A stretch of 64,000 nt of DNA, taken from a virus. The position numbers and the translations under genes were made by a program. Positions 1 through 64,000 of this stretch are shown here, in pieces (the first letter of the stretch is position 1; each line of letters starts with the position of its first letter). The notes beneath the pieces are model-generated. The model ran no database searches and was not told the origin of the DNA. It was given only the letters and a program-made list of their open reading frames with translations. Location: IMG/VR virus record IMGVR_UViG_3300045999_007505, one strand, 5' to 3'.

Positions 1-1067
1 ATATTGGCATTTTCAATTGCTAGTAATGCATTATTCCATTCTGTTGCAACTGACACGAGCATATTACCAAAATCCTTAGGTGGCATTTTTCCTTTATATT
101 CAGCAACTTGTGATATGTTTTCTACATCAATAACATGAAAAGTAGACCAGTCGGCACCATCGCCGCGCGCGACGTCAGCTACTACTATATAATTTTTTTC
201 ATAGTTCGGATATTCCCAAATCCAATAGCCGTTATCAAAGCCTCTACGTTCAATTGGTTCACTGCATTTATTTTCATAATCTAGCAGTATAGCCCCATCT
301 ATTACAGTATGACCGGATGAAATAAAGTCGCAATCACATTCTTGTGCCGCACCTCGTTCTCCTAACAATTGAGTTTGTTCATCTCGCCATTGTTGATCGC
401 GGTCTGGATGTACGGTCCAATGTAGTTTAATTGTATGAAATCCATTAATTTCTTGCTCAGCTTCTGACCATACCGAATGAAACCAATTACCCACACCATT
501 CGGCGTAGACAATACAATCGCCCCACCACCTGTTGATAATGTTGCTTGCGATGCAATCCAAATTTCTTCAATGTTTCTAATGAATGCAGCCTCATCTATA
601 ATTAACAACGATAATGCTTCCGAACGTGCTCCTGTGGTTGCGGATGAAACTGCTTTAATTTGCGAGCCATTTCTAAATTTTAAAGAAAGCTTATTATCTG
701 CTTCAATATTTCCTTTTAACCAACTAGGTAAATTGTCGTGCATTACCCGTACTTTTGTTACTAAGTTTTTTGCTACTTCTTGAGTTGTTGCAATAACAAG
801 TACGTTGAAATCTTCTTTGAATAACATGCTCCAAAGAGCAAAGCCAGCTGACAATGTTGATATACCTAACTGACGAGACTTTAATATTACATTGTAACGA
901 TTATCTCGTAATTCAGTTAATGTATCTTCCTGAAAAGAATACAAATTAAATTTAATCTTACCACGTTTAGGATGTTGTATATAACAATATTGCCGCATAA
1001 AAAAAACAGGATCTTTAGCACACATCGTGTACTGTTGTTGTATAATCTGTTTTATATTTTGTGACAT
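1..1067 (-). CDS. terL: Terminase large subunit (T4 gp17-like), runs off the window start
   Basis: Manual translation from ATG at 1067: MSQNIKQIIQQQYTMCAKDPVFFMRQYCYIQHPKRG..., Walker A-like LKSRQLGIST, Walker B LLIIDEAAF, motif III STPNG, then QECDCDF. Missing from the ORF track because it lacks a stop in the window. Confidence 0.93.
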   Translation of the reverse strand, partial: MSQNIKQIIQQQYTMCAKDPVFFMRQYCYIQHPKRGKIKFNLYSFQEDTLTELRDNRYNVILKSRQLGISTLSAGFALWSMLFKEDFNVLVIATTQEVAKNLVTKVRVMHDNLPSWLKGNIEADNKLSLKFRNGSQIKAVSSATTGARSEALSLLIIDEAAFIRNIEEIWIASQATLSTGGGAIVLSTPNGVGNWFHSVWSEAEQEINGFHTIKLHWTVHPDRDQQWRDEQTQLLGERGAAQECDCDFISSGHTVIDGAILLDYENKCSEPIERRGFDNGYWIWEYPNYEKNYIVVADVARGDGADWSTFHVIDVENISQVAEYKGKMPPKDFGNMLVSVATEWNNALLAIENAN

Positions 1068-1068
1068 A

Positions 1069-1449
1069 TTATTTTAAGATTTCATTGATTAATATTCCAG
1101 AGCCTAATGTTGTAAGTATTCCTGCAGTAAACCATAATCCTTTTGATTCATACCATTTTGGTTTAAGGTAACGTTCTCTACGAATATATATTTCTACGTT
1201 TTCTTGCAATAGAGCAATTTGTTGATCTTTGTAACGTAGTTGCAATGAATCTAATTTAATTAATTCGTCATGCTGTTTTGATAATGTAACATACTTATCA
1301 ATTATTGCATTGTTAATTGAATCTAATGCATATAATGAATCTAATGTATATGAAATATCAACAATTTCTTGTTGCGTAAAACACGTATCAGGTTTTGTTT
1401 GCGTTAATGCAAATACCGGAAATAATAATATAACTAATAAACGTTTCAT
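1069..1449 (-). CDS. Secreted/membrane coiled-coil protein (possible spanin-like partner)
   Basis: Signal peptide ending ALT-Q, coiled-coil middle, C-terminal hydrophobic segment; adjacent to 1451-1798. Confidence 0.5.
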   Translation of the reverse strand: MKRLLVILLFPVFALTQTKPDTCFTQQEIVDISYTLDSLYALDSINNAIIDKYVTLSKQHDELIKLDSLQLRYKDQQIALLQENVEIYIRRERYLKPKWYESKGLWFTAGILTTLGSGILINEILK

Positions 1450-1450
1450 A

Positions 1451-1798
1451 TTATTTTCTCGATTTACGTCCTCGACGTGTTTTATTTAAAATATTTTGTT
1501 TTGCTTCTTCTACAGGTTTTTCTTCTACTTGTAGTTCTTCTTTAGCTGTTTGCAATTCTTCAATTTCTGTTTTAGTTTCTTGAATTTCTTCTTTTATTTC
1601 AACACGCTGTTCTTCGATAGCTTCTGTTTTGCCTTGAAGCTGATCAATTTTTTGATTATTGTCATCAAGTTTTTTATCAGTTTTTTCAATTTTCTTTTTA
1701 TTAAGTTTATCACTTACAAAAATAGCAGCAATGATTGCTAAAATTACTCCGGCAATAACTGCCCAATATTTTTTAATTGTTTTCATTTGATTCTCCAT
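1451..1798 (-). CDS. N-terminally anchored coiled-coil membrane protein (i-spanin-like topology)
   Basis: Single TM (WAVIAGVILAIIAAIFV) followed by a long charged heptad-rich region. Confidence 0.5.
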   Translation of the reverse strand: MENQMKTIKKYWAVIAGVILAIIAAIFVSDKLNKKKIEKTDKKLDDNNQKIDQLQGKTEAIEEQRVEIKEEIQETKTEIEELQTAKEELQVEEKPVEEAKQNILNKTRRGRKSRK

Positions 1799-2408
1799 TT
1801 AATCGTTTTATAAAATTTTCTTTGAATTTATCCCATTCTTTTTGTATTGTATTTTCAAATTCCTCAGGTGTCATTTTTGCCGACCAAGTTTCTGTAATAC
1901 CTTCACTATTACTTACAAATTTCATTGATTCGGTATATGCTTGTTTTAAGAGTTCAACATCTCGTTCTGCATTACGTAACCATGCTAATGCATTTTCATG
2001 AATTTTATTGCGTTCGTATTCTTCATACGTTCCGGTATTTTTTAATTCATGTTCCATTTCAATTACACAATCGAAACACATACCATGAACTTTTCTCATT
2101 TGTTGATCTAAATGATGTGTACCAACACATGTACATACGTCTTTTCTACAATTGGGAAATGCACGTAATTCATCTCTTACGGATTGAAATATATCAGAAT
2201 TTTTTGTTTTTCGAATTCGAAAACCTTCACGCTGTTCTACAACATATACGTTTCCATTTGCATCAGTTTCTTCCCAAACATCGCCAACTTCTCGATGTTC
2301 TGATTTGTTTTTTGCATCAGAAAACCCTACAGTTTTTTTGGTTTGAAACTTATGAGTGCCGTCCAACATTTGTTGAACAGCTTTAATGTTTTGTAACTTT
2401 TTTGACAT
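1773..2408 (-). CDS. Hypothetical protein with Cys cluster
   Basis: Intact ORF in an operon; CRKDVCTC and CFDC motifs suggest metal binding. Confidence 0.7.
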   Translation of the reverse strand: MSKKLQNIKAVQQMLDGTHKFQTKKTVGFSDAKNKSEHREVGDVWEETDANGNVYVVEQREGFRIRKTKNSDIFQSVRDELRAFPNCRKDVCTCVGTHHLDQQMRKVHGMCFDCVIEMEHELKNTGTYEEYERNKIHENALAWLRNAERDVELLKQAYTESMKFVSNSEGITETWSAKMTPEEFENTIQKEWDKFKENFIKRLNGESNENN

Positions 2409-2414
2409 GTAACT

Positions 2415-3302
2415 TTATTTTTTATTTTTATGTTCTTGACCAAACTTTGCTAATTTTTTTGTAGTTGCAATTTTTATCATTTTATAAGTATTTGCAATAT
2501 CAGCTGCATCTAAATCTTTTGTAGCTAAATTAAGAACTTTTAATATATCTTTAACTTTAGCTATATTTCCATCTTGTTTATTTAAATGTTTAACAAATCG
2601 ATCAACATCTAATGCTTGTTTTGTTTCTGGAGAAATTTCTTTTTCTGCTTCTTTGTCTGCATCTGGTTCAGCGGCAGCATCTGGTTTAGCAGCTGCATCG
2701 GGAGCCGGAGCTTCTGGTGCTGGTGGTGCTGGTGGTGCAGCAGGTGGAGGTGTAGCAGGAGCTCCTCCGGGTGCAGGTGCTTCTGCAGGTGGAGCAGGTG
2801 CTTCTGCAGGTGGAGCAGGTGCTTCTGCAGGTGGAGCAGGTGCTTCTGGGGCGTCAGCTGGAGCAGGTTCGCCTGCCTCTTTTATTATTTTTGCAATTTT
2901 TCTGCGAACATATTCTCTAACCAATCGTTCGTGCTGTTCGCGAGTCAAATTTTCAATTTTATCTTGTAATACATCTGCAGTTTCTTTTTCTTCTGCATCT
3001 TGTCGTTTTTTTAATCGTTTAGCGGCAGTCTTTGGATCATAATCGCCATCTTCAATATCTTTATATAAACGATCATCATCATTATATGTTGGATATAGTT
3101 TACCGTCATCTTGCATTTGTTTGTCTCGCTTACGCAAAACATTATGTTGCATATCTCCAGTAGTTTTAGGATTCATTCCGCCTTTTTTATCATCTGCGGT
3201 ATAATCTTTAAGATCTTTTCTTAGTTTTGGTTTTTGAGACTTCTCAAAATCTTTCGGTGTTTTATACTTGCTTTTATGTCGTTCAGCCATAATTTGTTCC
3301 AA
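2415..3302 (-). CDS. Hypothetical late protein with Pro/Ala-rich linker
   Basis: Upstream ATATTTAT motif; EAPAPPA repeats. Confidence 0.75.
   Translation of the reverse strand: MEQIMAERHKSKYKTPKDFEKSQKPKLRKDLKDYTADDKKGGMNPKTTGDMQHNVLRKRDKQMQDDGKLYPTYNDDDRLYKDIEDGDYDPKTAAKRLKKRQDAEEKETADVLQDKIENLTREQHERLVREYVRRKIAKIIKEAGEPAPADAPEAPAPPAEAPAPPAEAPAPPAEAPAPGGAPATPPPAAPPAPPAPEAPAPDAAAKPDAAAEPDADKEAEKEISPETKQALDVDRFVKHLNKQDGNIAKVKDILKVLNLATKDLDAADIANTYKMIKIATTKKLAKFGQEHKNKK
2774..2847. repeat. 21-bp tandem repeat encoding (EAPAPPA)n
   Basis: gcaggtgcttctgcaggtgga unit repeated about 3.5 times. Confidence 0.85.
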
Positions 3303-3318
3303 TTTTAATATAAATATA

Positions 3319-5370
3319 TCATCGTGCGTATTTCAATACTCCTAGTATCTGATTAACAGGTGCAAATGCTCCGGTAAGTTTGTATGTATTTCCGCCGTAT
3401 GTAAATACAACTCCCTCCGAAGGAACAATTTGATCAAATCCGCCAAGTTTCTCAATGCGTTTAAGTTCTAATTCTAATTTTGCAACGGTTGATGGATTTG
3501 GATTGGTTTGCAATTCTCTAATAAGTTCAGCTAATTCTTGTTTAATTGTTTGTACCGTTTTTGATGGATTTGCTGCTAAGAAATTTTCTGCATTTTTTAA
3601 TGCTACTGCACCTAATCTTAAAAACAATGTTTCAAACGGTTCCATATTTTGTTTATAATATCGTTTGAATTCATTTTTATCAAATTCTTGAACCCAATTT
3701 AAAAATTCTGGATTTGTGATTAATTTCTTAAGTGCCGTAATACTTTGTGATTTATCAAAGAATGCCCAACGGTTTATTAATGCGTTTAAAACATCTTCTG
3801 AAATATCATATCCCATTTTATCGGCTTGCGTTTTAATAACATCTCGCCACCATGCTTTATGATATTCAGCTATTTGATCTGTTTCTTTTAAACCAAATTT
3901 AGATCGTAATTGATCAATTTCATTAAAGAATGCAGCTTGTTGATCTTCAAAATTAGATATTCTACCAATTTTAATTTTTTGAGGTGGAATAAAGGAAAAT
4001 GTTTTTTGCATATGTGCATTTGCATCTTGAATAATTTGTTGAACCATTGCACCACCGGTTAAATCCGTTTCGACTATATTACCTTGTTCATCATATTCAA
4101 CCAAATTATGAAATTGCAAATGTGCTTTATCATATGATATAACATTTTTAGTTGCAGGATAAATAATTTCCATGTTTGCAAATACTCGACCATTTTTAAA
4201 TATTTGTGCTAATCTATCTGCAGGTATACGTTGTAATGATTCTGTTAAGTCTTCAGCACATGCGCTATATGCATCTACTACTGTTTGATATGTAGCTCCT
4301 GCTTGTGCTCCATTTTTTGCAATTGATTCACGTTGTTTGCGTTGAAAATCAGCAATTAATTCTGCAGGAGTCATTGGATTAATAATAGTTCCTTTGTTTC
4401 GTGCAAATCCCGGTTGGCCGTTTTTCCAAGTAACTTGAATATTTTGACCATCGGTTTTTTCTGTAACTGCAGCTTCAATATCTAAACGCCCTTCTAATGC
4501 ACGAGATACTATTTCTTTCATGTCATTAAAAGTTAAACCATGATCGTCCCATGGGTGTGCCATATGTCCAGCTGCGCCGCCTTCCATTAATTTTGCACCA
4601 TATACGGTTTTTGGAAATTTATCAAAATCATATACAAATGATCTATCATCTTGTTTATCTAAAAATTTGTTTAATTTATTGATCTTGTTTTTATGTCGAC
4701 GCGTTTCTGCATTGTTCATTGTAGCAGCAAACATTTCATCAACTTCTTCTTGTAATTGTTTTGTCCACCATTCTTTTGAAAACAATGCTTCTTGTAATCC
4801 TGTTGCAATTTGCCATGCATTTTTTACAACTGCATCTTTAAATTGAGGATATGATGCACGAAATGTTTCATAATCTCGATCTACTATTGCTTTACGTACT
4901 ATAGTTGCTGATATAGGTGTGCCATCTGCATATGTTTCCGGATCTACGTCTATACTTAATTCGGTAGCATCAATTCCTATAGGAATTTTACGTCCTTTTT
5001 TATCGCCAATCGTTGCATACTTATCTACATTAGGAACAAATGTTTTTGCTCTAACATAATCATCTCCTTTTGCGGAAGCTGCCATGGCATAACGGCCCGT
5101 TGCATCCGTAGGTAATGCAAATAAATATTCGTATGCGGCTAATATTGGTGAATTGAATTCGGTAGGTCGAATTTGAATATCTGGATTATCATTGAGAAGA
5201 TTAAACATTTCGATAGTTTGTTCTCTAGTAATACTGTCTCGCGATTGCGGCCCAATAAGCATAATTACTTGACCTACTTGTGGAGATTCAGCATACCGTT
5301 GAGCCAATGCTAAATGAGCTCCTGTTAATGGTTTAAATCCTCCGGGAAATAAAACTGTTATTTTATCCAT
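3319..5370 (-). CDS. HIGH-family (cytidyltransferase-like) nucleotidyltransferase fused to an ATP-dependent ligase-like domain
   Basis: Likely start MDKITVLFPGGFKPLTGAH (HxGH-like) at 5370; C-terminal half has EKTDG (KxDG), EGVV and YKL ligase-type motifs. Confidence 0.7.
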   Translation of the reverse strand: MDKITVLFPGGFKPLTGAHLALAQRYAESPQVGQVIMLIGPQSRDSITREQTIEMFNLLNDNPDIQIRPTEFNSPILAAYEYLFALPTDATGRYAMAASAKGDDYVRAKTFVPNVDKYATIGDKKGRKIPIGIDATELSIDVDPETYADGTPISATIVRKAIVDRDYETFRASYPQFKDAVVKNAWQIATGLQEALFSKEWWTKQLQEEVDEMFAATMNNAETRRHKNKINKLNKFLDKQDDRSFVYDFDKFPKTVYGAKLMEGGAAGHMAHPWDDHGLTFNDMKEIVSRALEGRLDIEAAVTEKTDGQNIQVTWKNGQPGFARNKGTIINPMTPAELIADFQRKQRESIAKNGAQAGATYQTVVDAYSACAEDLTESLQRIPADRLAQIFKNGRVFANMEIIYPATKNVISYDKAHLQFHNLVEYDEQGNIVETDLTGGAMVQQIIQDANAHMQKTFSFIPPQKIKIGRISNFEDQQAAFFNEIDQLRSKFGLKETDQIAEYHKAWWRDVIKTQADKMGYDISEDVLNALINRWAFFDKSQSITALKKLITNPEFLNWVQEFDKNEFKRYYKQNMEPFETLFLRLGAVALKNAENFLAANPSKTVQTIKQELAELIRELQTNPNPSTVAKLELELKRIEKLGGFDQIVPSEGVVFTYGGNTYKLTGAFAPVNQILGVLKYAR

Positions 5371-5392
5371 TATGTTCCATTTTATATAAATA

Positions 5393-8086
5393 TTAGAATT
5401 TTGGTAATGCCGGCGTAATTGTCGATCCACCAACAACTCTACTAGTACGCCAAACAAAGTTTTTCATTTTTAATGTTCCTGTTGCTGCAGTTGCACTCGT
5501 ATATGCAACTAAATATATTTGAGCGTACATACCTTGTCGTTCTGCAAACGTTGTACTAACTGTTACTTCAGAAGTTTGTGCTCCGGATTCTATAGTAGTA
5601 GCCGGGACGCTAGTTCCGATTGCAATTGGATTTCCGATAGATGCATCATCTTGAAATGCACCATAATAACCAGATCCAACTATTGGACCTAAACTAGCTG
5701 TTGATACATATGCACGCATTTGGCAAGTAACTGCTGCCCCTGATGTATTGTTAATTTCATATGTAAATGAAACTTGACACTTAGTTTCTCCTGGTAAAAT
5801 ATATGTTTGAAATACAGATGCAGTTTGTGCATTAGTTGCACCGTTATCAATTAATGATAAATCTAATGAAGTTTCCGATTGATTAAAATAAACTATTCGT
5901 CCAATATTGGCTCCATCAACAAATTCATTATTAGAATCAAATAGTACTTCTCCTCCTTGTACTGCAATAAATGAAGATGCTGTTACATTGCCTTGTGCTG
6001 TTAAATGAAATCCGCTAGCAGAAATTTCAATATTACCATTAGCACCACTTATAAAGGTTGTTGCAGGATTGCCAAAAAAGAATCTATTCGTACGAACATC
6101 AATTTCAGAATCTGTAGTTGAATATCTAAAATAACTTGCTGTATTTGCATAAAGTTCTAATCCTACGCCAGTATATGCAGCGCCGCCTTTTGTCCCGGCA
6201 CTATTAGGTAATGCCGATCCAGACCAAAGTAAGAATCCAGGAAAGCCGGCATAAAACCCTTCATATCCCAACGATCTAACAAATCCTGAATTTGGATATC
6301 CGCTGATTGCAACACCACTATTCAATGAATCGGCAACATATAAAGAACCAGTAAGCATTGAATAATCGCCATCGATGTATCGATTACCCCCTTGCCAATT
6401 TTTATCATAAACATATGATATTTGTTTGCTTTTTACTCCGGCTACATTGTAATATTCTGTTTTAAATGAAATTTGATTGTCAATTTTATGTGTAGTTTGA
6501 ATTGGCGTTTTAATTCTTGTATAATTAGGAGAATATCCGGCATCATTATCTGTAGTAACGTGTATATCCGAAACTTGCCATTCTCCTGATTCTACTACTA
6601 GTAATACTACACCAGTACCATCAAAGTCTGCTTCGAAACTAAATATTTGATCATCAAATCTTTGATTTCCGTATGACGTTAATTCGCCGATTCGTTTACC
6701 AAATTTTACAGGAAATGATTGATTAAAATAATCGGTAGGGTCTTGATAAAAACTGCTACCAGATAAATATATTGATAATTTTGCAGTAGCTGCAGAAATT
6801 GTTGTACCTAATGCATCTAAAGAAATTTTATATGAAGAATCTTTTAAAAAGATTCCTTGATATGATGAACTTATTTGTGCAACCTGTACAGAATTAGGAG
6901 ATGTAATATTAATTGAACTAGAAATTAACATTGCATTTGATAATGACGATGTAATCCATTGCAATGTAGTTGGAGTTATTTCAGACCCATTTTGATATGT
7001 ATGAGGTTGCCAATATGTATTGATAACGCTTTGAGATGTAAATATTCCAATTGATTGATCTGGAAATAGCGATGATGTACTAGAAATAAAAATTTCTGTA
7101 TCTTCTAATTCAAAATCATTAACTAATTCCCAAGTACCAACCGTACCTTTATTGTTTGTAAAAACTTTAATGCGTGCAATATCTCCAGTTGCTGGTTGTA
7201 AATTTTCAATTTGTATGAGTGCAAATGATTGTGAATTTTCTGTTGGAACATAAGTTGGCGTTGCTTCATATTCTATAGAAAATGTAGATGCATCAAATGA
7301 ATCATATGTGTGAATATATACGCTTTGGCTGCTAAATGCTGTATATTCTGTTTCTAATAATGCCAATGATGGCGATAGTACCTTTGATATCTTAGAAACA
7401 TACGCCGTTGTAGATATAGGATATGTAGCCGTAGGACGAGGATTGATTGGATTCGACACTGTAATAGTACCACCAGTCATATCTGCATCAAATTGTCCGC
7501 CGGTTATAGAAATTGCCGGTTGTTCATTATACGAAAAATATGTAATTGTGCCGGTACTATAAGTTGGAAATTGTGTGTTATTTGGATATACTCGATCTAA
7601 TTGTACTCCAATTTGTTCTGAAACTAATACAGTTGGTAATGATTCAAAAATAATTTCAGATTCATTTGCCGTTACTGGATTAACTGGGCATGACCGAGTC
7701 CACCGTACGTTAGTTTTATTTTGCCAATCTGCAGTTACTTGTTGTCCTTCAATATTTACTGCTTCACCTGTAATAATTACAGTACAATCACCTGGAGATG
7801 TTGTATCATAAACATATATTGCTATTACGCGTGATTTGTCTTGATCTAAATAATCTACTACTTCATGATAAATTGGATCGCCATTATAATCTAATATTTC
7901 AATTCCTAGTAAACTTCCAACTTTTAAATTTGTTGGATTTCCTTGAAACTTAAATAAATTTTTTCCTGCAGTTAAGCGTACTGGAAATTCTGTTATTTGA
8001 AAATATTCAGGCGAAGTTAGTGATGTGTCTTCGAATAAAACAGGAATTAAATCTAATCCAGAATATATTGCTTCTTTGCGTTTCAT
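5393..8086 (-). CDS. Virion structural protein (tail/baseplate-associated)
   Basis: 897 aa, Ser/Thr/Gly-rich beta-type composition, upstream ATATTTAT motif. Confidence 0.6.
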   Translation of the reverse strand: MKRKEAIYSGLDLIPVLFEDTSLTSPEYFQITEFPVRLTAGKNLFKFQGNPTNLKVGSLLGIEILDYNGDPIYHEVVDYLDQDKSRVIAIYVYDTTSPGDCTVIITGEAVNIEGQQVTADWQNKTNVRWTRSCPVNPVTANESEIIFESLPTVLVSEQIGVQLDRVYPNNTQFPTYSTGTITYFSYNEQPAISITGGQFDADMTGGTITVSNPINPRPTATYPISTTAYVSKISKVLSPSLALLETEYTAFSSQSVYIHTYDSFDASTFSIEYEATPTYVPTENSQSFALIQIENLQPATGDIARIKVFTNNKGTVGTWELVNDFELEDTEIFISSTSSLFPDQSIGIFTSQSVINTYWQPHTYQNGSEITPTTLQWITSSLSNAMLISSSINITSPNSVQVAQISSSYQGIFLKDSSYKISLDALGTTISAATAKLSIYLSGSSFYQDPTDYFNQSFPVKFGKRIGELTSYGNQRFDDQIFSFEADFDGTGVVLLVVESGEWQVSDIHVTTDNDAGYSPNYTRIKTPIQTTHKIDNQISFKTEYYNVAGVKSKQISYVYDKNWQGGNRYIDGDYSMLTGSLYVADSLNSGVAISGYPNSGFVRSLGYEGFYAGFPGFLLWSGSALPNSAGTKGGAAYTGVGLELYANTASYFRYSTTDSEIDVRTNRFFFGNPATTFISGANGNIEISASGFHLTAQGNVTASSFIAVQGGEVLFDSNNEFVDGANIGRIVYFNQSETSLDLSLIDNGATNAQTASVFQTYILPGETKCQVSFTYEINNTSGAAVTCQMRAYVSTASLGPIVGSGYYGAFQDDASIGNPIAIGTSVPATTIESGAQTSEVTVSTTFAERQGMYAQIYLVAYTSATAATGTLKMKNFVWRTSRVVGGSTITPALPKF

Positions 8087-8112
8087 CGTATGAAATATCT
8101 TTTATATAAATA

Positions 8113-11100
8113 TTACACATGATTAATCTTGCTGAATCCGTTTGTTTTGTTAACTTCAATTAAATTATCAACCATATCTCGCATAGAATCAACGTGCGAA
8201 ATAATAATTGAAAAATCAAATTTAGTTCTAAAATAATCAAATAAGTTTACTACCGAAGAAATATGTTCTGCATCTAACGAACCCCATCCTTCATCGATTG
8301 CAATAAAATTAGGACGAGGTAATGCTGAAACATTGATAAGTGCAATGCGTATTGCTAAAGATGAAATAAATCGTTCCATGCCGGATGTCAATTCTAATGG
8401 CCAATAATTATCTTCATCATAAATAATATATCCGTTAATATTTTTGCCATCGGTATTCAATACCATGTTAAATTCAACAATTTGATTTAAAACGTTATTA
8501 ATTTCAGATTCAATTTTAGGAATAGCTTTTGCAACTAATTCATATGGAATTCCATTTCTTTTAACTGACTCTAAATAATATTCATATGCTTTGTATTCCG
8601 TTTCGAGTTGTCGATAACGTTCCAATTGATCAATTGCAGTTCCTTTATTTGTACGTGCAACTTCAATAGCACCGAATAATGATTTAATTTGATCTTGAAT
8701 TATTTTGATTTGTTGCGAACATGATACGATTTGTGTTTTACATTCTTCAATTGATTGATCTATTCGTTGATTATGCGTGATTGCTGTTTCATTTTTACGA
8801 AATGATTCTTGTCGTTCAATAACTGTTTCTAATTCAGATTCTCGAGTTTGCAAATCGCTTTCTAAAATTTGTAATTGTAATTCATTGCGTTCTAATGTAA
8901 TTTTTTTAGTAGCAATATTAGATTTTAATTTATTATATTGATCTGCAATTTCAAATATAGGTTTTAATGCATCTAATTGAGAATTTAATTCTGTTAGTTC
9001 TTGCTGTATTTCTTCTAATAACGCTCTATCCGAATCAATTGTATTCTGGGCTTCAATTGCGTTTTGCACGAAAACGTTAGATGTACAGTATTTGCAGTTT
9101 GGATCATATTCATGAGATTCGAGATGTTTAATTTTTTCTTGTTTGACATTTACTTTCTCCTGTTGTTGTCTAAATTTTTGTAAGCACGTGTTAGTTAATT
9201 GTTCTAATTTTTGATACTGAGTTGTTTGCGTTTCAATTGCGGCTGTATCTATTTGTGATAATTCCGATTCTAATGTCTCAACGGTTTCAGATAATGTTTC
9301 TAATGCTTGTTCTGCCGTTTCTATATCTGTTTGAATTGTTTCAATTTTACCAATCAATGTTTGTTCTTGTGATTGCAATTCCGCAATATTCGGCCCATCG
9401 TATGTTGTTGGTAATTTTGTTTCAATTAGTTGTAATATTTGTTCTTGAAATTCATTTCGAAGATCTTGTTGTTGATCTTCAAGTTGTTCTAATGATATAA
9501 TAGTATCTTGATTTTCCGTAATAACGGCATCTGCTTGAATAATAATTTCAGCAAAATCCGTTTTCTTATAATCCTTTAATCGCCCCGCAGTTTCTTTAAT
9601 TTCATCTGCGGCAAGTTGATACAGTTGTTCAAATACTGTAATATCTAGGAATTGTGATAAAAGATCTTTGCGTTCTTTTTGTGACTTTTCAATAAAGTTA
9701 TTGTTGTCTGCTTGTAAAGAAAATGCAGTTAAAATAAAATCATCATATGTGCCTAAATAGCGTCGAATGTTTTTATTTGTTTCACTACGTTCCTCACCAT
9801 TTAAATTTTCTGAATCTGTATAAAATTCTACATCAACTTTAACGTGCGTTTCTTTCTTTTTATTTTGAGTACCTCTACGTTCAATAGTATATGTTACTCC
9901 ATTCATTTCGAAACGAAATACACCTCGGAACCAATCTTTCTTGTTATTTAATACTTCATTTGCTTTGCTTGTTTTGCTACATTTATCAAATATAGTATAT
10001 GTAATTGCATCAAGCAAGCTTGATTTTCCAGATGTGTTTGCAGCAAATAATCCGCATACATCAGACAAGTTTTCAAAATTTAAAACATTGCCTTCACCAT
10101 ATGAAAACATGTTATCAAATTCAAATGATATAGGATGCCAAGTAGTATGACGTATTGATTCCACTGCTGGCAATTTTGAATTTATTGTGCGATTAATATG
10201 TCGAATAGCATCAATTTCATTCAGAGTAGCCTGTGGGAAATTCGTATCAATATATTCTGTTAATAATACATTTTGATATTCAACATCCCGAACATTTCCT
10301 ATTGCTAAACTAGAAGAAGTATTAGTCGCATTCGAACCTATAGTTCTTTGAATTGTAATGTCTTCTACTTGATATTTTTTTCGAATCATTGCAATCAAAC
10401 GTTTCATATCTGCTGCACTCGTTTCGTTAAATTTAATACGAATGCGAGGACGTTTTGGCATACGATGCGGAGAAGATATGATTGCAGAACCCTGAGTTTC
10501 TATAGTTACATAACCATAATCATTTTCAATTTGTACAAATTCTGCACTTCGTTGTTCTACATCCCAAACTAATATACCATGGTCCAATGCTTCGCCATGA
10601 TTTTGTTGAATAAGTGAACCAGGATATGCGACGGTTTGTGCTGCATCTAGGAATTGTGCTGGTTTGTGAATATCTCCTAGCAACGTAATGTCATGTCCTT
10701 CAAATAAATCAACACCTACATGTTCATTTGATATTTGATATCCAATATCCGTTTTGGCAGTATTTACTGCACCATGGTGTAATGCAATTTTATATGTAGC
10801 TGTAAAATCTTTTGCACGAATATAATCAGCGGGTGTTTTATCAACAGCCATATGATTCCAAGTAACGCCTCCCAATTCAAATAAACCATTATCTTTAACA
10901 AAATGAATATGTTTATTTTGAATTACATCCAGTACTGGACTTACTGCATCGATGCGATGCATATTGTTTAAGTTCATGTCATGGTTACCTAAAATAACAA
11001 TTGTAGGTAATTCAAATCCATTAAAGAAATCAACTAGCATTTGAACTAGTTCTGGCGACATATCTAATTTGCTATGCACAATATCTCCAGTAACTACTGC

Positions 11101-11259
11101 AATGCTTCGTTCTGTTTTAGTTTGATTAATATATTCAAACATGTTTTTAAATACTTCTCGATATTCTCGATGCCGTTTCAATGTTCGAATATGTACGTCT
11201 GAAATATGATAAATTTTATCAATCTTATCAATTCCCGTTTCAATTTTTTTTATGCCCAT
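8113..11259 (-). CDS. Fused Mre11/SbcD nuclease - Rad50/SbcC ATPase (T4 gp47-gp46-like)
   Basis: Metallophosphoesterase motifs SDVH, GDIVH, GNHD, GDIH; Walker A NTSGKS; coiled coil with CKYC zinc hook; signature TSGMERF; Walker B IDEG; H-loop ISH. Confidence 0.93.
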   Translation of the reverse strand: MGIKKIETGIDKIDKIYHISDVHIRTLKRHREYREVFKNMFEYINQTKTERSIAVVTGDIVHSKLDMSPELVQMLVDFFNGFELPTIVILGNHDMNLNNMHRIDAVSPVLDVIQNKHIHFVKDNGLFELGGVTWNHMAVDKTPADYIRAKDFTATYKIALHHGAVNTAKTDIGYQISNEHVGVDLFEGHDITLLGDIHKPAQFLDAAQTVAYPGSLIQQNHGEALDHGILVWDVEQRSAEFVQIENDYGYVTIETQGSAIISSPHRMPKRPRIRIKFNETSAADMKRLIAMIRKKYQVEDITIQRTIGSNATNTSSSLAIGNVRDVEYQNVLLTEYIDTNFPQATLNEIDAIRHINRTINSKLPAVESIRHTTWHPISFEFDNMFSYGEGNVLNFENLSDVCGLFAANTSGKSSLLDAITYTIFDKCSKTSKANEVLNNKKDWFRGVFRFEMNGVTYTIERRGTQNKKKETHVKVDVEFYTDSENLNGEERSETNKNIRRYLGTYDDFILTAFSLQADNNNFIEKSQKERKDLLSQFLDITVFEQLYQLAADEIKETAGRLKDYKKTDFAEIIIQADAVITENQDTIISLEQLEDQQQDLRNEFQEQILQLIETKLPTTYDGPNIAELQSQEQTLIGKIETIQTDIETAEQALETLSETVETLESELSQIDTAAIETQTTQYQKLEQLTNTCLQKFRQQQEKVNVKQEKIKHLESHEYDPNCKYCTSNVFVQNAIEAQNTIDSDRALLEEIQQELTELNSQLDALKPIFEIADQYNKLKSNIATKKITLERNELQLQILESDLQTRESELETVIERQESFRKNETAITHNQRIDQSIEECKTQIVSCSQQIKIIQDQIKSLFGAIEVARTNKGTAIDQLERYRQLETEYKAYEYYLESVKRNGIPYELVAKAIPKIESEINNVLNQIVEFNMVLNTDGKNINGYIIYDEDNYWPLELTSGMERFISSLAIRIALINVSALPRPNFIAIDEGWGSLDAEHISSVVNLFDYFRTKFDFSIIISHVDSMRDMVDNLIEVNKTNGFSKINHV

Positions 11260-12191
11260 AACATGTCCATTTTGAGTGCCATGATGCGCTCAAATGTTAA
11301 TATATCAGTATCGTTAATAATTTCTGTAATATGTTCAAAACCTAATTCTGATGCATCTGCATCTTGTAGTTTGATAAAATAAACATTTAATCCTTCTGCC
11401 ATAAATCGTTCTGCAATTTGCACTGCATTTTTAAGTGCATCAGCATCCAAGCAAATATAGATATCTCTAACTCGTTTTTCAATGATTTTCTTTTGCAAAG
11501 CTGGTTGAATAATTTTTCCGAACAATGGTATTGCATTGCGTTTAATTGCAATTGCATCAAATGCCCCTTCGCAAAGTATAATTGGTTGTGACCAATTTAT
11601 AGTTAAATCAAATCCGATAATGTCTTTTGATATTTTTGGATTTTTATGTTTTTGTTTGTCTGCCTTATAAAATGCTCTAGAAACAAAATAATTCAATTGT
11701 CCTGCTTCATCATAGCTAGGAATAATTATCTTTCCGGAATATTCTCCTCGTTCGCAATATCCAATGCGATACTTTAAAATATCTAACATACCAACACCGC
11801 GCTGAGCTAAATAATGAATTGCATTGCGATAATCTGGTGTACTTTTTTTATTCCATAACGGAATATAATTTTCTGGTAATGATAATGCAGTTACGATTTT
11901 CGTTTCTGTATTAACACGATATCTAGAAGATTCAATTATTTTTGAAAGTTGTTCAAACCATTCTTTCGACAAGCCCATTTGCTTGAATAAACTAGAAATA
12001 GTTCGTCCTTTTTTATCAGATATCCAACAATGCCATGGATTTTCTCCGGCATGATTTGTGTTGATATCAATTTCTAATTTTGGTTTGTAATGTGAAGTAA
12101 ATGGCGAAAAGAAAGCAATATTATTACCAGAAGTAGATTTTCCTTTACCTAGAACTGATTCTAATAATTGTAACAGTTTAAGATTCTTCAC
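11250..12191 (-). CDS. DNA primase (DnaG-type, TOPRIM)
   Basis: TOPRIM motifs CEGAFDA and LDADA; YLAQRG and IIIP core; GTG start. Confidence 0.88.
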   Translation of the reverse strand: MKNLKLLQLLESVLGKGKSTSGNNIAFFSPFTSHYKPKLEIDINTNHAGENPWHCWISDKKGRTISSLFKQMGLSKEWFEQLSKIIESSRYRVNTETKIVTALSLPENYIPLWNKKSTPDYRNAIHYLAQRGVGMLDILKYRIGYCERGEYSGKIIIPSYDEAGQLNYFVSRAFYKADKQKHKNPKISKDIIGFDLTINWSQPIILCEGAFDAIAIKRNAIPLFGKIIQPALQKKIIEKRVRDIYICLDADALKNAVQIAERFMAEGLNVYFIKLQDADASELGFEHITEIINDTDILTFERIMALKMDMLWA

Positions 12192-12369
12192 AATTATAAT
12201 ATAATAAAAAACTGTAAGTAATCCAATTAATAATTAATATATAATATATGTTAAGCACATACATTTCATTACTGGCTTAACGATTGAATCAATAAATTCT
12301 TCAATCTATTAATTAAATAACTTTCATTAATCTTCATGAATATATTAAAAATAATTCACAAAACAAACC

Positions 12370-12852
12370 TTACTTAAAAAAACGTTTCGGGTCTGCTGGA
12401 ATTTCGCCTGATTTTACGCATTCAGCAAACCATTCTGCAGGTATATCTTTTTTTGCAACGTGCATAATACCTAGCTTACGTGCAAATGATTCATATGTAG
12501 TTGGAGATGTTTTTGACAATTTTTGATTAGGATTTTGAAACACCATTCTTATATCAATTCCAGGATTTGATTGTAATACATGTTTCATCTTAGTGCGATC
12601 TGCAGTAGTCCACCGTCCTTTCGTTTCAATATACATGGTACCGCCATTGCGTTTTGTAAACACAAAATCCGGAGTATATTTTGCTTTACGTTCTGGAACT
12701 ATGTAATTTAATGTGTCGGTTTCATAACGCAGTTCATATTCTGTTTGTTTAATTTGTTCTGATACAGTTAATTCTAATCCTGATTTATAACCATGTTTAA
12801 GAGCATTTGCTCGTTTAGAATTACCAGAACTATGAAAATGATTTCGTCTCAT
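12370..12852 (-). CDS. T7 endonuclease I-like Holliday junction resolvase
   Basis: YKSGLE, YTPDF, IETKGRW, DRTK (PD-(D/E)XK) motifs. Confidence 0.88.
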   Translation of the reverse strand: MRRNHFHSSGNSKRANALKHGYKSGLELTVSEQIKQTEYELRYETDTLNYIVPERKAKYTPDFVFTKRNGGTMYIETKGRWTTADRTKMKHVLQSNPGIDIRMVFQNPNQKLSKTSPTTYESFARKLGIMHVAKKDIPAEWFAECVKSGEIPADPKRFFK

Positions 12853-12874
12853 ATTATAACTTTTTTATTTTAAT

Positions 12875-13411
12875 TTACCAATCAACCATAACCATTTTAT
12901 CATTCCATATCATGATATTATCCGATCGGAAATCTAAATCTAAATCAAATTCTTTTATATTTAATTTTTCAACATCTAATTGTAATGCATTTAAAAAATT
13001 ATCTATCAATGGATCTATAGTATCTGTTTCTTGAATAAAATCAAAAATAGAAACTTCTCCACCTCGTTCTCTAGCAAACGAATAAAACTCATCCATAAAC
13101 ATATCAATTATTTTACGTATACGATCAGGCAATTCAGATGCATTTGCCATTATATACATATTTTTTCCATCAACATAATATACTGGAATAAACGTTGTAA
13201 ATTCAGTATATCGGTTTACGATAATGTTTGCAACTTTATATTCATCTTGTTCTTGCGTAATTTTAAAAGTTTTATCTTCGCCATCAATTTCATAAACGCG
13301 ACCATTATCGCCAGCACCAATTAATCGAAATTGTTTGTTTTGTATCTTATCTAAACAACGTTGAATATCAGATTCAGATAATTCTTTAAGTAAATTTTTT
13401 AAACGTATCAT
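12875..13411 (-). CDS. Minimal protein-kinase-like fold protein with N-terminal leader
   Basis: IGAGDNGRVY Gly loop, FKI Lys, DEY alphaC Glu, DFRSDN catalytic loop, terminal VDW (DFG-equivalent); begins MIRLKNLLKE. Confidence 0.7.
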   Translation of the reverse strand: MIRLKNLLKELSESDIQRCLDKIQNKQFRLIGAGDNGRVYEIDGEDKTFKITQEQDEYKVANIIVNRYTEFTTFIPVYYVDGKNMYIMANASELPDRIRKIIDMFMDEFYSFARERGGEVSIFDFIQETDTIDPLIDNFLNALQLDVEKLNIKEFDLDLDFRSDNIMIWNDKMVMVDW

Positions 13412-15099
13412 TTTGCAAATCCTGGATTAGAAAATAAAATATTTCGATCTAAATCTAAACGTATTAAAAAATTTAAATCTACATCATCTCGTTTTTTTAT
13501 TGGTTGTGCTAATTTTCCAATAGCTAATAATTGACCATTGGCATTATATAATCCAATTGTAGTAATATAAGGTGTAAAATTGCTACCCGTTACAAAACTT
13601 TGATATGTATAATTATCATCGTTAGTTAATGTAACATTTGTAGACAAATTAAATTCACCTGCATCTATTCTAACTAATGCACTTAGTTCGTGAATTGTTT
13701 TAGTACTTTTGTATGATGCAGTAAATGGCGTATTTAATAAATTTTGAAAACGATAATCAGGACTAGAAAATACAACTAAACCTTGAGCAGGCATAACGGT
13801 ACCAACATTTCTAGTTTGTAACATAGTACCGCCTTCCGTTCTATCAGCTAAATAACCAATTTCTGTACCTGTTAATGCTTTATTAAAAATTCGTATTTCA
13901 TCTAGTTTTCCGATGTAATTAGAATCGTGCAACAAATTCTTTATATCGGTAGGATTCCCTGCATTAAATATTTGGCTTCCTGAAATTGAAAATCCTCCTA
14001 TCTTTAACGGATCATTATTATCAATTCGAATCGATGCAGATAACGGATTATTTATCGGTTGCAATAATGTACTCGATTGTGATGCTACTAATGTTCCGTT
14101 AGTATAAAGTTGAATAGCACTACCAGATTTTTGAAAAAGTATATGAGTCCAATTGTTAGAAATAGATGCAGTAACACGTAAAGTTGGGTAGCCCAATTGT
14201 AAGTTTACACCTGGAATGTCGGGGTAAATAACGTCACTATTTCCGCCAACTGTACACACAATACTTGGTCCACTTCCTACAGCAACAATCTCAAATGGCC
14301 ATTGTTTTTGATGTATAGATGTTCGTTTACTAAGTAAAATTTGCGGTTTAAAGACATTAGTATTTGAAGCACTAACAAAAAATGATATTGCATAATCATG
14401 ATCTCGATCATACGATCCATCTAATATACGATCAATTGACCCCGATCCGTTAAAATTTGCAGCATACCCAATACTTCGTTGTTGTCCCGTAGTAGTAGGA
14501 ATTCCTGAAACATATGTAACTCCCGATGTATTATACGGAGTACGCGATATATCAAAATATTCATTGAAACCTTCATAAAATACAGAACCTGATATGATTG
14601 CTGCTGTATTAAAACTCGTATCATAAATATTTTCATATGAATCTGAAGCAAATGATCCAGATACCGAAGAAGTAAACGTAAATGATGTAGATTTTATTCG
14701 TTCGCCAATTTTAACTTGAGGAATTGATAAAACTGACGCTGATTGAAATAATGCTTTTTTTGTTTTTGTTATATTGGGCGGACCATATGTAATAAACGGT
14801 TCATTTTTATATCGATAAAATAAATGATTAAGTGAATAATAAATAACTGTTTGCAAACTTCCGTCAATATTAGCAGCATCATTATATGTTAATTCAGTAT
14901 CTAGTATTGGCAACGTGTCTGTATAAATTGCCGTTAATGGTAATGCACTAGAAGTAACACTTCCCGATGTAATAGTCCAATTTTTATATACCTGAAATGA
15001 ATTCATCGATATATCCGTAGGATCAACTTTTTTTAAAGTTGTCGGATATAATCCATCATACGTAAAAAAATTATCTATACCTATTCTTGTTTGTTCCAT
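13408..15099 (-). CDS. Structural protein with LamG/concanavalin-like domain
   Basis: WTHI...LYTNG...IGG...GKLDEIRIFNKAL pattern; C-terminal ITTIGLYN...LLAIGKLAQP shared with the neighbouring gene. Confidence 0.75.
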   Translation of the reverse strand: MEQTRIGIDNFFTYDGLYPTTLKKVDPTDISMNSFQVYKNWTITSGSVTSSALPLTAIYTDTLPILDTELTYNDAANIDGSLQTVIYYSLNHLFYRYKNEPFITYGPPNITKTKKALFQSASVLSIPQVKIGERIKSTSFTFTSSVSGSFASDSYENIYDTSFNTAAIISGSVFYEGFNEYFDISRTPYNTSGVTYVSGIPTTTGQQRSIGYAANFNGSGSIDRILDGSYDRDHDYAISFFVSASNTNVFKPQILLSKRTSIHQKQWPFEIVAVGSGPSIVCTVGGNSDVIYPDIPGVNLQLGYPTLRVTASISNNWTHILFQKSGSAIQLYTNGTLVASQSSTLLQPINNPLSASIRIDNNDPLKIGGFSISGSQIFNAGNPTDIKNLLHDSNYIGKLDEIRIFNKALTGTEIGYLADRTEGGTMLQTRNVGTVMPAQGLVVFSSPDYRFQNLLNTPFTASYKSTKTIHELSALVRIDAGEFNLSTNVTLTNDDNYTYQSFVTGSNFTPYITTIGLYNANGQLLAIGKLAQPIKKRDDVDLNFLIRLDLDRNILFSNPGFAK

Positions 15100-15157
15100 A
15101 CAGTAAAAACCCTGCTACATTTAATATAAATATAACAGGGCTTAAATCAGTGTTGAT

Positions 15158-16345
15158 TTAGAAATCTAATTTAACTCGTATAAGAGCTTCTCTCTGAAAT
15201 GATTTTAATAATGGTTTAGAAAGTTTTGCTACTGCTAACAATTCTTGATTATCATTATAAAGACCAATTGTAGTAACATATGTTTTAGGATCGCCAATAA
15301 ATGTAGTTTGTGATAATTGTCCATTGGACCCACTAGTAAACGATGGATTATTTGAAAAATTATATTCACCGTTTTTAATTCTTACGAAATAATTTGTACT
15401 AGTTACATTTTCTGAATTTCGTGCTAAGAATCCATATTCATCTCCCGTGCTAGGATTAGTTAATACAGAACTTCCTGATATTGAATGAAACAATGCAAAA
15501 TGATTATTTCCTTCCGAACTTGAACCCGTATTTGTTTGGAAATTCAATTGTTGATCTAACATCTTTCCGTCTAATATCAATGTACCAAATGCTGGATATG
15601 CTAATCCGTAATATACTGGCGCCGATGGATTGTAAACACCATCATTGATAGAACCTGATACGATATTATAAACTTGTCCAGAATCTCCAACCGTTGGATT
15701 TGAAATTGATGAATCATCAATTAATGTGATTACTCTAGACCCCGAAACATTTACACTACCCGTTGCATTAGTAGGTCTAGAACCAGAAATTGTACGTAAT
15801 GGAATTTCAAAATTTCCAGCATCTAATCGTTCTCGTAAACGATTACGTTTAAAGTTAATAACATAGATATAATCAGTACTTCCAGAGCCAGCTGTTGTAA
15901 ATCTAGAATCTGTAGGATTAAGTAATAATTGTCGGTATTGCGAATAAATTGCTTTTGATGGAGAATCTTCTAACTGTCCTTGAGAATCTGATCCACTACC
16001 TAAAGCATGTCCGAATGCTAAAGAAAATTGTGTTGCTGCGCCATCTGCGCTAGGCGTTTCTTGATAAACATCAACATAATATCTACGTTGTGCTGTAGTT
16101 TCTGCAGATGATGTAAAAAACGTAGTCAGACTAGCAATATTATCACTCCATAATCCAGCTGTAACAGTTTCGGTTTGATTTCCAACGACATCATTTAATA
16201 CATCAAATCTAGTAAATGTTCTACCTGTAATATTTTGTGCTGCTTGATTTAATGCTCCAAGTAATGCATTATTTCCCAAATTTGGAAGTTCGGGAGTTTG
16301 TCCTATTCTTGGTTGTGTTTTTAATCGTTTAATTAATTCTTTCAT
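15158..16345 (-). CDS. Virion structural protein
   Basis: C-terminal VTTIGLYNDNQELLAVAKLSKP, paralogous to 13408-15099; lies in the tail block. Confidence 0.7.
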   Translation of the reverse strand: MKELIKRLKTQPRIGQTPELPNLGNNALLGALNQAAQNITGRTFTRFDVLNDVVGNQTETVTAGLWSDNIASLTTFFTSSAETTAQRRYYVDVYQETPSADGAATQFSLAFGHALGSGSDSQGQLEDSPSKAIYSQYRQLLLNPTDSRFTTAGSGSTDYIYVINFKRNRLRERLDAGNFEIPLRTISGSRPTNATGSVNVSGSRVITLIDDSSISNPTVGDSGQVYNIVSGSINDGVYNPSAPVYYGLAYPAFGTLILDGKMLDQQLNFQTNTGSSSEGNNHFALFHSISGSSVLTNPSTGDEYGFLARNSENVTSTNYFVRIKNGEYNFSNNPSFTSGSNGQLSQTTFIGDPKTYVTTIGLYNDNQELLAVAKLSKPLLKSFQREALIRVKLDF

Positions 16346-16367
16346 ATTAATATTTTCCTTTTATGCG

Positions 16368-17012
16368 TTAGTTAACTACTTTTTTAACGGTTAACTGAAT
16401 AGTAACGCTGCCTCCTGTTTCATTACCAATAATAGTAATAGTTGCAGTTTTATCAGTAACAAATACTGATTTTGCAACTACTCTAAATTGGAATCCTACT
16501 GCAGACACACTAGTTGCATCTGAATTATCACCAATAAATCCAGGAGCGGTAGGAGCTGCTGCTGCATTAGCCAATGGTTGAGATACTTGTAAATCTGCAA
16601 TTGAATTGTCTGATAATATTGCTGTATATCCCAATGTACTATTGCCACTAATAATATTAGCAGTATTAGGTGCAATAACTGAAGATGCGCCTGGTGTTTG
16701 TAATATTATCGTAGTATTTCCTACATTAATTTTAGGTAAATATACAGTATTTTTAGGCAATGATATCAATCGATATTTCAATGCCTGCGTTTCATCTGGA
16801 ATAGCTTCTGTAATTGGCATATTTTCAATAATAGTGCCATAATATGATGTACCAAGTGGATGATCTGGATTCCATAATGAATAATCAACTTCATCATCTC
16901 CAACTGCAAATTGTGTAATGTTAAATGCATTTCCGCCTTGAGCTAAAAGTTCACGGCCTTTTAAAGTTAAAATTGCATCAACTGTAATTGTAGAATTATC
17001 TAAATATCCCAT
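16368..17012 (-). CDS. Virion structural protein
   Basis: MGYLDN...LTLKGRELLA...ITQFAVGDDEVDY, resembling tail-collar/baseplate N-termini; upstream late motif. Confidence 0.65.
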   Translation of the reverse strand: MGYLDNSTITVDAILTLKGRELLAQGGNAFNITQFAVGDDEVDYSLWNPDHPLGTSYYGTIIENMPITEAIPDETQALKYRLISLPKNTVYLPKINVGNTTIILQTPGASSVIAPNTANIISGNSTLGYTAILSDNSIADLQVSQPLANAAAAPTAPGFIGDNSDATSVSAVGFQFRVVAKSVFVTDKTATITIIGNETGGSVTIQLTVKKVVN

Positions 17013-17056
17013 AATATTTTTACCTTTATTATAAATATTACATATTAAAAAAATGG

Positions 17057-20000
17057 TTAATTTGTATTGCTACTTTTTCCCGTAGACTTTTTACCTGGAT
17101 TTTTTTTGTTTGTTATGACTAAATTACCTTCTTGTCCTAGTTGTTGATATACCAATTGATTTGGATTTGATAAACTCCATTGTACAACCGGACCACCGTC
17201 TACCGATTCGGTTGATGGGGCATTAAATCCTGGACCAGTAATTTTACATCCAGCATATCGATGATTTTCAATTCCACGTGGCAAGTAGTCTTGTACTTGT
17301 GCAAAACTACCGGTAAATACTAAAGGAGACGTAATTGCATAACTGCCAGTACCATACGATCCAGTACCATAATATGCTATAGGTCCGGAACTTGTTATAG
17401 CTGATACTGTACCAGATATGAATCTATATTCTGATGTTACGCTCGATGTAATTGCTGGAAACGAAACTTCACTACGCCAATATGGAGTAGAACTAGTATA
17501 ATATGTGCTACCAGAATATGTTAAATATTGATAACTATATGTCGTACCATTATATTTTTGAGCAATTGATGCCGTTAAATATCCTTGTAGTTGATCATCA
17601 TCAGTTCCAGATAATGTCATTATTTTACCATCAATCGATCCCGTATATTGAACATAATATGCAGACGCGGTTGGCAACGTACTAACCAATTGTGCATTAT
17701 ATGTATCATTTGTTTTTTGTAGGATTGGTAATATCGTATCTTTATTTCGTTCTAATATATTCGGTTGTACTAAAACACCTGTAATTTTTTCGACACGTGC
17801 CGGTAGTAATTGTTCTAATTGTTTAAAGAATGATAAATCAAACAACGTAAACATTGAAATATACGAATTAAAATCATTTTTATCAGTGTATTTTTTCCAA
17901 TATTTTTGAGACTCAACAATTAATTCAGGATATCCATATGGATTTGTATTACCTGGATCTCCGATATAATCATCTAAATTAGTAAATCCTAATTGTGCAA
18001 TGATATCTTCATCAATCATTGTTTGTGGAGAAAAGTATACTCCTATTTTTTTACTGTCTAATGGAGCTTTATCAAATTGACTTCGTTCTGCTCTACTTGT
18101 AGGACTCAAAGTTCCAACTAAATCATTATTTTCTAATCGTATTTTGTTATCATCAAATGTACTGCCACCTAATGAAATTGCGTCATAATAATATGTTTCT
18201 TCAATTGAATCATACGGCGTTGCTAATGACCAACCAGAAAACGATGCAGATATGTTTGACGGCTTTGGTTCAACCCCAGTTAAACTACCCGTTAAATTAT
18301 GATTTATATTTTGTGTTAATGGCAATCTAAAAACTAATTCTGCATATGAATCAATATTTCCATTGTATGCAGCAGGAGCTTTAACATGATTATTAAATGC
18401 TTCATCATTTAAACTAGATGACCACAATCTAAGTTCTTGTAATTGTCCAACTAATCTATTAGCACCGGTCGATGTCCCACCTAATGTTAATGTGCCAGAT
18501 CCTGCAAATGAAGCTGTTGCTGATGCAGACGCTGCAGCTACAATCGATCCATATTTAGATTTCTTAGTTACAATATCTAAATTAGTTCCATTAGTTCGTA
18601 AAACTAAATTAAGCCAATTGCCATCAAACAATTCAATTTGATTTGAACTAGTTCCATTTATTTGTACAACCCCTTTATTTCCACTAGTAAAATTTAAAGT
18701 TACTGTATTTGAACCTATTGTAAATAAATTCATAGTACTAGGTATCGTAGGATATTTTACAACATCAGCCGTTTTAAATCTAAGTTCTACAGCATTTATT
18801 GATTGCGAATAATTAACTGTTACAGTACCTGCAGAACTACCACTTAAATCTAATGCATAATCAAAATTTAATTTTTCATATATTGGAGCTCGTTCTAAAC
18901 GAGGACCGCCATATTCATTAATACTAATTAAAGATTGCGGAATACCATAACAAGATAACAATGCTTGAATACTTCGTTTAGTACCTTTAGATTTTAATAA
19001 CAATGGCAAGTTATTGATAATTCTACGCCATACTGTATATGTTATATCCATTGCTGGAACAGAAGGGTCGCCAACTGTATTTGATCCAGTCAATGGTGCA
19101 CCAGCTTCTGATGTTCCTAATACATATTGCCAAAGATTTTTGTCCTGATTTCCATTAGTTAAATTCCAACCAAATTGTTTTGCTACTGAATATAATAATT
19201 CATTTGGCATACCAAGTTTTGGATTTTCCTCTCGTTTATTAATACGAGACATATGATTGATATATGTATACAATATATCATAATGATGTCCTAACATATT
19301 AACAAATGTAATCATATCAATGTTATTATCATCAATTCTTTGATATGATGGAATATTTCGATATAATGAATTTATATTAAATGTATCGTATATATTTGCA
19401 TATTCATATGATGAACTATACCATGCAATAAATTGCGAACTAGTTGTCGGTGCATTAATATATGGATATGTTGAGTTTAATTTAGGCACTGGAGTTATGT
19501 AACTACCAGTTAATCTAGCAACTATTGGCGCTTCTAACGGATTTGTAAATGTTGTTAATATTGATGACGATTGATTATACAAATATTGTTCAAATCCATC
19601 AAATCCTCCAATTAAACTAGTTATTTGAGTTTGATATGAAGCAGCATCTGTTTGTGCAGCGGTACCATTAGTTAAAGCTAATGATGCACTTTGTTGAGCA
19701 TAATATTCTAGTAATTCTAATTTGTATTTAAAATTATCTAATCTATCAGTTGCTGTACTATAAAAAACAAAGTTATTAAAATCTGAATAATCAATATTCA
19801 GTTTCATTCCTGACAAACTTCCGGAGAAATATGCATCAATAATTTGTTGAGATGTTGATAATGAAGATCCTAATAAATCGGTCCATGTTTTAAAACCAGT
19901 TTCTGCAGATGTATTATATGAATAATTTGCTTGCCAATTTGGTCCTGATAAAACGTTTGTTGTAGGAAGTGCAATAGCTGGATTAATAACAACGTTGTCT

Positions 20001-20683
20001 ATATATGGTTGTTTTTGTTCTTCAACAATCCAACATTTAAATCCTTCCTGAATATCTTCGGGCAATGGTTCATATAATTTAATATATAATACGCCTTTAG
20101 CTTCTACTGCATTAATAATAGTAGCAGTATTATTTCTGCTAAAATTTAATAACAATGTTTTATAAACAGGCCCGGTACGTAAACTAGTTAAATTTACAGT
20201 TTGTATAAAATTAGTTATTTGTTGTAAATATCTAGAACTAGTTGGATCTGTTGGTCGCAGTGCAATCTCTGTTCGATCTGGAGAAATTTCTTGAATTTTT
20301 AAATACTGTAAATCGTAATTTCCAATTAAATTTTTAAAAAAGTTAACTACAAATCTAAACTGACCGGCTGATATTTTTAATTGATTTTGTAATTGTGCAT
20401 ATAAATCAATAGCTAACGGTTGAGTAGTAAATGATATAATATTATTACCATCATAATATTGCGGAATACTTCCTACGGCAGGAACATTGTGATTTGCTGT
20501 AATCCATGTTTGATCTAAATATACATGTAATTCGACCCGATCGGTATCATCTCGTTGTATGATATCGGTATTAAACGTTACATTTGTTCGAAAATCAGAA
20601 ACATCAGATGCAGTATATCGTTCAGCCGATAAAGATTGAGATGCAATTAATATTTGTTCGATATTTTTATACTGCGTTAACAT
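17057..20683 (-). CDS. Large baseplate/tail structural protein
   Basis: 1208 aa; LLKSKGTKRSIQALLSCYG (tail-protein-I/wedge-like) and a LamG-like segment. Confidence 0.7.
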   Translation of the reverse strand: MLTQYKNIEQILIASQSLSAERYTASDVSDFRTNVTFNTDIIQRDDTDRVELHVYLDQTWITANHNVPAVGSIPQYYDGNNIISFTTQPLAIDLYAQLQNQLKISAGQFRFVVNFFKNLIGNYDLQYLKIQEISPDRTEIALRPTDPTSSRYLQQITNFIQTVNLTSLRTGPVYKTLLLNFSRNNTATIINAVEAKGVLYIKLYEPLPEDIQEGFKCWIVEEQKQPYIDNVVINPAIALPTTNVLSGPNWQANYSYNTSAETGFKTWTDLLGSSLSTSQQIIDAYFSGSLSGMKLNIDYSDFNNFVFYSTATDRLDNFKYKLELLEYYAQQSASLALTNGTAAQTDAASYQTQITSLIGGFDGFEQYLYNQSSSILTTFTNPLEAPIVARLTGSYITPVPKLNSTYPYINAPTTSSQFIAWYSSSYEYANIYDTFNINSLYRNIPSYQRIDDNNIDMITFVNMLGHHYDILYTYINHMSRINKREENPKLGMPNELLYSVAKQFGWNLTNGNQDKNLWQYVLGTSEAGAPLTGSNTVGDPSVPAMDITYTVWRRIINNLPLLLKSKGTKRSIQALLSCYGIPQSLISINEYGGPRLERAPIYEKLNFDYALDLSGSSAGTVTVNYSQSINAVELRFKTADVVKYPTIPSTMNLFTIGSNTVTLNFTSGNKGVVQINGTSSNQIELFDGNWLNLVLRTNGTNLDIVTKKSKYGSIVAAASASATASFAGSGTLTLGGTSTGANRLVGQLQELRLWSSSLNDEAFNNHVKAPAAYNGNIDSYAELVFRLPLTQNINHNLTGSLTGVEPKPSNISASFSGWSLATPYDSIEETYYYDAISLGGSTFDDNKIRLENNDLVGTLSPTSRAERSQFDKAPLDSKKIGVYFSPQTMIDEDIIAQLGFTNLDDYIGDPGNTNPYGYPELIVESQKYWKKYTDKNDFNSYISMFTLFDLSFFKQLEQLLPARVEKITGVLVQPNILERNKDTILPILQKTNDTYNAQLVSTLPTASAYYVQYTGSIDGKIMTLSGTDDDQLQGYLTASIAQKYNGTTYSYQYLTYSGSTYYTSSTPYWRSEVSFPAITSSVTSEYRFISGTVSAITSSGPIAYYGTGSYGTGSYAITSPLVFTGSFAQVQDYLPRGIENHRYAGCKITGPGFNAPSTESVDGGPVVQWSLSNPNQLVYQQLGQEGNLVITNKKNPGKKSTGKSSNTN

Positions 20684-20691
20684 ATTTTATA

Positions 20692-21909
20692 TTATCCTGC
20701 GTTTGACCCACTTACTAATAAATTATTCCAATCATCGACAACTTTATCTGCATTTGTTATGGACCAATACGATGTATCAGCATTTATCGTATGAAATCTA
20801 AATTCTTCATTTAGATTACAAATTGCAGTTATACCAAAAACATCGCCTTGCGTAAATGACGAATTTGGAATAGTAACATCAATATATAAATCTTGAACGC
20901 CATATTGTCCTATACGTCCAGGCGTAGCTTGTTGTACTTGATCTAAATAATTATCTAATTGTGTTGATAACGTAGATCTTAAATTAGGTCGTAATATATC
21001 AAGTTGTATATTAGTACTAATTAAATTAGATCTGCTTGCTGGTTCAAGTCCATTTAACGGATTATCTTGTAAAACATTTTTTAAACTATTAATAAATGTT
21101 GATGACAATATTATTGAATTTACGGGCGCCGAACTATTAGAAATTGATATAAATGTTGCCTTAACTTCTGCATCGGATGCGTTTGTTTGTCCCAACGTGC
21201 AATATTCGTTTGCATTTATTATGATATCGTTTATTAATTGTACAAATGCGTCTTGTTGCTGCGTATTTTCAAAATTTGAATTATAAAATGGCCCTAAAAA
21301 CGTTCGATTTAATCCATCTTGTGTTGTAGTTTTTGCAATATAAAAAAACGCAGTTCCGATGTCAGCAGAATTTGGCGTATCAAAACGATGTTGCAATTTA
21401 ATTCTAAATCTAAGATTTGCACCGGAACGTTTTATCTCTTTAGTAATAAAATACCTGTTTATTTTCTGAGTAGGGTTTCCATCAACTAACTCATCCATTA
21501 ATATACCAGAAGGTATTCCGATTTGTATTTTTCTAGATTCCGTTGGTTTATATCTTGCATAAACAGGATCAATTAAAATATCATCTAAATTTATCGGAGC
21601 TGGTTCAAAACTACCAGTAGCAAAAACGATTGCAGGGAAACTAAAATATTGAAATCTAGTTTGTACGGTATTTAAAAAACTTTGTTTATTGATCTGTCTA
21701 GCAGTTGGCTCAATAATAAGTAAAGGATTATCAATACTATTTTCAGTTATAATAATATTTCCTGCAGAATCTCTAGGTATAATTGCAGTATTATTTGAAA
21801 CTGCAGTTAGGCCATTTTGTAAATAAAATGATGCAGGTGAGGCAACTACGAATTCTTCAGAATTTGGATCTTTACCTGGGCTACCTGCTAAATCTTGTTG
21901 TTTTGCCAT
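20692..21909 (-). CDS. Structural protein, tail block
   Basis: Intact ORF translationally coupled within the baseplate operon. Confidence 0.6.
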   Translation of the reverse strand: MAKQQDLAGSPGKDPNSEEFVVASPASFYLQNGLTAVSNNTAIIPRDSAGNIIITENSIDNPLLIIEPTARQINKQSFLNTVQTRFQYFSFPAIVFATGSFEPAPINLDDILIDPVYARYKPTESRKIQIGIPSGILMDELVDGNPTQKINRYFITKEIKRSGANLRFRIKLQHRFDTPNSADIGTAFFYIAKTTTQDGLNRTFLGPFYNSNFENTQQQDAFVQLINDIIINANEYCTLGQTNASDAEVKATFISISNSSAPVNSIILSSTFINSLKNVLQDNPLNGLEPASRSNLISTNIQLDILRPNLRSTLSTQLDNYLDQVQQATPGRIGQYGVQDLYIDVTIPNSSFTQGDVFGITAICNLNEEFRFHTINADTSYWSITNADKVVDDWNNLLVSGSNAG

Positions 21910-23105
21910 TATCTAACTACTTTAAAATAAATTTGGTCATCGATATACTGCTGTGTAAATCCATCTGTTATCATGAATTCTAAACGATAATATCGTTCTG
22001 GCATAAAACCATTCATATCCATGTAAATGTAATTACTAGTATTATCGCAACTTACTTTATTATAAATATTATCAAACGGAATTATGTATTCGTCCGTTGC
22101 AGCATCTAATACTGCATAATATGTAGTAGTTGGTAATTTTTGTACGGTTTGTGTAGGAAATAAATTTGTTGGAGATTTTATAGGATACTTATCTCGCGCA
22201 TAAATTCTAAGCTTAATTATTTCGGTATCTTTATATTCTGGTTTTAATTTTGAATATATTAAAAATGATTCTAAATCAACATCATCTAATGTAGAAGCAT
22301 ATTCCGAATTATCGAAATACATGATCAATCTAGGAACATATACGGTATGCGTATCCCTACTAAAAAATCGAATATAACCGCTTACGCCGGCAACGGCCTC
22401 ATCTGAATCAGAAAATTTTAATATGAATCCATTATTTTCTATAGTATGTCCGCCACTTCCGCTAATCCATAAATCGATTGCATCAGTTACATCCATATAG
22501 ATGTCAGTTGGACGATAAGAAAAAGATTCATTTTCTTCTAAACCAGGTTGATGAAAAAATACTTGATTAAAACTAGATGTATTAAAAAATCCACTACCCG
22601 ATTGCCACAACCAACTTCCGCCATACCCAGAACCAGATACATATAATGATGAATTGTTTACTTGAATTTGTTGAGAACTAGAAATCCACAAACTTCCAGA
22701 TGTATTATCTAATGACCATGAAGCATACGGCGTTGCCCATTGTGCGCCATCTTTAATAATTGGCGATGCACCTAAATAACCTGTACCATTTATCCACGGC
22801 TGTCCTACAATTTTTGCATCAATTGTATATTCACTTGGCAAATTTTTTGCATGAGTTGTAAATAACTGTAAAATAAATTTGCATGAACTTAACGGCACCG
22901 AATATGTTGATAATACTTGTTGAATCTCACTCATATCAAATTTAATCAATGATCTAGATTTTAACAAAGTACTGCCATCTGTACTTAAACGTTTACCAAT
23001 TTCTAATACTTCATCTAGTCCAGTATTCGTAAGACTAGTAGCGCTACTAGTAGTAGCTCCTTCATATAATGTAGCATCAGATTGTGCATAAAATATTCTA
23101 AACAT
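21909..23105 (-). CDS. Structural protein, tail block
   Basis: DATLYE...NTGLDEVLEI...RSLIKFD...FFSRDTHTVYVPRL, a DNRLRE-like beta-sandwich pattern. Confidence 0.6.
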   Translation of the reverse strand: MFRIFYAQSDATLYEGATTSSATSLTNTGLDEVLEIGKRLSTDGSTLLKSRSLIKFDMSEIQQVLSTYSVPLSSCKFILQLFTTHAKNLPSEYTIDAKIVGQPWINGTGYLGASPIIKDGAQWATPYASWSLDNTSGSLWISSSQQIQVNNSSLYVSGSGYGGSWLWQSGSGFFNTSSFNQVFFHQPGLEENESFSYRPTDIYMDVTDAIDLWISGSGGHTIENNGFILKFSDSDEAVAGVSGYIRFFSRDTHTVYVPRLIMYFDNSEYASTLDDVDLESFLIYSKLKPEYKDTEIIKLRIYARDKYPIKSPTNLFPTQTVQKLPTTTYYAVLDAATDEYIIPFDNIYNKVSCDNTSNYIYMDMNGFMPERYYRLEFMITDGFTQQYIDDQIYFKVVR

Positions 23106-23112
23106 AATTACC

Positions 23113-23574
23113 TTAACTTCCAGAGCCTGTACTAATCATTAAATAACTGCCACTTCTCCATAATTGATTTACAACTCCTGGATTTGTAGTAGGTAACGAT
23201 GCTGTATACATAAATACGGTTCCTTGTGTAATAAATGTGCTAGAAACATTTACATAATTAAATGAACCGGTTGTCGTTTGTGCTATAGATCCAGTTAAAT
23301 ATGATGAAGTTGTTGCATATGATGCAGATTCTGCATTACGGACATATGATGCCGTAACAGCATATGAAGAACTAACAGCATTCAATACATATGACGCAGT
23401 AGTAGCAGTTCCAGTTAATGTACCAATAATACTTCCTGTTATGTTTAATGATCCGGATATAGAAACCGATTCAGTTACATTACCAGTAAATACATCGTAT
23501 AAATCTTTAACAAAACTAGCAGAAATTAATCCACCAGCAACAATTTGCGAACGATTTGTATTCAATACGCCCAT
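23113..23574 (-). CDS. Small fibre-like structural protein
   Basis: Repeated ASY/SSY (TASYV..A) motifs typical of fibre shafts. Confidence 0.55.
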   Translation of the reverse strand: MGVLNTNRSQIVAGGLISASFVKDLYDVFTGNVTESVSISGSLNITGSIIGTLTGTATTASYVLNAVSSSYAVTASYVRNAESASYATTSSYLTGSIAQTTTGSFNYVNVSSTFITQGTVFMYTASLPTTNPGVVNQLWRSGSYLMISTGSGS

Positions 23575-23606
23575 TATGATCCTTTTTACATATAAATATC
23601 AAAGGA

Positions 23607-25490
23607 TTAATAATTTACAACTCTACCTCGAATATCTTGATTAGGAAATTTAATTTCAAAAATACTAGGATCCAATGATGGATATATTACACCATTTTTT
23701 GTAGCAGTATCAATATCATAAATATTTCCAGAATAATTTAATGTAGTATCAAATAAATTTGTAATTTGTATGTTAATAACATTTTGAACGCCTTGAACGT
23801 TTGCTAAAACATTCATGATGTCTGATTTAACAATTGGTTGATTAATTTGCCAAACATCCGGATCAAAATATGTTTTTAATGTTTCTATACATTTTAACAA
23901 TACTTCATTGCTGTTATAATTAGATAAAACTGAAATTTCAAAATCAACGCCAATATTAATAATAAAAGCATCTTTGATATTTATAGCATCTGTTAAAATT
24001 CTATAATAATTTAAATATGTTTTTAAATTTTCTTTGATTGCTTGATTTAATTGTGTTAGTTGTTTAGATGAATTATAACCTAAAACATACATATTCAATG
24101 CTAAAGGATTTGGAACTCGTCTATCAATTAACTCTTGTTGAACAATTTGATCGTCTGGTACAATATATGTTTTTGATACACTACCAAATTTTGGTGGCAT
24201 CGAATATGCACGTATTATGTAGTCTTCTCTAGTTACAGAACGATTTTGTGTTGCAAAATTAGCTAATGCGTGATTTTTAATGTCTTGTATTGTTTCTACA
24301 TTTTTTGCACCAACTGCAGGCGTTTCATTATTTACCGATACAGAATTTTTTGCAAAGTTAACCATACTTGCATTATTAGTAGAATTTATATCTTGTACAT
24401 ATTCAATTGATTTAATGTTAGTTAATGTATTTGCAGCAACATTTTCATCAATTCCTGTGCTAGTAGTATATGTTACTGTTAATGTTGTATTTGCTGGTGC
24501 TTGTCCGTATGTTCTAGTATATAAAAAATTAGATGGGTCAATGTCAACATCAATTGCACGACGAAATCCAGCTAATCCATTTCCAACATTATCTGGATTA
24601 GGAACAATTTCTTCATCATTATTACTAGAAATACCAGCACCAAATTGTAATTCCATTTTATTATCGCTACGCAATCTTGTTATAAATCGTTTTGCAGCTC
24701 TTCGAAGTTTTAATAAACTAGGCGCAGCATCTCGATATGCGTATAATGTAGGATCATTTTCTGCAATATTAGGTACAGATTCAAAAATTGTATCTTGAGC
24801 TAAATATGGTACTTCATACCAAGCATCGCCATCTGATTCTACAACCGATACTATTTCGACTACATTTGTATCAGGCAATACAATCTTATCATATGGAATT
24901 GGAGTAGTAAATGTATATGTTGCAGTAACAACATTTCCCGATACTGCTCTTACTTGTTTTTTTAACAAATAATATATTGGATCATTTGTAACTGTATTTG
25001 TTTGAAACACGGTTACTGTGGTTGGATTATTACTAGAAGAAAATGCAAAATCAACAGACTCCAATGTTCGAAATTCAACGTTACCTGTTTGTTGTTTTAC
25101 TTGCATGCCCGGTTTAATTGATAATGCATAATTAAAATCAGGTCTAGTATTTGATCCAGAGCTTATAGCAGGCACTAATTGAAATACATCTAAATCAACA
25201 TATGCTGGTATTGCATTTTTTGGTTTATATCCTAACGCTCTTGCTAAATCATATACATTTGCTCGTTCGGTAGCTTGTTCTAGTAACGATTCTTTTAAAT
25301 TAGTATCAGCATAGTATGACAAAACATCGCCAACATATGCAGATAATTCCAAGAACAACATACCAGGAGATGATTCATTAAAATCAGTATAGGTTTGTGG
25401 AAAGTATTGTTTTGTGAAATCAATTAGATTTTTTCTAAATTGACCAAAATCTTTTCCTAAATATGATACATCTCGTTTTTTTAGTTCCAT
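23607..25490 (-). CDS. Baseplate wedge subunit (T4 gp6-like)
   Basis: DFGQFRKNLIDF..YF...DFNESSPG..LELSAYVGDVLSYY, QNRSVTREDY; adjacent to the gp25-like gene. Confidence 0.88.
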   Translation of the reverse strand: MELKKRDVSYLGKDFGQFRKNLIDFTKQYFPQTYTDFNESSPGMLFLELSAYVGDVLSYYADTNLKESLLEQATERANVYDLARALGYKPKNAIPAYVDLDVFQLVPAISSGSNTRPDFNYALSIKPGMQVKQQTGNVEFRTLESVDFAFSSSNNPTTVTVFQTNTVTNDPIYYLLKKQVRAVSGNVVTATYTFTTPIPYDKIVLPDTNVVEIVSVVESDGDAWYEVPYLAQDTIFESVPNIAENDPTLYAYRDAAPSLLKLRRAAKRFITRLRSDNKMELQFGAGISSNNDEEIVPNPDNVGNGLAGFRRAIDVDIDPSNFLYTRTYGQAPANTTLTVTYTTSTGIDENVAANTLTNIKSIEYVQDINSTNNASMVNFAKNSVSVNNETPAVGAKNVETIQDIKNHALANFATQNRSVTREDYIIRAYSMPPKFGSVSKTYIVPDDQIVQQELIDRRVPNPLALNMYVLGYNSSKQLTQLNQAIKENLKTYLNYYRILTDAINIKDAFIINIGVDFEISVLSNYNSNEVLLKCIETLKTYFDPDVWQINQPIVKSDIMNVLANVQGVQNVINIQITNLFDTTLNYSGNIYDIDTATKNGVIYPSLDPSIFEIKFPNQDIRGRVVNY

Positions 25491-25491
25491 G

Positions 25492-25935
25492 TTAATCTAT
25501 CCGTAATATTCCATTTTCAGCTGCAAATATTACTATAGTATTAGTTTCAATCGATCCAAAGACTGAAAACTCTATAGTAATTTTTACGGTATGTTCTGGT
25601 ATAATTTCACTTGAATTTATGTTTATGTCCAACGTTTCAATTGTTAAATACGGTAACCAATATGAAACTGCAGTTCGTATTATATCATTTATGTCATTAA
25701 TTAAATAATCAGTCATTGGTTGAAATAATACATTTAATAAATTACAACCAAATTCTGGATGATATAATCGTTCGCCTTTTCTTGTTAACAATAAATTACG
25801 AAAATTATCTCGGGCTTGTTGCGTACTAGTATAATTCGTTGTAAAAATACCAACTCCATTAAACGTGGCCTTAATACCTAATGGTATAGGATTTGCTGAT
25901 GGTACATCAATATTGGTATCTATTACATACGCCAT
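25492..25935 (-). CDS. Baseplate protein gp25-like
   Basis: NLLLTRKGERLYHPEFGCNL...LF...WLPY signature. Confidence 0.9.
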   Translation of the reverse strand: MAYVIDTNIDVPSANPIPLGIKATFNGVGIFTTNYTSTQQARDNFRNLLLTRKGERLYHPEFGCNLLNVLFQPMTDYLINDINDIIRTAVSYWLPYLTIETLDININSSEIIPEHTVKITIEFSVFGSIETNTIVIFAAENGILRID

Positions 25936-26468
25936 TATCTACCTTTCTTATTGTTAATTGCTTTCATTAAAGCCGAATAATCTCGAGTCATTGCTTGTTG
26001 TACTTCTTCCGGAACTTCAAACGTTTTGCCCGTTTCTGGATCTTCCATAATCTTAGGAGCAGCGGGAGCTATTCCCATTGCTTCTTTCATATTTTGTCGC
26101 ATTGCTCCAAAATTAGCTGCATCGCGCGATGTCATTCTAATTTCTTCCATTCCTTCATTCATAATATCTTTAAAACTGTTCATAGCCATGGGTTGTTGTT
26201 CTACCAAAGCATCAGTTTCATTTAAAATATCTGCCCATTTATTTTCTGTAAAAAGTACTTTTGGTTTTTTTCCCGATTCACTAACCATTCTAGGTTCAAC
26301 TCGTATTACTTTATCTGAATCTGTTTTAACAGATTTTGCTATACTTTTAAGATCTGCCATTTCTACAATTGTAGATTGTAATCCTTCTCGAAGAATTTCA
26401 GTTAATTCCTCCTTTATAACTTCACGTACGGCAACTTTAAGTGCTTTTACTAATGTTTTTGAATCCAT
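25935..26468 (-). CDS. Hypothetical late protein
   Basis: Intact ORF, upstream ATATTTAT motif, several I/L-x-E motifs near the N-terminus. Confidence 0.7.
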   Translation of the reverse strand: MDSKTLVKALKVAVREVIKEELTEILREGLQSTIVEMADLKSIAKSVKTDSDKVIRVEPRMVSESGKKPKVLFTENKWADILNETDALVEQQPMAMNSFKDIMNEGMEEIRMTSRDAANFGAMRQNMKEAMGIAPAAPKIMEDPETGKTFEVPEEVQQAMTRDYSALMKAINNKKGR

Positions 26469-26495
26469 ATGAATACTTTTATATAAATATTAGGT

Positions 26496-27308
26496 TTAAT
26501 AATTTATACCACGTGGCCATTCTGTTCTTATGACTTTTGGACCATAAATAATTCGATTAACAGTATCAATAAAATAATCTCCTGGTTTTCCTAAGTCTGA
26601 TTGCGGTGCAGCTTTGCCTTCATAAACTTTGCTAGGAGCTTCTTGTAATGATGCTAATAAATCTTGTTGTTGTTCTACTAAATTTTGAATAGTGTCATTG
26701 CGTTCTATTAAATCAGAATCAGATACATTAGCCGTATTATAAAATTCAGTTTCAGTATCTTGTAAATTAGTTGGCGTTAATTCATTTGGCAATTCGTATT
26801 GTGTTTGTTCTGTATCGCAAACTGTAGATAATGTATCTAATGAATTATTTAATGGTAAACTAATACCAACCAATGCTCCTTTTAAAATTTCTGGAATTTG
26901 TGCCAATTGATTAATTGCCTGTACAGAATTTGCAATTGTCATGTTTTGTACTGCTAATAATTCTGCTGCAATTATTGCAGGTGCAGTAGCTGGATTAAGT
27001 AATTGTGCAGCTTTAATTGCCTGCGCCGTAGTTACTGCTGCTTGTAATCCTGAGACAACTGGTTGAATTTTGCTTGGTAACTGTTGCAACTTAGTTATTG
27101 AATCTAATACGTTTGCTAAATCTTCTTTTGCTTGTTTTGTTTTAGGATCATCGCAACCAGTTGTTTCTGAAATTTTGTTTGTTGATTCTAATAAATTATT
27201 AATATCGGATACTAATTTAGAAACTTGAGTATTAACTTGATTCATTAATAAACTAACACCTTTTGCTGGCAATGCTGGTATTTTGTCTAATGGCGGTGTA
27301 ACTGGCAT
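26496..27308 (-). CDS. Hypothetical tail/baseplate-associated protein
   Basis: Helical N-terminus; C-terminal GKPGDYFID...YGPK...W motif seen in tail proteins. Confidence 0.6.
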   Translation of the reverse strand: MPVTPPLDKIPALPAKGVSLLMNQVNTQVSKLVSDINNLLESTNKISETTGCDDPKTKQAKEDLANVLDSITKLQQLPSKIQPVVSGLQAAVTTAQAIKAAQLLNPATAPAIIAAELLAVQNMTIANSVQAINQLAQIPEILKGALVGISLPLNNSLDTLSTVCDTEQTQYELPNELTPTNLQDTETEFYNTANVSDSDLIERNDTIQNLVEQQQDLLASLQEAPSKVYEGKAAPQSDLGKPGDYFIDTVNRIIYGPKVIRTEWPRGINY

Positions 27309-27310
27309 AC

Positions 27311-28345
27311 TTATCCTTTACGTATAAAATAATTTGTACTTAATAGTGAATTTAATTTTGTTCTAGCAGATGCAATTCCGGCCGTATTAATAAATTGACT
27401 AGTAATGCCAGCTGTGCCTACGGTACCCGAACTCAATGTCGATAAGATATCGTTTAATATCTCATACAGAACTTTTCCGTGCGGTATTGGTTCGCCGGCA
27501 GCATCGTTACCCATATAAATTTTAGGTGCATTTAACACAATCGCTTTAGGCGAATCGATAACTGCAATGTCTGTTTTTGCAGTTAAAATAATTCTATCTG
27601 CAGATCCTAATAATTGAGACTTATCAAAATTTGATTCAGATTTAAATTTAGTTAATGGCTGTTTTTTAGAATTTATACCTAAATAAAAATTAGGAAGTTT
27701 TTGTGTAGTTGTTAAATATATCGATGCTGGATCTTGTTTTATATCTTCAACTACAAATTGTTTATTGTTTTTATTTTTTTGTCCGTTAGAAATAATTGTA
27801 ATCGGATCACCTACATTATCGCCAATCCAAGTTGAATTTAGTAATCCTGGTTGTGATGTTACGGTACTGCCTATACGTATTGAATTGCCAAATCGCCCTT
27901 CAATAATTAAATCACCCTCATAAGGTTGCAATGGCGATATAGACATCGGTTTAAAAACATTACCTGGTTTAATTTCGCGCGCTTGTTCTTCGGATATTGT
28001 CGAGCCATAAGATATTCCAGGAACTAAATTTGCATTTACTGAAGATTGAATCGAATATGGATTCAAATAATACCATTCGATGTTAGTGCCATCCAATGTA
28101 GTTTCTTGACTATATGCTCGAAAAATTAAAACATGTTCTCCAATTAACGGAATTTGTTTAAAATTCATATTAAATGGTCTACATGTATAAACATCAAATT
28201 GTTTGGTAAATCTATTAATAACTCGAACTTGAATCGTAAACAATTTGTTTGTAGTCGACACAGAACCAGATGCAATATATTTTAATGTATTGTCATACCC
28301 CGTTACAACTTCGCCAACCAAAAACAGAATGCTATCTTCATTCAT
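27311..28345 (-). CDS. Baseplate hub/spike-like protein (gp5 OB-fold-like)
   Basis: PLIGEHVLI, PYEGDLIIEGRFGNSIRIGST; position next to gp25/gp6. Confidence 0.6.
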   Translation of the reverse strand: MNEDSILFLVGEVVTGYDNTLKYIASGSVSTTNKLFTIQVRVINRFTKQFDVYTCRPFNMNFKQIPLIGEHVLIFRAYSQETTLDGTNIEWYYLNPYSIQSSVNANLVPGISYGSTISEEQAREIKPGNVFKPMSISPLQPYEGDLIIEGRFGNSIRIGSTVTSQPGLLNSTWIGDNVGDPITIISNGQKNKNNKQFVVEDIKQDPASIYLTTTQKLPNFYLGINSKKQPLTKFKSESNFDKSQLLGSADRIILTAKTDIAVIDSPKAIVLNAPKIYMGNDAAGEPIPHGKVLYEILNDILSTLSSGTVGTAGITSQFINTAGIASARTKLNSLLSTNYFIRKG

Positions 28346-28769
28346 TGTTTTCCTTTTGCGATTTATTCATTGATTCAATGCGTTGTTTTAACGCAGCAGA
28401 TTCTTGTTCAATTGAATCTAATTCATCGGTTAATTCTGAAGATAATGTTTGTTCAGCAACACGTAATAATTGTTGTTTTTCTTCTTCACTTAATAAACTA
28501 TCAGCACCTGATATTGTTTGCTTGGTTGAAATGTATCGTTGTACGATTGCAGTTAGTTTAACTAAATGATCGTCATTCTTAACTGCAACGTCTAAATATT
28601 CTTTAATTAATGGCACAATGATAGTAGCATCCGATGCATTTTTAATTAACGGTTGCAATTGTGCAATAAGCTGATTTATTTGTCGATCTTTCTTTTTTGA
28701 ATTGTGATATACATCGGACATTAAGTCAGCAAAGGTGGTTCCTTTGAATAATTCATCATTTTTGTCCAT
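28338..28769 (-). CDS. Hypothetical helical protein
   Basis: Intact ORF with upstream late motif. Confidence 0.7.
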   Translation of the reverse strand: MDKNDELFKGTTFADLMSDVYHNSKKKDRQINQLIAQLQPLIKNASDATIIVPLIKEYLDVAVKNDDHLVKLTAIVQRYISTKQTISGADSLLSEEEKQQLLRVAEQTLSSELTDELDSIEQESAALKQRIESMNKSQKENNE

Positions 28770-28793
28770 ACATAAAACCCTTTAAAATAAATA

Positions 28794-29492
28794 TCAAAAA
28801 GGCAATTTTATGAAGTTTGTTTGTTCATACTGTTTAAATTTGTCATCATAAATTTGCTTAAGTACTTTTACAACGCGAGTAATATTAGTAGTTTCCAATC
28901 CAGATCGTTCGCGGATAAGTATATACAATGCCTTTTTATTAAATTCCGCAATATTTTCTCGAGTTTCAAAAATATGTAATACTGAGTCTGCTACATGAAT
29001 GTCGGTTGAATTTGAAAAAATATAATTTAAATTTTCAAAACAAAAATCAACATACGCATCCATGAATTCTTGTAGCGTTTCGCGCATTTCATCGTTATGT
29101 ATTTCTGTAATAACATTGCGTTGTTCATCAACATCAATTTCTAATGCATCGGACTTTAATTTATTATAACCTTTTTGATTTTCTGCAATCAAATAATTAA
29201 ATGATGTTCTAGTATAATATGAATATGCTTTTCCTGACAATGGATTAAATTTATCTAATCGAGCAGTTAAATATGTAACTAAATCGGTTTGTAAATCTCG
29301 AAACGATGAATCAATATAATCAGGCTTAACCTTATTAATAATATTTTCAGTTAGTTTCATGAATGCCGGATAAATAAATCTACGATAAATTTTTTCTCGT
29401 TGTGCTACATGATTAGATTTATTATATGCGGATATTGCAATGTCTGTTATTTTCGTAAAATATGATTTACTTTTTTTCTTCCTGACCATCAA
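28794..29492 (-). CDS. Putative late-transcription sigma factor (T4 gp55-like)
   Basis: Region-2-like LDKFNPLSGKAYSYYTRTSFNYLI resembles the gp55 F.P...AF.YFT motif. Confidence 0.6.
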   Translation of the reverse strand: MMVRKKKSKSYFTKITDIAISAYNKSNHVAQREKIYRRFIYPAFMKLTENIINKVKPDYIDSSFRDLQTDLVTYLTARLDKFNPLSGKAYSYYTRTSFNYLIAENQKGYNKLKSDALEIDVDEQRNVITEIHNDEMRETLQEFMDAYVDFCFENLNYIFSNSTDIHVADSVLHIFETRENIAEFNKKALYILIRERSGLETTNITRVVKVLKQIYDDKFKQYEQTNFIKLPF

Positions 29493-29784
29493 ATTGTTCC
29501 TTAAGATTTGTAATTACTTCATTTAATAAAGCAAATGTAGTACCTGCCTCATCCTCCGATTCAAATGCACCCAAATGATCAAGCTTTTTCATAGTTTCAT
29601 ATGCATCAACTATTTTTCCATACATGAATTCATTTGTTAATTCTAATGAACGTACATAGTCATCTGTTTGTTCTTGAATGTCGCCAACTATTCCAGCGAG
29701 GAACCATACGCGATATCCTAAATATATGCTAACACCGAGTAGCAATATTGTTGTTATGATAAAAAATAACATGTTATTCTCCAT
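29467..29784 (-). CDS. Membrane-anchored hypothetical protein
   Basis: N-terminal TM segment. Confidence 0.65.
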   Translation of the reverse strand: MENNMLFFIITTILLLGVSIYLGYRVWFLAGIVGDIQEQTDDYVRSLELTNEFMYGKIVDAYETMKKLDHLGAFESEDEAGTTFALLNEVITNLKEQFDGQEEKK

Positions 29785-30550
29785 TAAATGCTTTGAAAAT
29801 ATCCGTTAATGTTCGTTCAACATCTGGATTATTTTCAGCTAGATTTTTTAATCCCGTAGATTTTTGTGCTCTGCTTTTTTCTGAAACTGGTTTGGGAGTA
29901 ACTTTATCTTTATTTCTCCAACGCTCAAATTCAATTTGTGCTGCCATATGATCTGCATGATGCAAAATGATAGGTAAATTTGTTTTTAATTTGGCTTGTG
30001 CTGAGCGAGCAACATAATAAGGCTTATTTGCATCATCATACATTCCATCATGAATTTTAATTGCCTGATATTCATTCCAAGACATTTTAACATCATATTC
30101 TTGTAGCAACCAAATTGAAAGATCTGGTACCATAGTGAATGGAATATTTTCGTTATGCCGATACATCTTGTTTTGATTCTTGCGATGCCAATCTGAAGTT
30201 TCAATTTGATAAACTTCGTTACCTTCGCCTGGAAATCCTACTTTACCTAAATCATGATGCATTGCAGCAAACATTAATTCTTCTAAGGTATATCCGGACA
30301 TATCTGCACCCGATGATTGCCATGTCGCATATAACGTTTTAGCACAATCCATTACGCGAAGTACATGATCTACATACCCTCCGGCAAATGCATTATGAAA
30401 ATGTGCAATGGATGAAGCTGGCATCATAACAATGCGATCTTCTAATTCATCATACATTTTATGTATTTGTGCTGCTCTTGTTGGAAAGAATGTGTCAATT
30501 TCTTTGCGAAACTGTTCCCAGTTTGATTTGATTTTTTCTGCTTGTAACAT
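29774..30550 (-). CDS. HD-domain phosphohydrolase
   Basis: HNAFAGGYVDHV, HHDLGK, IHDG, HHAD motifs. Confidence 0.88.
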   Translation of the reverse strand: MLQAEKIKSNWEQFRKEIDTFFPTRAAQIHKMYDELEDRIVMMPASSIAHFHNAFAGGYVDHVLRVMDCAKTLYATWQSSGADMSGYTLEELMFAAMHHDLGKVGFPGEGNEVYQIETSDWHRKNQNKMYRHNENIPFTMVPDLSIWLLQEYDVKMSWNEYQAIKIHDGMYDDANKPYYVARSAQAKLKTNLPIILHHADHMAAQIEFERWRNKDKVTPKPVSEKSRAQKSTGLKNLAENNPDVERTLTDIFKAFNGE

Positions 30551-30566
30551 AACTTATTATATTGAT

Positions 30567-30755
30567 TTATTTTCGTATTTCCAATACTTGTCCATTAACA
30601 AGCTTTGACACGCATTTATAACATGTAACGGCCGTTGCATTTACATCTACTTTTTGACAAATTTCATCGCAATATTTGCATTGTAACTTTTTAAAGCCCT
30701 TAGGAGTAGGACTACTTTTTATTTTTCTCATTTGTTTTGGATTAACCGCGATCAA
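30567..30755 (-). CDS. Small zinc-ribbon protein
   Basis: CKYC...CYKC. Confidence 0.65.
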   Translation of the reverse strand: MIAVNPKQMRKIKSSPTPKGFKKLQCKYCDEICQKVDVNATAVTCYKCVSKLVNGQVLEIRK

Positions 30756-30933
30756 TAAAATAACGTGCTTCTTCTAATTTTTTAATTGCACGAGCTAAAT
30801 TGTCTAATGTTGAATTTTTATCAATTTTTCCTTCGGTAATTGCTTTACCTACATTTCTAACAATTTCTTTTGCATCTTCTACATTGTCAATAACATTGCT
30901 TTTGTACTTATACTTTGGATCATAACTTGGCAT
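30742..30933 (-). CDS. Hypothetical protein
   Basis: Intact short ORF in operon. Confidence 0.6.
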   Translation of the reverse strand: MPSYDPKYKYKSNVIDNVEDAKEIVRNVGKAITEGKIDKNSTLDNLARAIKKLEEARYFIDRG

Positions 30934-30979
30934 AATTTTACCTTTTATTTAATTATTAATATTATATATAATAAATATA

Positions 30980-32005
30980 TTATTCTAAAATTAATTGAGT
31001 ATTTTTACAATATTCAAAATTTAAATTGGTCAATGCTAATTCTTTTGCTTTTGCCTCAACCATAACATCGAGATCAGCTACACCATACGTGTCTGGAAGC
31101 CGTGTAATATAATCGGCATGAGCCTGCTCCTTGATCTTGGTAAACTCCTTGTATTGTTTGTGAAAGGTAGGCCAATTGGGCAAGTCGGCAATGTCAATAC
31201 CATGATGTTCAAACATACGCTCAATAAGAATCTGTGCTTCGCGTCGACGGGACTCGCTGTAATGGGTACATTGAGTAACACCATGACGCTGCCAAGTCTC
31301 ACGAGCCATAAAGAATGCTTCTTGTTCAGTCAAGTCGCCGGTATTGAAAGTGTGATGCCAATAATCAAATGTAATCGGTATAGCAATCTCGGCATGTAAC
31401 ATTTCATACAACTCGCGCACCGAATACATAGATGCCTTATCATCATTCTCAATAACTAAACGTGACTTGCAAGAATCTGATAAACGATCATAGTTATGCA
31501 ACCACCGTGCAATAGTACCAGGCTTATCATTATAAGTAGCACCAACGTGAATATTGATCTTGTTCTCAAAGCTAGGTGCAAAGCCCATCATATCAAAGAG
31601 CTCGGAATGTCGTTCGAGACCAATAATAGAATTATCAACAACTACAGCATCGGGACTACCAAGAATATGAAATGGACCAGGATGCGTTGTAATGCGGTGG
31701 CCATGTGCACGTGCATAATCACCTGCGGCACGAAGATGTTGAGCAATAAGATCGATGTCGGGCAAATCTTCAAGACGATAATGATTCCAACGCGGAAACA
31801 ACTCGGAGCCTAAACGAAACAATCGTATACCATGGGCTTCATTCCATTGCAGAATAGTTAATAAATCACGGGCATTGGCAAGTGCAATATCAGATGCAAG
31901 CCGTAAGCCACCTAGTTTAAATTTGCGATCAATCATGGCACGTCCGGTACGAATACCTTGGGCGGATAACTCCATGTTGATACAAGCATAACCGAAACGA
32001 ATCAT
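30980..32005 (-). CDS. uvsE: UV-damage endonuclease UvsE
   Basis: RFGYAC, FRLGSELFP, HPG, IHVG, IENDD, FDYWHH, HYSES, AHADY, EAKAKE. Confidence 0.95.
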   Translation of the reverse strand: MIRFGYACINMELSAQGIRTGRAMIDRKFKLGGLRLASDIALANARDLLTILQWNEAHGIRLFRLGSELFPRWNHYRLEDLPDIDLIAQHLRAAGDYARAHGHRITTHPGPFHILGSPDAVVVDNSIIGLERHSELFDMMGFAPSFENKINIHVGATYNDKPGTIARWLHNYDRLSDSCKSRLVIENDDKASMYSVRELYEMLHAEIAIPITFDYWHHTFNTGDLTEQEAFFMARETWQRHGVTQCTHYSESRRREAQILIERMFEHHGIDIADLPNWPTFHKQYKEFTKIKEQAHADYITRLPDTYGVADLDVMVEAKAKELALTNLNFEYCKNTQLILE

Positions 32006-32129
32006 ATATGTTTTATTTTATATTATGTAAAAAAAGTGAAAAATCCAAATAACATTATTTTTTTTGCGCGATATTTATTATCGTAACATTGAACATATTT
32101 ATTATAAATCATAAAGGAACATAACCAAA

Positions 32130-32702
32130 ATGAAAAATTTACTTTCAGAAAACATGCTACGGTTTGGAACCAAAAATTTATCTGAATCAGCACAAAGAGA
32201 ATTAACTCTTAAATCAATCATGGAAACCATTAATGAACATGGTTTACATAATGAAGTTAGACGACATTTAATGGAACAAGGAAAACCTGATCCTAATTAT
32301 TTAGGTTATGCAAAGAAAATTGCAGGTCAGCTAATGACTGCATTAGGTGGTGCTGATGATGAGGATGGCGTTTTAGCTGCATTAAAATCAATAAAAACAT
32401 ATGGTGGTCAACCAGTTTATGATAATTTATTACAACTAGTTAAAACATCTCCAAAAATTAAATCTCAATTTGGAAAAAATTTTAAATTAGTTTCTTCTAT
32501 GATTGCTGATGGTGGTATATCGCAAATGGATTTGGGATATGATGATGCAACTTCTTCTCCGGTAAAAAATCCTTTGCAAGGAAAAGGATTAGGTATTGAT
32601 CGGGATTATATTATCAAATTTAAGGAAATATTACAACAGTATAATCCAAATGAAGATGACTTTACTAGAGGAATGTTTCCAAGTAATTTACAAGGAAAAT
32701 AG
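32130..32702 (+). CDS. Leader-bearing protein with annexin-repeat-like segment
   Basis: Leader MKNLLSENMLRFGTKNLSE...; AKKIAGQLMTALGGADDEDGVLAAL resembles the annexin repeat; upstream ATATTTAT. Confidence 0.7.
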   Translation: MKNLLSENMLRFGTKNLSESAQRELTLKSIMETINEHGLHNEVRRHLMEQGKPDPNYLGYAKKIAGQLMTALGGADDEDGVLAALKSIKTYGGQPVYDNLLQLVKTSPKIKSQFGKNFKLVSSMIADGGISQMDLGYDDATSSPVKNPLQGKGLGIDRDYIIKFKEILQQYNPNEDDFTRGMFPSNLQGK

Positions 32703-32735
32703 TAAATTTACTAACATACAAAAACTTAAACAACA

Positions 32736-32767
32736 AATGGGATAGACATCTATCCCATTTTTTTTTT
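32736..32767. terminator. Intrinsic terminator between convergent genes
   Basis: aaatgggataga-ca-tctatcccattt inverted repeat followed by a T run. Confidence 0.8.
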
Positions 32768-32771
32768 GTTC

Positions 32772-33023
32772 TTATTTTAAAGAAATATTTTTTACTTTTA
32801 AAATTTTTACCAATAATACATTAATAAAAACTAAACTAACGATAGTACTAAATAAATAAAAATTTGAAATACCATAAGATGGAAATAAATTTGTGATATC
32901 AAATCCATTAAAAAATTGTAATTCAAATAAATTAAGATTTGATGGATTAAACAACCCAATTGTAGTTAATATTAATACGATATTAAGAATCGCTACCCCT
33001 GAAATAAACACTGATTTTTTCAT
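32772..33023 (-). CDS. Small membrane protein
   Basis: Two hydrophobic segments; own TTGGAT promoter. Confidence 0.6.
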   Translation of the reverse strand: MKKSVFISGVAILNIVLILTTIGLFNPSNLNLFELQFFNGFDITNLFPSYGISNFYLFSTIVSLVFINVLLVKILKVKNISLK

Positions 33024-33167
33024 AACTTAAATCTTTAACTGGTTAATTATATTATAATAATATGAAAACTTTTGTATGAATCCAAATATATTATTTTTTT
33101 TCTTGAATCATATTTATTATTGTTAATAAGAACATATTTATTAAAAACCATAAAGGAATACAAACAA

Positions 33168-33827
33168 ATGAAAAATTTACTTTCAGAAAACATGTTGCGA
33201 TTCGGAACCAAAAATTTATCTGAATTAGCACAACGAGAATTAATTCTTAAATCAGTAATGCAAACTATTAATGAGCATGGATTGCATGAAGATGTTACTC
33301 AACGATTAAATGAAACGATGTTGACAGAAGGCGTGCCAAATACAATATTAACAGGTCCTGCATCTATTACTATCCCTTCGAGAACGGTATGTATCAGCGG
33401 TAAAGATTATATTCAAGTAAGTTTTATAGTTGAAAACACTGGCGATGCAGACGCATATTTAACTCAGTTCCCATTTCTATCCACACCGGCATCTGCAGAT
33501 AAGATAGGATACGGAGTATTCACTTCAAATAATTACAATGTTACTATTGGTGGTAAACCATCGTGGGGCCAAGCTGACCAACAAAATGCACCTAAAATCC
33601 CTAAAGGAAAAAAAGCAACAATTAACATGACAATCTATACAGATTTGGCTCGGCCGGGAGATCAAGGTGCAGCTTTTCGTAAAAATCTTAAAGAATTAAC
33701 ATCTGCAACAATTGTAGTAAGATATAATGGAGCTACAGGTTTGAAAATTCCTGTAACATTTGGTGGGCTTACTTGGAGTAATTCTAATGCATGCGATATA
33801 GAAATTGCATTACCAAAAGGTTTCTAA
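33168..33827 (+). CDS. Leader-bearing protein with Ig-like domain
   Basis: True start probably 33168 (MKNLLSENMLRFG, paralogous to 32130); VSFIVENTG...IPKGKKATINM is Ig-like (DUF1573/CARDB-type). Confidence 0.7.
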   Translation: MKNLLSENMLRFGTKNLSELAQRELILKSVMQTINEHGLHEDVTQRLNETMLTEGVPNTILTGPASITIPSRTVCISGKDYIQVSFIVENTGDADAYLTQFPFLSTPASADKIGYGVFTSNNYNVTIGGKPSWGQADQQNAPKIPKGKKATINMTIYTDLARPGDQGAAFRKNLKELTSATIVVRYNGATGLKIPVTFGGLTWSNSNACDIEIALPKGF

Positions 33828-33850
33828 AAACATAATTGATTTTTTTCAAT

Positions 33851-33884
33851 AAAAAAAAAGCCCCATCCTAAGATGGGGTTTTTT
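33851..33884. terminator. Bidirectional intrinsic terminator
   Basis: A run - gccccatc-ctaa-gatggggt - T run. Confidence 0.85.
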
Positions 33885-33885
33885 A

Positions 33886-34311
33886 CTATTTAACTTGTTT
33901 AACTAATGTTCTATTGCCGAAAGGATCATACCAAAACAAACAAATGTTACTTAATTTGCCATCGTTTATTTTACAATAGATAGAAAACGTCGTGACATTT
34001 CCTGTATTTGTAATATATGATTCAACGATAATCTCTGTTTCTGTTTTTGATTTAATTACATCTGTAATTCTAAATTTTTCTACAAAAACACCATTTTCAT
34101 AAAAAAATAATAAATTACTATCCAAATCTACGGTATATTTTCTATCAGATACCATTGGTGTTGATGATTTACTATTTTTTAATATTGCATCTTTTTCGGA
34201 AAATCCACTTACCGTATACAAATTATAATTTTTAACATCAAACTTATATGTTTGCGATAAAGATACGATACTTACAAATACAAACAAAAAACTTACAAAT
34301 AACTTTTTCAT
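33886..34311 (-). CDS. Secreted hypothetical protein
   Basis: Signal peptide ending SLS-Q. Confidence 0.7.
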   Translation of the reverse strand: MKKLFVSFLFVFVSIVSLSQTYKFDVKNYNLYTVSGFSEKDAILKNSKSSTPMVSDRKYTVDLDSNLLFFYENGVFVEKFRITDVIKSKTETEIIVESYITNTGNVTTFSIYCKINDGKLSNICLFWYDPFGNRTLVKQVK

Positions 34312-34380
34312 AACTTAAATTTTTAACTGGTTAATTATATTACAATAATATGAAATATATATTTAATATCCAACCAGTTA

Positions 34381-34941
34381 TCAATCTTTTTTTATGAATC
34401 CATTCAAGAAATCTCGCTGACGTTGGATTGCATCGTCAAGTTCAGAATCTCCTCGTTTTTTTCTAGCTCCTGTATTATTTCCATTAGCGCTAGATTTAAC
34501 AACATCTTTTCTCGTATTGTTAGATCGGGTTGATTTGACTGCTTTAGAATCTGATGAAGATATGCGTTTGCTACTGTCAGACTTGCTTCTGCTTTCATCT
34601 TCTGTCCTTCGGGTGTCTGTAAAAAGCTCTGTATATGTGCTTGAATGTCCGGTTTGGATGCGTGTCCTGATTTCATCTTGTCCAATAGATCTTGTTTCAT
34701 CGACATCGATGCATCCTGTTGTATACGCAGTTTTATGCCCCTTGATTGAAATGCCGCACGGATACCTTGTATCATTCGATTCAACCATGTATTGAACGCC
34801 CCAACCCGTTTCTTTAGTGTGTTTAACATAACCATATTTTTTTGCACCTAACCAAGTAAAGAATACTGCATCGCCCGGTTTGAATTGTGATTTGCTAAAC
34901 TGTTTGATGATAGCATCTGGTGCTGTTTGTTTTTTTGCCAT
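34381..34941 (-). CDS. Hypothetical protein (SH3/KOW-like N-terminus, basic tail)
   Basis: FKPGDAVFF...YGYV...YMVE. Confidence 0.6.
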   Translation of the reverse strand: MAKKQTAPDAIIKQFSKSQFKPGDAVFFTWLGAKKYGYVKHTKETGWGVQYMVESNDTRYPCGISIKGHKTAYTTGCIDVDETRSIGQDEIRTRIQTGHSSTYTELFTDTRRTEDESRSKSDSSKRISSSDSKAVKSTRSNNTRKDVVKSSANGNNTGARKKRGDSELDDAIQRQRDFLNGFIKKD

Positions 34942-34946
34942 TTATT

Positions 34947-35411
34947 TTAATTAAGACACATTGAACTTGTGTAATTGATAATGCGGAATACCCGAATATA
35001 ACGAGTTGTTTTGTCTTTGCGAAACATTTTTTCCGTTGCCAAGTCTCGTTGCAACATGTATCCGGATTCGATAAATTTATCTTTTACATGTCGCAATGCT
35101 TTGAGACTATTTGATTCAATCATGATGTTTTCATCATCAATCATTACATCAACAAAATCAATATTACTATCTGCCGGTAATGCCGTTTCTTTTATGTCAA
35201 TTTCTTCGACGTGCATAGGCAATGCATTGTTATATTGTTCTAATTCATCTTTAACGTCTTTAAAGAATGCAGACAAATCCATGATACCTGTCTGCTTCGT
35301 TGTTGAATCATATGTATCAAACAACCATCTCAATTGTTCTGATACGTGCATTGTCTTGATGATTGAATATTCAGCTTTTGTTACAAATATTTTATTGAAG
35401 ATTGTTGCCAT
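34947..35411 (-). CDS. Hypothetical protein
   Basis: Likely start MATIFNK at 35411, preceded by AGGAGG. Confidence 0.6.
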   Translation of the reverse strand: MATIFNKIFVTKAEYSIIKTMHVSEQLRWLFDTYDSTTKQTGIMDLSAFFKDVKDELEQYNNALPMHVEEIDIKETALPADSNIDFVDVMIDDENIMIESNSLKALRHVKDKFIESGYMLQRDLATEKMFRKDKTTRYIRVFRIINYTSSMCLN

Positions 35412-35583
35412 GGTTCCTCCTTTTTTGTTTGATAACAAATAACCGATCAATTTCATCTGCGGGTAACTGTTTTATGATTGCAATTTTTTCTCGAGCATCT
35501 TCAATTCCTGTAGCCTTTATGCTACCAACGATTTCTTGCGATGCATCTTGTTTGAAAAAATATACCCATGTTGCGTTACGCAT
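35392..35583 (-). CDS. Hypothetical protein
   Basis: Short ORF with upstream ATATTTAT motif. Confidence 0.55.
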   Translation of the reverse strand: MRNATWVYFFKQDASQEIVGSIKATGIEDAREKIAIIKQLPADEIDRLFVIKQKRRNHGNNLQ

Positions 35584-35595
35584 GATGCAATTTTA

Positions 35596-35988
35596 TTATA
35601 AATATAATCCTAATTCATAAGCCCGCATAGCTGTTATTTCAGCTTCATGCAATGTTTCAATTAATTTTGATAATTCATGTTGGGTTAATGAATACTGATT
35701 ATTTTTAATAGAAACTGAAATTGGATAGTCTTTAGGTTGCCGCAGTATTTTAGCCTCATTATACTGTTCTTGCAACTGCTTAGGTAAAGATATCAAATCT
35801 TTGTAACGCAGTGTAATACGTTGTTTAAATAACTCTAAATGCCCCATAGAAGTGTTCATTGGATCTTCTTTAAATGTGTCATTTATTATTTGTTCATGAA
35901 ATACAAAGTCCATGTCTGCCCATGCATCTCCATATCGTTGTCTTTGTTTGTCCCCAATTGCCCATGGGTGATTAATACTGTTATACAT
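35596..35988 (-). CDS. Hypothetical protein
   Basis: Intact ORF in operon. Confidence 0.65.
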   Translation of the reverse strand: MYNSINHPWAIGDKQRQRYGDAWADMDFVFHEQIINDTFKEDPMNTSMGHLELFKQRITLRYKDLISLPKQLQEQYNEAKILRQPKDYPISVSIKNNQYSLTQHELSKLIETLHEAEITAMRAYELGLYL

Positions 35989-35993
35989 ATAAT

Positions 35994-36284
35994 TTATTTT
36001 TTTGTGTTATGAATTCTATTTGCAATTCGTTCTAAACTTTGCAATTTTTTATGTTCGGATATCATTGCCTTTAAAGGATGCGTGCGATTGATGCTTTGTT
36101 CTACTTGCACAAATTGTGATATAACGCGCCACGCTTCATCTTCAGTTTCGCAACCTGGTATCATGAATATATCATGCAAACTCACATCATCGTGCACGAT
36201 ATAGTATTCATCATCATAATCCACCATCGCAACGCATCCAGGATATCGTTTTTGTACTCGTTTTTTCAAACTTTCTATCGACAT
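35994..36284 (-). CDS. Hypothetical protein
   Basis: Intact ORF in operon. Confidence 0.6.
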   Translation of the reverse strand: MSIESLKKRVQKRYPGCVAMVDYDDEYYIVHDDVSLHDIFMIPGCETEDEAWRVISQFVQVEQSINRTHPLKAMISEHKKLQSLERIANRIHNTKK

Positions 36285-36287
36285 CGA

Positions 36288-36563
36288 TTATGCTTTAGTA
36301 ATTGGTAATAATTCATCTGCAATTAATTGTTTATACGGTATCGTCGTTTTAATTTGATCGGTATCGCACAACATGGTTGTTAATTGCTTGTTAAGATATG
36401 TTGAATGTTTTGAATTTGTAGTAATTATACAAGCTGCAGATCGATTTTCTAACAGCACATCATAAACGACTGCTTTATTAATTAAGTATCGATCTAATAC
36501 TACTCCTACATGATTTACTTCATCTCGAGTAACAATCACGGTTTGTCCTGGTCGATATGACAT
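36288..36563 (-). CDS. Hypothetical protein (SH3-like)
   Basis: YRPGQTVIV...GVV...YDVLLE. Confidence 0.6.
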   Translation of the reverse strand: MSYRPGQTVIVTRDEVNHVGVVLDRYLINKAVVYDVLLENRSAACIITTNSKHSTYLNKQLTTMLCDTDQIKTTIPYKQLIADELLPITKA

Positions 36564-36772
36564 TATTCGATAATTTTAATGATTTTACTTGCTGAAACCG
36601 ATTTAACTTCGAAATCAAATGTATAACCTTTGAAATCTTCAACTACTTTAGCTTCTGCTTCGGTAACTGAAAGTGCTTCTACAAGATACGTTTCGGTCGT
36701 TTTCTTTTCTTTCGGACCTTTCGGTGTATCAACCGTGTCAATTAATTGAACTTTTGCTGTGTAATACGACAT
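36563..36772 (-). CDS. DUF4494-like small protein
   Basis: KKTTETYLVEALSVTEAEAKV matches the Bacteroidota DUF4494 pattern. Confidence 0.75.
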   Translation of the reverse strand: MSYYTAKVQLIDTVDTPKGPKEKKTTETYLVEALSVTEAEAKVVEDFKGYTFDFEVKSVSASKIIKIIE

Positions 36773-36836
36773 TTTTTATTTTTTAAAAATTTATAACTTA
36801 TTATTAATATAATAAAATAGATTGAAATATCCAAAT

Positions 36837-37673
36837 TTATTTTTTATCTAGATATTTTTGTAAACGTTTTTGTTTTTTATGCATTTCATACGATTTAGCA
36901 ATTTGTTTATCAGTTAAATCAAAATTAATAGACAAATTATCTAAAATATCAGCAATTAAACGTTGTTTTTCACTAGCAGTTTTACGTTTTTTTGATAAAA
37001 CTGTAATTAATTGTTCTAGATGTTTAACATATTGTTTAGGTAACTGTTTAAGCATCCTAGAATCTTTAACATATACATCTGTTGTATGAGATTTTGTTTT
37101 AGATTCCATGATATTTTGCTTGTGAATCAATTGTTTTGCAAGTTTTGCAGATTCTGACAATATATCACCATATCGTACTACCCAAGCAACTTCCGGCGCT
37201 GGTGGCGGAGCTTCTCCGCCTGGGGCAGGTGCGCCAGATGCCTCCGACCCGCCTTCTACTTTTTCTTTATCTTTTGCTCCTAAACCTTTTACGTCATCAA
37301 GAGAAAGTTGCAATTCGATAGTATAGTCATCATTACGACCCCATCCGGTATATGGAACAATTTTAATAATTTTATCACGAAGTAATTTTAATAAAATTCC
37401 TGGAGTCAAATTAAAATCTTTTCCACTTCTAGCAATAAACTCTCGTACTCCAATATCAGATATTGAATATAAAATACCTAAATGTTCTGATCCATATGCA
37501 TCAAATTTTCCTAGAAATTTTTCTTCTGCTGGGGTGAATGGAGAATCTTGTGCAGATGATGCAGCTGCATCTGTTTCCAATGATGTTTTTTTAGCAGCTC
37601 CAGCCGGCGGAGCTTGTTCTAACATCATTTGTTTCAATGTATTGAAAATGATATGTTGTTGTTTTGAATTCAT
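36837..37673 (-). CDS. Hypothetical late protein
   Basis: Intact ORF; M/L/I-x-E motifs and Pro/Ala linkers. Confidence 0.7.
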   Translation of the reverse strand: MNSKQQHIIFNTLKQMMLEQAPPAGAAKKTSLETDAAASSAQDSPFTPAEEKFLGKFDAYGSEHLGILYSISDIGVREFIARSGKDFNLTPGILLKLLRDKIIKIVPYTGWGRNDDYTIELQLSLDDVKGLGAKDKEKVEGGSEASGAPAPGGEAPPPAPEVAWVVRYGDILSESAKLAKQLIHKQNIMESKTKSHTTDVYVKDSRMLKQLPKQYVKHLEQLITVLSKKRKTASEKQRLIADILDNLSINFDLTDKQIAKSYEMHKKQKRLQKYLDKK

Positions 37674-37858
37674 TCGCCTTTAGATTCTGCTAATTGAGTT
37701 GAACGATATTTACTTGCTAATTTTTTAATTTCATTGATTGATTTTCTAGCTCTTACGCCAGCAGCTTTAACGCCCTTGTCCGCAAACCGTTCGTGATTTT
37801 CTTTGAATGCCAACCAATGTTGTTCAATTTGATCAAATATTTCTTGTGATGTTGTCAT
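37670..37858 (-). CDS. Histone H1-like (Hc1-type) nucleoid protein
   Basis: KGVKAAGVRARKS...IKKLA...R matches the Hc1-like family common in Bacteroidota. Confidence 0.75.
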   Translation of the reverse strand: MTTSQEIFDQIEQHWLAFKENHERFADKGVKAAGVRARKSINEIKKLASKYRSTQLAESKGE

Positions 37859-37888
37859 GTTAACCTTTTATTTATTATAAATATCAAT

Positions 37889-38098
37889 TCAAACAAAACG
37901 ATCCATAAATGTATGTATGTTTTCATTTTGTATTTTTAATTTTCCATAATCAGATAGTTCAATAATCACATCTTCGTTTTCTTGCCATACCTGCATTATA
38001 TGATTGCGATTAACGAATCGTAATTCTGGCTGTGCTTTTTCATGTTTTCCTTGTAATTCAATTACATGTAGAGCTAAGAATTCCGTTCGTTTTTCCAT
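37889..38098 (-). CDS. Hypothetical protein
   Basis: Intact short ORF. Confidence 0.55.
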   Translation of the reverse strand: MEKRTEFLALHVIELQGKHEKAQPELRFVNRNHIMQVWQENEDVIIELSDYGKLKIQNENIHTFMDRFV

Positions 38099-38674
38099 CT
38101 AGTCACCTGTCCAACCAAAATTAAATGGATCGCTACTTGGTTTAGTTTCTCCACTGCCCATTTTTCCGGTATATGCAGTAATAGGAACAGCCATTCGTTG
38201 TGTTTCAATATTCAAATCCATCATCTTAGCAGAATTATCTCGAGCGTATTGCATTAATGCCATCTTCATGGATTCAGCATCTGTAGATGTTGAACCAATT
38301 TTCTTTGCAATAAAGTCTTGTAGTTGTTTGGTATTTTTAAATCGATTTTTATCAAATATAATTTCTAAAATACCACGAGCATATGTCGATGCACTTTTAT
38401 CTACGTCTTTAGCATAATCTGCAGTATATCGAGAAATATCAATTCGATTTGTAATAGCATCAGGAATTTGCATCCAATCTGTTTCTGCATATTCATCAGC
38501 AAAATCCGGACCCATATCATCATCTACGGTAGATAATAGTTCTTCGCGTTGCGTTACAGTTAAACGTTTCCAAATATCAGCTTCATTGTATTCTCGAAGA
38601 ATACGACGAGCGCGCGTTATTTCTTCTTTAAGAATACGCATATGGGTTGGGTTTAAATAATCAAAAATTTTCAT
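38099..38674 (-). CDS. Hypothetical late protein
   Basis: RILKEE...RILREY motifs; coupled to the upstream gene. Confidence 0.65.
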   Translation of the reverse strand: MKIFDYLNPTHMRILKEEITRARRILREYNEADIWKRLTVTQREELLSTVDDDMGPDFADEYAETDWMQIPDAITNRIDISRYTADYAKDVDKSASTYARGILEIIFDKNRFKNTKQLQDFIAKKIGSTSTDAESMKMALMQYARDNSAKMMDLNIETQRMAVPITAYTGKMGSGETKPSSDPFNFGWTGD

Positions 38675-39045
38675 GATAGATTTTCCAATTTATATATTGT
38701 TGTGTAAATTAAATCTTTAAATGTATCCAATTGATTGATAATGTTTGTATCTTCTTTTGGAATTTTTGCATATGCTCGTTCTACAAACGTTGATATGGCT
38801 TTAAAATATTTAATAGCAGAATCTGTAGTATATTCATCAAATCGTTCAGCTGGCTCATAACCTTTAACGATTCCATATTTTCCTTGATATGCTTCAACTA
38901 ATGCATCAACCATATCAGGAATTGCATCATAATATGCATTTAATGCTATATGTGCAGCATATGATCCAACACCAGTTGTTTGCCAATGAAATATGTGTGC
39001 TTGATCTCGAGATGCCATTAATGTAGAAATTAATTTTTCAAACAT
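38671..39045 (-). CDS. Ferritin/Dps-like four-helix protein (DUF5856-like)
   Basis: HIFHWQT...SYAAHIAL..YYD...D.LVE.YQGKYG...YKL. Confidence 0.8.
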   Translation of the reverse strand: MFEKLISTLMASRDQAHIFHWQTTGVGSYAAHIALNAYYDAIPDMVDALVEAYQGKYGIVKGYEPAERFDEYTTDSAIKYFKAISTFVERAYAKIPKEDTNIINQLDTFKDLIYTTIYKLENLS

Positions 39046-39064
39046 TTTTTCCTTTTTTATATAA

Positions 39065-40909
39065 TTATATTTTTTTTACTCCAACATGTATATGATTTTC
39101 ATGATCACCCTCGGGCGTACGCCAACCAAATTGATAACGATATCCATTTTTATTAATATTTATCCATTTTCCTGGTTTATATTCTGGATGTCCCATCCAA
39201 TCCATCAAATGTGCAAATAATTCGTCGCCTCGTTTATAATTTTCTTCATTTGGCGTACCAGTAGCTAAATCAACTGCATACGCATCTTCATTACCTTCCC
39301 AATGATCCGATGTATTTCCTGAATTTGTTTTTACTTTGCTTCGTTTTTGCGAAGATATAATATTTTTACCCATGAATTCTTTTGCAACTTTAGCAACTTC
39401 TAATGCTCGTCCCATCGAACCGCCCCAATCGCCATCAGTTCCACCAGTAACAACTTTTCCAGAATCAACATCGCCAATTGGAAATCCATATGTTTGTGCA
39501 GCATACGCTCCGCCGGCTGCTATAGCACCCATAACGCCAGTAACGCCACCTTTTAAAGACTTTACAGCTTTGCCCCATAATGACGTATTTTCTGTATCAT
39601 CGCTAGATTTTTCACCTTCGATATTATTAGGATCATATGAATTAGCATATTGTTCAGCGTAATCCATTCTTTTTTTACTTATGACTGATGGACGTTCAAA
39701 TTTTCTAGCAAATTGTTCTGCTGCATCTCTCGGATCCGTTGTAGATTTTAAAAATGATACTAATGTTTTAAATCTAGAAGTTAATTCATCCCATAAATAT
39801 TCCAATTGCATATCAATATCATTCACAGGTTTACCAACGGATTTTGCATGAGCAAATAATGCAGTTTTATTAGTTGCATGCCATTGCACTAAACCATATG
39901 AAGTTCCTTTATCTCCCTCTGCACCTGGATTAAAATTTGATTCAACCCGCATATTACCAACGATTCCGGCTGCACCCGCTACGGTTAAACCATTATCAAT
40001 AAAAAATTTCATGATATTTTGCCACTTACCTGGTTCTGCCTTCGGAAGATCGGATTCATCATCCGATGTTGATATTGTTGATTTCTTTTGTTTAATAATA
40101 TTCAATGCAGATAATGTTTTTGATGTAATTGTACCTGTAGCTATTAAATTAAATTTTTTCTGAAAACGCTTTAATGCTTGTTTTGTAGTACTACCTACAG
40201 TACCTGATTCAATTTCTTCTGGATTAATATGATATCCCAAATCCTCCAATTGTTTTTGTACGTTTACAATTGATGAATTTGTTTTATTTTTTATATCATC
40301 ATCTGTATCTAAAAGTTTTTCTATGTCTTGACGTTTAACATCAAATTCTTTTAATATGTATTGGAGTAAAATTTTTGCAGCTTTTGAATGACCTTGTGAA
40401 CTTAAATTAATTCCATTTTTCGCAAAATATATATCTGAGTTCATGATGCGGTCGATATCAAGTACAAAATCGGCGCTCGACTGCCGAACCCACGAATTGA
40501 TGTCATCATACATTGATTGTCTAGATTCTAACTTATCATCTTTCAACTTAGTAAATTTAAGAGTAGGTAGCGTATTTAATACAATAGGTACATTTACTTG
40601 ATTGGCTTGTTGAATTGCGATTTCTAAATTTTCAATTGTTGTGTATGAAGATACTTCTTCATGTCCATTACAATATAAAACTACTAAATTAAATGTATCA
40701 TTAACATTATATTCTAATGAATCTAATAATCGTTCTGAATTTGCATTTGTTTCAAACACCTCATCTTCAGCAACAATAATTCCAGACTTAGCTAGTTTTT
40801 TATTAAAAGCCCATGGCTCAGAAAGATCTTCATCTCCAACAAATAAAACATTGATTGTTTTATCGGTAGGCGAATCATTATCTTCTAACAACAATTTTAA
40901 ACGAATCAT
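39065..40909 (-). CDS. Multidomain peptidoglycan hydrolase (SGNH-like, PG-binding, phage tail lysozyme, M15-like peptidase)
   Basis: Start MIRLKLLLE at 40909 (ATGA overlap); VQKQLEDLGY...TKQALKRFQ PG-binding; GIVGNMRVES...YGLVQW...FERP lysozyme; SDH...AVD...HIHV LAS-type peptidase. Confidence 0.8.
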   Translation of the reverse strand: MIRLKLLLEDNDSPTDKTINVLFVGDEDLSEPWAFNKKLAKSGIIVAEDEVFETNANSERLLDSLEYNVNDTFNLVVLYCNGHEEVSSYTTIENLEIAIQQANQVNVPIVLNTLPTLKFTKLKDDKLESRQSMYDDINSWVRQSSADFVLDIDRIMNSDIYFAKNGINLSSQGHSKAAKILLQYILKEFDVKRQDIEKLLDTDDDIKNKTNSSIVNVQKQLEDLGYHINPEEIESGTVGSTTKQALKRFQKKFNLIATGTITSKTLSALNIIKQKKSTISTSDDESDLPKAEPGKWQNIMKFFIDNGLTVAGAAGIVGNMRVESNFNPGAEGDKGTSYGLVQWHATNKTALFAHAKSVGKPVNDIDMQLEYLWDELTSRFKTLVSFLKSTTDPRDAAEQFARKFERPSVISKKRMDYAEQYANSYDPNNIEGEKSSDDTENTSLWGKAVKSLKGGVTGVMGAIAAGGAYAAQTYGFPIGDVDSGKVVTGGTDGDWGGSMGRALEVAKVAKEFMGKNIISSQKRSKVKTNSGNTSDHWEGNEDAYAVDLATGTPNEENYKRGDELFAHLMDWMGHPEYKPGKWININKNGYRYQFGWRTPEGDHENHIHVGVKKI

Positions 40910-41052
40910 TTTCCTTGTCCACAATACGATTTAACGTAATTTTTACTTGTTTTGCTAGAACTATTTTTGCTTTTTGCATGAACACCAGGCCGTTTAACAC
41001 GAGGTTTACGTACATGCATGCTCGTAGCACTAATTTTTGCCTTTGCTGCCAT
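40906..41052 (-). CDS. Small basic protein (48 aa)
   Basis: Manual translation MAAKAKISATSMHVRKPRVKRPGVHAKSKNSSSKTSKNYVKSYCGQGK; stop overlaps the next start. Confidence 0.65.
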   Translation of the reverse strand: MAAKAKISATSMHVRKPRVKRPGVHAKSKNSSSKTSKNYVKSYCGQGK

Positions 41053-41174
41053 TGCATACTCCTATTATCATTTCATAAACCGAATATAACCCAGCAACAA
41101 CTATTGCAATGCTACCTTGTATAAAAGCAAATAACCTATTCATATTAATAAATATTGCTAATACGTTTTTACAG

Positions 41175-41203
41175 TAAAAAAGTGCGCCATAAGACGCACT
41201 CTT
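41175..41203 (-). terminator. Intrinsic terminator
   Basis: aaaaa-agtgcg-ccataaga-cgcact hairpin giving a U run on the minus strand. Confidence 0.65.
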
Positions 41204-41252
41204 CAACATTTGCCTCGAAATGTTTCGCCTAAGGTAGCAGGCATCGTTAATA

Positions 41253-42833
41253 TTATTGTTTGGTAAATATGATTCGCAACATATTCCATTTAATAGAAAT
41301 GTTTTGATTTTTTTCTAAAGCTTGTTTAATTTTATTGGTTTGCATTCTATCAAATTCAATTGTATAATTAACCATTTTAATAACCGGCAAATCTGCTTCA
41401 ATTGACAAATTAGGTTTATTAGAAATTTCATCAAACGTTAAATCAAATTTAGATCTACCAATCATTTTATTTATTGGTTCGAACGAACTACCAATTTCAT
41501 ATTCTAATTTATAAACTGCAGCTTTATTTGTTTCTTTGTTATAAACTCGTACGGTTGAATCTGATTTTTTCTTGATAACAATATTATCTAATACTGCCGA
41601 TTCATTTAGTTGATTTTTACGATTTTCTAATATCCAATCATGTCCTCGAAGATTGCCATTGACCCGATTCCAAAACGATTCAGTCATTGCATCTTTTGGA
41701 GTATCATATGCAGCATCGTATGTTTCTACACCGGTTGCATTAAATCCAACTGCATGGGTTTCATCATCGCCATATTCATTTATATCATCAGTTTCTGGTT
41801 GTATATATTGTTTAATTCTATTAGCATTTGAATTAAACCATTGATCGCAAGTAGCTCCAGGACGACAAACCCGTTCTGGTAGTACTTTATATGCATTGCT
41901 TGTTGAATCTTCTAACTCAAGATCTTGATCAAATGTTAATGATTTTGTATTAGTAGGATTAAATATAAAGTACATTTGCGCACTTGTAATATCTATAGGA
42001 AACCCTAATGTCATTATATTAGAAGCTTCATCACTCATTCCCAGGATACTATGTAAAATTAAATAATTTTCACTATCCGGATTAGCAGAATTAAATGTGT
42101 TAAATGCTTGTACATATGTTTTTAATTTTAATTGATCATCATCATTATCCTCAGGCCTGAAAAAAATAACAACGGTTGGCTTATCTGCAGAAACATTTGA
42201 AAATTCTGGCTCCGTTGTCATTAAATCCGTATCTCGTAGATCGATTACATTTGAATCATTAATTATTTCATCATCATCTTCTTGCAAGTAATGTGTAGAT
42301 TCATTTACTTTGCCTTTATCTTGTTTACGTCTTGCAAGTTCTTGTTCCAATTCTCGGATATCATCTTTAGTTCCATCAAATCGCCGTAACGTTACAATCA
42401 TATCTCGTAAAGCATCATCAGAATATTTTGCAAATCGTACTTGAAATGATGCACCTTTATTAGCATTTTCTTTTACGTCGACTCCGGGCTCATACCAGAT
42501 GCCATCGCCATCATTATCTTGCCATCTTTCTGGCTTTTTATATCCTGCAGACCCGGTGCGATCTTCACGCTTAGCACGTTTCAATTCACGTCCCTTTTCA
42601 CCCAATTGTTTTCTTAGTTTTTGTGATTTCTCAGCAGTTAAATTTTTATCCGAATAATATTGATGCTTAAGATCAGCAATTTCTTTTTCCAATTTTGCAA
42701 CTTTAGCTTTAGCATCATTGGCAGCTTCATTTCGAAGATATTCGGCTTGCACCTCAGCTAACGTAGGTAGAGGTTTTCCAGGTTTACGTTCCCAGGCATA
42801 CCCTTCCAACAAAATATCCTTAAGTTTTTTCAT
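41253..42833 (-). CDS. Leader-bearing multi-segment late protein
   Basis: MKKLKDILLEG start; DNDGDG motif; segments separated by hydrophobic-x-E sites. Confidence 0.7.
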   Translation of the reverse strand: MKKLKDILLEGYAWERKPGKPLPTLAEVQAEYLRNEAANDAKAKVAKLEKEIADLKHQYYSDKNLTAEKSQKLRKQLGEKGRELKRAKREDRTGSAGYKKPERWQDNDGDGIWYEPGVDVKENANKGASFQVRFAKYSDDALRDMIVTLRRFDGTKDDIRELEQELARRKQDKGKVNESTHYLQEDDDEIINDSNVIDLRDTDLMTTEPEFSNVSADKPTVVIFFRPEDNDDDQLKLKTYVQAFNTFNSANPDSENYLILHSILGMSDEASNIMTLGFPIDITSAQMYFIFNPTNTKSLTFDQDLELEDSTSNAYKVLPERVCRPGATCDQWFNSNANRIKQYIQPETDDINEYGDDETHAVGFNATGVETYDAAYDTPKDAMTESFWNRVNGNLRGHDWILENRKNQLNESAVLDNIVIKKKSDSTVRVYNKETNKAAVYKLEYEIGSSFEPINKMIGRSKFDLTFDEISNKPNLSIEADLPVIKMVNYTIEFDRMQTNKIKQALEKNQNISIKWNMLRIIFTKQ

Positions 42834-42924
42834 GATATATCTTTTTTAAATAAATATTACATTATCGAATAAACTAGTACGTTAGTACGCCCATCTCACA
42901 GTATGCGTCCTTTCAGGTCGGCAC

Positions 42925-43266
42925 TCATGATTTCTTGCGGAATGTGATGGTAGATCCAAGGCGACCCGCAATTTCAATTTCCGCATCACCCGATTTGATG
43001 GCGTCAACAAGTTTATTCAATTGATCAAGCTTCAATTCTTCACGTTGCTTGCGATTGGTTAAAACACGATATTCGCCATCTTCTTTGTATATGGCCGTTA
43101 CACCTATCGCACCCGAATAAACAATAGAATCCATTGCTACCGAATACTTGACAGCGTTCCCATCCCATGACGCTTCAATGGGCCCACCCGATTGAGTGTT
43201 GGTGGCTCGCAGTGTTACGCCGTTGATGGTAACGGCTTCCGTAAGTAGTGTGCGTAATCGTATCAT
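42925..43266 (-). CDS. Leader-bearing hypothetical protein
   Basis: True start MIRLRTLLTE at 43266 (ATGA overlap). Confidence 0.7.
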   Translation of the reverse strand: MIRLRTLLTEAVTINGVTLRATNTQSGGPIEASWDGNAVKYSVAMDSIVYSGAIGVTAIYKEDGEYRVLTNRKQREELKLDQLNKLVDAIKSGDAEIEIAGRLGSTITFRKKS

Positions 43267-43769
43267 GTGTCCCTTTTTGTTGTAGTGATATTTTTGCGAA
43301 CCAACCAAAGACCCGAAGATATGTCCAAGACCCTATATCCCGCTGCCGAAATGCGAGGCATATTAGACGCAAGCAAGGCGCGATATATACGAGACTTTTG
43401 TCGTTCTTTTGCCCCGCTGCTAGTGTCAGATCCCGTTATGTCGATTGATGCAGGTTGCCATTGTGTTGCAAAGTCTATGAGGGCTTCCATGACGGTAGAC
43501 ATTAGGCGCAGGTAATTGACTTGTCCCGCTGCCGCGCTACGGTCATGCGCCACCGTTTGGCCTTCGCCGTCGTGGGTAGGCGTCAGAATGGCAAATGCCC
43601 ATTGTTGGTGTCCTTGGTCAACCATTGCTAGTGTGATGGTAACGCCATCTGCTTGGAACACGGTCTCTCGGCTTTCCGTGTCCGTCATGCGCTTCCACGT
43701 AAATTGTGTGGCATAAGGTGACACCCCGCCTAAAGTTATTTCCGTTACAAGTTGCGTTAAACGTATCAT
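43263..43769 (-). CDS. Leader-bearing hypothetical protein
   Basis: Starts MIRLTQLVTE. Confidence 0.7.
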   Translation of the reverse strand: MIRLTQLVTEITLGGVSPYATQFTWKRMTDTESRETVFQADGVTITLAMVDQGHQQWAFAILTPTHDGEGQTVAHDRSAAAGQVNYLRLMSTVMEALIDFATQWQPASIDITGSDTSSGAKERQKSRIYRALLASNMPRISAAGYRVLDISSGLWLVRKNITTTKRDT

Positions 43770-43788
43770 GGTGAATGTAAATTATCTG

Positions 43789-44310
43789 TTAATTATTCCC
43801 ATAACCTTGTTTGCGCCGAAGATCGCCAACTAGTACGTTGCGCCAATCAGACTCATCATATTTATCGAACATCCATTGATATACAGCTTCATCACTCATG
43901 TTTTTCCCAGGACTAAACATTACACCGCCGCCGCGAGCGTCGGTAATTTTACCTGACTCTGGGTGATAACCAAAAATGTTGTATCGGCCATTAAATGCCC
44001 CGCCCAATGGATACACTGCGAACCACGTGGTTTGTACCCGCGGTTTCATAACGTTAGCGGCCGCTTTAGCATATTTTCCACTACGCCATTCTTGTGATTT
44101 TTTTCCCATGACGTCATAAAATTGCATTCCATATGGAAAGTTCGGAAATTTAATAGCGAAGTCGGCTCCTTGATAAGGTTCTTCCTCGCCGGGTTCATAA
44201 TAATGCGGATCTGGTTCGGCGGGTGGAGGGCCAGCTGGTTCGGCTGGCGGTGGAGCGGCTTCTTGCTCGGCTAAATACCGTTTCCAGAGTGTTAGATAAG
44301 TTTTTTCCAT
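43789..44310 (-). CDS. Hypothetical late protein
   Basis: MEKTYLTLWKRYLAE then a Pro-rich linker; upstream ATATTTAT. Confidence 0.65.
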   Translation of the reverse strand: MEKTYLTLWKRYLAEQEAAPPPAEPAGPPPAEPDPHYYEPGEEEPYQGADFAIKFPNFPYGMQFYDVMGKKSQEWRSGKYAKAAANVMKPRVQTTWFAVYPLGGAFNGRYNIFGYHPESGKITDARGGGVMFSPGKNMSDEAVYQWMFDKYDESDWRNVLVGDLRRKQGYGNN

Positions 44311-44395
44311 GGTATTATAATCCTTTAATGTCTAATAATAAATATCTATTAATAAATATTGGTTTCCGCAATAAATGCTGGAAACGAGATGGCCT

Positions 44396-44854
44396 TTACA
44401 TTGTGGGGTCGCCGGGAGTATCAATTCCATCCGTAGTGTATTTAGTGCCCAATAAATTATCAGAAAATTTTGATGGTAGCGTGGTAAAACGTCCTCCCGA
44501 TATGCGTTTAGTCAACCAACCTAATAACATGTTACCCGATGCCCCTAATACCGGGAATGTAATTACTACGCCACTCGTTTTTAATATGTCCGTAAAATTG
44601 CGTCGAAGCTTTTCACGTTCCGCTGCAGACATGGGTTGCCCCGTTAAATGGCGTGTTACCAATTCCCCAAACCCTTTAAAGTCTGCACGTTGTTCTGTAA
44701 ATGCAGCACGAAATGCATGCATGATAGTATTCATTTTGCCACGCAGCGTATACAAAACGTTTTCAAGCAGTATGCGATTCGCTGCGACTTGCATTGCCTT
44801 TGCGTGAGCTGCTTCACAAAGTACAAGACGGGACATGGTGGTGAGTTGTTTCAT
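44396..44854 (-). CDS. Hypothetical late protein
   Basis: Upstream ATATTTAT; LCE and LLE motifs. Confidence 0.6.
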   Translation of the reverse strand: MKQLTTMSRLVLCEAAHAKAMQVAANRILLENVLYTLRGKMNTIMHAFRAAFTEQRADFKGFGELVTRHLTGQPMSAAEREKLRRNFTDILKTSGVVITFPVLGASGNMLLGWLTKRISGGRFTTLPSKFSDNLLGTKYTTDGIDTPGDPTM

Positions 44855-45000
44855 ATTAATAAATATTGCATTGCCGGATACTAGGGATATGTATGTGAGC
44901 CGTTAGGCGATCATACGTACTATCCTTTATGACACCGTCATATTCAATAAAGAGCACCTATATAGCAAAAAATTTACCCGCGCGGGAAAAACATATATAA

Positions 45001-45131
45001 CCTCCCTCATCTAGATGGGGGTGCCCTACCCCTTTAACGAAACCCTCCCCACCCCCCCTATTCGACCCCTATTCACCCCCCGTTTACACCCCCCCATACC
45101 CCCATAAAAAAAGGGGGGCTATTGCCCCCCC
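45001..45131 (-). repeat. G-run tract with G-quadruplex potential, ending at a terminator hairpin
   Basis: At least 8 runs of 3-7 C on the plus strand within about 105 bp; aaaaaaa-gggggg-ctattg-ccccccc hairpin at 45106-45131. Confidence 0.75.
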
Positions 45132-45157
45132 ATGTTAACCCCTATATGCGTAACCCT

Positions 45158-45391
45158 TTACGGTGCATCAGGTAATGCAAAGCGTATCTCCATGGCTGCT
45201 CGATTGTCTGGATGCCTGCAGTCTTGTGGTATGCCTAATGCCTCCATCAATTGATATACACTACTCCACTTGACTCTTAGTCGATCGGTTAATGCATCTT
45301 CTCTTCCCCAAAGCTTTGCAGCTTGCATGTACTGAAAATATAATTGGGCTTCTTGGTTTTGGATCTCTTGGATCATGTTCTTCTTTGTCAT
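45158..45391 (-). CDS. Early hypothetical protein
   Basis: Intact ORF with AGAGAGA upstream. Confidence 0.65.
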   Translation of the reverse strand: MTKKNMIQEIQNQEAQLYFQYMQAAKLWGREDALTDRLRVKWSSVYQLMEALGIPQDCRHPDNRAAMEIRFALPDAP

Positions 45392-45437
45392 TGTCTCTCT
45401 TTATATGTTATTACTATTACTTGATTACCTTGCCCTC

Positions 45438-45671
45438 TTATCTGTTAAGAGGGACTTGCACATATCCGCTTATTGCTATTTGCTTTAAGCATTCCGGACA
45501 TCCTACTTCTTCTATTCCTGACATTGCAGCGTGGTTGCTACTTAATGCCGGAGTACCACATAGGTTGCCTCGACCTGATAAATAAGCGTGAGCTGTGTCT
45601 GACCATACATTGCCTTTGTTACCAAAGATGCTAAACACATTTCCTAAAGCCTTTACATTTACTTTTTTCAT
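45438..45671 (-). CDS. Early hypothetical protein (Cys/His)
   Basis: True start MKKVNVK immediately after the repeated promoter unit; H...LCG...CPEC. Confidence 0.65.
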   Translation of the reverse strand: MKKVNVKALGNVFSIFGNKGNVWSDTAHAYLSGRGNLCGTPALSSNHAAMSGIEEVGCPECLKQIAISGYVQVPLNR

Positions 45672-45813
45672 ACTCTCTCTTTTAATTAATAATATTAAAG
45701 ATAAGGAATATATTTCAATTATCCTAATCTTTTGCAAACTTTGTTTAACTTTTTTTACAGCAGGAAACCGACGCCTTTCGACGCCGGTCCCTTCATATTG
45801 AGAGATATGATTT

Positions 45814-46764
45814 CTAAGCCGGGATGATTTGTTCTGCAATCATCATCTTGGGATTGTCAAAGCCCATTGCACATATGCGGGCTGCTTTGATAAAGCTACG
45901 GAGGTTAATCTCTACTCCATCAAACTCTTCATCAAGCTCCTTCATTAATGCCAATGCCTGCTCCTTCGCTGCCATTGGGATACGACGCTCCATTGCCACC
46001 ATCAATTGTCCCATGCGGGTAAACATCTGGTCCGTTGTCAATTCCACATCGCTTACAAAGCTTCGGCTGCGGATTGCTTCGTCGAGCTTGCTTTGGTCGA
46101 TATTAGAGATAAAGATAATGCGGCCGGTAAACTCAAAGTGGCGCGGCACTTCTCCGCCAAACTCATCCTTAAGCGTCTTTGTGGAGATATAACTAATCTT
46201 GCGGGTGTCATAAGAATCCAAAGCCGCTTTGAGGATATTAACTGCATCGTCGTCTTTGAATATGGAGTCGCAGTCATCCAACACAATAATCTTGTCGCTA
46301 TTCTCATATAGCGTAATAAACAATCCCGCCGGAGTGGCACGACCCTTAAAGTGGACAAACTCTTTGGATTCCGTTAAGCCCATTTGCTCCAATGTACTCT
46401 TAACCAAATGCGTCTTACCCGTACCAGCACCTCCGGTAATAACTAGTGACGGTTGGATGCCACGCCCTACCATTTTAGTCAGCCTCTCTATGTTCTTAAA
46501 CATCTCCTCCGGATCTTGCACTTGCTTGGCTTGCATAAAGGACATCTTGGCTACTGGTGGTGGAGTCAATGCAACACCCATATCTGCTGCCGGCACTCGG
46601 GTAACACGGCCCGTTGCAGATACTACTAATACCTCGCGGTTCTTCTCAGCATTCAATAGCTGGATGTGTCGGATGGTGTCTTTAGGCGCTATGCTACCTG
46701 TGGTTGTGTTCTTAGCAAATAACTTGCCTTTAATTCTAACTGGTTCAAAAACATTACTCATCAT
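45814..46764 (-). CDS. AAA+ ATPase
   Basis: Walker A GGAGTGKT, Walker B VLDDCD, sensor FISN, AIRSR arginine finger. Confidence 0.88.
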   Translation of the reverse strand: MMSNVFEPVRIKGKLFAKNTTTGSIAPKDTIRHIQLLNAEKNREVLVVSATGRVTRVPAADMGVALTPPPVAKMSFMQAKQVQDPEEMFKNIERLTKMVGRGIQPSLVITGGAGTGKTHLVKSTLEQMGLTESKEFVHFKGRATPAGLFITLYENSDKIIVLDDCDSIFKDDDAVNILKAALDSYDTRKISYISTKTLKDEFGGEVPRHFEFTGRIIFISNIDQSKLDEAIRSRSFVSDVELTTDQMFTRMGQLMVAMERRIPMAAKEQALALMKELDEEFDGVEINLRSFIKAARICAMGFDNPKMMIAEQIIPA

Positions 46765-46850
46765 ATACTCTCTCTTTTAATTAATAATAATAAAGATAAG
46801 GAATAAATCAATAGGATCCTAATCTTTTGGTAACTTTTTTTAAACTTTTT

Positions 46851-47066
46851 TTAAAAAGGTATTTCGTCGTTATTTTCATTGATTACGAAGTCCGGGCGCT
46901 CATTTAATACCTGGTAAATTGCATCGAAGTGCTTTTCGTAGCTTTTATAAATTACTCCTCCTAGTTCGCCACTACCATCCATCATTAGATTCATTTCTAG
47001 TCCCAGGTTTAGTTTATCTAACTCTAATACTAACTCCTCCGTTGTCATTTTTGTGTAATCTTTCAT
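46851..47066 (-). CDS. Early hypothetical protein
   Basis: Follows a promoter unit; acidic C-terminus NDEIPF. Confidence 0.65.
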   Translation of the reverse strand: MKDYTKMTTEELVLELDKLNLGLEMNLMMDGSGELGGVIYKSYEKHFDAIYQVLNERPDFVINENNDEIPF

Positions 47067-47149
47067 ATCTCTTATTTTTTAATGATACTTAAAGATAAGT
47101 AAAAAAAGAATGCGATCCAACCTTTTTGGTAACTTTTTTTAAACTTTTT

Positions 47150-47314
47150 TTAGCCGAAGAATCCTCCGGAGTAAAGGATAATTAAAAGGATCGTTACATC
47201 TATCAATGAATAGAAGATGTTGTGTTTGTCTGTACGGGCCTGGCCATGCTTATTTGCTTCAACTAATAAACGAAGCCCGATTAAAACTAATAAAATAATT
47301 TGCGGTGTTCCCAT
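47150..47314 (-). CDS. Small two-TM protein
   Basis: Manual translation MGTPQIILLVLIGLRLLVEANKHGQ...LLIILYSGGFFG; AGAGAGAG upstream. Confidence 0.6.
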   Translation of the reverse strand: MGTPQIILLVLIGLRLLVEANKHGQARTDKHNIFYSLIDVTILLIILYSGGFFG

Positions 47315-47380
47315 ATGCTCTCTCTTTTTACGTCCTTAAGGGCCGACATTTCTGCCGACCCTGGACTGAGAGATATATCT

Positions 47381-47758
47381 TTATTGGTCCTCGGAGCTAT
47401 CGTCGTCTCCGCCATCCTCATCCACCGTCTCCTCAAATATGTTTTCCAATGCCTCGCGTATGTTATTAATTATATTATCCGTGTCGACACGTACATCCGT
47501 CAATTCAATCGTGTTGTTGTAATTCAATTCAAATTCTGCATCGTCAAAATCAACTAAGTCCCGGGTGTGCAAATTATTAACGGCATTGTCAACTATGTCC
47601 ATTACCTTGTCAAACGACTTCTCATTTAATAGGAATGTCTTGCTTTCGACTTGCTCCGGCTCCAACTGCTGGATAAGGGCAATTACATTGTCGATTGATA
47701 CTACTGAGGTTAACGCCTTTGCTGCCTCTAACTGTGCTACTAAACTTTCTTTTTTCAT
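47381..47758 (-). CDS. Acidic early protein
   Basis: Follows a promoter unit; very D/E-rich. Confidence 0.7.
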   Translation of the reverse strand: MKKESLVAQLEAAKALTSVVSIDNVIALIQQLEPEQVESKTFLLNEKSFDKVMDIVDNAVNNLHTRDLVDFDDAEFELNYNNTIELTDVRVDTDNIINNIREALENIFEETVDEDGGDDDSSEDQ

Positions 47759-48116
47759 TTCTCTCTTTTTTTTGGTTTTGTGGGATTATTCCCTTTTTAT
47801 TAATAATATAAAGATAAGGAAAATAATAATGCGATCCAAATCTTTTTGCAACTTTGTTTAAACTTTTTTTAACTTTTTTTATCCTCAAGTTTTGCAAAGT
47901 TTTGCACTACTATTTGGCATACCTCGTCCAATATCTGATTGTCTTCAATTCCTATGCACTCTAAGAAGGTGCACAAATCAATTTGAATTTGATCTTTTAC
48001 TTCAGCTTTTGTCATACTCTCTTTTTAATTTATTTACTACTTTTTTTTGCTGCGGCTAATCAACATCATAATTAGCACCACATTGAGCAACAAGCTCAGA
48101 TATACTATTTCTCCTA

Positions 48117-48266
48117 TCATACTCCAATGTATACGGCACCCGTTGTACCCGTTGCTAACTTGTAAATAATAAAGGCAATACCAAATGCCAATAACCCGGT
48201 GCATGCTACTGCTAATGCTTTAAGGGTTCCTTCTACTACGTTCTCGATGCTAAACACTTTTTTCAT
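48117..48266 (-). CDS. Small membrane protein
   Basis: True start MKKVFSIE after a promoter unit. Confidence 0.55.
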   Translation of the reverse strand: MKKVFSIENVVEGTLKALAVACTGLLAFGIAFIIYKLATGTTGAVYIGV

Positions 48267-48349
48267 ATATCTCTCTTTTTTAATTATACTTAAATTTAAG
48301 GAATTAATCAATGCGATCCAACCTTTTTGGAAACTTTTTTTCAAAAAAG

Positions 48350-48556
48350 TTATTCACAATTTTCTATGAATTCGATAACATACTCAAGCAAAGCTGGATC
48401 ATCGATATCGAAGCCATCTTCATCTCGAAACACCGTGTCAATGACTTTACCACGCTCGTCTAAGTAATCAGTAACCGTAACTATGTTACCTGCTGTTAAT
48501 TGAATCTGGTACCTTTCTGTAGTGATCGTTTCTACATGTTTACTAACTAATTTCAT
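48350..48556 (-). CDS. Early hypothetical protein
   Basis: Follows a promoter unit. Confidence 0.65.
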   Translation of the reverse strand: MKLVSKHVETITTERYQIQLTAGNIVTVTDYLDERGKVIDTVFRDEDGFDIDDPALLEYVIEFIENCE

Positions 48557-48641
48557 CTCTCTTATTTTTTAATTTAATATAAATTTAAGAAAAAAAAGAA
48601 TGCGATCCAACCGAATCGCAAACTTTTTTCAAACTTTTTTT

Positions 48642-48914
48642 CTAATTGCCTAAGCCATCAAATGTGTCAATAATGTGGTTGATTGCGGATCCGCCTTGCT
48701 TGGCAGCGTTCTTCTGACCCGCTACATCTGATACTGCCCGGGCAAAGTCTAGGAGGTCGCCTTTTGATTTTGCAACAAGCATCATTTCTAATAAACTACC
48801 CAACAACACAAATTCTTCATCGCCTGTCATTAAAGCTAACATGTTTGCGTTGTCTGATGCATCGCTTACGTTCTGGATTAAGTCCCTAGCTAACTGTTCA
48901 TGCATTTTGTTCAT
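48642..48914 (-). CDS. Early hypothetical protein
   Basis: Follows a promoter unit. Confidence 0.65.
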   Translation of the reverse strand: MNKMHEQLARDLIQNVSDASDNANMLALMTGDEEFVLLGSLLEMMLVAKSKGDLLDFARAVSDVAGQKNAAKQGGSAINHIIDTFDGLGN

Positions 48915-49102
48915 CTCTCTTATTTTTTAATGATACTTAAAGATAAGTAAAAAAAGAATGCGATCCAACCGTTTCGCAAACTTTTTTTAAACTTTTTTTA
49001 GATCATACAACTAATGATATATAGTATCAGCATCGGCCCAATGATATACATAACTGCGCGGCCGAAGAGATCGTTAAGACCTGGATCGTTCTGTCTCATA
49101 TG

Positions 49103-49840
49103 TTATAGGTATTGCTCAAGTAACTTGATACCTGGAAGTGCTGCCAATGCCTCCTCAGCCTGACGAACCAATTGTCGTGCACGCTCATTTGTGATACCCA
49201 TCTCCTCACCAATCTGCTCCATGCTCTGTGCATACTCAACACCTAAGCCATAATTGCGACGCAATGCCTCTTCTTGCTTAGGCTTCAATTGTGCCAATGC
49301 TCTATCAATATCAAACTTTAGGTCCGCGCGGTCTCTGCTGCTGCGCACCTCATCGGCTTGCAAGTATCGATCCGCATATGTCTCTTTGTTCTCATCATCG
49401 CCTACTGGAGTGGAGATGCTCTTTGTGGAGTACTCCTCGGTAGCCGTACGGTGTGATGGGATTCTTACTGTGCGGGATAAATCATTGAGGGCCTTTTGTA
49501 TTTCGGCACGGATATACCATACTGCAAACGTTATGAATTTAACATTCTTGCTGGTATCAAATCGATCCACTGCCTCAAACAATCCAATATTGGCAAATGC
49601 TATGAGGTCCTCCATCTCCAATCCCATTCCTTGATATTGTCGTGCCACTTGCACTGCAAACCTCAGGTTGCTTTCTATTATGACGTTGCGTGCCTTAAGC
49701 TTTCCTGCCTGTGCATCGAGGATTAACTGCGTCTCTGCCTCCCGGCTTATGACCTGAGCCTTCTTTATCTCGGCTACGTAACGCTTTGTGGATTCGGCGC
49801 CTACTATTGCACCATTTGTAACATTGATTCTTCTTTTCAT
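49103..49840 (-). CDS. RNA polymerase sigma-70 family factor (RpoD/RpoS-like)
   Basis: SNLRFAVQVARQY, DLIAFANIGLFEAVDRFD, KFITFAVWYIR (region 2); SMEQIGEEMGITNERARQL (region 4). Confidence 0.93.
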   Translation of the reverse strand: MKRRINVTNGAIVGAESTKRYVAEIKKAQVISREAETQLILDAQAGKLKARNVIIESNLRFAVQVARQYQGMGLEMEDLIAFANIGLFEAVDRFDTSKNVKFITFAVWYIRAEIQKALNDLSRTVRIPSHRTATEEYSTKSISTPVGDDENKETYADRYLQADEVRSSRDRADLKFDIDRALAQLKPKQEEALRRNYGLGVEYAQSMEQIGEEMGITNERARQLVRQAEEALAALPGIKLLEQYL

Positions 49841-50020
49841 ATAACTCTCTTATTAATTAATATACTTAAAGATAAGGATAATAAAGTTAGGATCCTAATC
49901 TTTTGGTAACTTTTTTGAAACTTTTTTTATCTTTTCAGCCTTCATCAAATAGCATGATTAATGATGCTGCAAAGCCGACGATCACAACCACCAGGCCGAT
50001 CCAACTCAATACCGCCGCTA

Positions 50021-50206
50021 TCATTTTATGAAGCGGGGTTTTTGTAATGCTGCTTGAGCCTCTCGGTATATGCGGTTGCGTTCTGCTTGTGCCATTGCTT
50101 GCTTCACTGCCGCATTTAATTGTTGTGGACGTTTTGCATCTGCCAACAAACGGGCTGCTACTGCGTCTTGCTTAAAAAATCCTGAATTCTTTTTGCCTAC
50201 TGCCAT
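50021..50206 (-). CDS. Early hypothetical protein
   Basis: True start MAVGKKN after a promoter unit. Confidence 0.6.
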   Translation of the reverse strand: MAVGKKNSGFFKQDAVAARLLADAKRPQQLNAAVKQAMAQAERNRIYREAQAALQKPRFIK

Positions 50207-50279
50207 ATCTCTTATTTTTTTAATTATACTTAAATTTAAGAAAAAAATCAATGCGATCCTAATCTTTTCGAAACTTTTT

Positions 50280-50519
50280 TTAACTTTTTTTGGACTTTTT
50301 TTCTAAGGCATCTAACTCATCAACACGTGCATTCAATCTCTCAGCATACTTGCGATTTGCTTCCTCATTTGGAATAAACCCAAAATTGTAATCTGAATTT
50401 GGATTGATCATGTAATGGCCTCCATTGTCGCCTCGAACCAAAAAGTGGCTGTCGTTCATTTCAACAATTGTTCCGAATACCACTAATTTAATAATCGGCT
50501 CTGTGAATTTTACTTTCAT
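50280..50519 (-). CDS. Early hypothetical protein
   Basis: True start MKVKFTE after a promoter unit. Confidence 0.6.
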   Translation of the reverse strand: MKVKFTEPIIKLVVFGTIVEMNDSHFLVRGDNGGHYMINPNSDYNFGFIPNEEANRKYAERLNARVDELDALEKKSKKS

Positions 50520-50590
50520 ATATCTCTCTTTTAATTTTAATAAAGATAAGGAATAAATCAATGCGTGTCAACCTTTTTGTTAACTTTTTT

Positions 50591-50836
50591 TCAGAAAAGT
50601 TGCTTTGGCGTAATAATGACATCTTTGAAAAGAACTTCAACTTTAATAGCATCGCCACCTATCGACTTTGCGATTGCAGCCACTTTGTTTTGATCCTTAC
50701 TAAATACGTTCCAAATTTTCGTTTGGTAGCCTGTGGATTTTCTTTTATCGGAAAATACGCGTCCATATCCAATATTGTTCGCCCTTACTTCTTTACCGAT
50801 CTCTTTAATCAATTCTAAATACTCTGCTTTTTTCAT
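50591..50836 (-). CDS. Early hypothetical protein
   Basis: True start MKKAEYLE with AAAGAGAT upstream. Confidence 0.6.
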   Translation of the reverse strand: MKKAEYLELIKEIGKEVRANNIGYGRVFSDKRKSTGYQTKIWNVFSKDQNKVAAIAKSIGGDAIKVEVLFKDVIITPKQLF

Positions 50837-51316
50837 ATCTCTTTTTTTAATTTTATACTGTGAATCCGTTGACTTTTGCAAAGTGCTTCCAATCAATTTT
50901 AATTTCGCCTTTGTTGCGTCGGATAATTTTAAAGGTTTTAATTGCCAATGCATGCATCGGATGCGTTGCATTTGCCTCCATCCAGGTAATAAAGTCGCTG
51001 ATGTTAATTTTTTCCATATATCTCTCTTTTTAATTTATATAAAGATAAGCATTTTTAGAATAGGATCCTAATCTTTTTCAATATTTGTTTCGAATAACTT
51101 TAATAGTTTCAGTAACTCCGGTTGCACATTTACGGATTTCAACATAACCTAATTTAAGGTCAGTAATGCATTCAATTTTACCTTCTTTAATTTGTTGCTC
51201 CACTGTTCTTACTTTTAATCTTTTCATATTCTCTCTTTTTAATTTATATAAAGATAAGTAAAATAATGTTCGGATCCTAATCTTTTTGCAGAAAAGTTTA
51301 AAAAAGTTTGCTGGCT

Positions 51317-51691
51317 CTAAAAGCCAACAAACCCTACTTTAAGATCTAACTTTAACTCTTCTGCTATCTGATTGAGACGGTATAATGGAGCATCCTCTAA
51401 TTCCTGCTCTACTATGCTAGATACTTTTGCTACGTCATATCCGGAGCCAAACCCGTAACATGTAACTGCTTTCTGGATTGCTTTCAACTCATCTGAAGCA
51501 TTAGTGAACTCACACTCGAGCATCTCATCATTGCCATCAAACTCTTTTTGGAATTCCATTAATGCTGCAATCCAACGTGCCTCAACTTCATTGCGTACCA
51601 CATCAGCTACTAACTCATTGTGAGCATACATTTCCTTGCTCCAAGGCTTCGTAATGGTAATTCCAAATTCTACTTTTTTCTCTCTTTTCAT
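51317..51691 (-). CDS. Early hypothetical protein
   Basis: Follows a promoter unit. Confidence 0.7.
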   Translation of the reverse strand: MKREKKVEFGITITKPWSKEMYAHNELVADVVRNEVEARWIAALMEFQKEFDGNDEMLECEFTNASDELKAIQKAVTCYGFGSGYDVAKVSSIVEQELEDAPLYRLNQIAEELKLDLKVGFVGF

Positions 51692-51786
51692 ATCTCTTAT
51701 TTTTTAATTATACTTAAAGATAAGGAAAAAAAGAATGCGAACCTAAGGATCCGCAAACTTTTTTCCAACTTTTTTAAACTTTTTTT

Positions 51787-52137
51787 TTAAACTGCTAAAG
51801 TTGCAACTATTTGCGGGAATCGTTTTCCTCCAAAGCCCGTCGTATTAGTTATTTCCGTCGTTAACCCTGGAATAGCTAAATTGTCGATATATTGCTTATA
51901 CGACGTCAAATCCATTTCGACGCCAACGGGATGCCAACCGCGCGCTTGCTGCTGCTTTGGAAATTGGCAAGTAAAACTCGGTTTATCCGTATTATCCGCG
52001 GCCATAAAAAACGCTTTGTGGGTTCCGGCAAAAAATTTAACGCTATTGCCCTCGCGTCGTACGTAACGAACGTATTCCAATTCGTTTAAAATTGTCGTTT
52101 TTAATTCGTTTAAAATTGCTTTTTGTTCTTTTTGCAT
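51787..52137 (-). CDS. Early hypothetical protein
   Basis: Follows a promoter unit. Confidence 0.7.
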   Translation of the reverse strand: MQKEQKAILNELKTTILNELEYVRYVRREGNSVKFFAGTHKAFFMAADNTDKPSFTCQFPKQQQARGWHPVGVEMDLTSYKQYIDNLAIPGLTTEITNTTGFGGKRFPQIVATLAV

Positions 52138-52229
52138 ATCCCTCTTTTTTAATTAATAATATAAAGATAAGGAATAATCCAATGCGAACCTAATTTTTTA
52201 GCAACTTTTTTTAAACTTTTTTTTTATTT

Positions 52230-52514
52230 TTAATCTTCCAATTCAAAACCTAATTCAATGCATGCATTTAATATGTCATCATACAATTCCTCATTATCAA
52301 ACTGTAAACCTAATTCATCAGCCAACTCATCAGCATCTTCAGCTGACGCCACGCAGTCATTTTCATCTTTAACATATATGCTTGTCATACCATCGTCTGT
52401 GCTTAACTCAAAATTAAACACTGCACCGTTAATTTCAACTAATCCATTAACTTCTCTATCCATTCCTTCAACCCATCCAATCCCAATTTCTACAATTTTA
52501 ACTACATTTGTCAT
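52230..52514 (-). CDS. Highly acidic early protein
   Basis: Follows a promoter unit; D/E-rich with few basic residues. Confidence 0.7.
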   Translation of the reverse strand: MTNVVKIVEIGIGWVEGMDREVNGLVEINGAVFNFELSTDDGMTSIYVKDENDCVASAEDADELADELGLQFDNEELYDDILNACIELGFELED

Positions 52515-52602
52515 ATATCTCTCTTTTTAATTTATATAAAGATAAGTATAATATTTCAATTATCCTAATCTTTTTGCAGAAATGTTTAAAAAAAGTTTAC
52601 AT

Positions 52603-52626
52603 AAAAAAAGGCGACCGAAGCCGCCC
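52603..52626 (-). terminator. Intrinsic terminator
   Basis: Minus strand GGCGGC-TTCG-GTCGCC followed by a T run. Confidence 0.8.
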
Positions 52627-53029
52627 GTGGTACACGCCTGGGAATAAGAGAGAGAAACCCGTCGGTCATGACACCCAATTGCTGCAAGTCTCAACAGCTA
52701 ACTTGCACACCCGGTTTTCAACTGTACCTACGATTGCTCGGTAGGTCGGGTTATTAATTTTGATAGGACCAACTCATTACAATGTTATTCACATCATCAC
52801 ATCATGATCCTACCATGAAGGTCGATAAAATAATCGATCCCTTCGTTACGATCCGTTGGGAGTGTCTGTTAAGAGCACTTGGTTCCCAAACCCCGTCGTT
52901 AATTTTTATTTCGATCCTGTATGTAGAAGTAAACTATCACTCCTACTAACACTGCCATCCAGGCAAAAAACATTGTCATATCATCTTATTTACTCTTATA
53001 TAATATGAAAATGACGGCAAATATCCAAC

Positions 53030-53430
53030 CGCAATCTAAAAATAGTTTACTCCGTATAGCTAGTAAAGCAAATAAAACCGGGTCTAAAACCTGGTTTTGG
53101 TCTAAAAATAGGATGGCATTGGACTAAAAATCAAACCACTCGGACTAAAAATAAATCGGCTATTGCTCTAAAAATAGCATATATTGGACTAAAAATAGCG
53201 GGAGGGTGCGGATATTGCTCTAAAAATAACCTGTTCAGATTGCTATATATAACGACACGCATACATGGACTAAAAATAACGTATATTGGACTAAAAATAG
53301 ACCTGGTACCAGATTCACTATATATAGAGCGCACATTGGACTAAAAATAGATGCCACTCGGACTAAAAATAAACCAGGGAGATATGGGCCACATCATCTA
53401 AAAATCGCGCATAATGGTCTAAAAATAGAT
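53030..53430. repeat. Phased array of (GGA/GGT/GCT)CTAAAAATA repeats, iteron-like
   Basis: CTAAAAAT at 53036, 53102, 53124, 53145, 53168, 53189, 53220, 53270, 53291, 53341, 53363, 53398, 53419 (also 53605, 53640) in non-coding DNA. Confidence 0.88.
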
Positions 53431-53859
53431 GTTCCATGGATGAGGCTCATACAGTTCGTTTAAGAACATTGTAGCCCTTTTGGAGTCTAGATATTCGGGA
53501 AATAGGGATATAGAGTCTATGCCCCGCCAAAACAAGTAGGACCGGCAGGAAGATATCTAACCAATCCTGTCTGATGCTACTAGACACTAAAACGACAATT
53601 CATTCTAAAAATGAGTCTATTATTTTTACGTGTACCATTCTAAAAATAACAAGGGGGATGAAGCCATACTAGACTCTGGACGTGTTCTACCAGGACTAGT
53701 AACGTGATTGGGGAAACCTGGGTAATAAGGGACTTGTGTACTTATACGTACTTATATCTCTTATTGCATACTTATCTTTTATACTTGCATATGCTTATGC
53801 TTTCGTCGTATACTAAGTATTATTCTTCAGTATCCGTAAACATTACATTGCTACGGCTA

Positions 53860-54279
53860 CTACTTAGTTTGGTGGATTACAATTTCATAACCAGACTCGC
53901 TTTGTAATGGAATCATCTTTGTAACCGTTTTGCCTTTGAATGCTTCATTGAAATATCCCATATCATTACCTGCTGCAATATAAGGACCTCCTGATGGATC
54001 AACCATATCAATTGATTGGGTATCGCTGTATACCAAATGCATGTACTTTTTTGCAAACTCTGTATAGGTGCCTGCTTCCGTATCCCATTCATGTACGCGT
54101 GTCTTGAATACCAATTCACTATCTGTGCCACCATCGGCTACATACTGAGCATATGCCGTATCATATACATTGGGCCAACCATAACGGCACCATTCGAACT
54201 TGCCAGTCCATTTAATGTTGCCATTGGGCATTGTTTCAAATTGATAGGTATCTCCGTATCTGTTAATGTATGTTGTCAT
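53860..54279 (-). CDS. Hypothetical protein
   Basis: Likely start MTTYINRYGD; MVDPSGGPYI motif. Confidence 0.65.
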   Translation of the reverse strand: MTTYINRYGDTYQFETMPNGNIKWTGKFEWCRYGWPNVYDTAYAQYVADGGTDSELVFKTRVHEWDTEAGTYTEFAKKYMHLVYSDTQSIDMVDPSGGPYIAAGNDMGYFNEAFKGKTVTKMIPLQSESGYEIVIHQTK

Positions 54280-54280
54280 A

Positions 54281-54484
54281 TTATTCTGATTTAAAAGTTT
54301 CGTTGTAGTATTGTTCTGCATTATCAATAATACCATCATCTTCACATCCATTATCCCAAGCATCTATTATTTGCTCCTTCTCCATTGCTTTGGCTTGTTC
54401 AATGTGGTATCTAAAATCGGGAGTACAATTTTCCATACCCCCAAAGTATTCTTCAATTAACCATTCTACTGCTGTTTGTTTCAT
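54281..54484 (-). CDS. Hypothetical phage protein
   Basis: MKQTAVEWL...AKAMEKEQIIDA...AEQYYNETF, a pattern typical of aquatic Bacteroidota phages. Confidence 0.7.
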   Translation of the reverse strand: MKQTAVEWLIEEYFGGMENCTPDFRYHIEQAKAMEKEQIIDAWDNGCEDDGIIDNAEQYYNETFKSE

Positions 54485-54485
54485 A

Positions 54486-54845
54486 TTATTCTTCTTTTTC
54501 TAATTCTTCCTGTCGTATACGATCCTCAGCATATTCATATACTGCAAAGAAATCGGCACGTTCTGTTTTACTTAATTTTAATAATCTAGGACCAACTGTT
54601 CGCATATCACAACATCCTTCTCCATCATCATAATGTAAGGTTGCAATGGTATAACATGTTTCTGGATTCACAAAACAATTTGCATCTATGCTTACGTTGT
54701 TTCGTCGATAGAAGCCTCCGCTTAATTCCCAACCATCAGCAACATACTCTTGTTGCTTATTGTAATAACCATTAGGTTGCCATTTAACGATTTCATAACG
54801 GCCTTGACCGAAACGACATTCGATGTCATTGATTCTTATTCTCAT
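54486..54845 (-). CDS. Hypothetical protein
   Basis: Coupled ORF in operon. Confidence 0.65.
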   Translation of the reverse strand: MRIRINDIECRFGQGRYEIVKWQPNGYYNKQQEYVADGWELSGGFYRRNNVSIDANCFVNPETCYTIATLHYDDGEGCCDMRTVGPRLLKLSKTERADFFAVYEYAEDRIRQEELEKEE

Positions 54846-55123
54846 TGTTTAAAATAGATTTCAATTAAATAATCTGGATTCAATGAATAGTATCGATCTT
54901 GACTATGCAAAATACCACGCTGACGAAATTTAACCTGCCGGCCTGTTTCTTCATTGAATACTTCTATTAGTTCTGGCATCTCGGTCGAAGGCCAATTGAG
55001 CTTCATTGCCTCAGCACGATTGCCAAATAATTTTCCTTGCGTTTTATAATCAGGATCAACTATCTCCGGGTGCCATTCGAATGAATCCAATGGCATTCGT
55101 ATTTTATCTTCTTCTGTTATCAT
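54842..55123 (-). CDS. Hypothetical protein
   Basis: Coupled ORF in operon. Confidence 0.6.
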   Translation of the reverse strand: MITEEDKIRMPLDSFEWHPEIVDPDYKTQGKLFGNRAEAMKLNWPSTEMPELIEVFNEETGRQVKFRQRGILHSQDRYYSLNPDYLIEIYFKQ

Positions 55124-55467
55124 AATTGTTTTGCTTGTTCAACATGTTTGCAACGCTTCCTAAACCCAAAGCCGGAGCAGGTACATGACCATTGCTTGAA
55201 TCGAACGGTAACAGTGTATGCAGTACCCGTTGAGCCTTTGATTGTAAATTGCTTGGTATCCGTTGGAATGTCACGTTGCTTTGCTTGATAGCGAACCCAT
55301 ATATGAGATGCATCTTCAACCGTAACATCTTCGGCAATGCGTATGCTACCACCTTCGGCATCGTGAAACAACATGGTGCGACCTGATATGAAATTTACAA
55401 TTACTGGAGCATACAAGGAAGGACCTCTACGCATTGCTCTAACTTCTTGCTTGGTATATACTTTCAT
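55120..55467 (-). CDS. SWIM zinc-finger protein
   Basis: YTV...WSCTCSGFGFRKRCKHV. Confidence 0.85.
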   Translation of the reverse strand: MKVYTKQEVRAMRRGPSLYAPVIVNFISGRTMLFHDAEGGSIRIAEDVTVEDASHIWVRYQAKQRDIPTDTKQFTIKGSTGTAYTVTVRFKQWSCTCSGFGFRKRCKHVEQAKQL

Positions 55468-55513
55468 TTCGTTTATCTTATAACATTAATATAAGAAAAC
55501 AATTTCATATATC

Positions 55514-56113
55514 CTAATTGTTACGATACTTTTTTCTCAAAATGATATCATAGTAATCGATGCGAGTCTCTGTTACTCCATCCGAACTTTTGATCCATAC
55601 GCACGGAAACTCTTCACGACAATGTGCGATTCGTTCTGCAGGTGATTTGGTTGAATCCGTATACAATTCATAGTACAACCAACATTCCCAATAATGATCT
55701 TGTTCCGGTGCTTTCCATATTACAGCTATTTGATATCCAAAAAATACAAATGACCAACTTGGTGCCCATTCAAAACGTATGTCTTTGTCTGACCATTTTG
55801 TTTTCCATCCTAACTCTGTAAAATCAAAACCAATGCGTTTTGTGATTGGATATCGATATCGCATTGCATTTTCATATGCAGCATCATATGTAGGCACTTT
55901 TTGAGTGTATCCATTTTTCGCATTAAGTTCGTTAGTTCTTTCAATTCTTTTTATTGTATCTAACGCGGCCTTATGAGCTAAGTCAGGTGTAGCTTTAATC
56001 CATTTCCTTGGCAAAAAATATGGAGTACCTATCGCAGTTTTTCCTATATAAAATTTAGGACGGACCGATCTGAATGGCGACCATAATGCTTTAAGGTAAC
56101 TAAACTTCTTCAT
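55514..56113 (-). CDS. Hypothetical protein
   Basis: Likely start MKKFSYLK; Trp-rich. Confidence 0.6.
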   Translation of the reverse strand: MKKFSYLKALWSPFRSVRPKFYIGKTAIGTPYFLPRKWIKATPDLAHKAALDTIKRIERTNELNAKNGYTQKVPTYDAAYENAMRYRYPITKRIGFDFTELGWKTKWSDKDIRFEWAPSWSFVFFGYQIAVIWKAPEQDHYWECWLYYELYTDSTKSPAERIAHCREEFPCVWIKSSDGVTETRIDYYDIILRKKYRNN

Positions 56114-56459
56114 TGATTCTAAATAATTCGTAAACACTATTGTTTGTTTTAAATTTAACGTAATCATCACGTTGTTCTACTATTTCGGTAACAGACGTAG
56201 TTTGCCAAGTAAAGAAATCATTAAACGGGGACATGATAAGTGAACGACCAATTCCTGGATCAGAATGCTTTGATTTAAATCGACCTTCATCATTCCATTC
56301 AAGCCACATTACTTCTTTGGATTGGTTAGTTAATCCATCATGTTCTCTAACAAGTTTCCAATTGAATTCGTTTTCAATTACTCCTTGCTCAATAGCAACC
56401 TGCAATACATTATCTTCTGTTAATGCCATTGGTATTTCGTCTCGTTTAATTTTACTCAT
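56100..56459 (-). CDS. Hypothetical protein
   Basis: TWQTTSVTEI...FKTNNSVYEL motif. Confidence 0.65.
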   Translation of the reverse strand: MSKIKRDEIPMALTEDNVLQVAIEQGVIENEFNWKLVREHDGLTNQSKEVMWLEWNDEGRFKSKHSDPGIGRSLIMSPFNDFFTWQTTSVTEIVEQRDDYVKFKTNNSVYELFRINEEV

Positions 56460-56460
56460 C

Positions 56461-56769
56461 TTATTCCGATATTGGTTTATTGCCAGTTACGAGATTTTCA
56501 AATTTCAATCCCCACATCAAACTTATCATAGCCATTTCGCGTTCTGCCCAACGAGCTGGCAATCTAAGATTCTTTTGCAAATACTTCTTGCCCCATGCTT
56601 GCCATTCATCGTTTTGTTCTACTGTCATCGTCCATTCTTGGAACCAGTTATCCTTTCGATCCTTTATGTCATCATAGGTTACTGCATGACCGGCTATGCG
56701 GAACATTTCGTTAATCATATCGACAAGCATCTTTTCTTGTTTTTCCTGTCTTGTTAATCGTTTTGCCAT
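56461..56769 (-). CDS. Hypothetical protein
   Basis: Intact ORF in operon. Confidence 0.65.
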   Translation of the reverse strand: MAKRLTRQEKQEKMLVDMINEMFRIAGHAVTYDDIKDRKDNWFQEWTMTVEQNDEWQAWGKKYLQKNLRLPARWAEREMAMISLMWGLKFENLVTGNKPISE

Positions 56770-56969
56770 TTGTCTTGTCTTATTAATGCATTTTCAGCTA
56801 TTTTAATATGTCGTTCTAACATTGCAATATGTTTATCCCGCTTTTCAATTTCTGTTTTGAATGCGTCAATTGTTTCTTGCAATTCCGTAATAATTTGATT
56901 AAAATATGCTATATCTAATATCGGATCTATTGGAGTACGATGAGTTAAATGTTTCAATATTTTTTTCAT
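56754..56969 (-). CDS. Hypothetical coiled-coil protein
   Basis: Intact ORF in operon. Confidence 0.55.
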   Translation of the reverse strand: MKKILKHLTHRTPIDPILDIAYFNQIITELQETIDAFKTEIEKRDKHIAMLERHIKIAENALIRQDKWQND

Positions 56970-56988
56970 AACTTATAATATAAATTAT

Positions 56989-57192
56989 TTATTCATTTTC
57001 CAAATATTCTTGTATGCATTTTGCATAATGTGTAAATGCCGGTTCAATCAACATGAAACCAAATACTCCGATTAAGATAGACCATATTGATATATCATTC
57101 ATCAAATAATATGCAATACATAATACTCCAGTTATGATGAATATTGTACCTGCAACATAATAAAACATTTTTCTAAAAAATTTTTCAAACAT
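56989..57192 (-). CDS. Small two-TM protein
   Basis: Two hydrophobic segments. Confidence 0.55.
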   Translation of the reverse strand: MFEKFFRKMFYYVAGTIFIITGVLCIAYYLMNDISIWSILIGVFGFMLIEPAFTHYAKCIQEYLENE

Positions 57193-57213
57193 ATATTTCT
57201 TTTTTTTAATTTA

Positions 57214-57732
57214 CTAATCCCACCAAGTTTTCATTCCGCTACCATCGAACCAAGTTTCGTATGCCGTTTCCCGATCCATATCTGATTTTTCATACATCAT
57301 GATAAACTCTGTAACACGTTGACCTTGCAATGTTTTCCATAACTCTGTCCAATCATCATCAGCCATTTGTACTGATAATTTTCCTACTCTTCGTATTTTA
57401 TCTACACGTTGCTCCGTTGCAACATCAAAGATTTCTACCGTCTCGCCTAATTCGGCTTCGGCTAATTCAAAATAATCATCTGCATGTATGCGATCTATCA
57501 AATCAATACAACGTTGAATCTTAGCAACCTTTTTGAGACGAGTTACATCAACTTCATTGCCTTCTTGAATTGCCTCTCGTAGTGATACAAGTGATGTTCT
57601 CCAAAGCTGTAACTGATAACCATAGTCCCACGGTTTAAATCTCCATATGACGCGCCAAAACGTTTTGATGTTTTTGCATCCTTGTTTGAAATTATACCAT
57701 CGCCATCTCAAGCTTCTTATCGCGTATCTCAT
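57214..57732 (-). CDS. Hypothetical protein
   Basis: W-rich; ends GMKTWWD. Confidence 0.7.
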   Translation of the reverse strand: MRYAIRSLRWRWYNFKQGCKNIKTFWRVIWRFKPWDYGYQLQLWRTSLVSLREAIQEGNEVDVTRLKKVAKIQRCIDLIDRIHADDYFELAEAELGETVEIFDVATEQRVDKIRRVGKLSVQMADDDWTELWKTLQGQRVTEFIMMYEKSDMDRETAYETWFDGSGMKTWWD

Positions 57733-58178
57733 TTGATATTTGTTTTTATGATATTATATACTGTATTTGCCCATAACGTCGGATCTGCTGCATAACCTGT
57801 TGCAGCAATCTTCTTTAACCACAATTTGGCATCAACTGAATCTAACATTGATTCATAAAATTTCTTAGAGGCAACTAGTTTGCAAAAGCCTACATAAGAA
57901 TCTTCGGTTGTTGCATAATACTTGTAACGGCTCTTGTAATTGGATATTGATGTTTTACAATCTCCTACAATGCCAAAATGATTATGTAATCGCAATGCAA
58001 CTTTGCTTGTTCCGCCTCCTGATTCTAAGTATGCCACTGAAAGGATGACGCTACTTGGAATTTTATATACTCCAGATAAACTATCAGCCAATGTAGCATA
58101 CTTATCAAAATATGTTATCTTTTGACTATATGCACTTATCATGCACATTGCAATTAAACTTGTAATTATAATTCGCAC
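57729..58178 (-). CDS. GH73 glucosaminidase/muramidase with signal peptide
   Basis: IPSSVILSVAYLESGGG...HNHFGI...GYAADP; signal ending AYS-Q. Confidence 0.85.
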   Translation of the reverse strand: MRIIITSLIAMCMISAYSQKITYFDKYATLADSLSGVYKIPSSVILSVAYLESGGGTSKVALRLHNHFGIVGDCKTSISNYKSRYKYYATTEDSYVGFCKLVASKKFYESMLDSVDAKLWLKKIAATGYAADPTLWANTVYNIIKTNIK

Positions 58179-58381
58179 CCTTCAATCTCCTTTATTTCTT
58201 GTGTTGTATCGGGACGATATGGGTCTTGTTGATTAAACAACATGTCCTGCAACATTTGATTTTCTTGTTTTATTATTGTACATTGTTCTTGAGATGTCAT
58301 AACATATTGTACTAATATCGATCCAATTAGCATTCCAATTGCAATACTAATTACTGCTGCAATAACTTTATTCTTGTCCAT
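58166..58381 (-). CDS. Small membrane protein
   Basis: N-terminal TM. Confidence 0.55.
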   Translation of the reverse strand: MDKNKVIAAVISIAIGMLIGSILVQYVMTSQEQCTIIKQENQMLQDMLFNQQDPYRPDTTQEIKEIEGCEL

Positions 58382-58631
58382 CTTCTACGGGTTTTTCTTT
58401 TGTTAATTCATATTCATAACGTTCCACAATAAGGGCGCGTTGCGAACTACTACGAGTTGATGACTTGCTTTGTATCAAATCATATTCTGATTTCAATGTA
58501 TCCATATCCATTCTGGCTACTTCGCGGATTGACGGCGGCATGTAATCAGTTGGATCAACGTTCTTCATAAATTCTTGCAAGAATGCATCATATTGTTCTT
58601 GCTCCTCTGGTGATAAGTTTTCTAAGTTCAT
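58368..58631 (-). CDS. Hypothetical protein
   Basis: Intact ORF in operon. Confidence 0.6.
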   Translation of the reverse strand: MNLENLSPEEQEQYDAFLQEFMKNVDPTDYMPPSIREVARMDMDTLKSEYDLIQSKSSTRSSSQRALIVERYEYELTKEKPVEDGQE

Positions 58632-58802
58632 ATTATACTACTATATTAATTAATAACCAAATTGCACAAGACCATCCTGCTGCTCCGACGAACAACAGAG
58701 ACTCTGTAAACAAATCTGGTTGTGGTTCCTTTAATCCATTTACCAATCTAATCACACAAGCAAATGCTAATGGGATTGTAAAAAATGCTAATGCCATATC
58801 TC

Positions 58803-59123
58803 TTATTTTTTATTGTTACACGTTTTAGTTAAAAAGTCATTGAGTGCATATCCGCATACGCATGATTGCTTTGCAATGTCAAATTTGCATCCGGGCTTAG
58901 ATATTTTTTTATCTGCCAAGAATGCACCAACCTCTGATTCTAATGAATATGTATTCTCAGGCATTGCATCTAATGGTGCATCGTATATCGTTTCCCGACC
59001 ATCTGGATGTATTGTCTTGGCAATATGTATCTTTCTTGCTGCCGGCTTTGCGACTTTACATAACATGCCCATGTGTCGCAATGCTAAATAAATTGAGGTT
59101 TGAAAATTTCTTTTGCGTTTCAT
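58803..59123 (-). CDS. Hypothetical protein
   Basis: Own TTGGAT-N17-TATATT promoter; Cys-containing C-terminus. Confidence 0.6.
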   Translation of the reverse strand: MKRKRNFQTSIYLALRHMGMLCKVAKPAARKIHIAKTIHPDGRETIYDAPLDAMPENTYSLESEVGAFLADKKISKPGCKFDIAKQSCVCGYALNDFLTKTCNNKK

Positions 59124-59186
59124 AACTCTTTTTCTATAATATAGAAAAGAATCAACGATAATCCAACCAATACGGGAGAAACTTTG

Positions 59187-59573
59187 TTATCCTTTAATTA
59201 ATTTTTTTGTTTGTTCTTCGGCTTCTTTAACCGCAAAATAAGTGTCTACTAGTTTGTCAAATCGACGATCAACATGTGAATTTAATTCATCAACTCGTCG
59301 AGCCACTGACTCAGCTCGATGACTAATTTCGTAAGATGTTTGATTGAATTGTTCTTGCACATCGCGCGATTTATCATCAATTATTTTACGTAAACTTTCT
59401 TCTAAATAAGCATTGCTTCGATATAAATTAGAAATTGATTCGTTCATATAACGATCTTGCATTTCTAAGCTTTTTTTTAATTTCAATACCTTCACAGTAC
59501 CATATACAGCAACAGCAGCAATTGCCACCAATACCATTGTTAGTACCCCAAAAGCAAACATTAATGTTTCCAT
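59187..59573 (-). CDS. TM-anchored coiled-coil protein
   Basis: N-terminal TM; flanked by complementary UTR sequences. Confidence 0.7.
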   Translation of the reverse strand: METLMFAFGVLTMVLVAIAAVAVYGTVKVLKLKKSLEMQDRYMNESISNLYRSNAYLEESLRKIIDDKSRDVQEQFNQTSYEISHRAESVARRVDELNSHVDRRFDKLVDTYFAVKEAEEQTKKLIKG

Positions 59574-59709
59574 AAGTTTCCTCCGTATGTCAAAGAACTC
59601 CCGTATCGGGTTGGTTATCGTACTTGTGAATAAGCATCACAAGAAGTTTTTGTTGAGCGACAAGCTGTAAGCGTGCAACACAACGCAATAAGTATCATAG
59701 CAACAATTT

Positions 59710-59922
59710 TCATACTGGTTCTCCTGTTATGTTTTTATATTTAACGTATTCTTGTATTGCGTCTTCATATTCCTCTCTAGGAAATGCAATGCGAATGTCA
59801 TCAATATATGCAAATACTTCACGCGGGAATGCAAGAATGTTAGACAGCTTATCAAAATCAATTTCTTGAAGTTTATAATAGCTTCCCGATTCTGCCAATC
59901 TCGTAAGTATTTCAATTTTCAT
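59710..59922 (-). CDS. Hypothetical protein
   Basis: Intact short ORF with promoter. Confidence 0.55.
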   Translation of the reverse strand: MKIEILTRLAESGSYYKLQEIDFDKLSNILAFPREVFAYIDDIRIAFPREEYEDAIQEYVKYKNITGEPV

Positions 59923-59993
59923 AACTGGTCCTACATGATCATGTTTTTGTAACTTATATAAATAAATATAAAGAAATTAAATTCAATATCCAA

Positions 59994-61361
59994 TTATCTA
60001 ATCGTTTTTCTAATGCTGCCGTCTTCATAAATTTCAATAATGATACCGGTAGCAGTTTCATCTACTAGTTGTCCTAACAAATTGATTGTGCGGATTACTT
60101 GCTTGATTCTTTGTCTATTATCAATAGCAATTGGTCCATACTCTTTATTTGCACCATCGGTATCAAATTGACGTAAACGATAATAATTAAGTACTGGCAT
60201 AACATTGTCGTCAGTTAAATTGTATCGTAGTTCTTGCGTTGAATTGATTGCAGCATCCAATTGTCCAATTGATTGCCATTCCCAACCATCCGTACTTTTC
60301 TCAACTACAAAGTGACTTGAATTGTGTTCGGTTGCTGTAGCCCATTCTAAGTAGTTTGCAGTACCATATGCATTGCCTTCAAAGTATAACAACTCAACTG
60401 GTAATGCTCCGTTAGTAGTTATAAGATATACTAATGTCTGTTCGTTACAATTAAAAGCATTAAACGCTTTAACTCGAATTGCACCATTGGTTGTCGTTTG
60501 TGGCCACGTATGCGATATTGATGGACTATTAGAACCAGGTATATTCACCCAAAGTACGCCTGTCATTGATTGTGTATATGCCCACTGATATAAAGCACCA
60601 GGCACTGGTGGTATTGAGTATGTATATGTACTACCAGCAATGATTACATTAGGTCCTGTTACTGGTCCTGCAGGACCTAAACTAGGATTAACTGTTATTG
60701 TTATTGCAGCACATCCCGTACTAAATTGTCCTCCACTAAAATTTCTAGCCCAATATGTAGTTGTAGTAGGAGGAGAAACCAATAGCGAGTTACCCGTTCC
60801 AATCAGTGTTACGCCACATCCACCCGTATACCAATGTACAGTACCTTGTGCTCCATTTGCAACTAAGTTAGTAGGAGTGCCGCTACATAAAGGATTGACT
60901 GATGCAGCAATTGAAGTTGGATTATTTACTACTGCCACACAATTGGTTGAACGATATCCCAAGTTACGATTCTGTCCACAACCACAACTAGAAGAACAAC
61001 AGTTGCCTAAGTTCAAATAATATGTTCCTGTGGTCGTAGCCGTCCATGAAAGATATGTACCCAATCCACACCAATCATCATTTTGTGCTAAGCCTCCTGC
61101 TGTTGGTTGAGTAGATACCGTGAGGTATGGATCTGCAGAATAATAAGCTGACGGAGCAAATGAATTGCAATAAGTAAACTCATAGGTACATCCTGCTGTA
61201 GCTTGAAATGTAACATATCCCAAACAAGTATGATAAAAATACTGCCAAGATGTAGTTAATGAAATATTGCCCATTGGATTATTGCAATAGGCTTGTGCAT
61301 AAGTTGTTTGATTGATTAGTAATGCAACAAACAAAACTAGTTTAACTAGGATATTTTTCAT
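59994..61361 (-). CDS. Secreted beta-rich protein with T9SS-cargo-like C-terminus
   Basis: Signal peptide ending TYA-Q; Ig-like repeats; LPVELLYF...LEWATATEHNSSHFVVEKS..YYRLRQFD domain; terminal INLLGQ...IEIYEDGSIRK. Confidence 0.8.
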   Translation of the reverse strand: MKNILVKLVLFVALLINQTTYAQAYCNNPMGNISLTTSWQYFYHTCLGYVTFQATAGCTYEFTYCNSFAPSAYYSADPYLTVSTQPTAGGLAQNDDWCGLGTYLSWTATTTGTYYLNLGNCCSSSCGCGQNRNLGYRSTNCVAVVNNPTSIAASVNPLCSGTPTNLVANGAQGTVHWYTGGCGVTLIGTGNSLLVSPPTTTTYWARNFSGGQFSTGCAAITITVNPSLGPAGPVTGPNVIIAGSTYTYSIPPVPGALYQWAYTQSMTGVLWVNIPGSNSPSISHTWPQTTTNGAIRVKAFNAFNCNEQTLVYLITTNGALPVELLYFEGNAYGTANYLEWATATEHNSSHFVVEKSTDGWEWQSIGQLDAAINSTQELRYNLTDDNVMPVLNYYRLRQFDTDGANKEYGPIAIDNRQRIKQVIRTINLLGQLVDETATGIIIEIYEDGSIRKTIR

Positions 61362-61396
61362 AACACTCCGTTTCTTATAAATATAAGAGACTAATG

Positions 61397-63607
61397 TTAT
61401 CTTAGCAGTGTGAGGTGGCCTGTTAATTCATATCTAGCATCTGATTCTTTATCACCGAACCAAACTCTATAAGTATATACGCCATCCGGTACATAGCGAC
61501 TATCATATGTACCATCCCAATGTGCTGTTGGATTATATGATTCCCATACAATTTGTCCCCAACGATTATACACTACTAAACGAAACTCTGTAGGATCAAA
61601 CCCTGAGGTAAATACAGGACGCCATGTTTGATTGTATTGATTGCCATCTGGTGTAAAGCTGTTTGGTATGTAATATAATAATTGCGGACAACGTGATACT
61701 GTTACCGTTGTGGTTGCTGGTGGCGAAACACATCCATCGACCGTATGTGTTGCTTGTATTACATACATTCCGGCATTGTTCCATGACACTGTTAGTGTTG
61801 GCGATTGTGTTGTATTGCCTAGCAATGTCCATTCCGTCACGCCAGGAGCAGTAACTGTCGCTACGTATGTTGATGTAACAGAATCTCCTTCGCAAATTTG
61901 TATGAACTCATCATTTGGAGTAATTGCTAATACTTCCGGTTGCGGATATACCGTTACCGTTGCCGTTGCTGTAAATGGACAATTGCTTTGTGTATACGTA
62001 TATGATATTGTATTTGTCCCTACTGCTAACGTTGGATTAAACATGTTACCTATCATACCCGTTCCAGTAAACGTGCCACCAATTGGTAATGCAGTAAGTG
62101 TTGCATTTGCATCATATACACAAAATGGACCGAGAGCGTCAATTGTTGGAACAATATTTAATATGTACGTATTAACTGTAACTGGTGCACTAAGGCAACC
62201 AAATTGATTTGCTGCCACTACCTGAACGGCTCCGCCTACTAATCCTGCGTTTAACGCACTCCAATCTACTGCGATGGCACTTGTTCCTTGTCCCGATACA
62301 ATTGTGCCTTGCGATGTCCATGCGTATGTATAGCCAGGTTGTGTAGGTACTGAATACATTGCCGCCGTCTCGCCTAAGCATACAGTATCAAGTGACATGA
62401 TTGGTCCTGTGATAACTTGCGGTGGGTCTGTTAATGTGAAATTAGCAGTAACCGTACATCCATTGGCATCGGTAATCAATACGGAATATGTTCCTGCACA
62501 TAATGCTGTAGCCGTTTGAGTTGTTTGACCATTATCCCATTGAAATGTAAACGGTGCTGTACCATTGGTAGGCGTTGCAACAGCTGTACCATCACACGCT
62601 GCATTGCATACAGGATTAGTAAATACAGTCTGTGGTGTTTGAAGTGTTGGCGGACCTGGTACTACTTGAACCGTGTCTGGACCTAAGCCAGCGCCTGCAT
62701 TACATGTTGACCACCCGACATTACATAACGGATATTCTAAATGACAAGTATAATAAGCTCCACCTGCAGGAGGCGTTACTGTTATTTGATTTACATTTTG
62801 AGCAATTGGTACTGGATTACCTACTTGATACCAAACGAGTGTTGGAGTAACAGGAGCACCACTCGGTGTCCATCGCCAAGCATTATTTACTGCAGTCCAT
62901 TGTGTTGAGTTTCTTCCCGGTACTGGAACTGCCTGTGTTCCTGCAGCATTATGAATTCCTTGTACCGCAGTTCCGCCAGCCCATTGATTACAACCGGGCT
63001 TATTAGCAATATAACTTTCAATGTAGTTAGATGATTCATAAATTACTATATGAAATGTGCCTTGCAAATTGGTACATGAATACATAGGTACGCCGATCCA
63101 ACTTACTGTTAATTTTCTACAAGGAGCTGTACCTGATGTTTGATAACGTACTTGTCCTCCTATTCCAGGATGCCAATCCTGCCATGGTCCCATTATGCAA
63201 TTCTTTGGCACTGCAGCATTTGCTGTAGGTATTGCTAATGATGCAAATGTAACTGGCTGTGCTCCTGCACCTAATGATATCCAACCATTGGAACCTATTC
63301 GGAACTGGGTATAGGTTTGTCCATAAAAACAAAAAGTAAACCCAATGTTAAATGCGCCCGATTGCGAATCATCTCCTAGTGCAACTAACGCACCCGAATT
63401 GATTTGTGCTGCATAGGGTATGTTTGCAACAGCATACGAGGTTGTTTGATTGGGATTGCTACCTGGAGTACATTGTGATAGGTCTGCTGTCAGTGTTGCA
63501 GTGTTAACTCCGCAAGGAAGAATTTGATCTGGCCCTAATGCGGGACAATACTGAGAATAGGATATGGTGCTAATTAGCATCCAAATAAGTGCATATACGT
63601 GCTTCAT
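61397..63607 (-). CDS. Gliding-motility-associated C-terminal domain (T9SS type B sorting) protein with SprB-like repeat
   Basis: YIPNSFTPDG..N...YNRWGQIVW...WDG...GVYTY...GHLTLLR; GTAPFTFQW...LCAGTYSVLITDANGC repeat; signal ending SYS-Q. Confidence 0.9.
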   Translation of the reverse strand: MKHVYALIWMLISTISYSQYCPALGPDQILPCGVNTATLTADLSQCTPGSNPNQTTSYAVANIPYAAQINSGALVALGDDSQSGAFNIGFTFCFYGQTYTQFRIGSNGWISLGAGAQPVTFASLAIPTANAAVPKNCIMGPWQDWHPGIGGQVRYQTSGTAPCRKLTVSWIGVPMYSCTNLQGTFHIVIYESSNYIESYIANKPGCNQWAGGTAVQGIHNAAGTQAVPVPGRNSTQWTAVNNAWRWTPSGAPVTPTLVWYQVGNPVPIAQNVNQITVTPPAGGAYYTCHLEYPLCNVGWSTCNAGAGLGPDTVQVVPGPPTLQTPQTVFTNPVCNAACDGTAVATPTNGTAPFTFQWDNGQTTQTATALCAGTYSVLITDANGCTVTANFTLTDPPQVITGPIMSLDTVCLGETAAMYSVPTQPGYTYAWTSQGTIVSGQGTSAIAVDWSALNAGLVGGAVQVVAANQFGCLSAPVTVNTYILNIVPTIDALGPFCVYDANATLTALPIGGTFTGTGMIGNMFNPTLAVGTNTISYTYTQSNCPFTATATVTVYPQPEVLAITPNDEFIQICEGDSVTSTYVATVTAPGVTEWTLLGNTTQSPTLTVSWNNAGMYVIQATHTVDGCVSPPATTTVTVSRCPQLLYYIPNSFTPDGNQYNQTWRPVFTSGFDPTEFRLVVYNRWGQIVWESYNPTAHWDGTYDSRYVPDGVYTYRVWFGDKESDARYELTGHLTLLR

Positions 63608-63785
63608 AACTTGCCTTTAATATAAATATGTACAGTAAAAAACCCAAGCAGTTTCTGTTGATCAAACAGTCTTACTTGGGTGCGTTATGTGGTTATATGG
63701 TTTCCCAACTTCCCAATAACAAAAAGACCTACCCGGGTGCGCTCGATTGTGGTCACCACAGTCTAGAAGCGTGATAGGTACTTCG

Positions 63786-63901
63786 AAGTCAGGACAGGAT
63801 TCGAACCTGTAATGGGTATCTAGGATTTTACATGGACTCTCACCATACCATTGAATTTCACTAAGAATTATTTCTGCGTCTACCAATTCCGCCACCTGAC
63901 T
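63786..63901 (-). tRNA. tRNA-like element (Leu-type D and T arms) with an aberrant, enlarged anticodon region
   Basis: Acceptor AGTCAGG/CCTGACT, D arm GGCGGAATTGGTAGACGC, T arm ACAGGTTCGAATCCTGT; about 65 nt between them with no canonical anticodon arm; no encoded CCA. Confidence 0.6.
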
Positions 63902-63902
63902 A

Positions 63903-63977
63903 TGGTAGTCGGTACGGGATTCGAACCCGTGTGACAAGAATGAAAATCTTGTATCCTAACCCCTAGATGAACCGACC
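63903..63977 (-). tRNA. trnE: tRNA-Glu (UUC)
   Basis: GGTCGGT acceptor, CAAGA-TTTTCAT-TCTTG anticodon arm, ACGGGTTCGAATCCCGT T arm, encoded CCA. Confidence 0.95.
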
Positions 63978-64000
63978 ATAATTAAAAAGTTCCTAGATGC

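What the first reader, a model, noticed from the sequence alone, without database searches (positions are those of the whole stretch)
12875..44854. Shared ~10-aa N-terminal tag on unrelated late proteins: candidate capsid-targeting and protease-release system for injected payloads
Seen: otherwise unrelated ORFs begin MIRLKNLLKE (13411, kinase-like), MIRLKLLLE (40909, PG hydrolase), MKKLKDILLE (42833), MIRLRTLLTE (43266) and MIRLTQLVTE (43769). Looser versions occur at 44310 (..KRYLAE), 44854 and 32130/33168 (MKNLLSE). All lie in units downstream of the ATATTTAT motif. Known: T4 internal proteins share a 10-aa capsid-targeting sequence that the gp21 prohead protease removes after L/I-x-E. Inference: this phage uses a portable tag to load an exchangeable set of enzymes into the head for delivery at infection.
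Basis: partly seen in the sequence, partly recalled or inferred. Interest (0 to 1): 0.85.

Follow-up and report, generated by a model that had tools for sequence, protein, structure and literature searches.

The report
Head-loading address tag on phage proteins
An uncultured lake phage with T4-type head genes starts at least five unrelated proteins with the same ten-residue peptide; it matches phage T4's "load into the head, then clip off" signal and sits on about 90 protein families in related environmental phages, but packaging has not been shown by experiment.

Summary
Five unrelated ORFs (starts 13411, 40909, 42833, 43266, 43769, minus strand) begin with M-I/K-R/K-L-x-x-L/I-L/V-x-E. In six-frame scans of the window and two complete relatives, this core follows a start Met in 22 of 23 cases.

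The tag has the register of the T4 capsid-targeting sequence MKTYQEFIAE and of the T4 gp24 N-terminus MAKINELLRE. Positions 4, 7 and 8 are hydrophobic and position 10 is Glu.

A back-translated scan of IMG/VR found 258 matches. Of these, 216 lie at ORF starts, on 89 unrelated protein clusters. One 26-member cluster is the gene immediately downstream of the Peptidase_S77 (gp21-type) prohead protease. Nine of ten long tagged contigs encode S77.

The capsid protein of relatives carries [LI]-[LIV]-x-E where T4 gp23 is cut. Tagged proteins specifically avoid internal [LI]-x-E (observed/expected 0.85 against 1.27; 0 of 5000 resamples).

Best reading: a T4-type capsid-targeting propeptide removed by the head protease. 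Packaging, cleavage and injection are inferred, not shown.

Of the looser cases, 32130 and 33168 are supported, 44310 carries a different leader, and 44854 is not supported. This scan has noted similar leaders in many other phage genomes. I found no paper describing this tag.

The parts
12875..13411 (-). Tagged 178-aa protein, MIRLKNLLKE followed by a minimal protein-kinase-like fold. Last gene of a tail-fibre-like unit, with an ATGA overlap to the gene 13408-15099.
   Evidence: AF2 mean pLDDT 90.6, but residues 1-8 are below 50. Foldseek top hits are APH(2'')/choline kinase/protein kinases, E about 1e-4. A 39-member family in IMG/VR keeps the tag invariant.
39065..40909 (-). Tagged 614-aa peptidoglycan hydrolase. 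MIRLKLLLED, then an SGNH-like N-domain (GDE in place of GDS), then PG_binding_1 and Phage_lysozyme2.
   Evidence: Pfam. The G002 homologue starts MIRLKSLLFE. The G001 homologue has MKLKHILNE and a different N-domain.
41253..42833 (-). Tagged 526-aa protein with a composite leader: MKKLKDILLE plus GYAWERKPGKPLPTLAEVQA. The body is of unknown function.
   Evidence: The roughly 35-residue leader is conserved in G001, G002 and several IMG/VR loci in front of bodies of 118 to 263 aa that differ.
42925..43266 (-). Tagged 113-aa protein, MIRLRTLLTE, function unknown. ATGA overlap with the gene upstream.
   Evidence: No family hit.
43263..43769 (-). Tagged 168-aa protein, MIRLTQLVTE, of a virus-only family of unknown function.
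   Evidence: Homologues with the tag occur in G001, G002 and seven IMG/VR loci. The Atlas neighbours are all viral.
43789..44310 (-). 173-aa protein with a different 15-residue leader, MEKTYLTLWKRYLAE, followed by a Pro-rich linker. Possibly a second leader class ending in L-x-E.
   Evidence: The leader is conserved in G001 (MQRTYLTLWKQYLTE) while the downstream sequence differs. There is no other evidence.
44396..44854 (-). 152-aa ORF starting MKQLTTMSRLVLCE. Not accepted as tagged.
   Evidence: It does not fit the tag register. No homologue was found in G001, G002 or the IMG/VR loci. A plus-strand ORF overlaps it.
32130..32702 (+). 190-aa cassette with the leader MKNLLSE plus NMLRFGTKNLSE..., a shortened tag with an extension that holds a second L-x-E.
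   Evidence: Relatives carry the full tag in front of the same extension (G001 61617, G002 16514 and 17364, L079).
33168..33827 (+). 219-aa cassette. It is a paralogue of 32130 in the leader only; the body is unrelated.
   Evidence: The blastp match covers the first ~65 residues of the tag-trimmed sequences, i.e. about residues 13-80 of the proteins.
11250..12191 (-). Primase whose N-terminus (V/M)KNLKLLQLLE looks like the tag. Judged a look-alike, not a member.
   Evidence: PHROG primase and Toprim hits. It has an 11-residue register. The helix LL.(L/F)(L/I)E.VLGK is a conserved part of the primase in immuto (MSSNILLGFIENVLGK) and in Mel-JY01, where it lies behind 10 to 11 more residues as that gene is annotated (an internal Met would make it near-terminal).
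3..1067 (-). T4-type large terminase (N-terminal part; the gene runs off the window start). By synteny with G001, the portal, S77 protease, scaffold and capsid genes lie just beyond the window start.
   Evidence: Pfam Terminase_6N. 85% aa identity to G002. G001 gene order.
15126..15133 (-). Gene-sense ATATTTAT motif (late-promoter-like) heading the unit that ends with the tagged gene at 13411. Equivalent motifs on the minus strand have their first (highest-numbered) base at 41155, 42857, 44345, 44359 and 44866. On the plus strand they start at 32071, 32095, 33110 and 33134.
   Evidence: 25 gene-sense copies on the minus strand, mostly intergenic, against 7 on the plus strand (4 of them sense to the plus-strand cassettes). 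No copy lies in the small-gene block 45-59 kb, which also has no tag.

Best explanation
The ten-residue N-terminus M-I/K-R/K-L-x-x-L/I-L/V-x-E is a T4-type capsid-targeting propeptide. During head assembly it docks newly made proteins onto the scaffolding core of the prohead, mainly through the hydrophobic residues at positions 4 and 7. The phage's gp21-family (Peptidase_S77) prohead protease then cuts after Glu10, recognising hydrophobic-[LIV]-x-E. This frees the mature protein inside the capsid. The tag is a portable module. Related phages place it, alone or with short extensions, in front of many unrelated proteins, and they exchange the payloads at the same loci.

Shown here: the tag, its strict N-terminal position, its portability, its co-occurrence with T4-type head genes, and avoidance of the protease motif in tagged proteins.

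Inferred: binding to the core, cleavage, retention in the mature head and, by analogy with T4 internal proteins and Alt, ejection into the host.
For: 1. Strictly N-terminal. 22 of 23 six-frame matches to the core follow a start Met. In IMG/VR, 244 of 258 matches precede an ORF of at least 50 aa and 216 lie within 15 codons of an upstream stop.

2. Conservation stops at residue 10. Codon use at the free tag positions equals that of the protein bodies, so selection acts on the peptide.

3. Same register as the T4 CTS MKTYQEFIAE (PMC8442874). In T4, residues 4 and 7 direct targeting, and 8 and 10 direct processing after L/I-x-E (PMC9026906). T4 gp24 starts MAKINELLRE, gp22 MLKEQLIAE and gp21 MNEPQLLIE.

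4. The lineage has T4-type head genes. The window holds a T4-type terminase. The closest complete relatives, G001 (73% mean aa identity) and G002, have S77 and Gp23. Nine of ten long tagged contigs have S77. Mel-JY01 has Portal_T4, S77 and Gp23.

5. A 26-member tagged cluster is the gene next to, and downstream of, the S77 protease gene, upstream of scaffold and capsid genes.

6. At the position of the T4 gp23 cut (FLTE|A), relatives have LVKE|S, LISE|A, IVSE|A or LLDE|A. This is the same P4-P3-x-P1 pattern as tag residues 7 to 10.

7. Tagged bodies are depleted of [LI]-x-E: observed/expected 0.845 against a null of 1.27 (sd 0.076; 0 of 5000 resamples). For hydrophobic-[LIV]-x-E the values are 0.69 against 1.23. 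[LI]-x-D, [LI]-x-K, [LI]-x-Q and the reversed motif are not depleted. The result repeats in the window, G001 and G002. Predicted core proteins of G001 are enriched instead, at 1.6 to 3.0.

8. In the AF2 model of the 178-aa protein, the invariant tag is the only low-confidence part. It does not pack on the fold.

9. Cargo types recall T4 Alt and known injected proteins: an ART-PolyVal ADP-ribosyltransferase, lysozymes and a kinase-like protein.
Against: - There are no protein data. Nothing shows that any tagged protein is in virions or is cleaved.
- The window's own protease, scaffold and capsid genes lie outside the window and could not be read (no whole genome; contig look-up closed).
- Several frequent cargos are peptidoglycan hydrolases. 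Their usefulness from inside a myovirus head is not obvious.
- Tagged proteins are not markedly basic, unlike T4 internal proteins.
- One long tagged contig (G004) has neither S77 nor Gp23.
- The motif-avoidance test uses crude ORF calls as controls.
- A primase carries a near-match.
Confidence: 0.7

Rival explanations
1. The tag does target proteins to the prohead core, but the tagged proteins are assembly or core components. They would be degraded or expelled at maturation, or would stay in the head without being delivered. There would then be no injected payload.
For: The most common non-enzyme tagged family is a prohead-module gene beside the protease. In T4, core proteins with N-terminal L/I-x-E sites are cut up and lost (PMC9026906). 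Most cargos have no recognisable function.
Against: Tagged bodies avoid internal protease motifs, whereas predicted core proteins are enriched in them. This fits proteins meant to survive maturation. Some cargos are enzymes with host-directed activities, such as an ADP-ribosyltransferase, a kinase-like protein and lysozymes.
Confidence: 0.15
2. The tag is a docking peptide for some other shared partner, such as a tail or baseplate site, the tube lumen, a chaperone or an export route. It would not be a capsid signal.
For: The tagged kinase-like gene ends a tail-fibre-like unit. Phage_lysozyme2 domains are typical of tail tape-measure proteins. The detached, invariant N-terminal peptide shows only that some partner exists.
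Against: The same tag heads a head-module gene between the protease and scaffold genes in 26 loci. Its last four residues match the capsid-protein maturation site. Specific avoidance of [LI]-x-E points to exposure to the head protease. The tag is not hydrophobic enough for a Sec or SAR signal.
Confidence: 0.08
3. The shared start is a nucleic-acid feature, either a translation-initiation context or a recombination joint of gene cassettes. Alternatively it is the last trace of common ancestry. In either case it is not a functional peptide.
For: The codons are AT-rich, which suits translation initiation. The cassettes at 32130 and 33168 share leader DNA.
Against: Synonymous codons vary as they do in the protein bodies. 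Substitutions are conservative at the protein level (I/L/V, R/K). Conservation ends exactly at codon 10. The bodies fall into 89 unrelated clusters. Motif avoidance in the bodies cannot be explained at the RNA level.
Confidence: 0.04

Closest known systems
[quoted passage not shown]
   Same: The tag is N-terminal and about 10 residues long. Positions 4, 7 and 8 are hydrophobic and position 10 is Glu. It sits on otherwise unrelated proteins. The phage lineage has a gp21-family S77 protease, a gp20-type portal, a gp23-type capsid protein and a T4-type terminase. Head-core proteins also begin with short leaders ending in L/I-x-E.
   Different: The consensus differs (MI[RK]LKxLLxE). The phages are not Straboviridae. 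The nearest cultured relatives infect Microcystis and Flavobacterium at 40 to 53% identity in a baseplate protein. The cargo repertoire is far larger: about 14 tagged genes per genome and at least 89 families in a truncated IMG/VR scan. There are composite leaders (tag plus NMRRFGTKNLSE, or tag plus GYAWER..LPTL). Cargos are not notably basic. Nothing has been tested at the bench.
Ejection and inner-body proteins of giant phages phiKZ, 201phi2-1 and SPN3US, with propeptides removed by a gp21-related protease (gp175/gp245)
   Same: Many head-internal proteins are processed C-terminal to Glu by an S77-related protease (PMC9026906, PMC10052503).
   Different: Those sites read S/A/G-x-E, and the propeptides are long and varied. 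They are not one short shared N-terminal tag. Here P3 is L/I/V.
Phage P1 Dar system (DarA/Hdf-dependent packaging of DarB, Ulx and others)
   Same: N-terminal regions direct anti-restriction proteins into the head for delivery with the DNA (PMC9024508).
   Different: There is no shared short consensus tag. The head lineage is not T4-type. Packaging follows a dependency hierarchy among the Dar proteins.
Cargo-loading peptides of encapsulins
   Same: Short conserved terminal peptides address unrelated cargo proteins to the interior of an HK97-fold shell (from general knowledge, not tested here).
   Different: Those peptides are usually C-terminal and are not removed by a protease. Encapsulins are cellular compartments, not virions.

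Membership tests
T4-type capsid-targeting propeptide (CTS) system | Signal lies at the extreme N-terminus and is about 10 residues long | tested here: met
   22 of 23 six-frame matches follow a start Met. 216 of 258 IMG/VR matches lie at ORF starts. Conservation ends at residue 10.
T4-type capsid-targeting propeptide (CTS) system | Hydrophobic residues at positions 4 and 7 (the targeting determinants in IPIII) | tested here: met
   L4 and L/I7 occur in all five window tags and in relatives. The determinants are taken from PMC9026906.
T4-type capsid-targeting propeptide (CTS) system | L/I-x-E at positions 8 to 10 (the processing determinants) | tested here: met
   L or V at position 8 and E at position 10. 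In 40909 the site is L-L-E at positions 7 to 9. V at P3 also occurs at the capsid-protein site in G001 and immuto.
T4-type capsid-targeting propeptide (CTS) system | The phage encodes a gp21-family (Peptidase_S77) prohead protease | tested here: inconclusive
   Met in the closest complete relatives G001 and G002, in Mel-JY01 and in 9 of 10 long tagged contigs. The window itself ends inside the T4-type terminase gene. By synteny that is about 4 kb short of where the protease gene lies in G001. No whole genome was available.
T4-type capsid-targeting propeptide (CTS) system | T4-type capsid and scaffold proteins processed at matching sites | tested here: met
   Tested in relatives only. Gp23-family capsid proteins carry [LI]-[LIV]-x-E aligned to the T4 gp23 cut. 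The scaffold, protease and core proteins begin with leaders that end in such a site at residues 8 to 17.
T4-type capsid-targeting propeptide (CTS) system | The tag is shared by otherwise unrelated cargo proteins | tested here: met
   No similarity among the window bodies. 89 clusters among 236 tagged proteins (231 from IMG/VR plus the five window proteins).
T4-type capsid-targeting propeptide (CTS) system | Tagged proteins are found in proheads and virions with the tag removed, and the tag suffices to package a foreign protein | not testable with these tools
   Needs virion proteomics and fusion experiments. The only indirect support is avoidance of internal [LI]-x-E in the cargos.
phiKZ-like ejection-protein propeptides | Cleavage motif S/A/G-x-E and long, varied propeptides | tested here: not met
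   P3 is L/V/I in the tags and at the capsid-protein site. The leader is a single fixed 10-mer.

The most novel reading that the evidence does not exclude
The 10-residue tag is a sequence-readable label for the packaged, and probably injected, protein set of a large clade of aquatic phages with T4-type heads. One motif search would then list, from metagenomes alone, hundreds of families of proteins that phages carry into cells. These include kinase-like enzymes, ADP-ribosyltransferases and cell-wall hydrolases. Depletion of the protease motif would give a second, independent way to recognise such cargo.
Probability: 0.5. Interest if true: 0.75.

Novelty: new member of a known kind. Interest (0 to 1): 0.6.

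Why it matters
T4's capsid-targeting sequence is the textbook way for a phage to load proteins into its head and deliver them with the DNA. It is described in only a few laboratory phages. If this tag works the same way, the mechanism is widespread in uncultured freshwater and marine phages and serves a much larger, fast-changing cargo set. The tag would then allow prediction of which phage proteins act in the first seconds of infection, including anti-defence and host-takeover candidates. It would also offer a ready-made loading signal for engineering phages of Bacteroidota and cyanobacteria. The idea itself is not new, and this scan has noted similar leaders in many other phage genomes.

Tried and rejected
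**Tools and sources that gave nothing**
- Exact 40-mers of the window are absent from IMG/VR and JGI metagenomes.
- Megablast against phage records found nothing.
- As a result, the window's own protease, scaffold and capsid genes could not be read. I used relatives instead.

**Searches with little or no yield**
- Pfam and PHROGs give nothing for most cargos.
- The Atlas gives only viral hypothetical families for the 168-aa protein.
- No paper in the searchable library contains the tag strings or describes such tags in environmental phages. No paper on Mel-JY01 and no virion proteome of immuto were found.

**Ideas considered and dropped**
- Primase as a tagged replication protein. Rejected because the similar stretch is a conserved primase helix, and in immuto it sits at the N-terminus without the tag consensus (in Mel-JY01 its position depends on the start codon).
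- 44854 as a tagged gene. Rejected.
- Paralogy of the tagged proteins. Rejected.
- An RNA-level explanation. Rejected.
- Cargos being basic like the T4 internal proteins. Not seen.
- Direct enrichment of the promoter motif upstream of tagged genes is only modest: 9 of 23 against 96 of 541 genes. Every tagged gene does, however, lie in a unit headed by the motif.
Full report
**What the window is.** The 64-kb window is low-GC phage DNA with nearly all genes on the minus strand.
- It holds a T4-type large terminase fragment at 3-1067 (Terminase_6N).
- It holds gp6- and gp25-like baseplate genes, long fibre-like genes, a primase and an SbcCD-like fusion.
- A block of small genes lies at 45-59 kb.
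- By a baseplate protein, the nearest cultured relatives are Microcystis phage Mel-JY01 (53% aa) and Flavobacterium phage immuto (40%).
- Much closer are two complete IMG/VR genomes. G001 is 159.6 kb with terminal repeats and shows 73% mean aa identity over 46 ORFs. G002 is 169 kb and shows 62%.

**The observation.**
- Five minus-strand ORFs start with MIRLKNLLKE (13411), MIRLKLLLED (40909), MKKLKDILLE (42833), MIRLRTLLTE (43266) and MIRLTQLVTE (43769).
- Beyond residue 12 they share nothing.
- Three of the starts overlap the upstream stop codon as ATGA, which fixes the start codon.
- A position-weight scan gives these five scores of 17 to 30. The next best start scores 9.6 and is a signal peptide.
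- The core x-[IK]-[RK]-L-x-x-[LI]-[LV]-x-E was searched in six frames with any first residue. It occurs 4, 10 and 9 times in the window, G001 and G002. In 22 of these 23 cases it follows an ATG at an ORF start. The motif is therefore strictly N-terminal.
- Every tagged gene lies in a unit headed by the gene-sense motif ATATTTAT. That motif also heads the structural units and is absent from the small-gene block at 45-59 kb, which has no tag.

**The looser cases.**
- 32130 and 33168 carry MKNLLSE plus NMLRFGTKNLSE. Relatives have the full tag in front of the same extension, for example MIKLKNILAENMRRFGTKNLSE. I read these two as a shortened tag with a second L-x-E.
- 44310 has a different 15-residue leader ending in YLAE. 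The leader is conserved in G001 while the body differs.
- 44854 has no support.
- The primase (12191) starts (V/M)KNLKLLQLLE. The similar stretch is a conserved primase helix. In immuto it sits at the N-terminus without the tag consensus, and in Mel-JY01 it follows 10 or 11 extra residues as the gene is annotated. I treat it as a look-alike.

**Spread of the tag.**
- Mel-JY01 has at least four tagged ORFs and immuto has one or more. None is a homologue of the window's tagged proteins.
- G001 and G002 carry about a dozen each (G001 about 14, counting shortened variants).
- Of the 258 matches, 244 precede an ORF of at least 50 aa, and 216 lie within 15 codons of an upstream stop.
- The 231 proteins kept, together with the five window proteins, fall into 89 BLAST clusters, 64 of them singletons.
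- After Glu10 the columns are random.
- Codon use at the unconstrained tag positions equals that of the protein bodies. The peptide is what is conserved, not the DNA.

**Link to the head.**
- The T4 CTS is MKTYQEFIAE (PMC8442874). Residues 4 and 7 direct targeting, residues 8 and 10 direct processing, and gp21 cuts after L/I-x-E (PMC9026906).
- Read from the T4 record, gp24 starts MAKINELLRE, gp22 MLKEQLIAE and gp21 MNEPQLLIE. gp23 holds FLTE before the mature AEIGG. That gp24 is cut exactly after residue 10 is from my memory.
- The tag here has the same length and the same pattern: hydrophobic at 4, 7 and 8, and Glu at 10.
- Mel-JY01 has Portal_T4, Peptidase_S77 and Gp23. G001, G002 and G003 have S77 and Gp23. 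Nine of ten long tagged contigs have S77.
- One 26-member tagged cluster is the gene directly downstream of the S77 gene and upstream of the scaffold and capsid genes. It is a homologue of the Mel-JY01 gene at that position.
- In G001 the head-module proteins begin with leaders that end in a hydrophobic-[LIV]-x-E site at residues 8 to 17. The protease also has one such site 7 residues from its C-terminus.
- Aligned to T4 gp23, the relatives' capsid proteins carry LVKE|S, LISE|A, IVSE|A or LLDE|A at the T4 cleavage position. This is the pattern of tag residues 7 to 10.

**An independent test: avoidance of the protease motif.** If tagged proteins sit in a prohead with such a protease and are meant to survive, they should avoid internal sites.

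| Motif or set | Tagged bodies, observed/expected | Controls, observed/expected |
|---|---|---|
| [LI]-x-E, 88 cluster representatives | 0.845 | 1.27 (sd 0.076) |
| hydrophobic-[LIV]-x-E | 0.69 | 1.23 |
| [LI]-x-E, window | 0.88 | 1.35 |
| [LI]-x-E, G001 | 0.84 | 1.29 |
| [LI]-x-E, G002 | 0.80 | 1.21 |

- None of 5000 random sets of 88 same-strand control ORFs from the same loci reached the [LI]-x-E value of the tagged bodies.
- [LI]-x-D, [LI]-x-K, [LI]-x-Q and the reversed motif are not depleted.
- Predicted core proteins of G001 go the other way, at 1.6 to 3.0.
- The controls are crude ORF calls, so this result is supportive, not decisive.

**The tag in a folded protein.** An AF2 model of the 178-aa protein, built from 33 homologues, has a mean pLDDT of 90.6. 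The invariant tag (residues 1-8) is the only part below 50. That is the behaviour of a linear motif that binds a partner. The fold matches aminoglycoside and choline kinases and protein kinases weakly but consistently (E about 1e-4, TM 0.38 to 0.46).

**Cargo.**
- In the window: the kinase-like protein, a 614-aa PG_binding_1 plus Phage_lysozyme2 hydrolase, and three proteins of unknown function.
- In relatives: Phage_lysozyme plus LysM, DUF5872 and an ART-PolyVal ADP-ribosyltransferase. The last recalls T4 Alt.
- Payloads are exchanged behind the same leaders. The GYAWER..LPTL leader fronts bodies of 118 to 526 aa. The hydrolase has different N-domains in the window, G001 and G002.

**Verdict.**
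- The best reading is a T4-type capsid-targeting propeptide removed by the S77 prohead protease (confidence 0.7). Delivery into the host is a further inference, at about even odds.
- Rivals: targeting without delivery (0.15), docking to another partner such as the tail (0.08), and an RNA-level or ancestry artefact (0.04).
- It passes every membership feature that could be tested. The protease and capsid features were tested only in relatives. Packaging and cleavage cannot be tested here.
- I file it as a new member of a known kind. It has a distinct consensus, a non-Straboviridae lineage and a much larger cargo set.
- Papers in the searchable library do not mention the tag.
- The scan's own notes list similar leaders in at least 54 other phage genomes, and more tags elsewhere in this genome. 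Those notes are leads, not evidence.

Noticed in passing
window 59994-63607 (-): Two large secreted-looking proteins. One has SprB repeat, PKD-like and CHU_C type IX secretion sorting domains; the other has an Ig_7 'CHU_C-associated' domain. Part of the first is conserved in G002. A phage-encoded type IX secretion substrate points to a Bacteroidota host and may alter the host cell surface.
   Followed up: partly
window 40906-41209 (-): Two small overlapping ORFs lie just upstream of the tagged hydrolase. One is a very basic 48-aa peptide (41052-40906, ATGA overlap with the hydrolase start). The other is a 59-aa hydrophobic protein (41209-41030). Both are conserved in G001. Function unknown; the hydrophobic one could be holin-like.
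   Followed up: partly
window 42000-50000: GC content rises to 0.39-0.43, against 0.29-0.35 in most of the window. The rise begins inside the cluster of tagged genes. This may mark recently acquired or differently evolving DNA.
   Followed up: no
window 45000-59000 (-): A block of about 35 small genes. Many are preceded by the repeated upstream sequence TTAAAAAA(T)AAGAGAG(A/T) a few bases before the ATG. The block has no ATATTTAT motif and no tags. It is probably the early region, with its own expression signal.
   Followed up: no
window 44854-44866; IMG/VR loci such as L076, L087, L098, L108, L110: The late-type motif often lies only 4 bases from the start codon (ATATTTATTAAT then ATG). This suggests very short or absent mRNA leaders on these genes.
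   Followed up: no
window 41253-42833 (-); G001 138829; G002 97018; L050, L056, L198, L205, L225: A longer conserved leader: the tag plus G(Y/F)AWER..G..LPTL...., about 35 residues, in front of bodies that differ in length and sequence. It may hold a second docking element.
   Followed up: partly
window 39065-40909 (-): The N-domain of the tagged hydrolase resembles an SGNH esterase block (VLFVGD...). It reads GDE in the window and GDQ in G002, while some IMG/VR homologues keep GDS. The esterase may be inactive in this phage.
   Followed up: no
window 8113-11259 (-): A single 1048-aa protein joins a calcineurin-like phosphoesterase to an SMC_N/RecF-type ATPase. It looks like a fused SbcCD- or gp46/47-type nuclease.
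   Followed up: no
G001 83833-90173 (loci L284, L266): The head module of the closest relative has a ribosomal protein bS21 gene between the protease-side core genes and the scaffold, as in Mel-JY01. Core proteins are two- to three-fold enriched in [LI]-x-E.
   Followed up: partly
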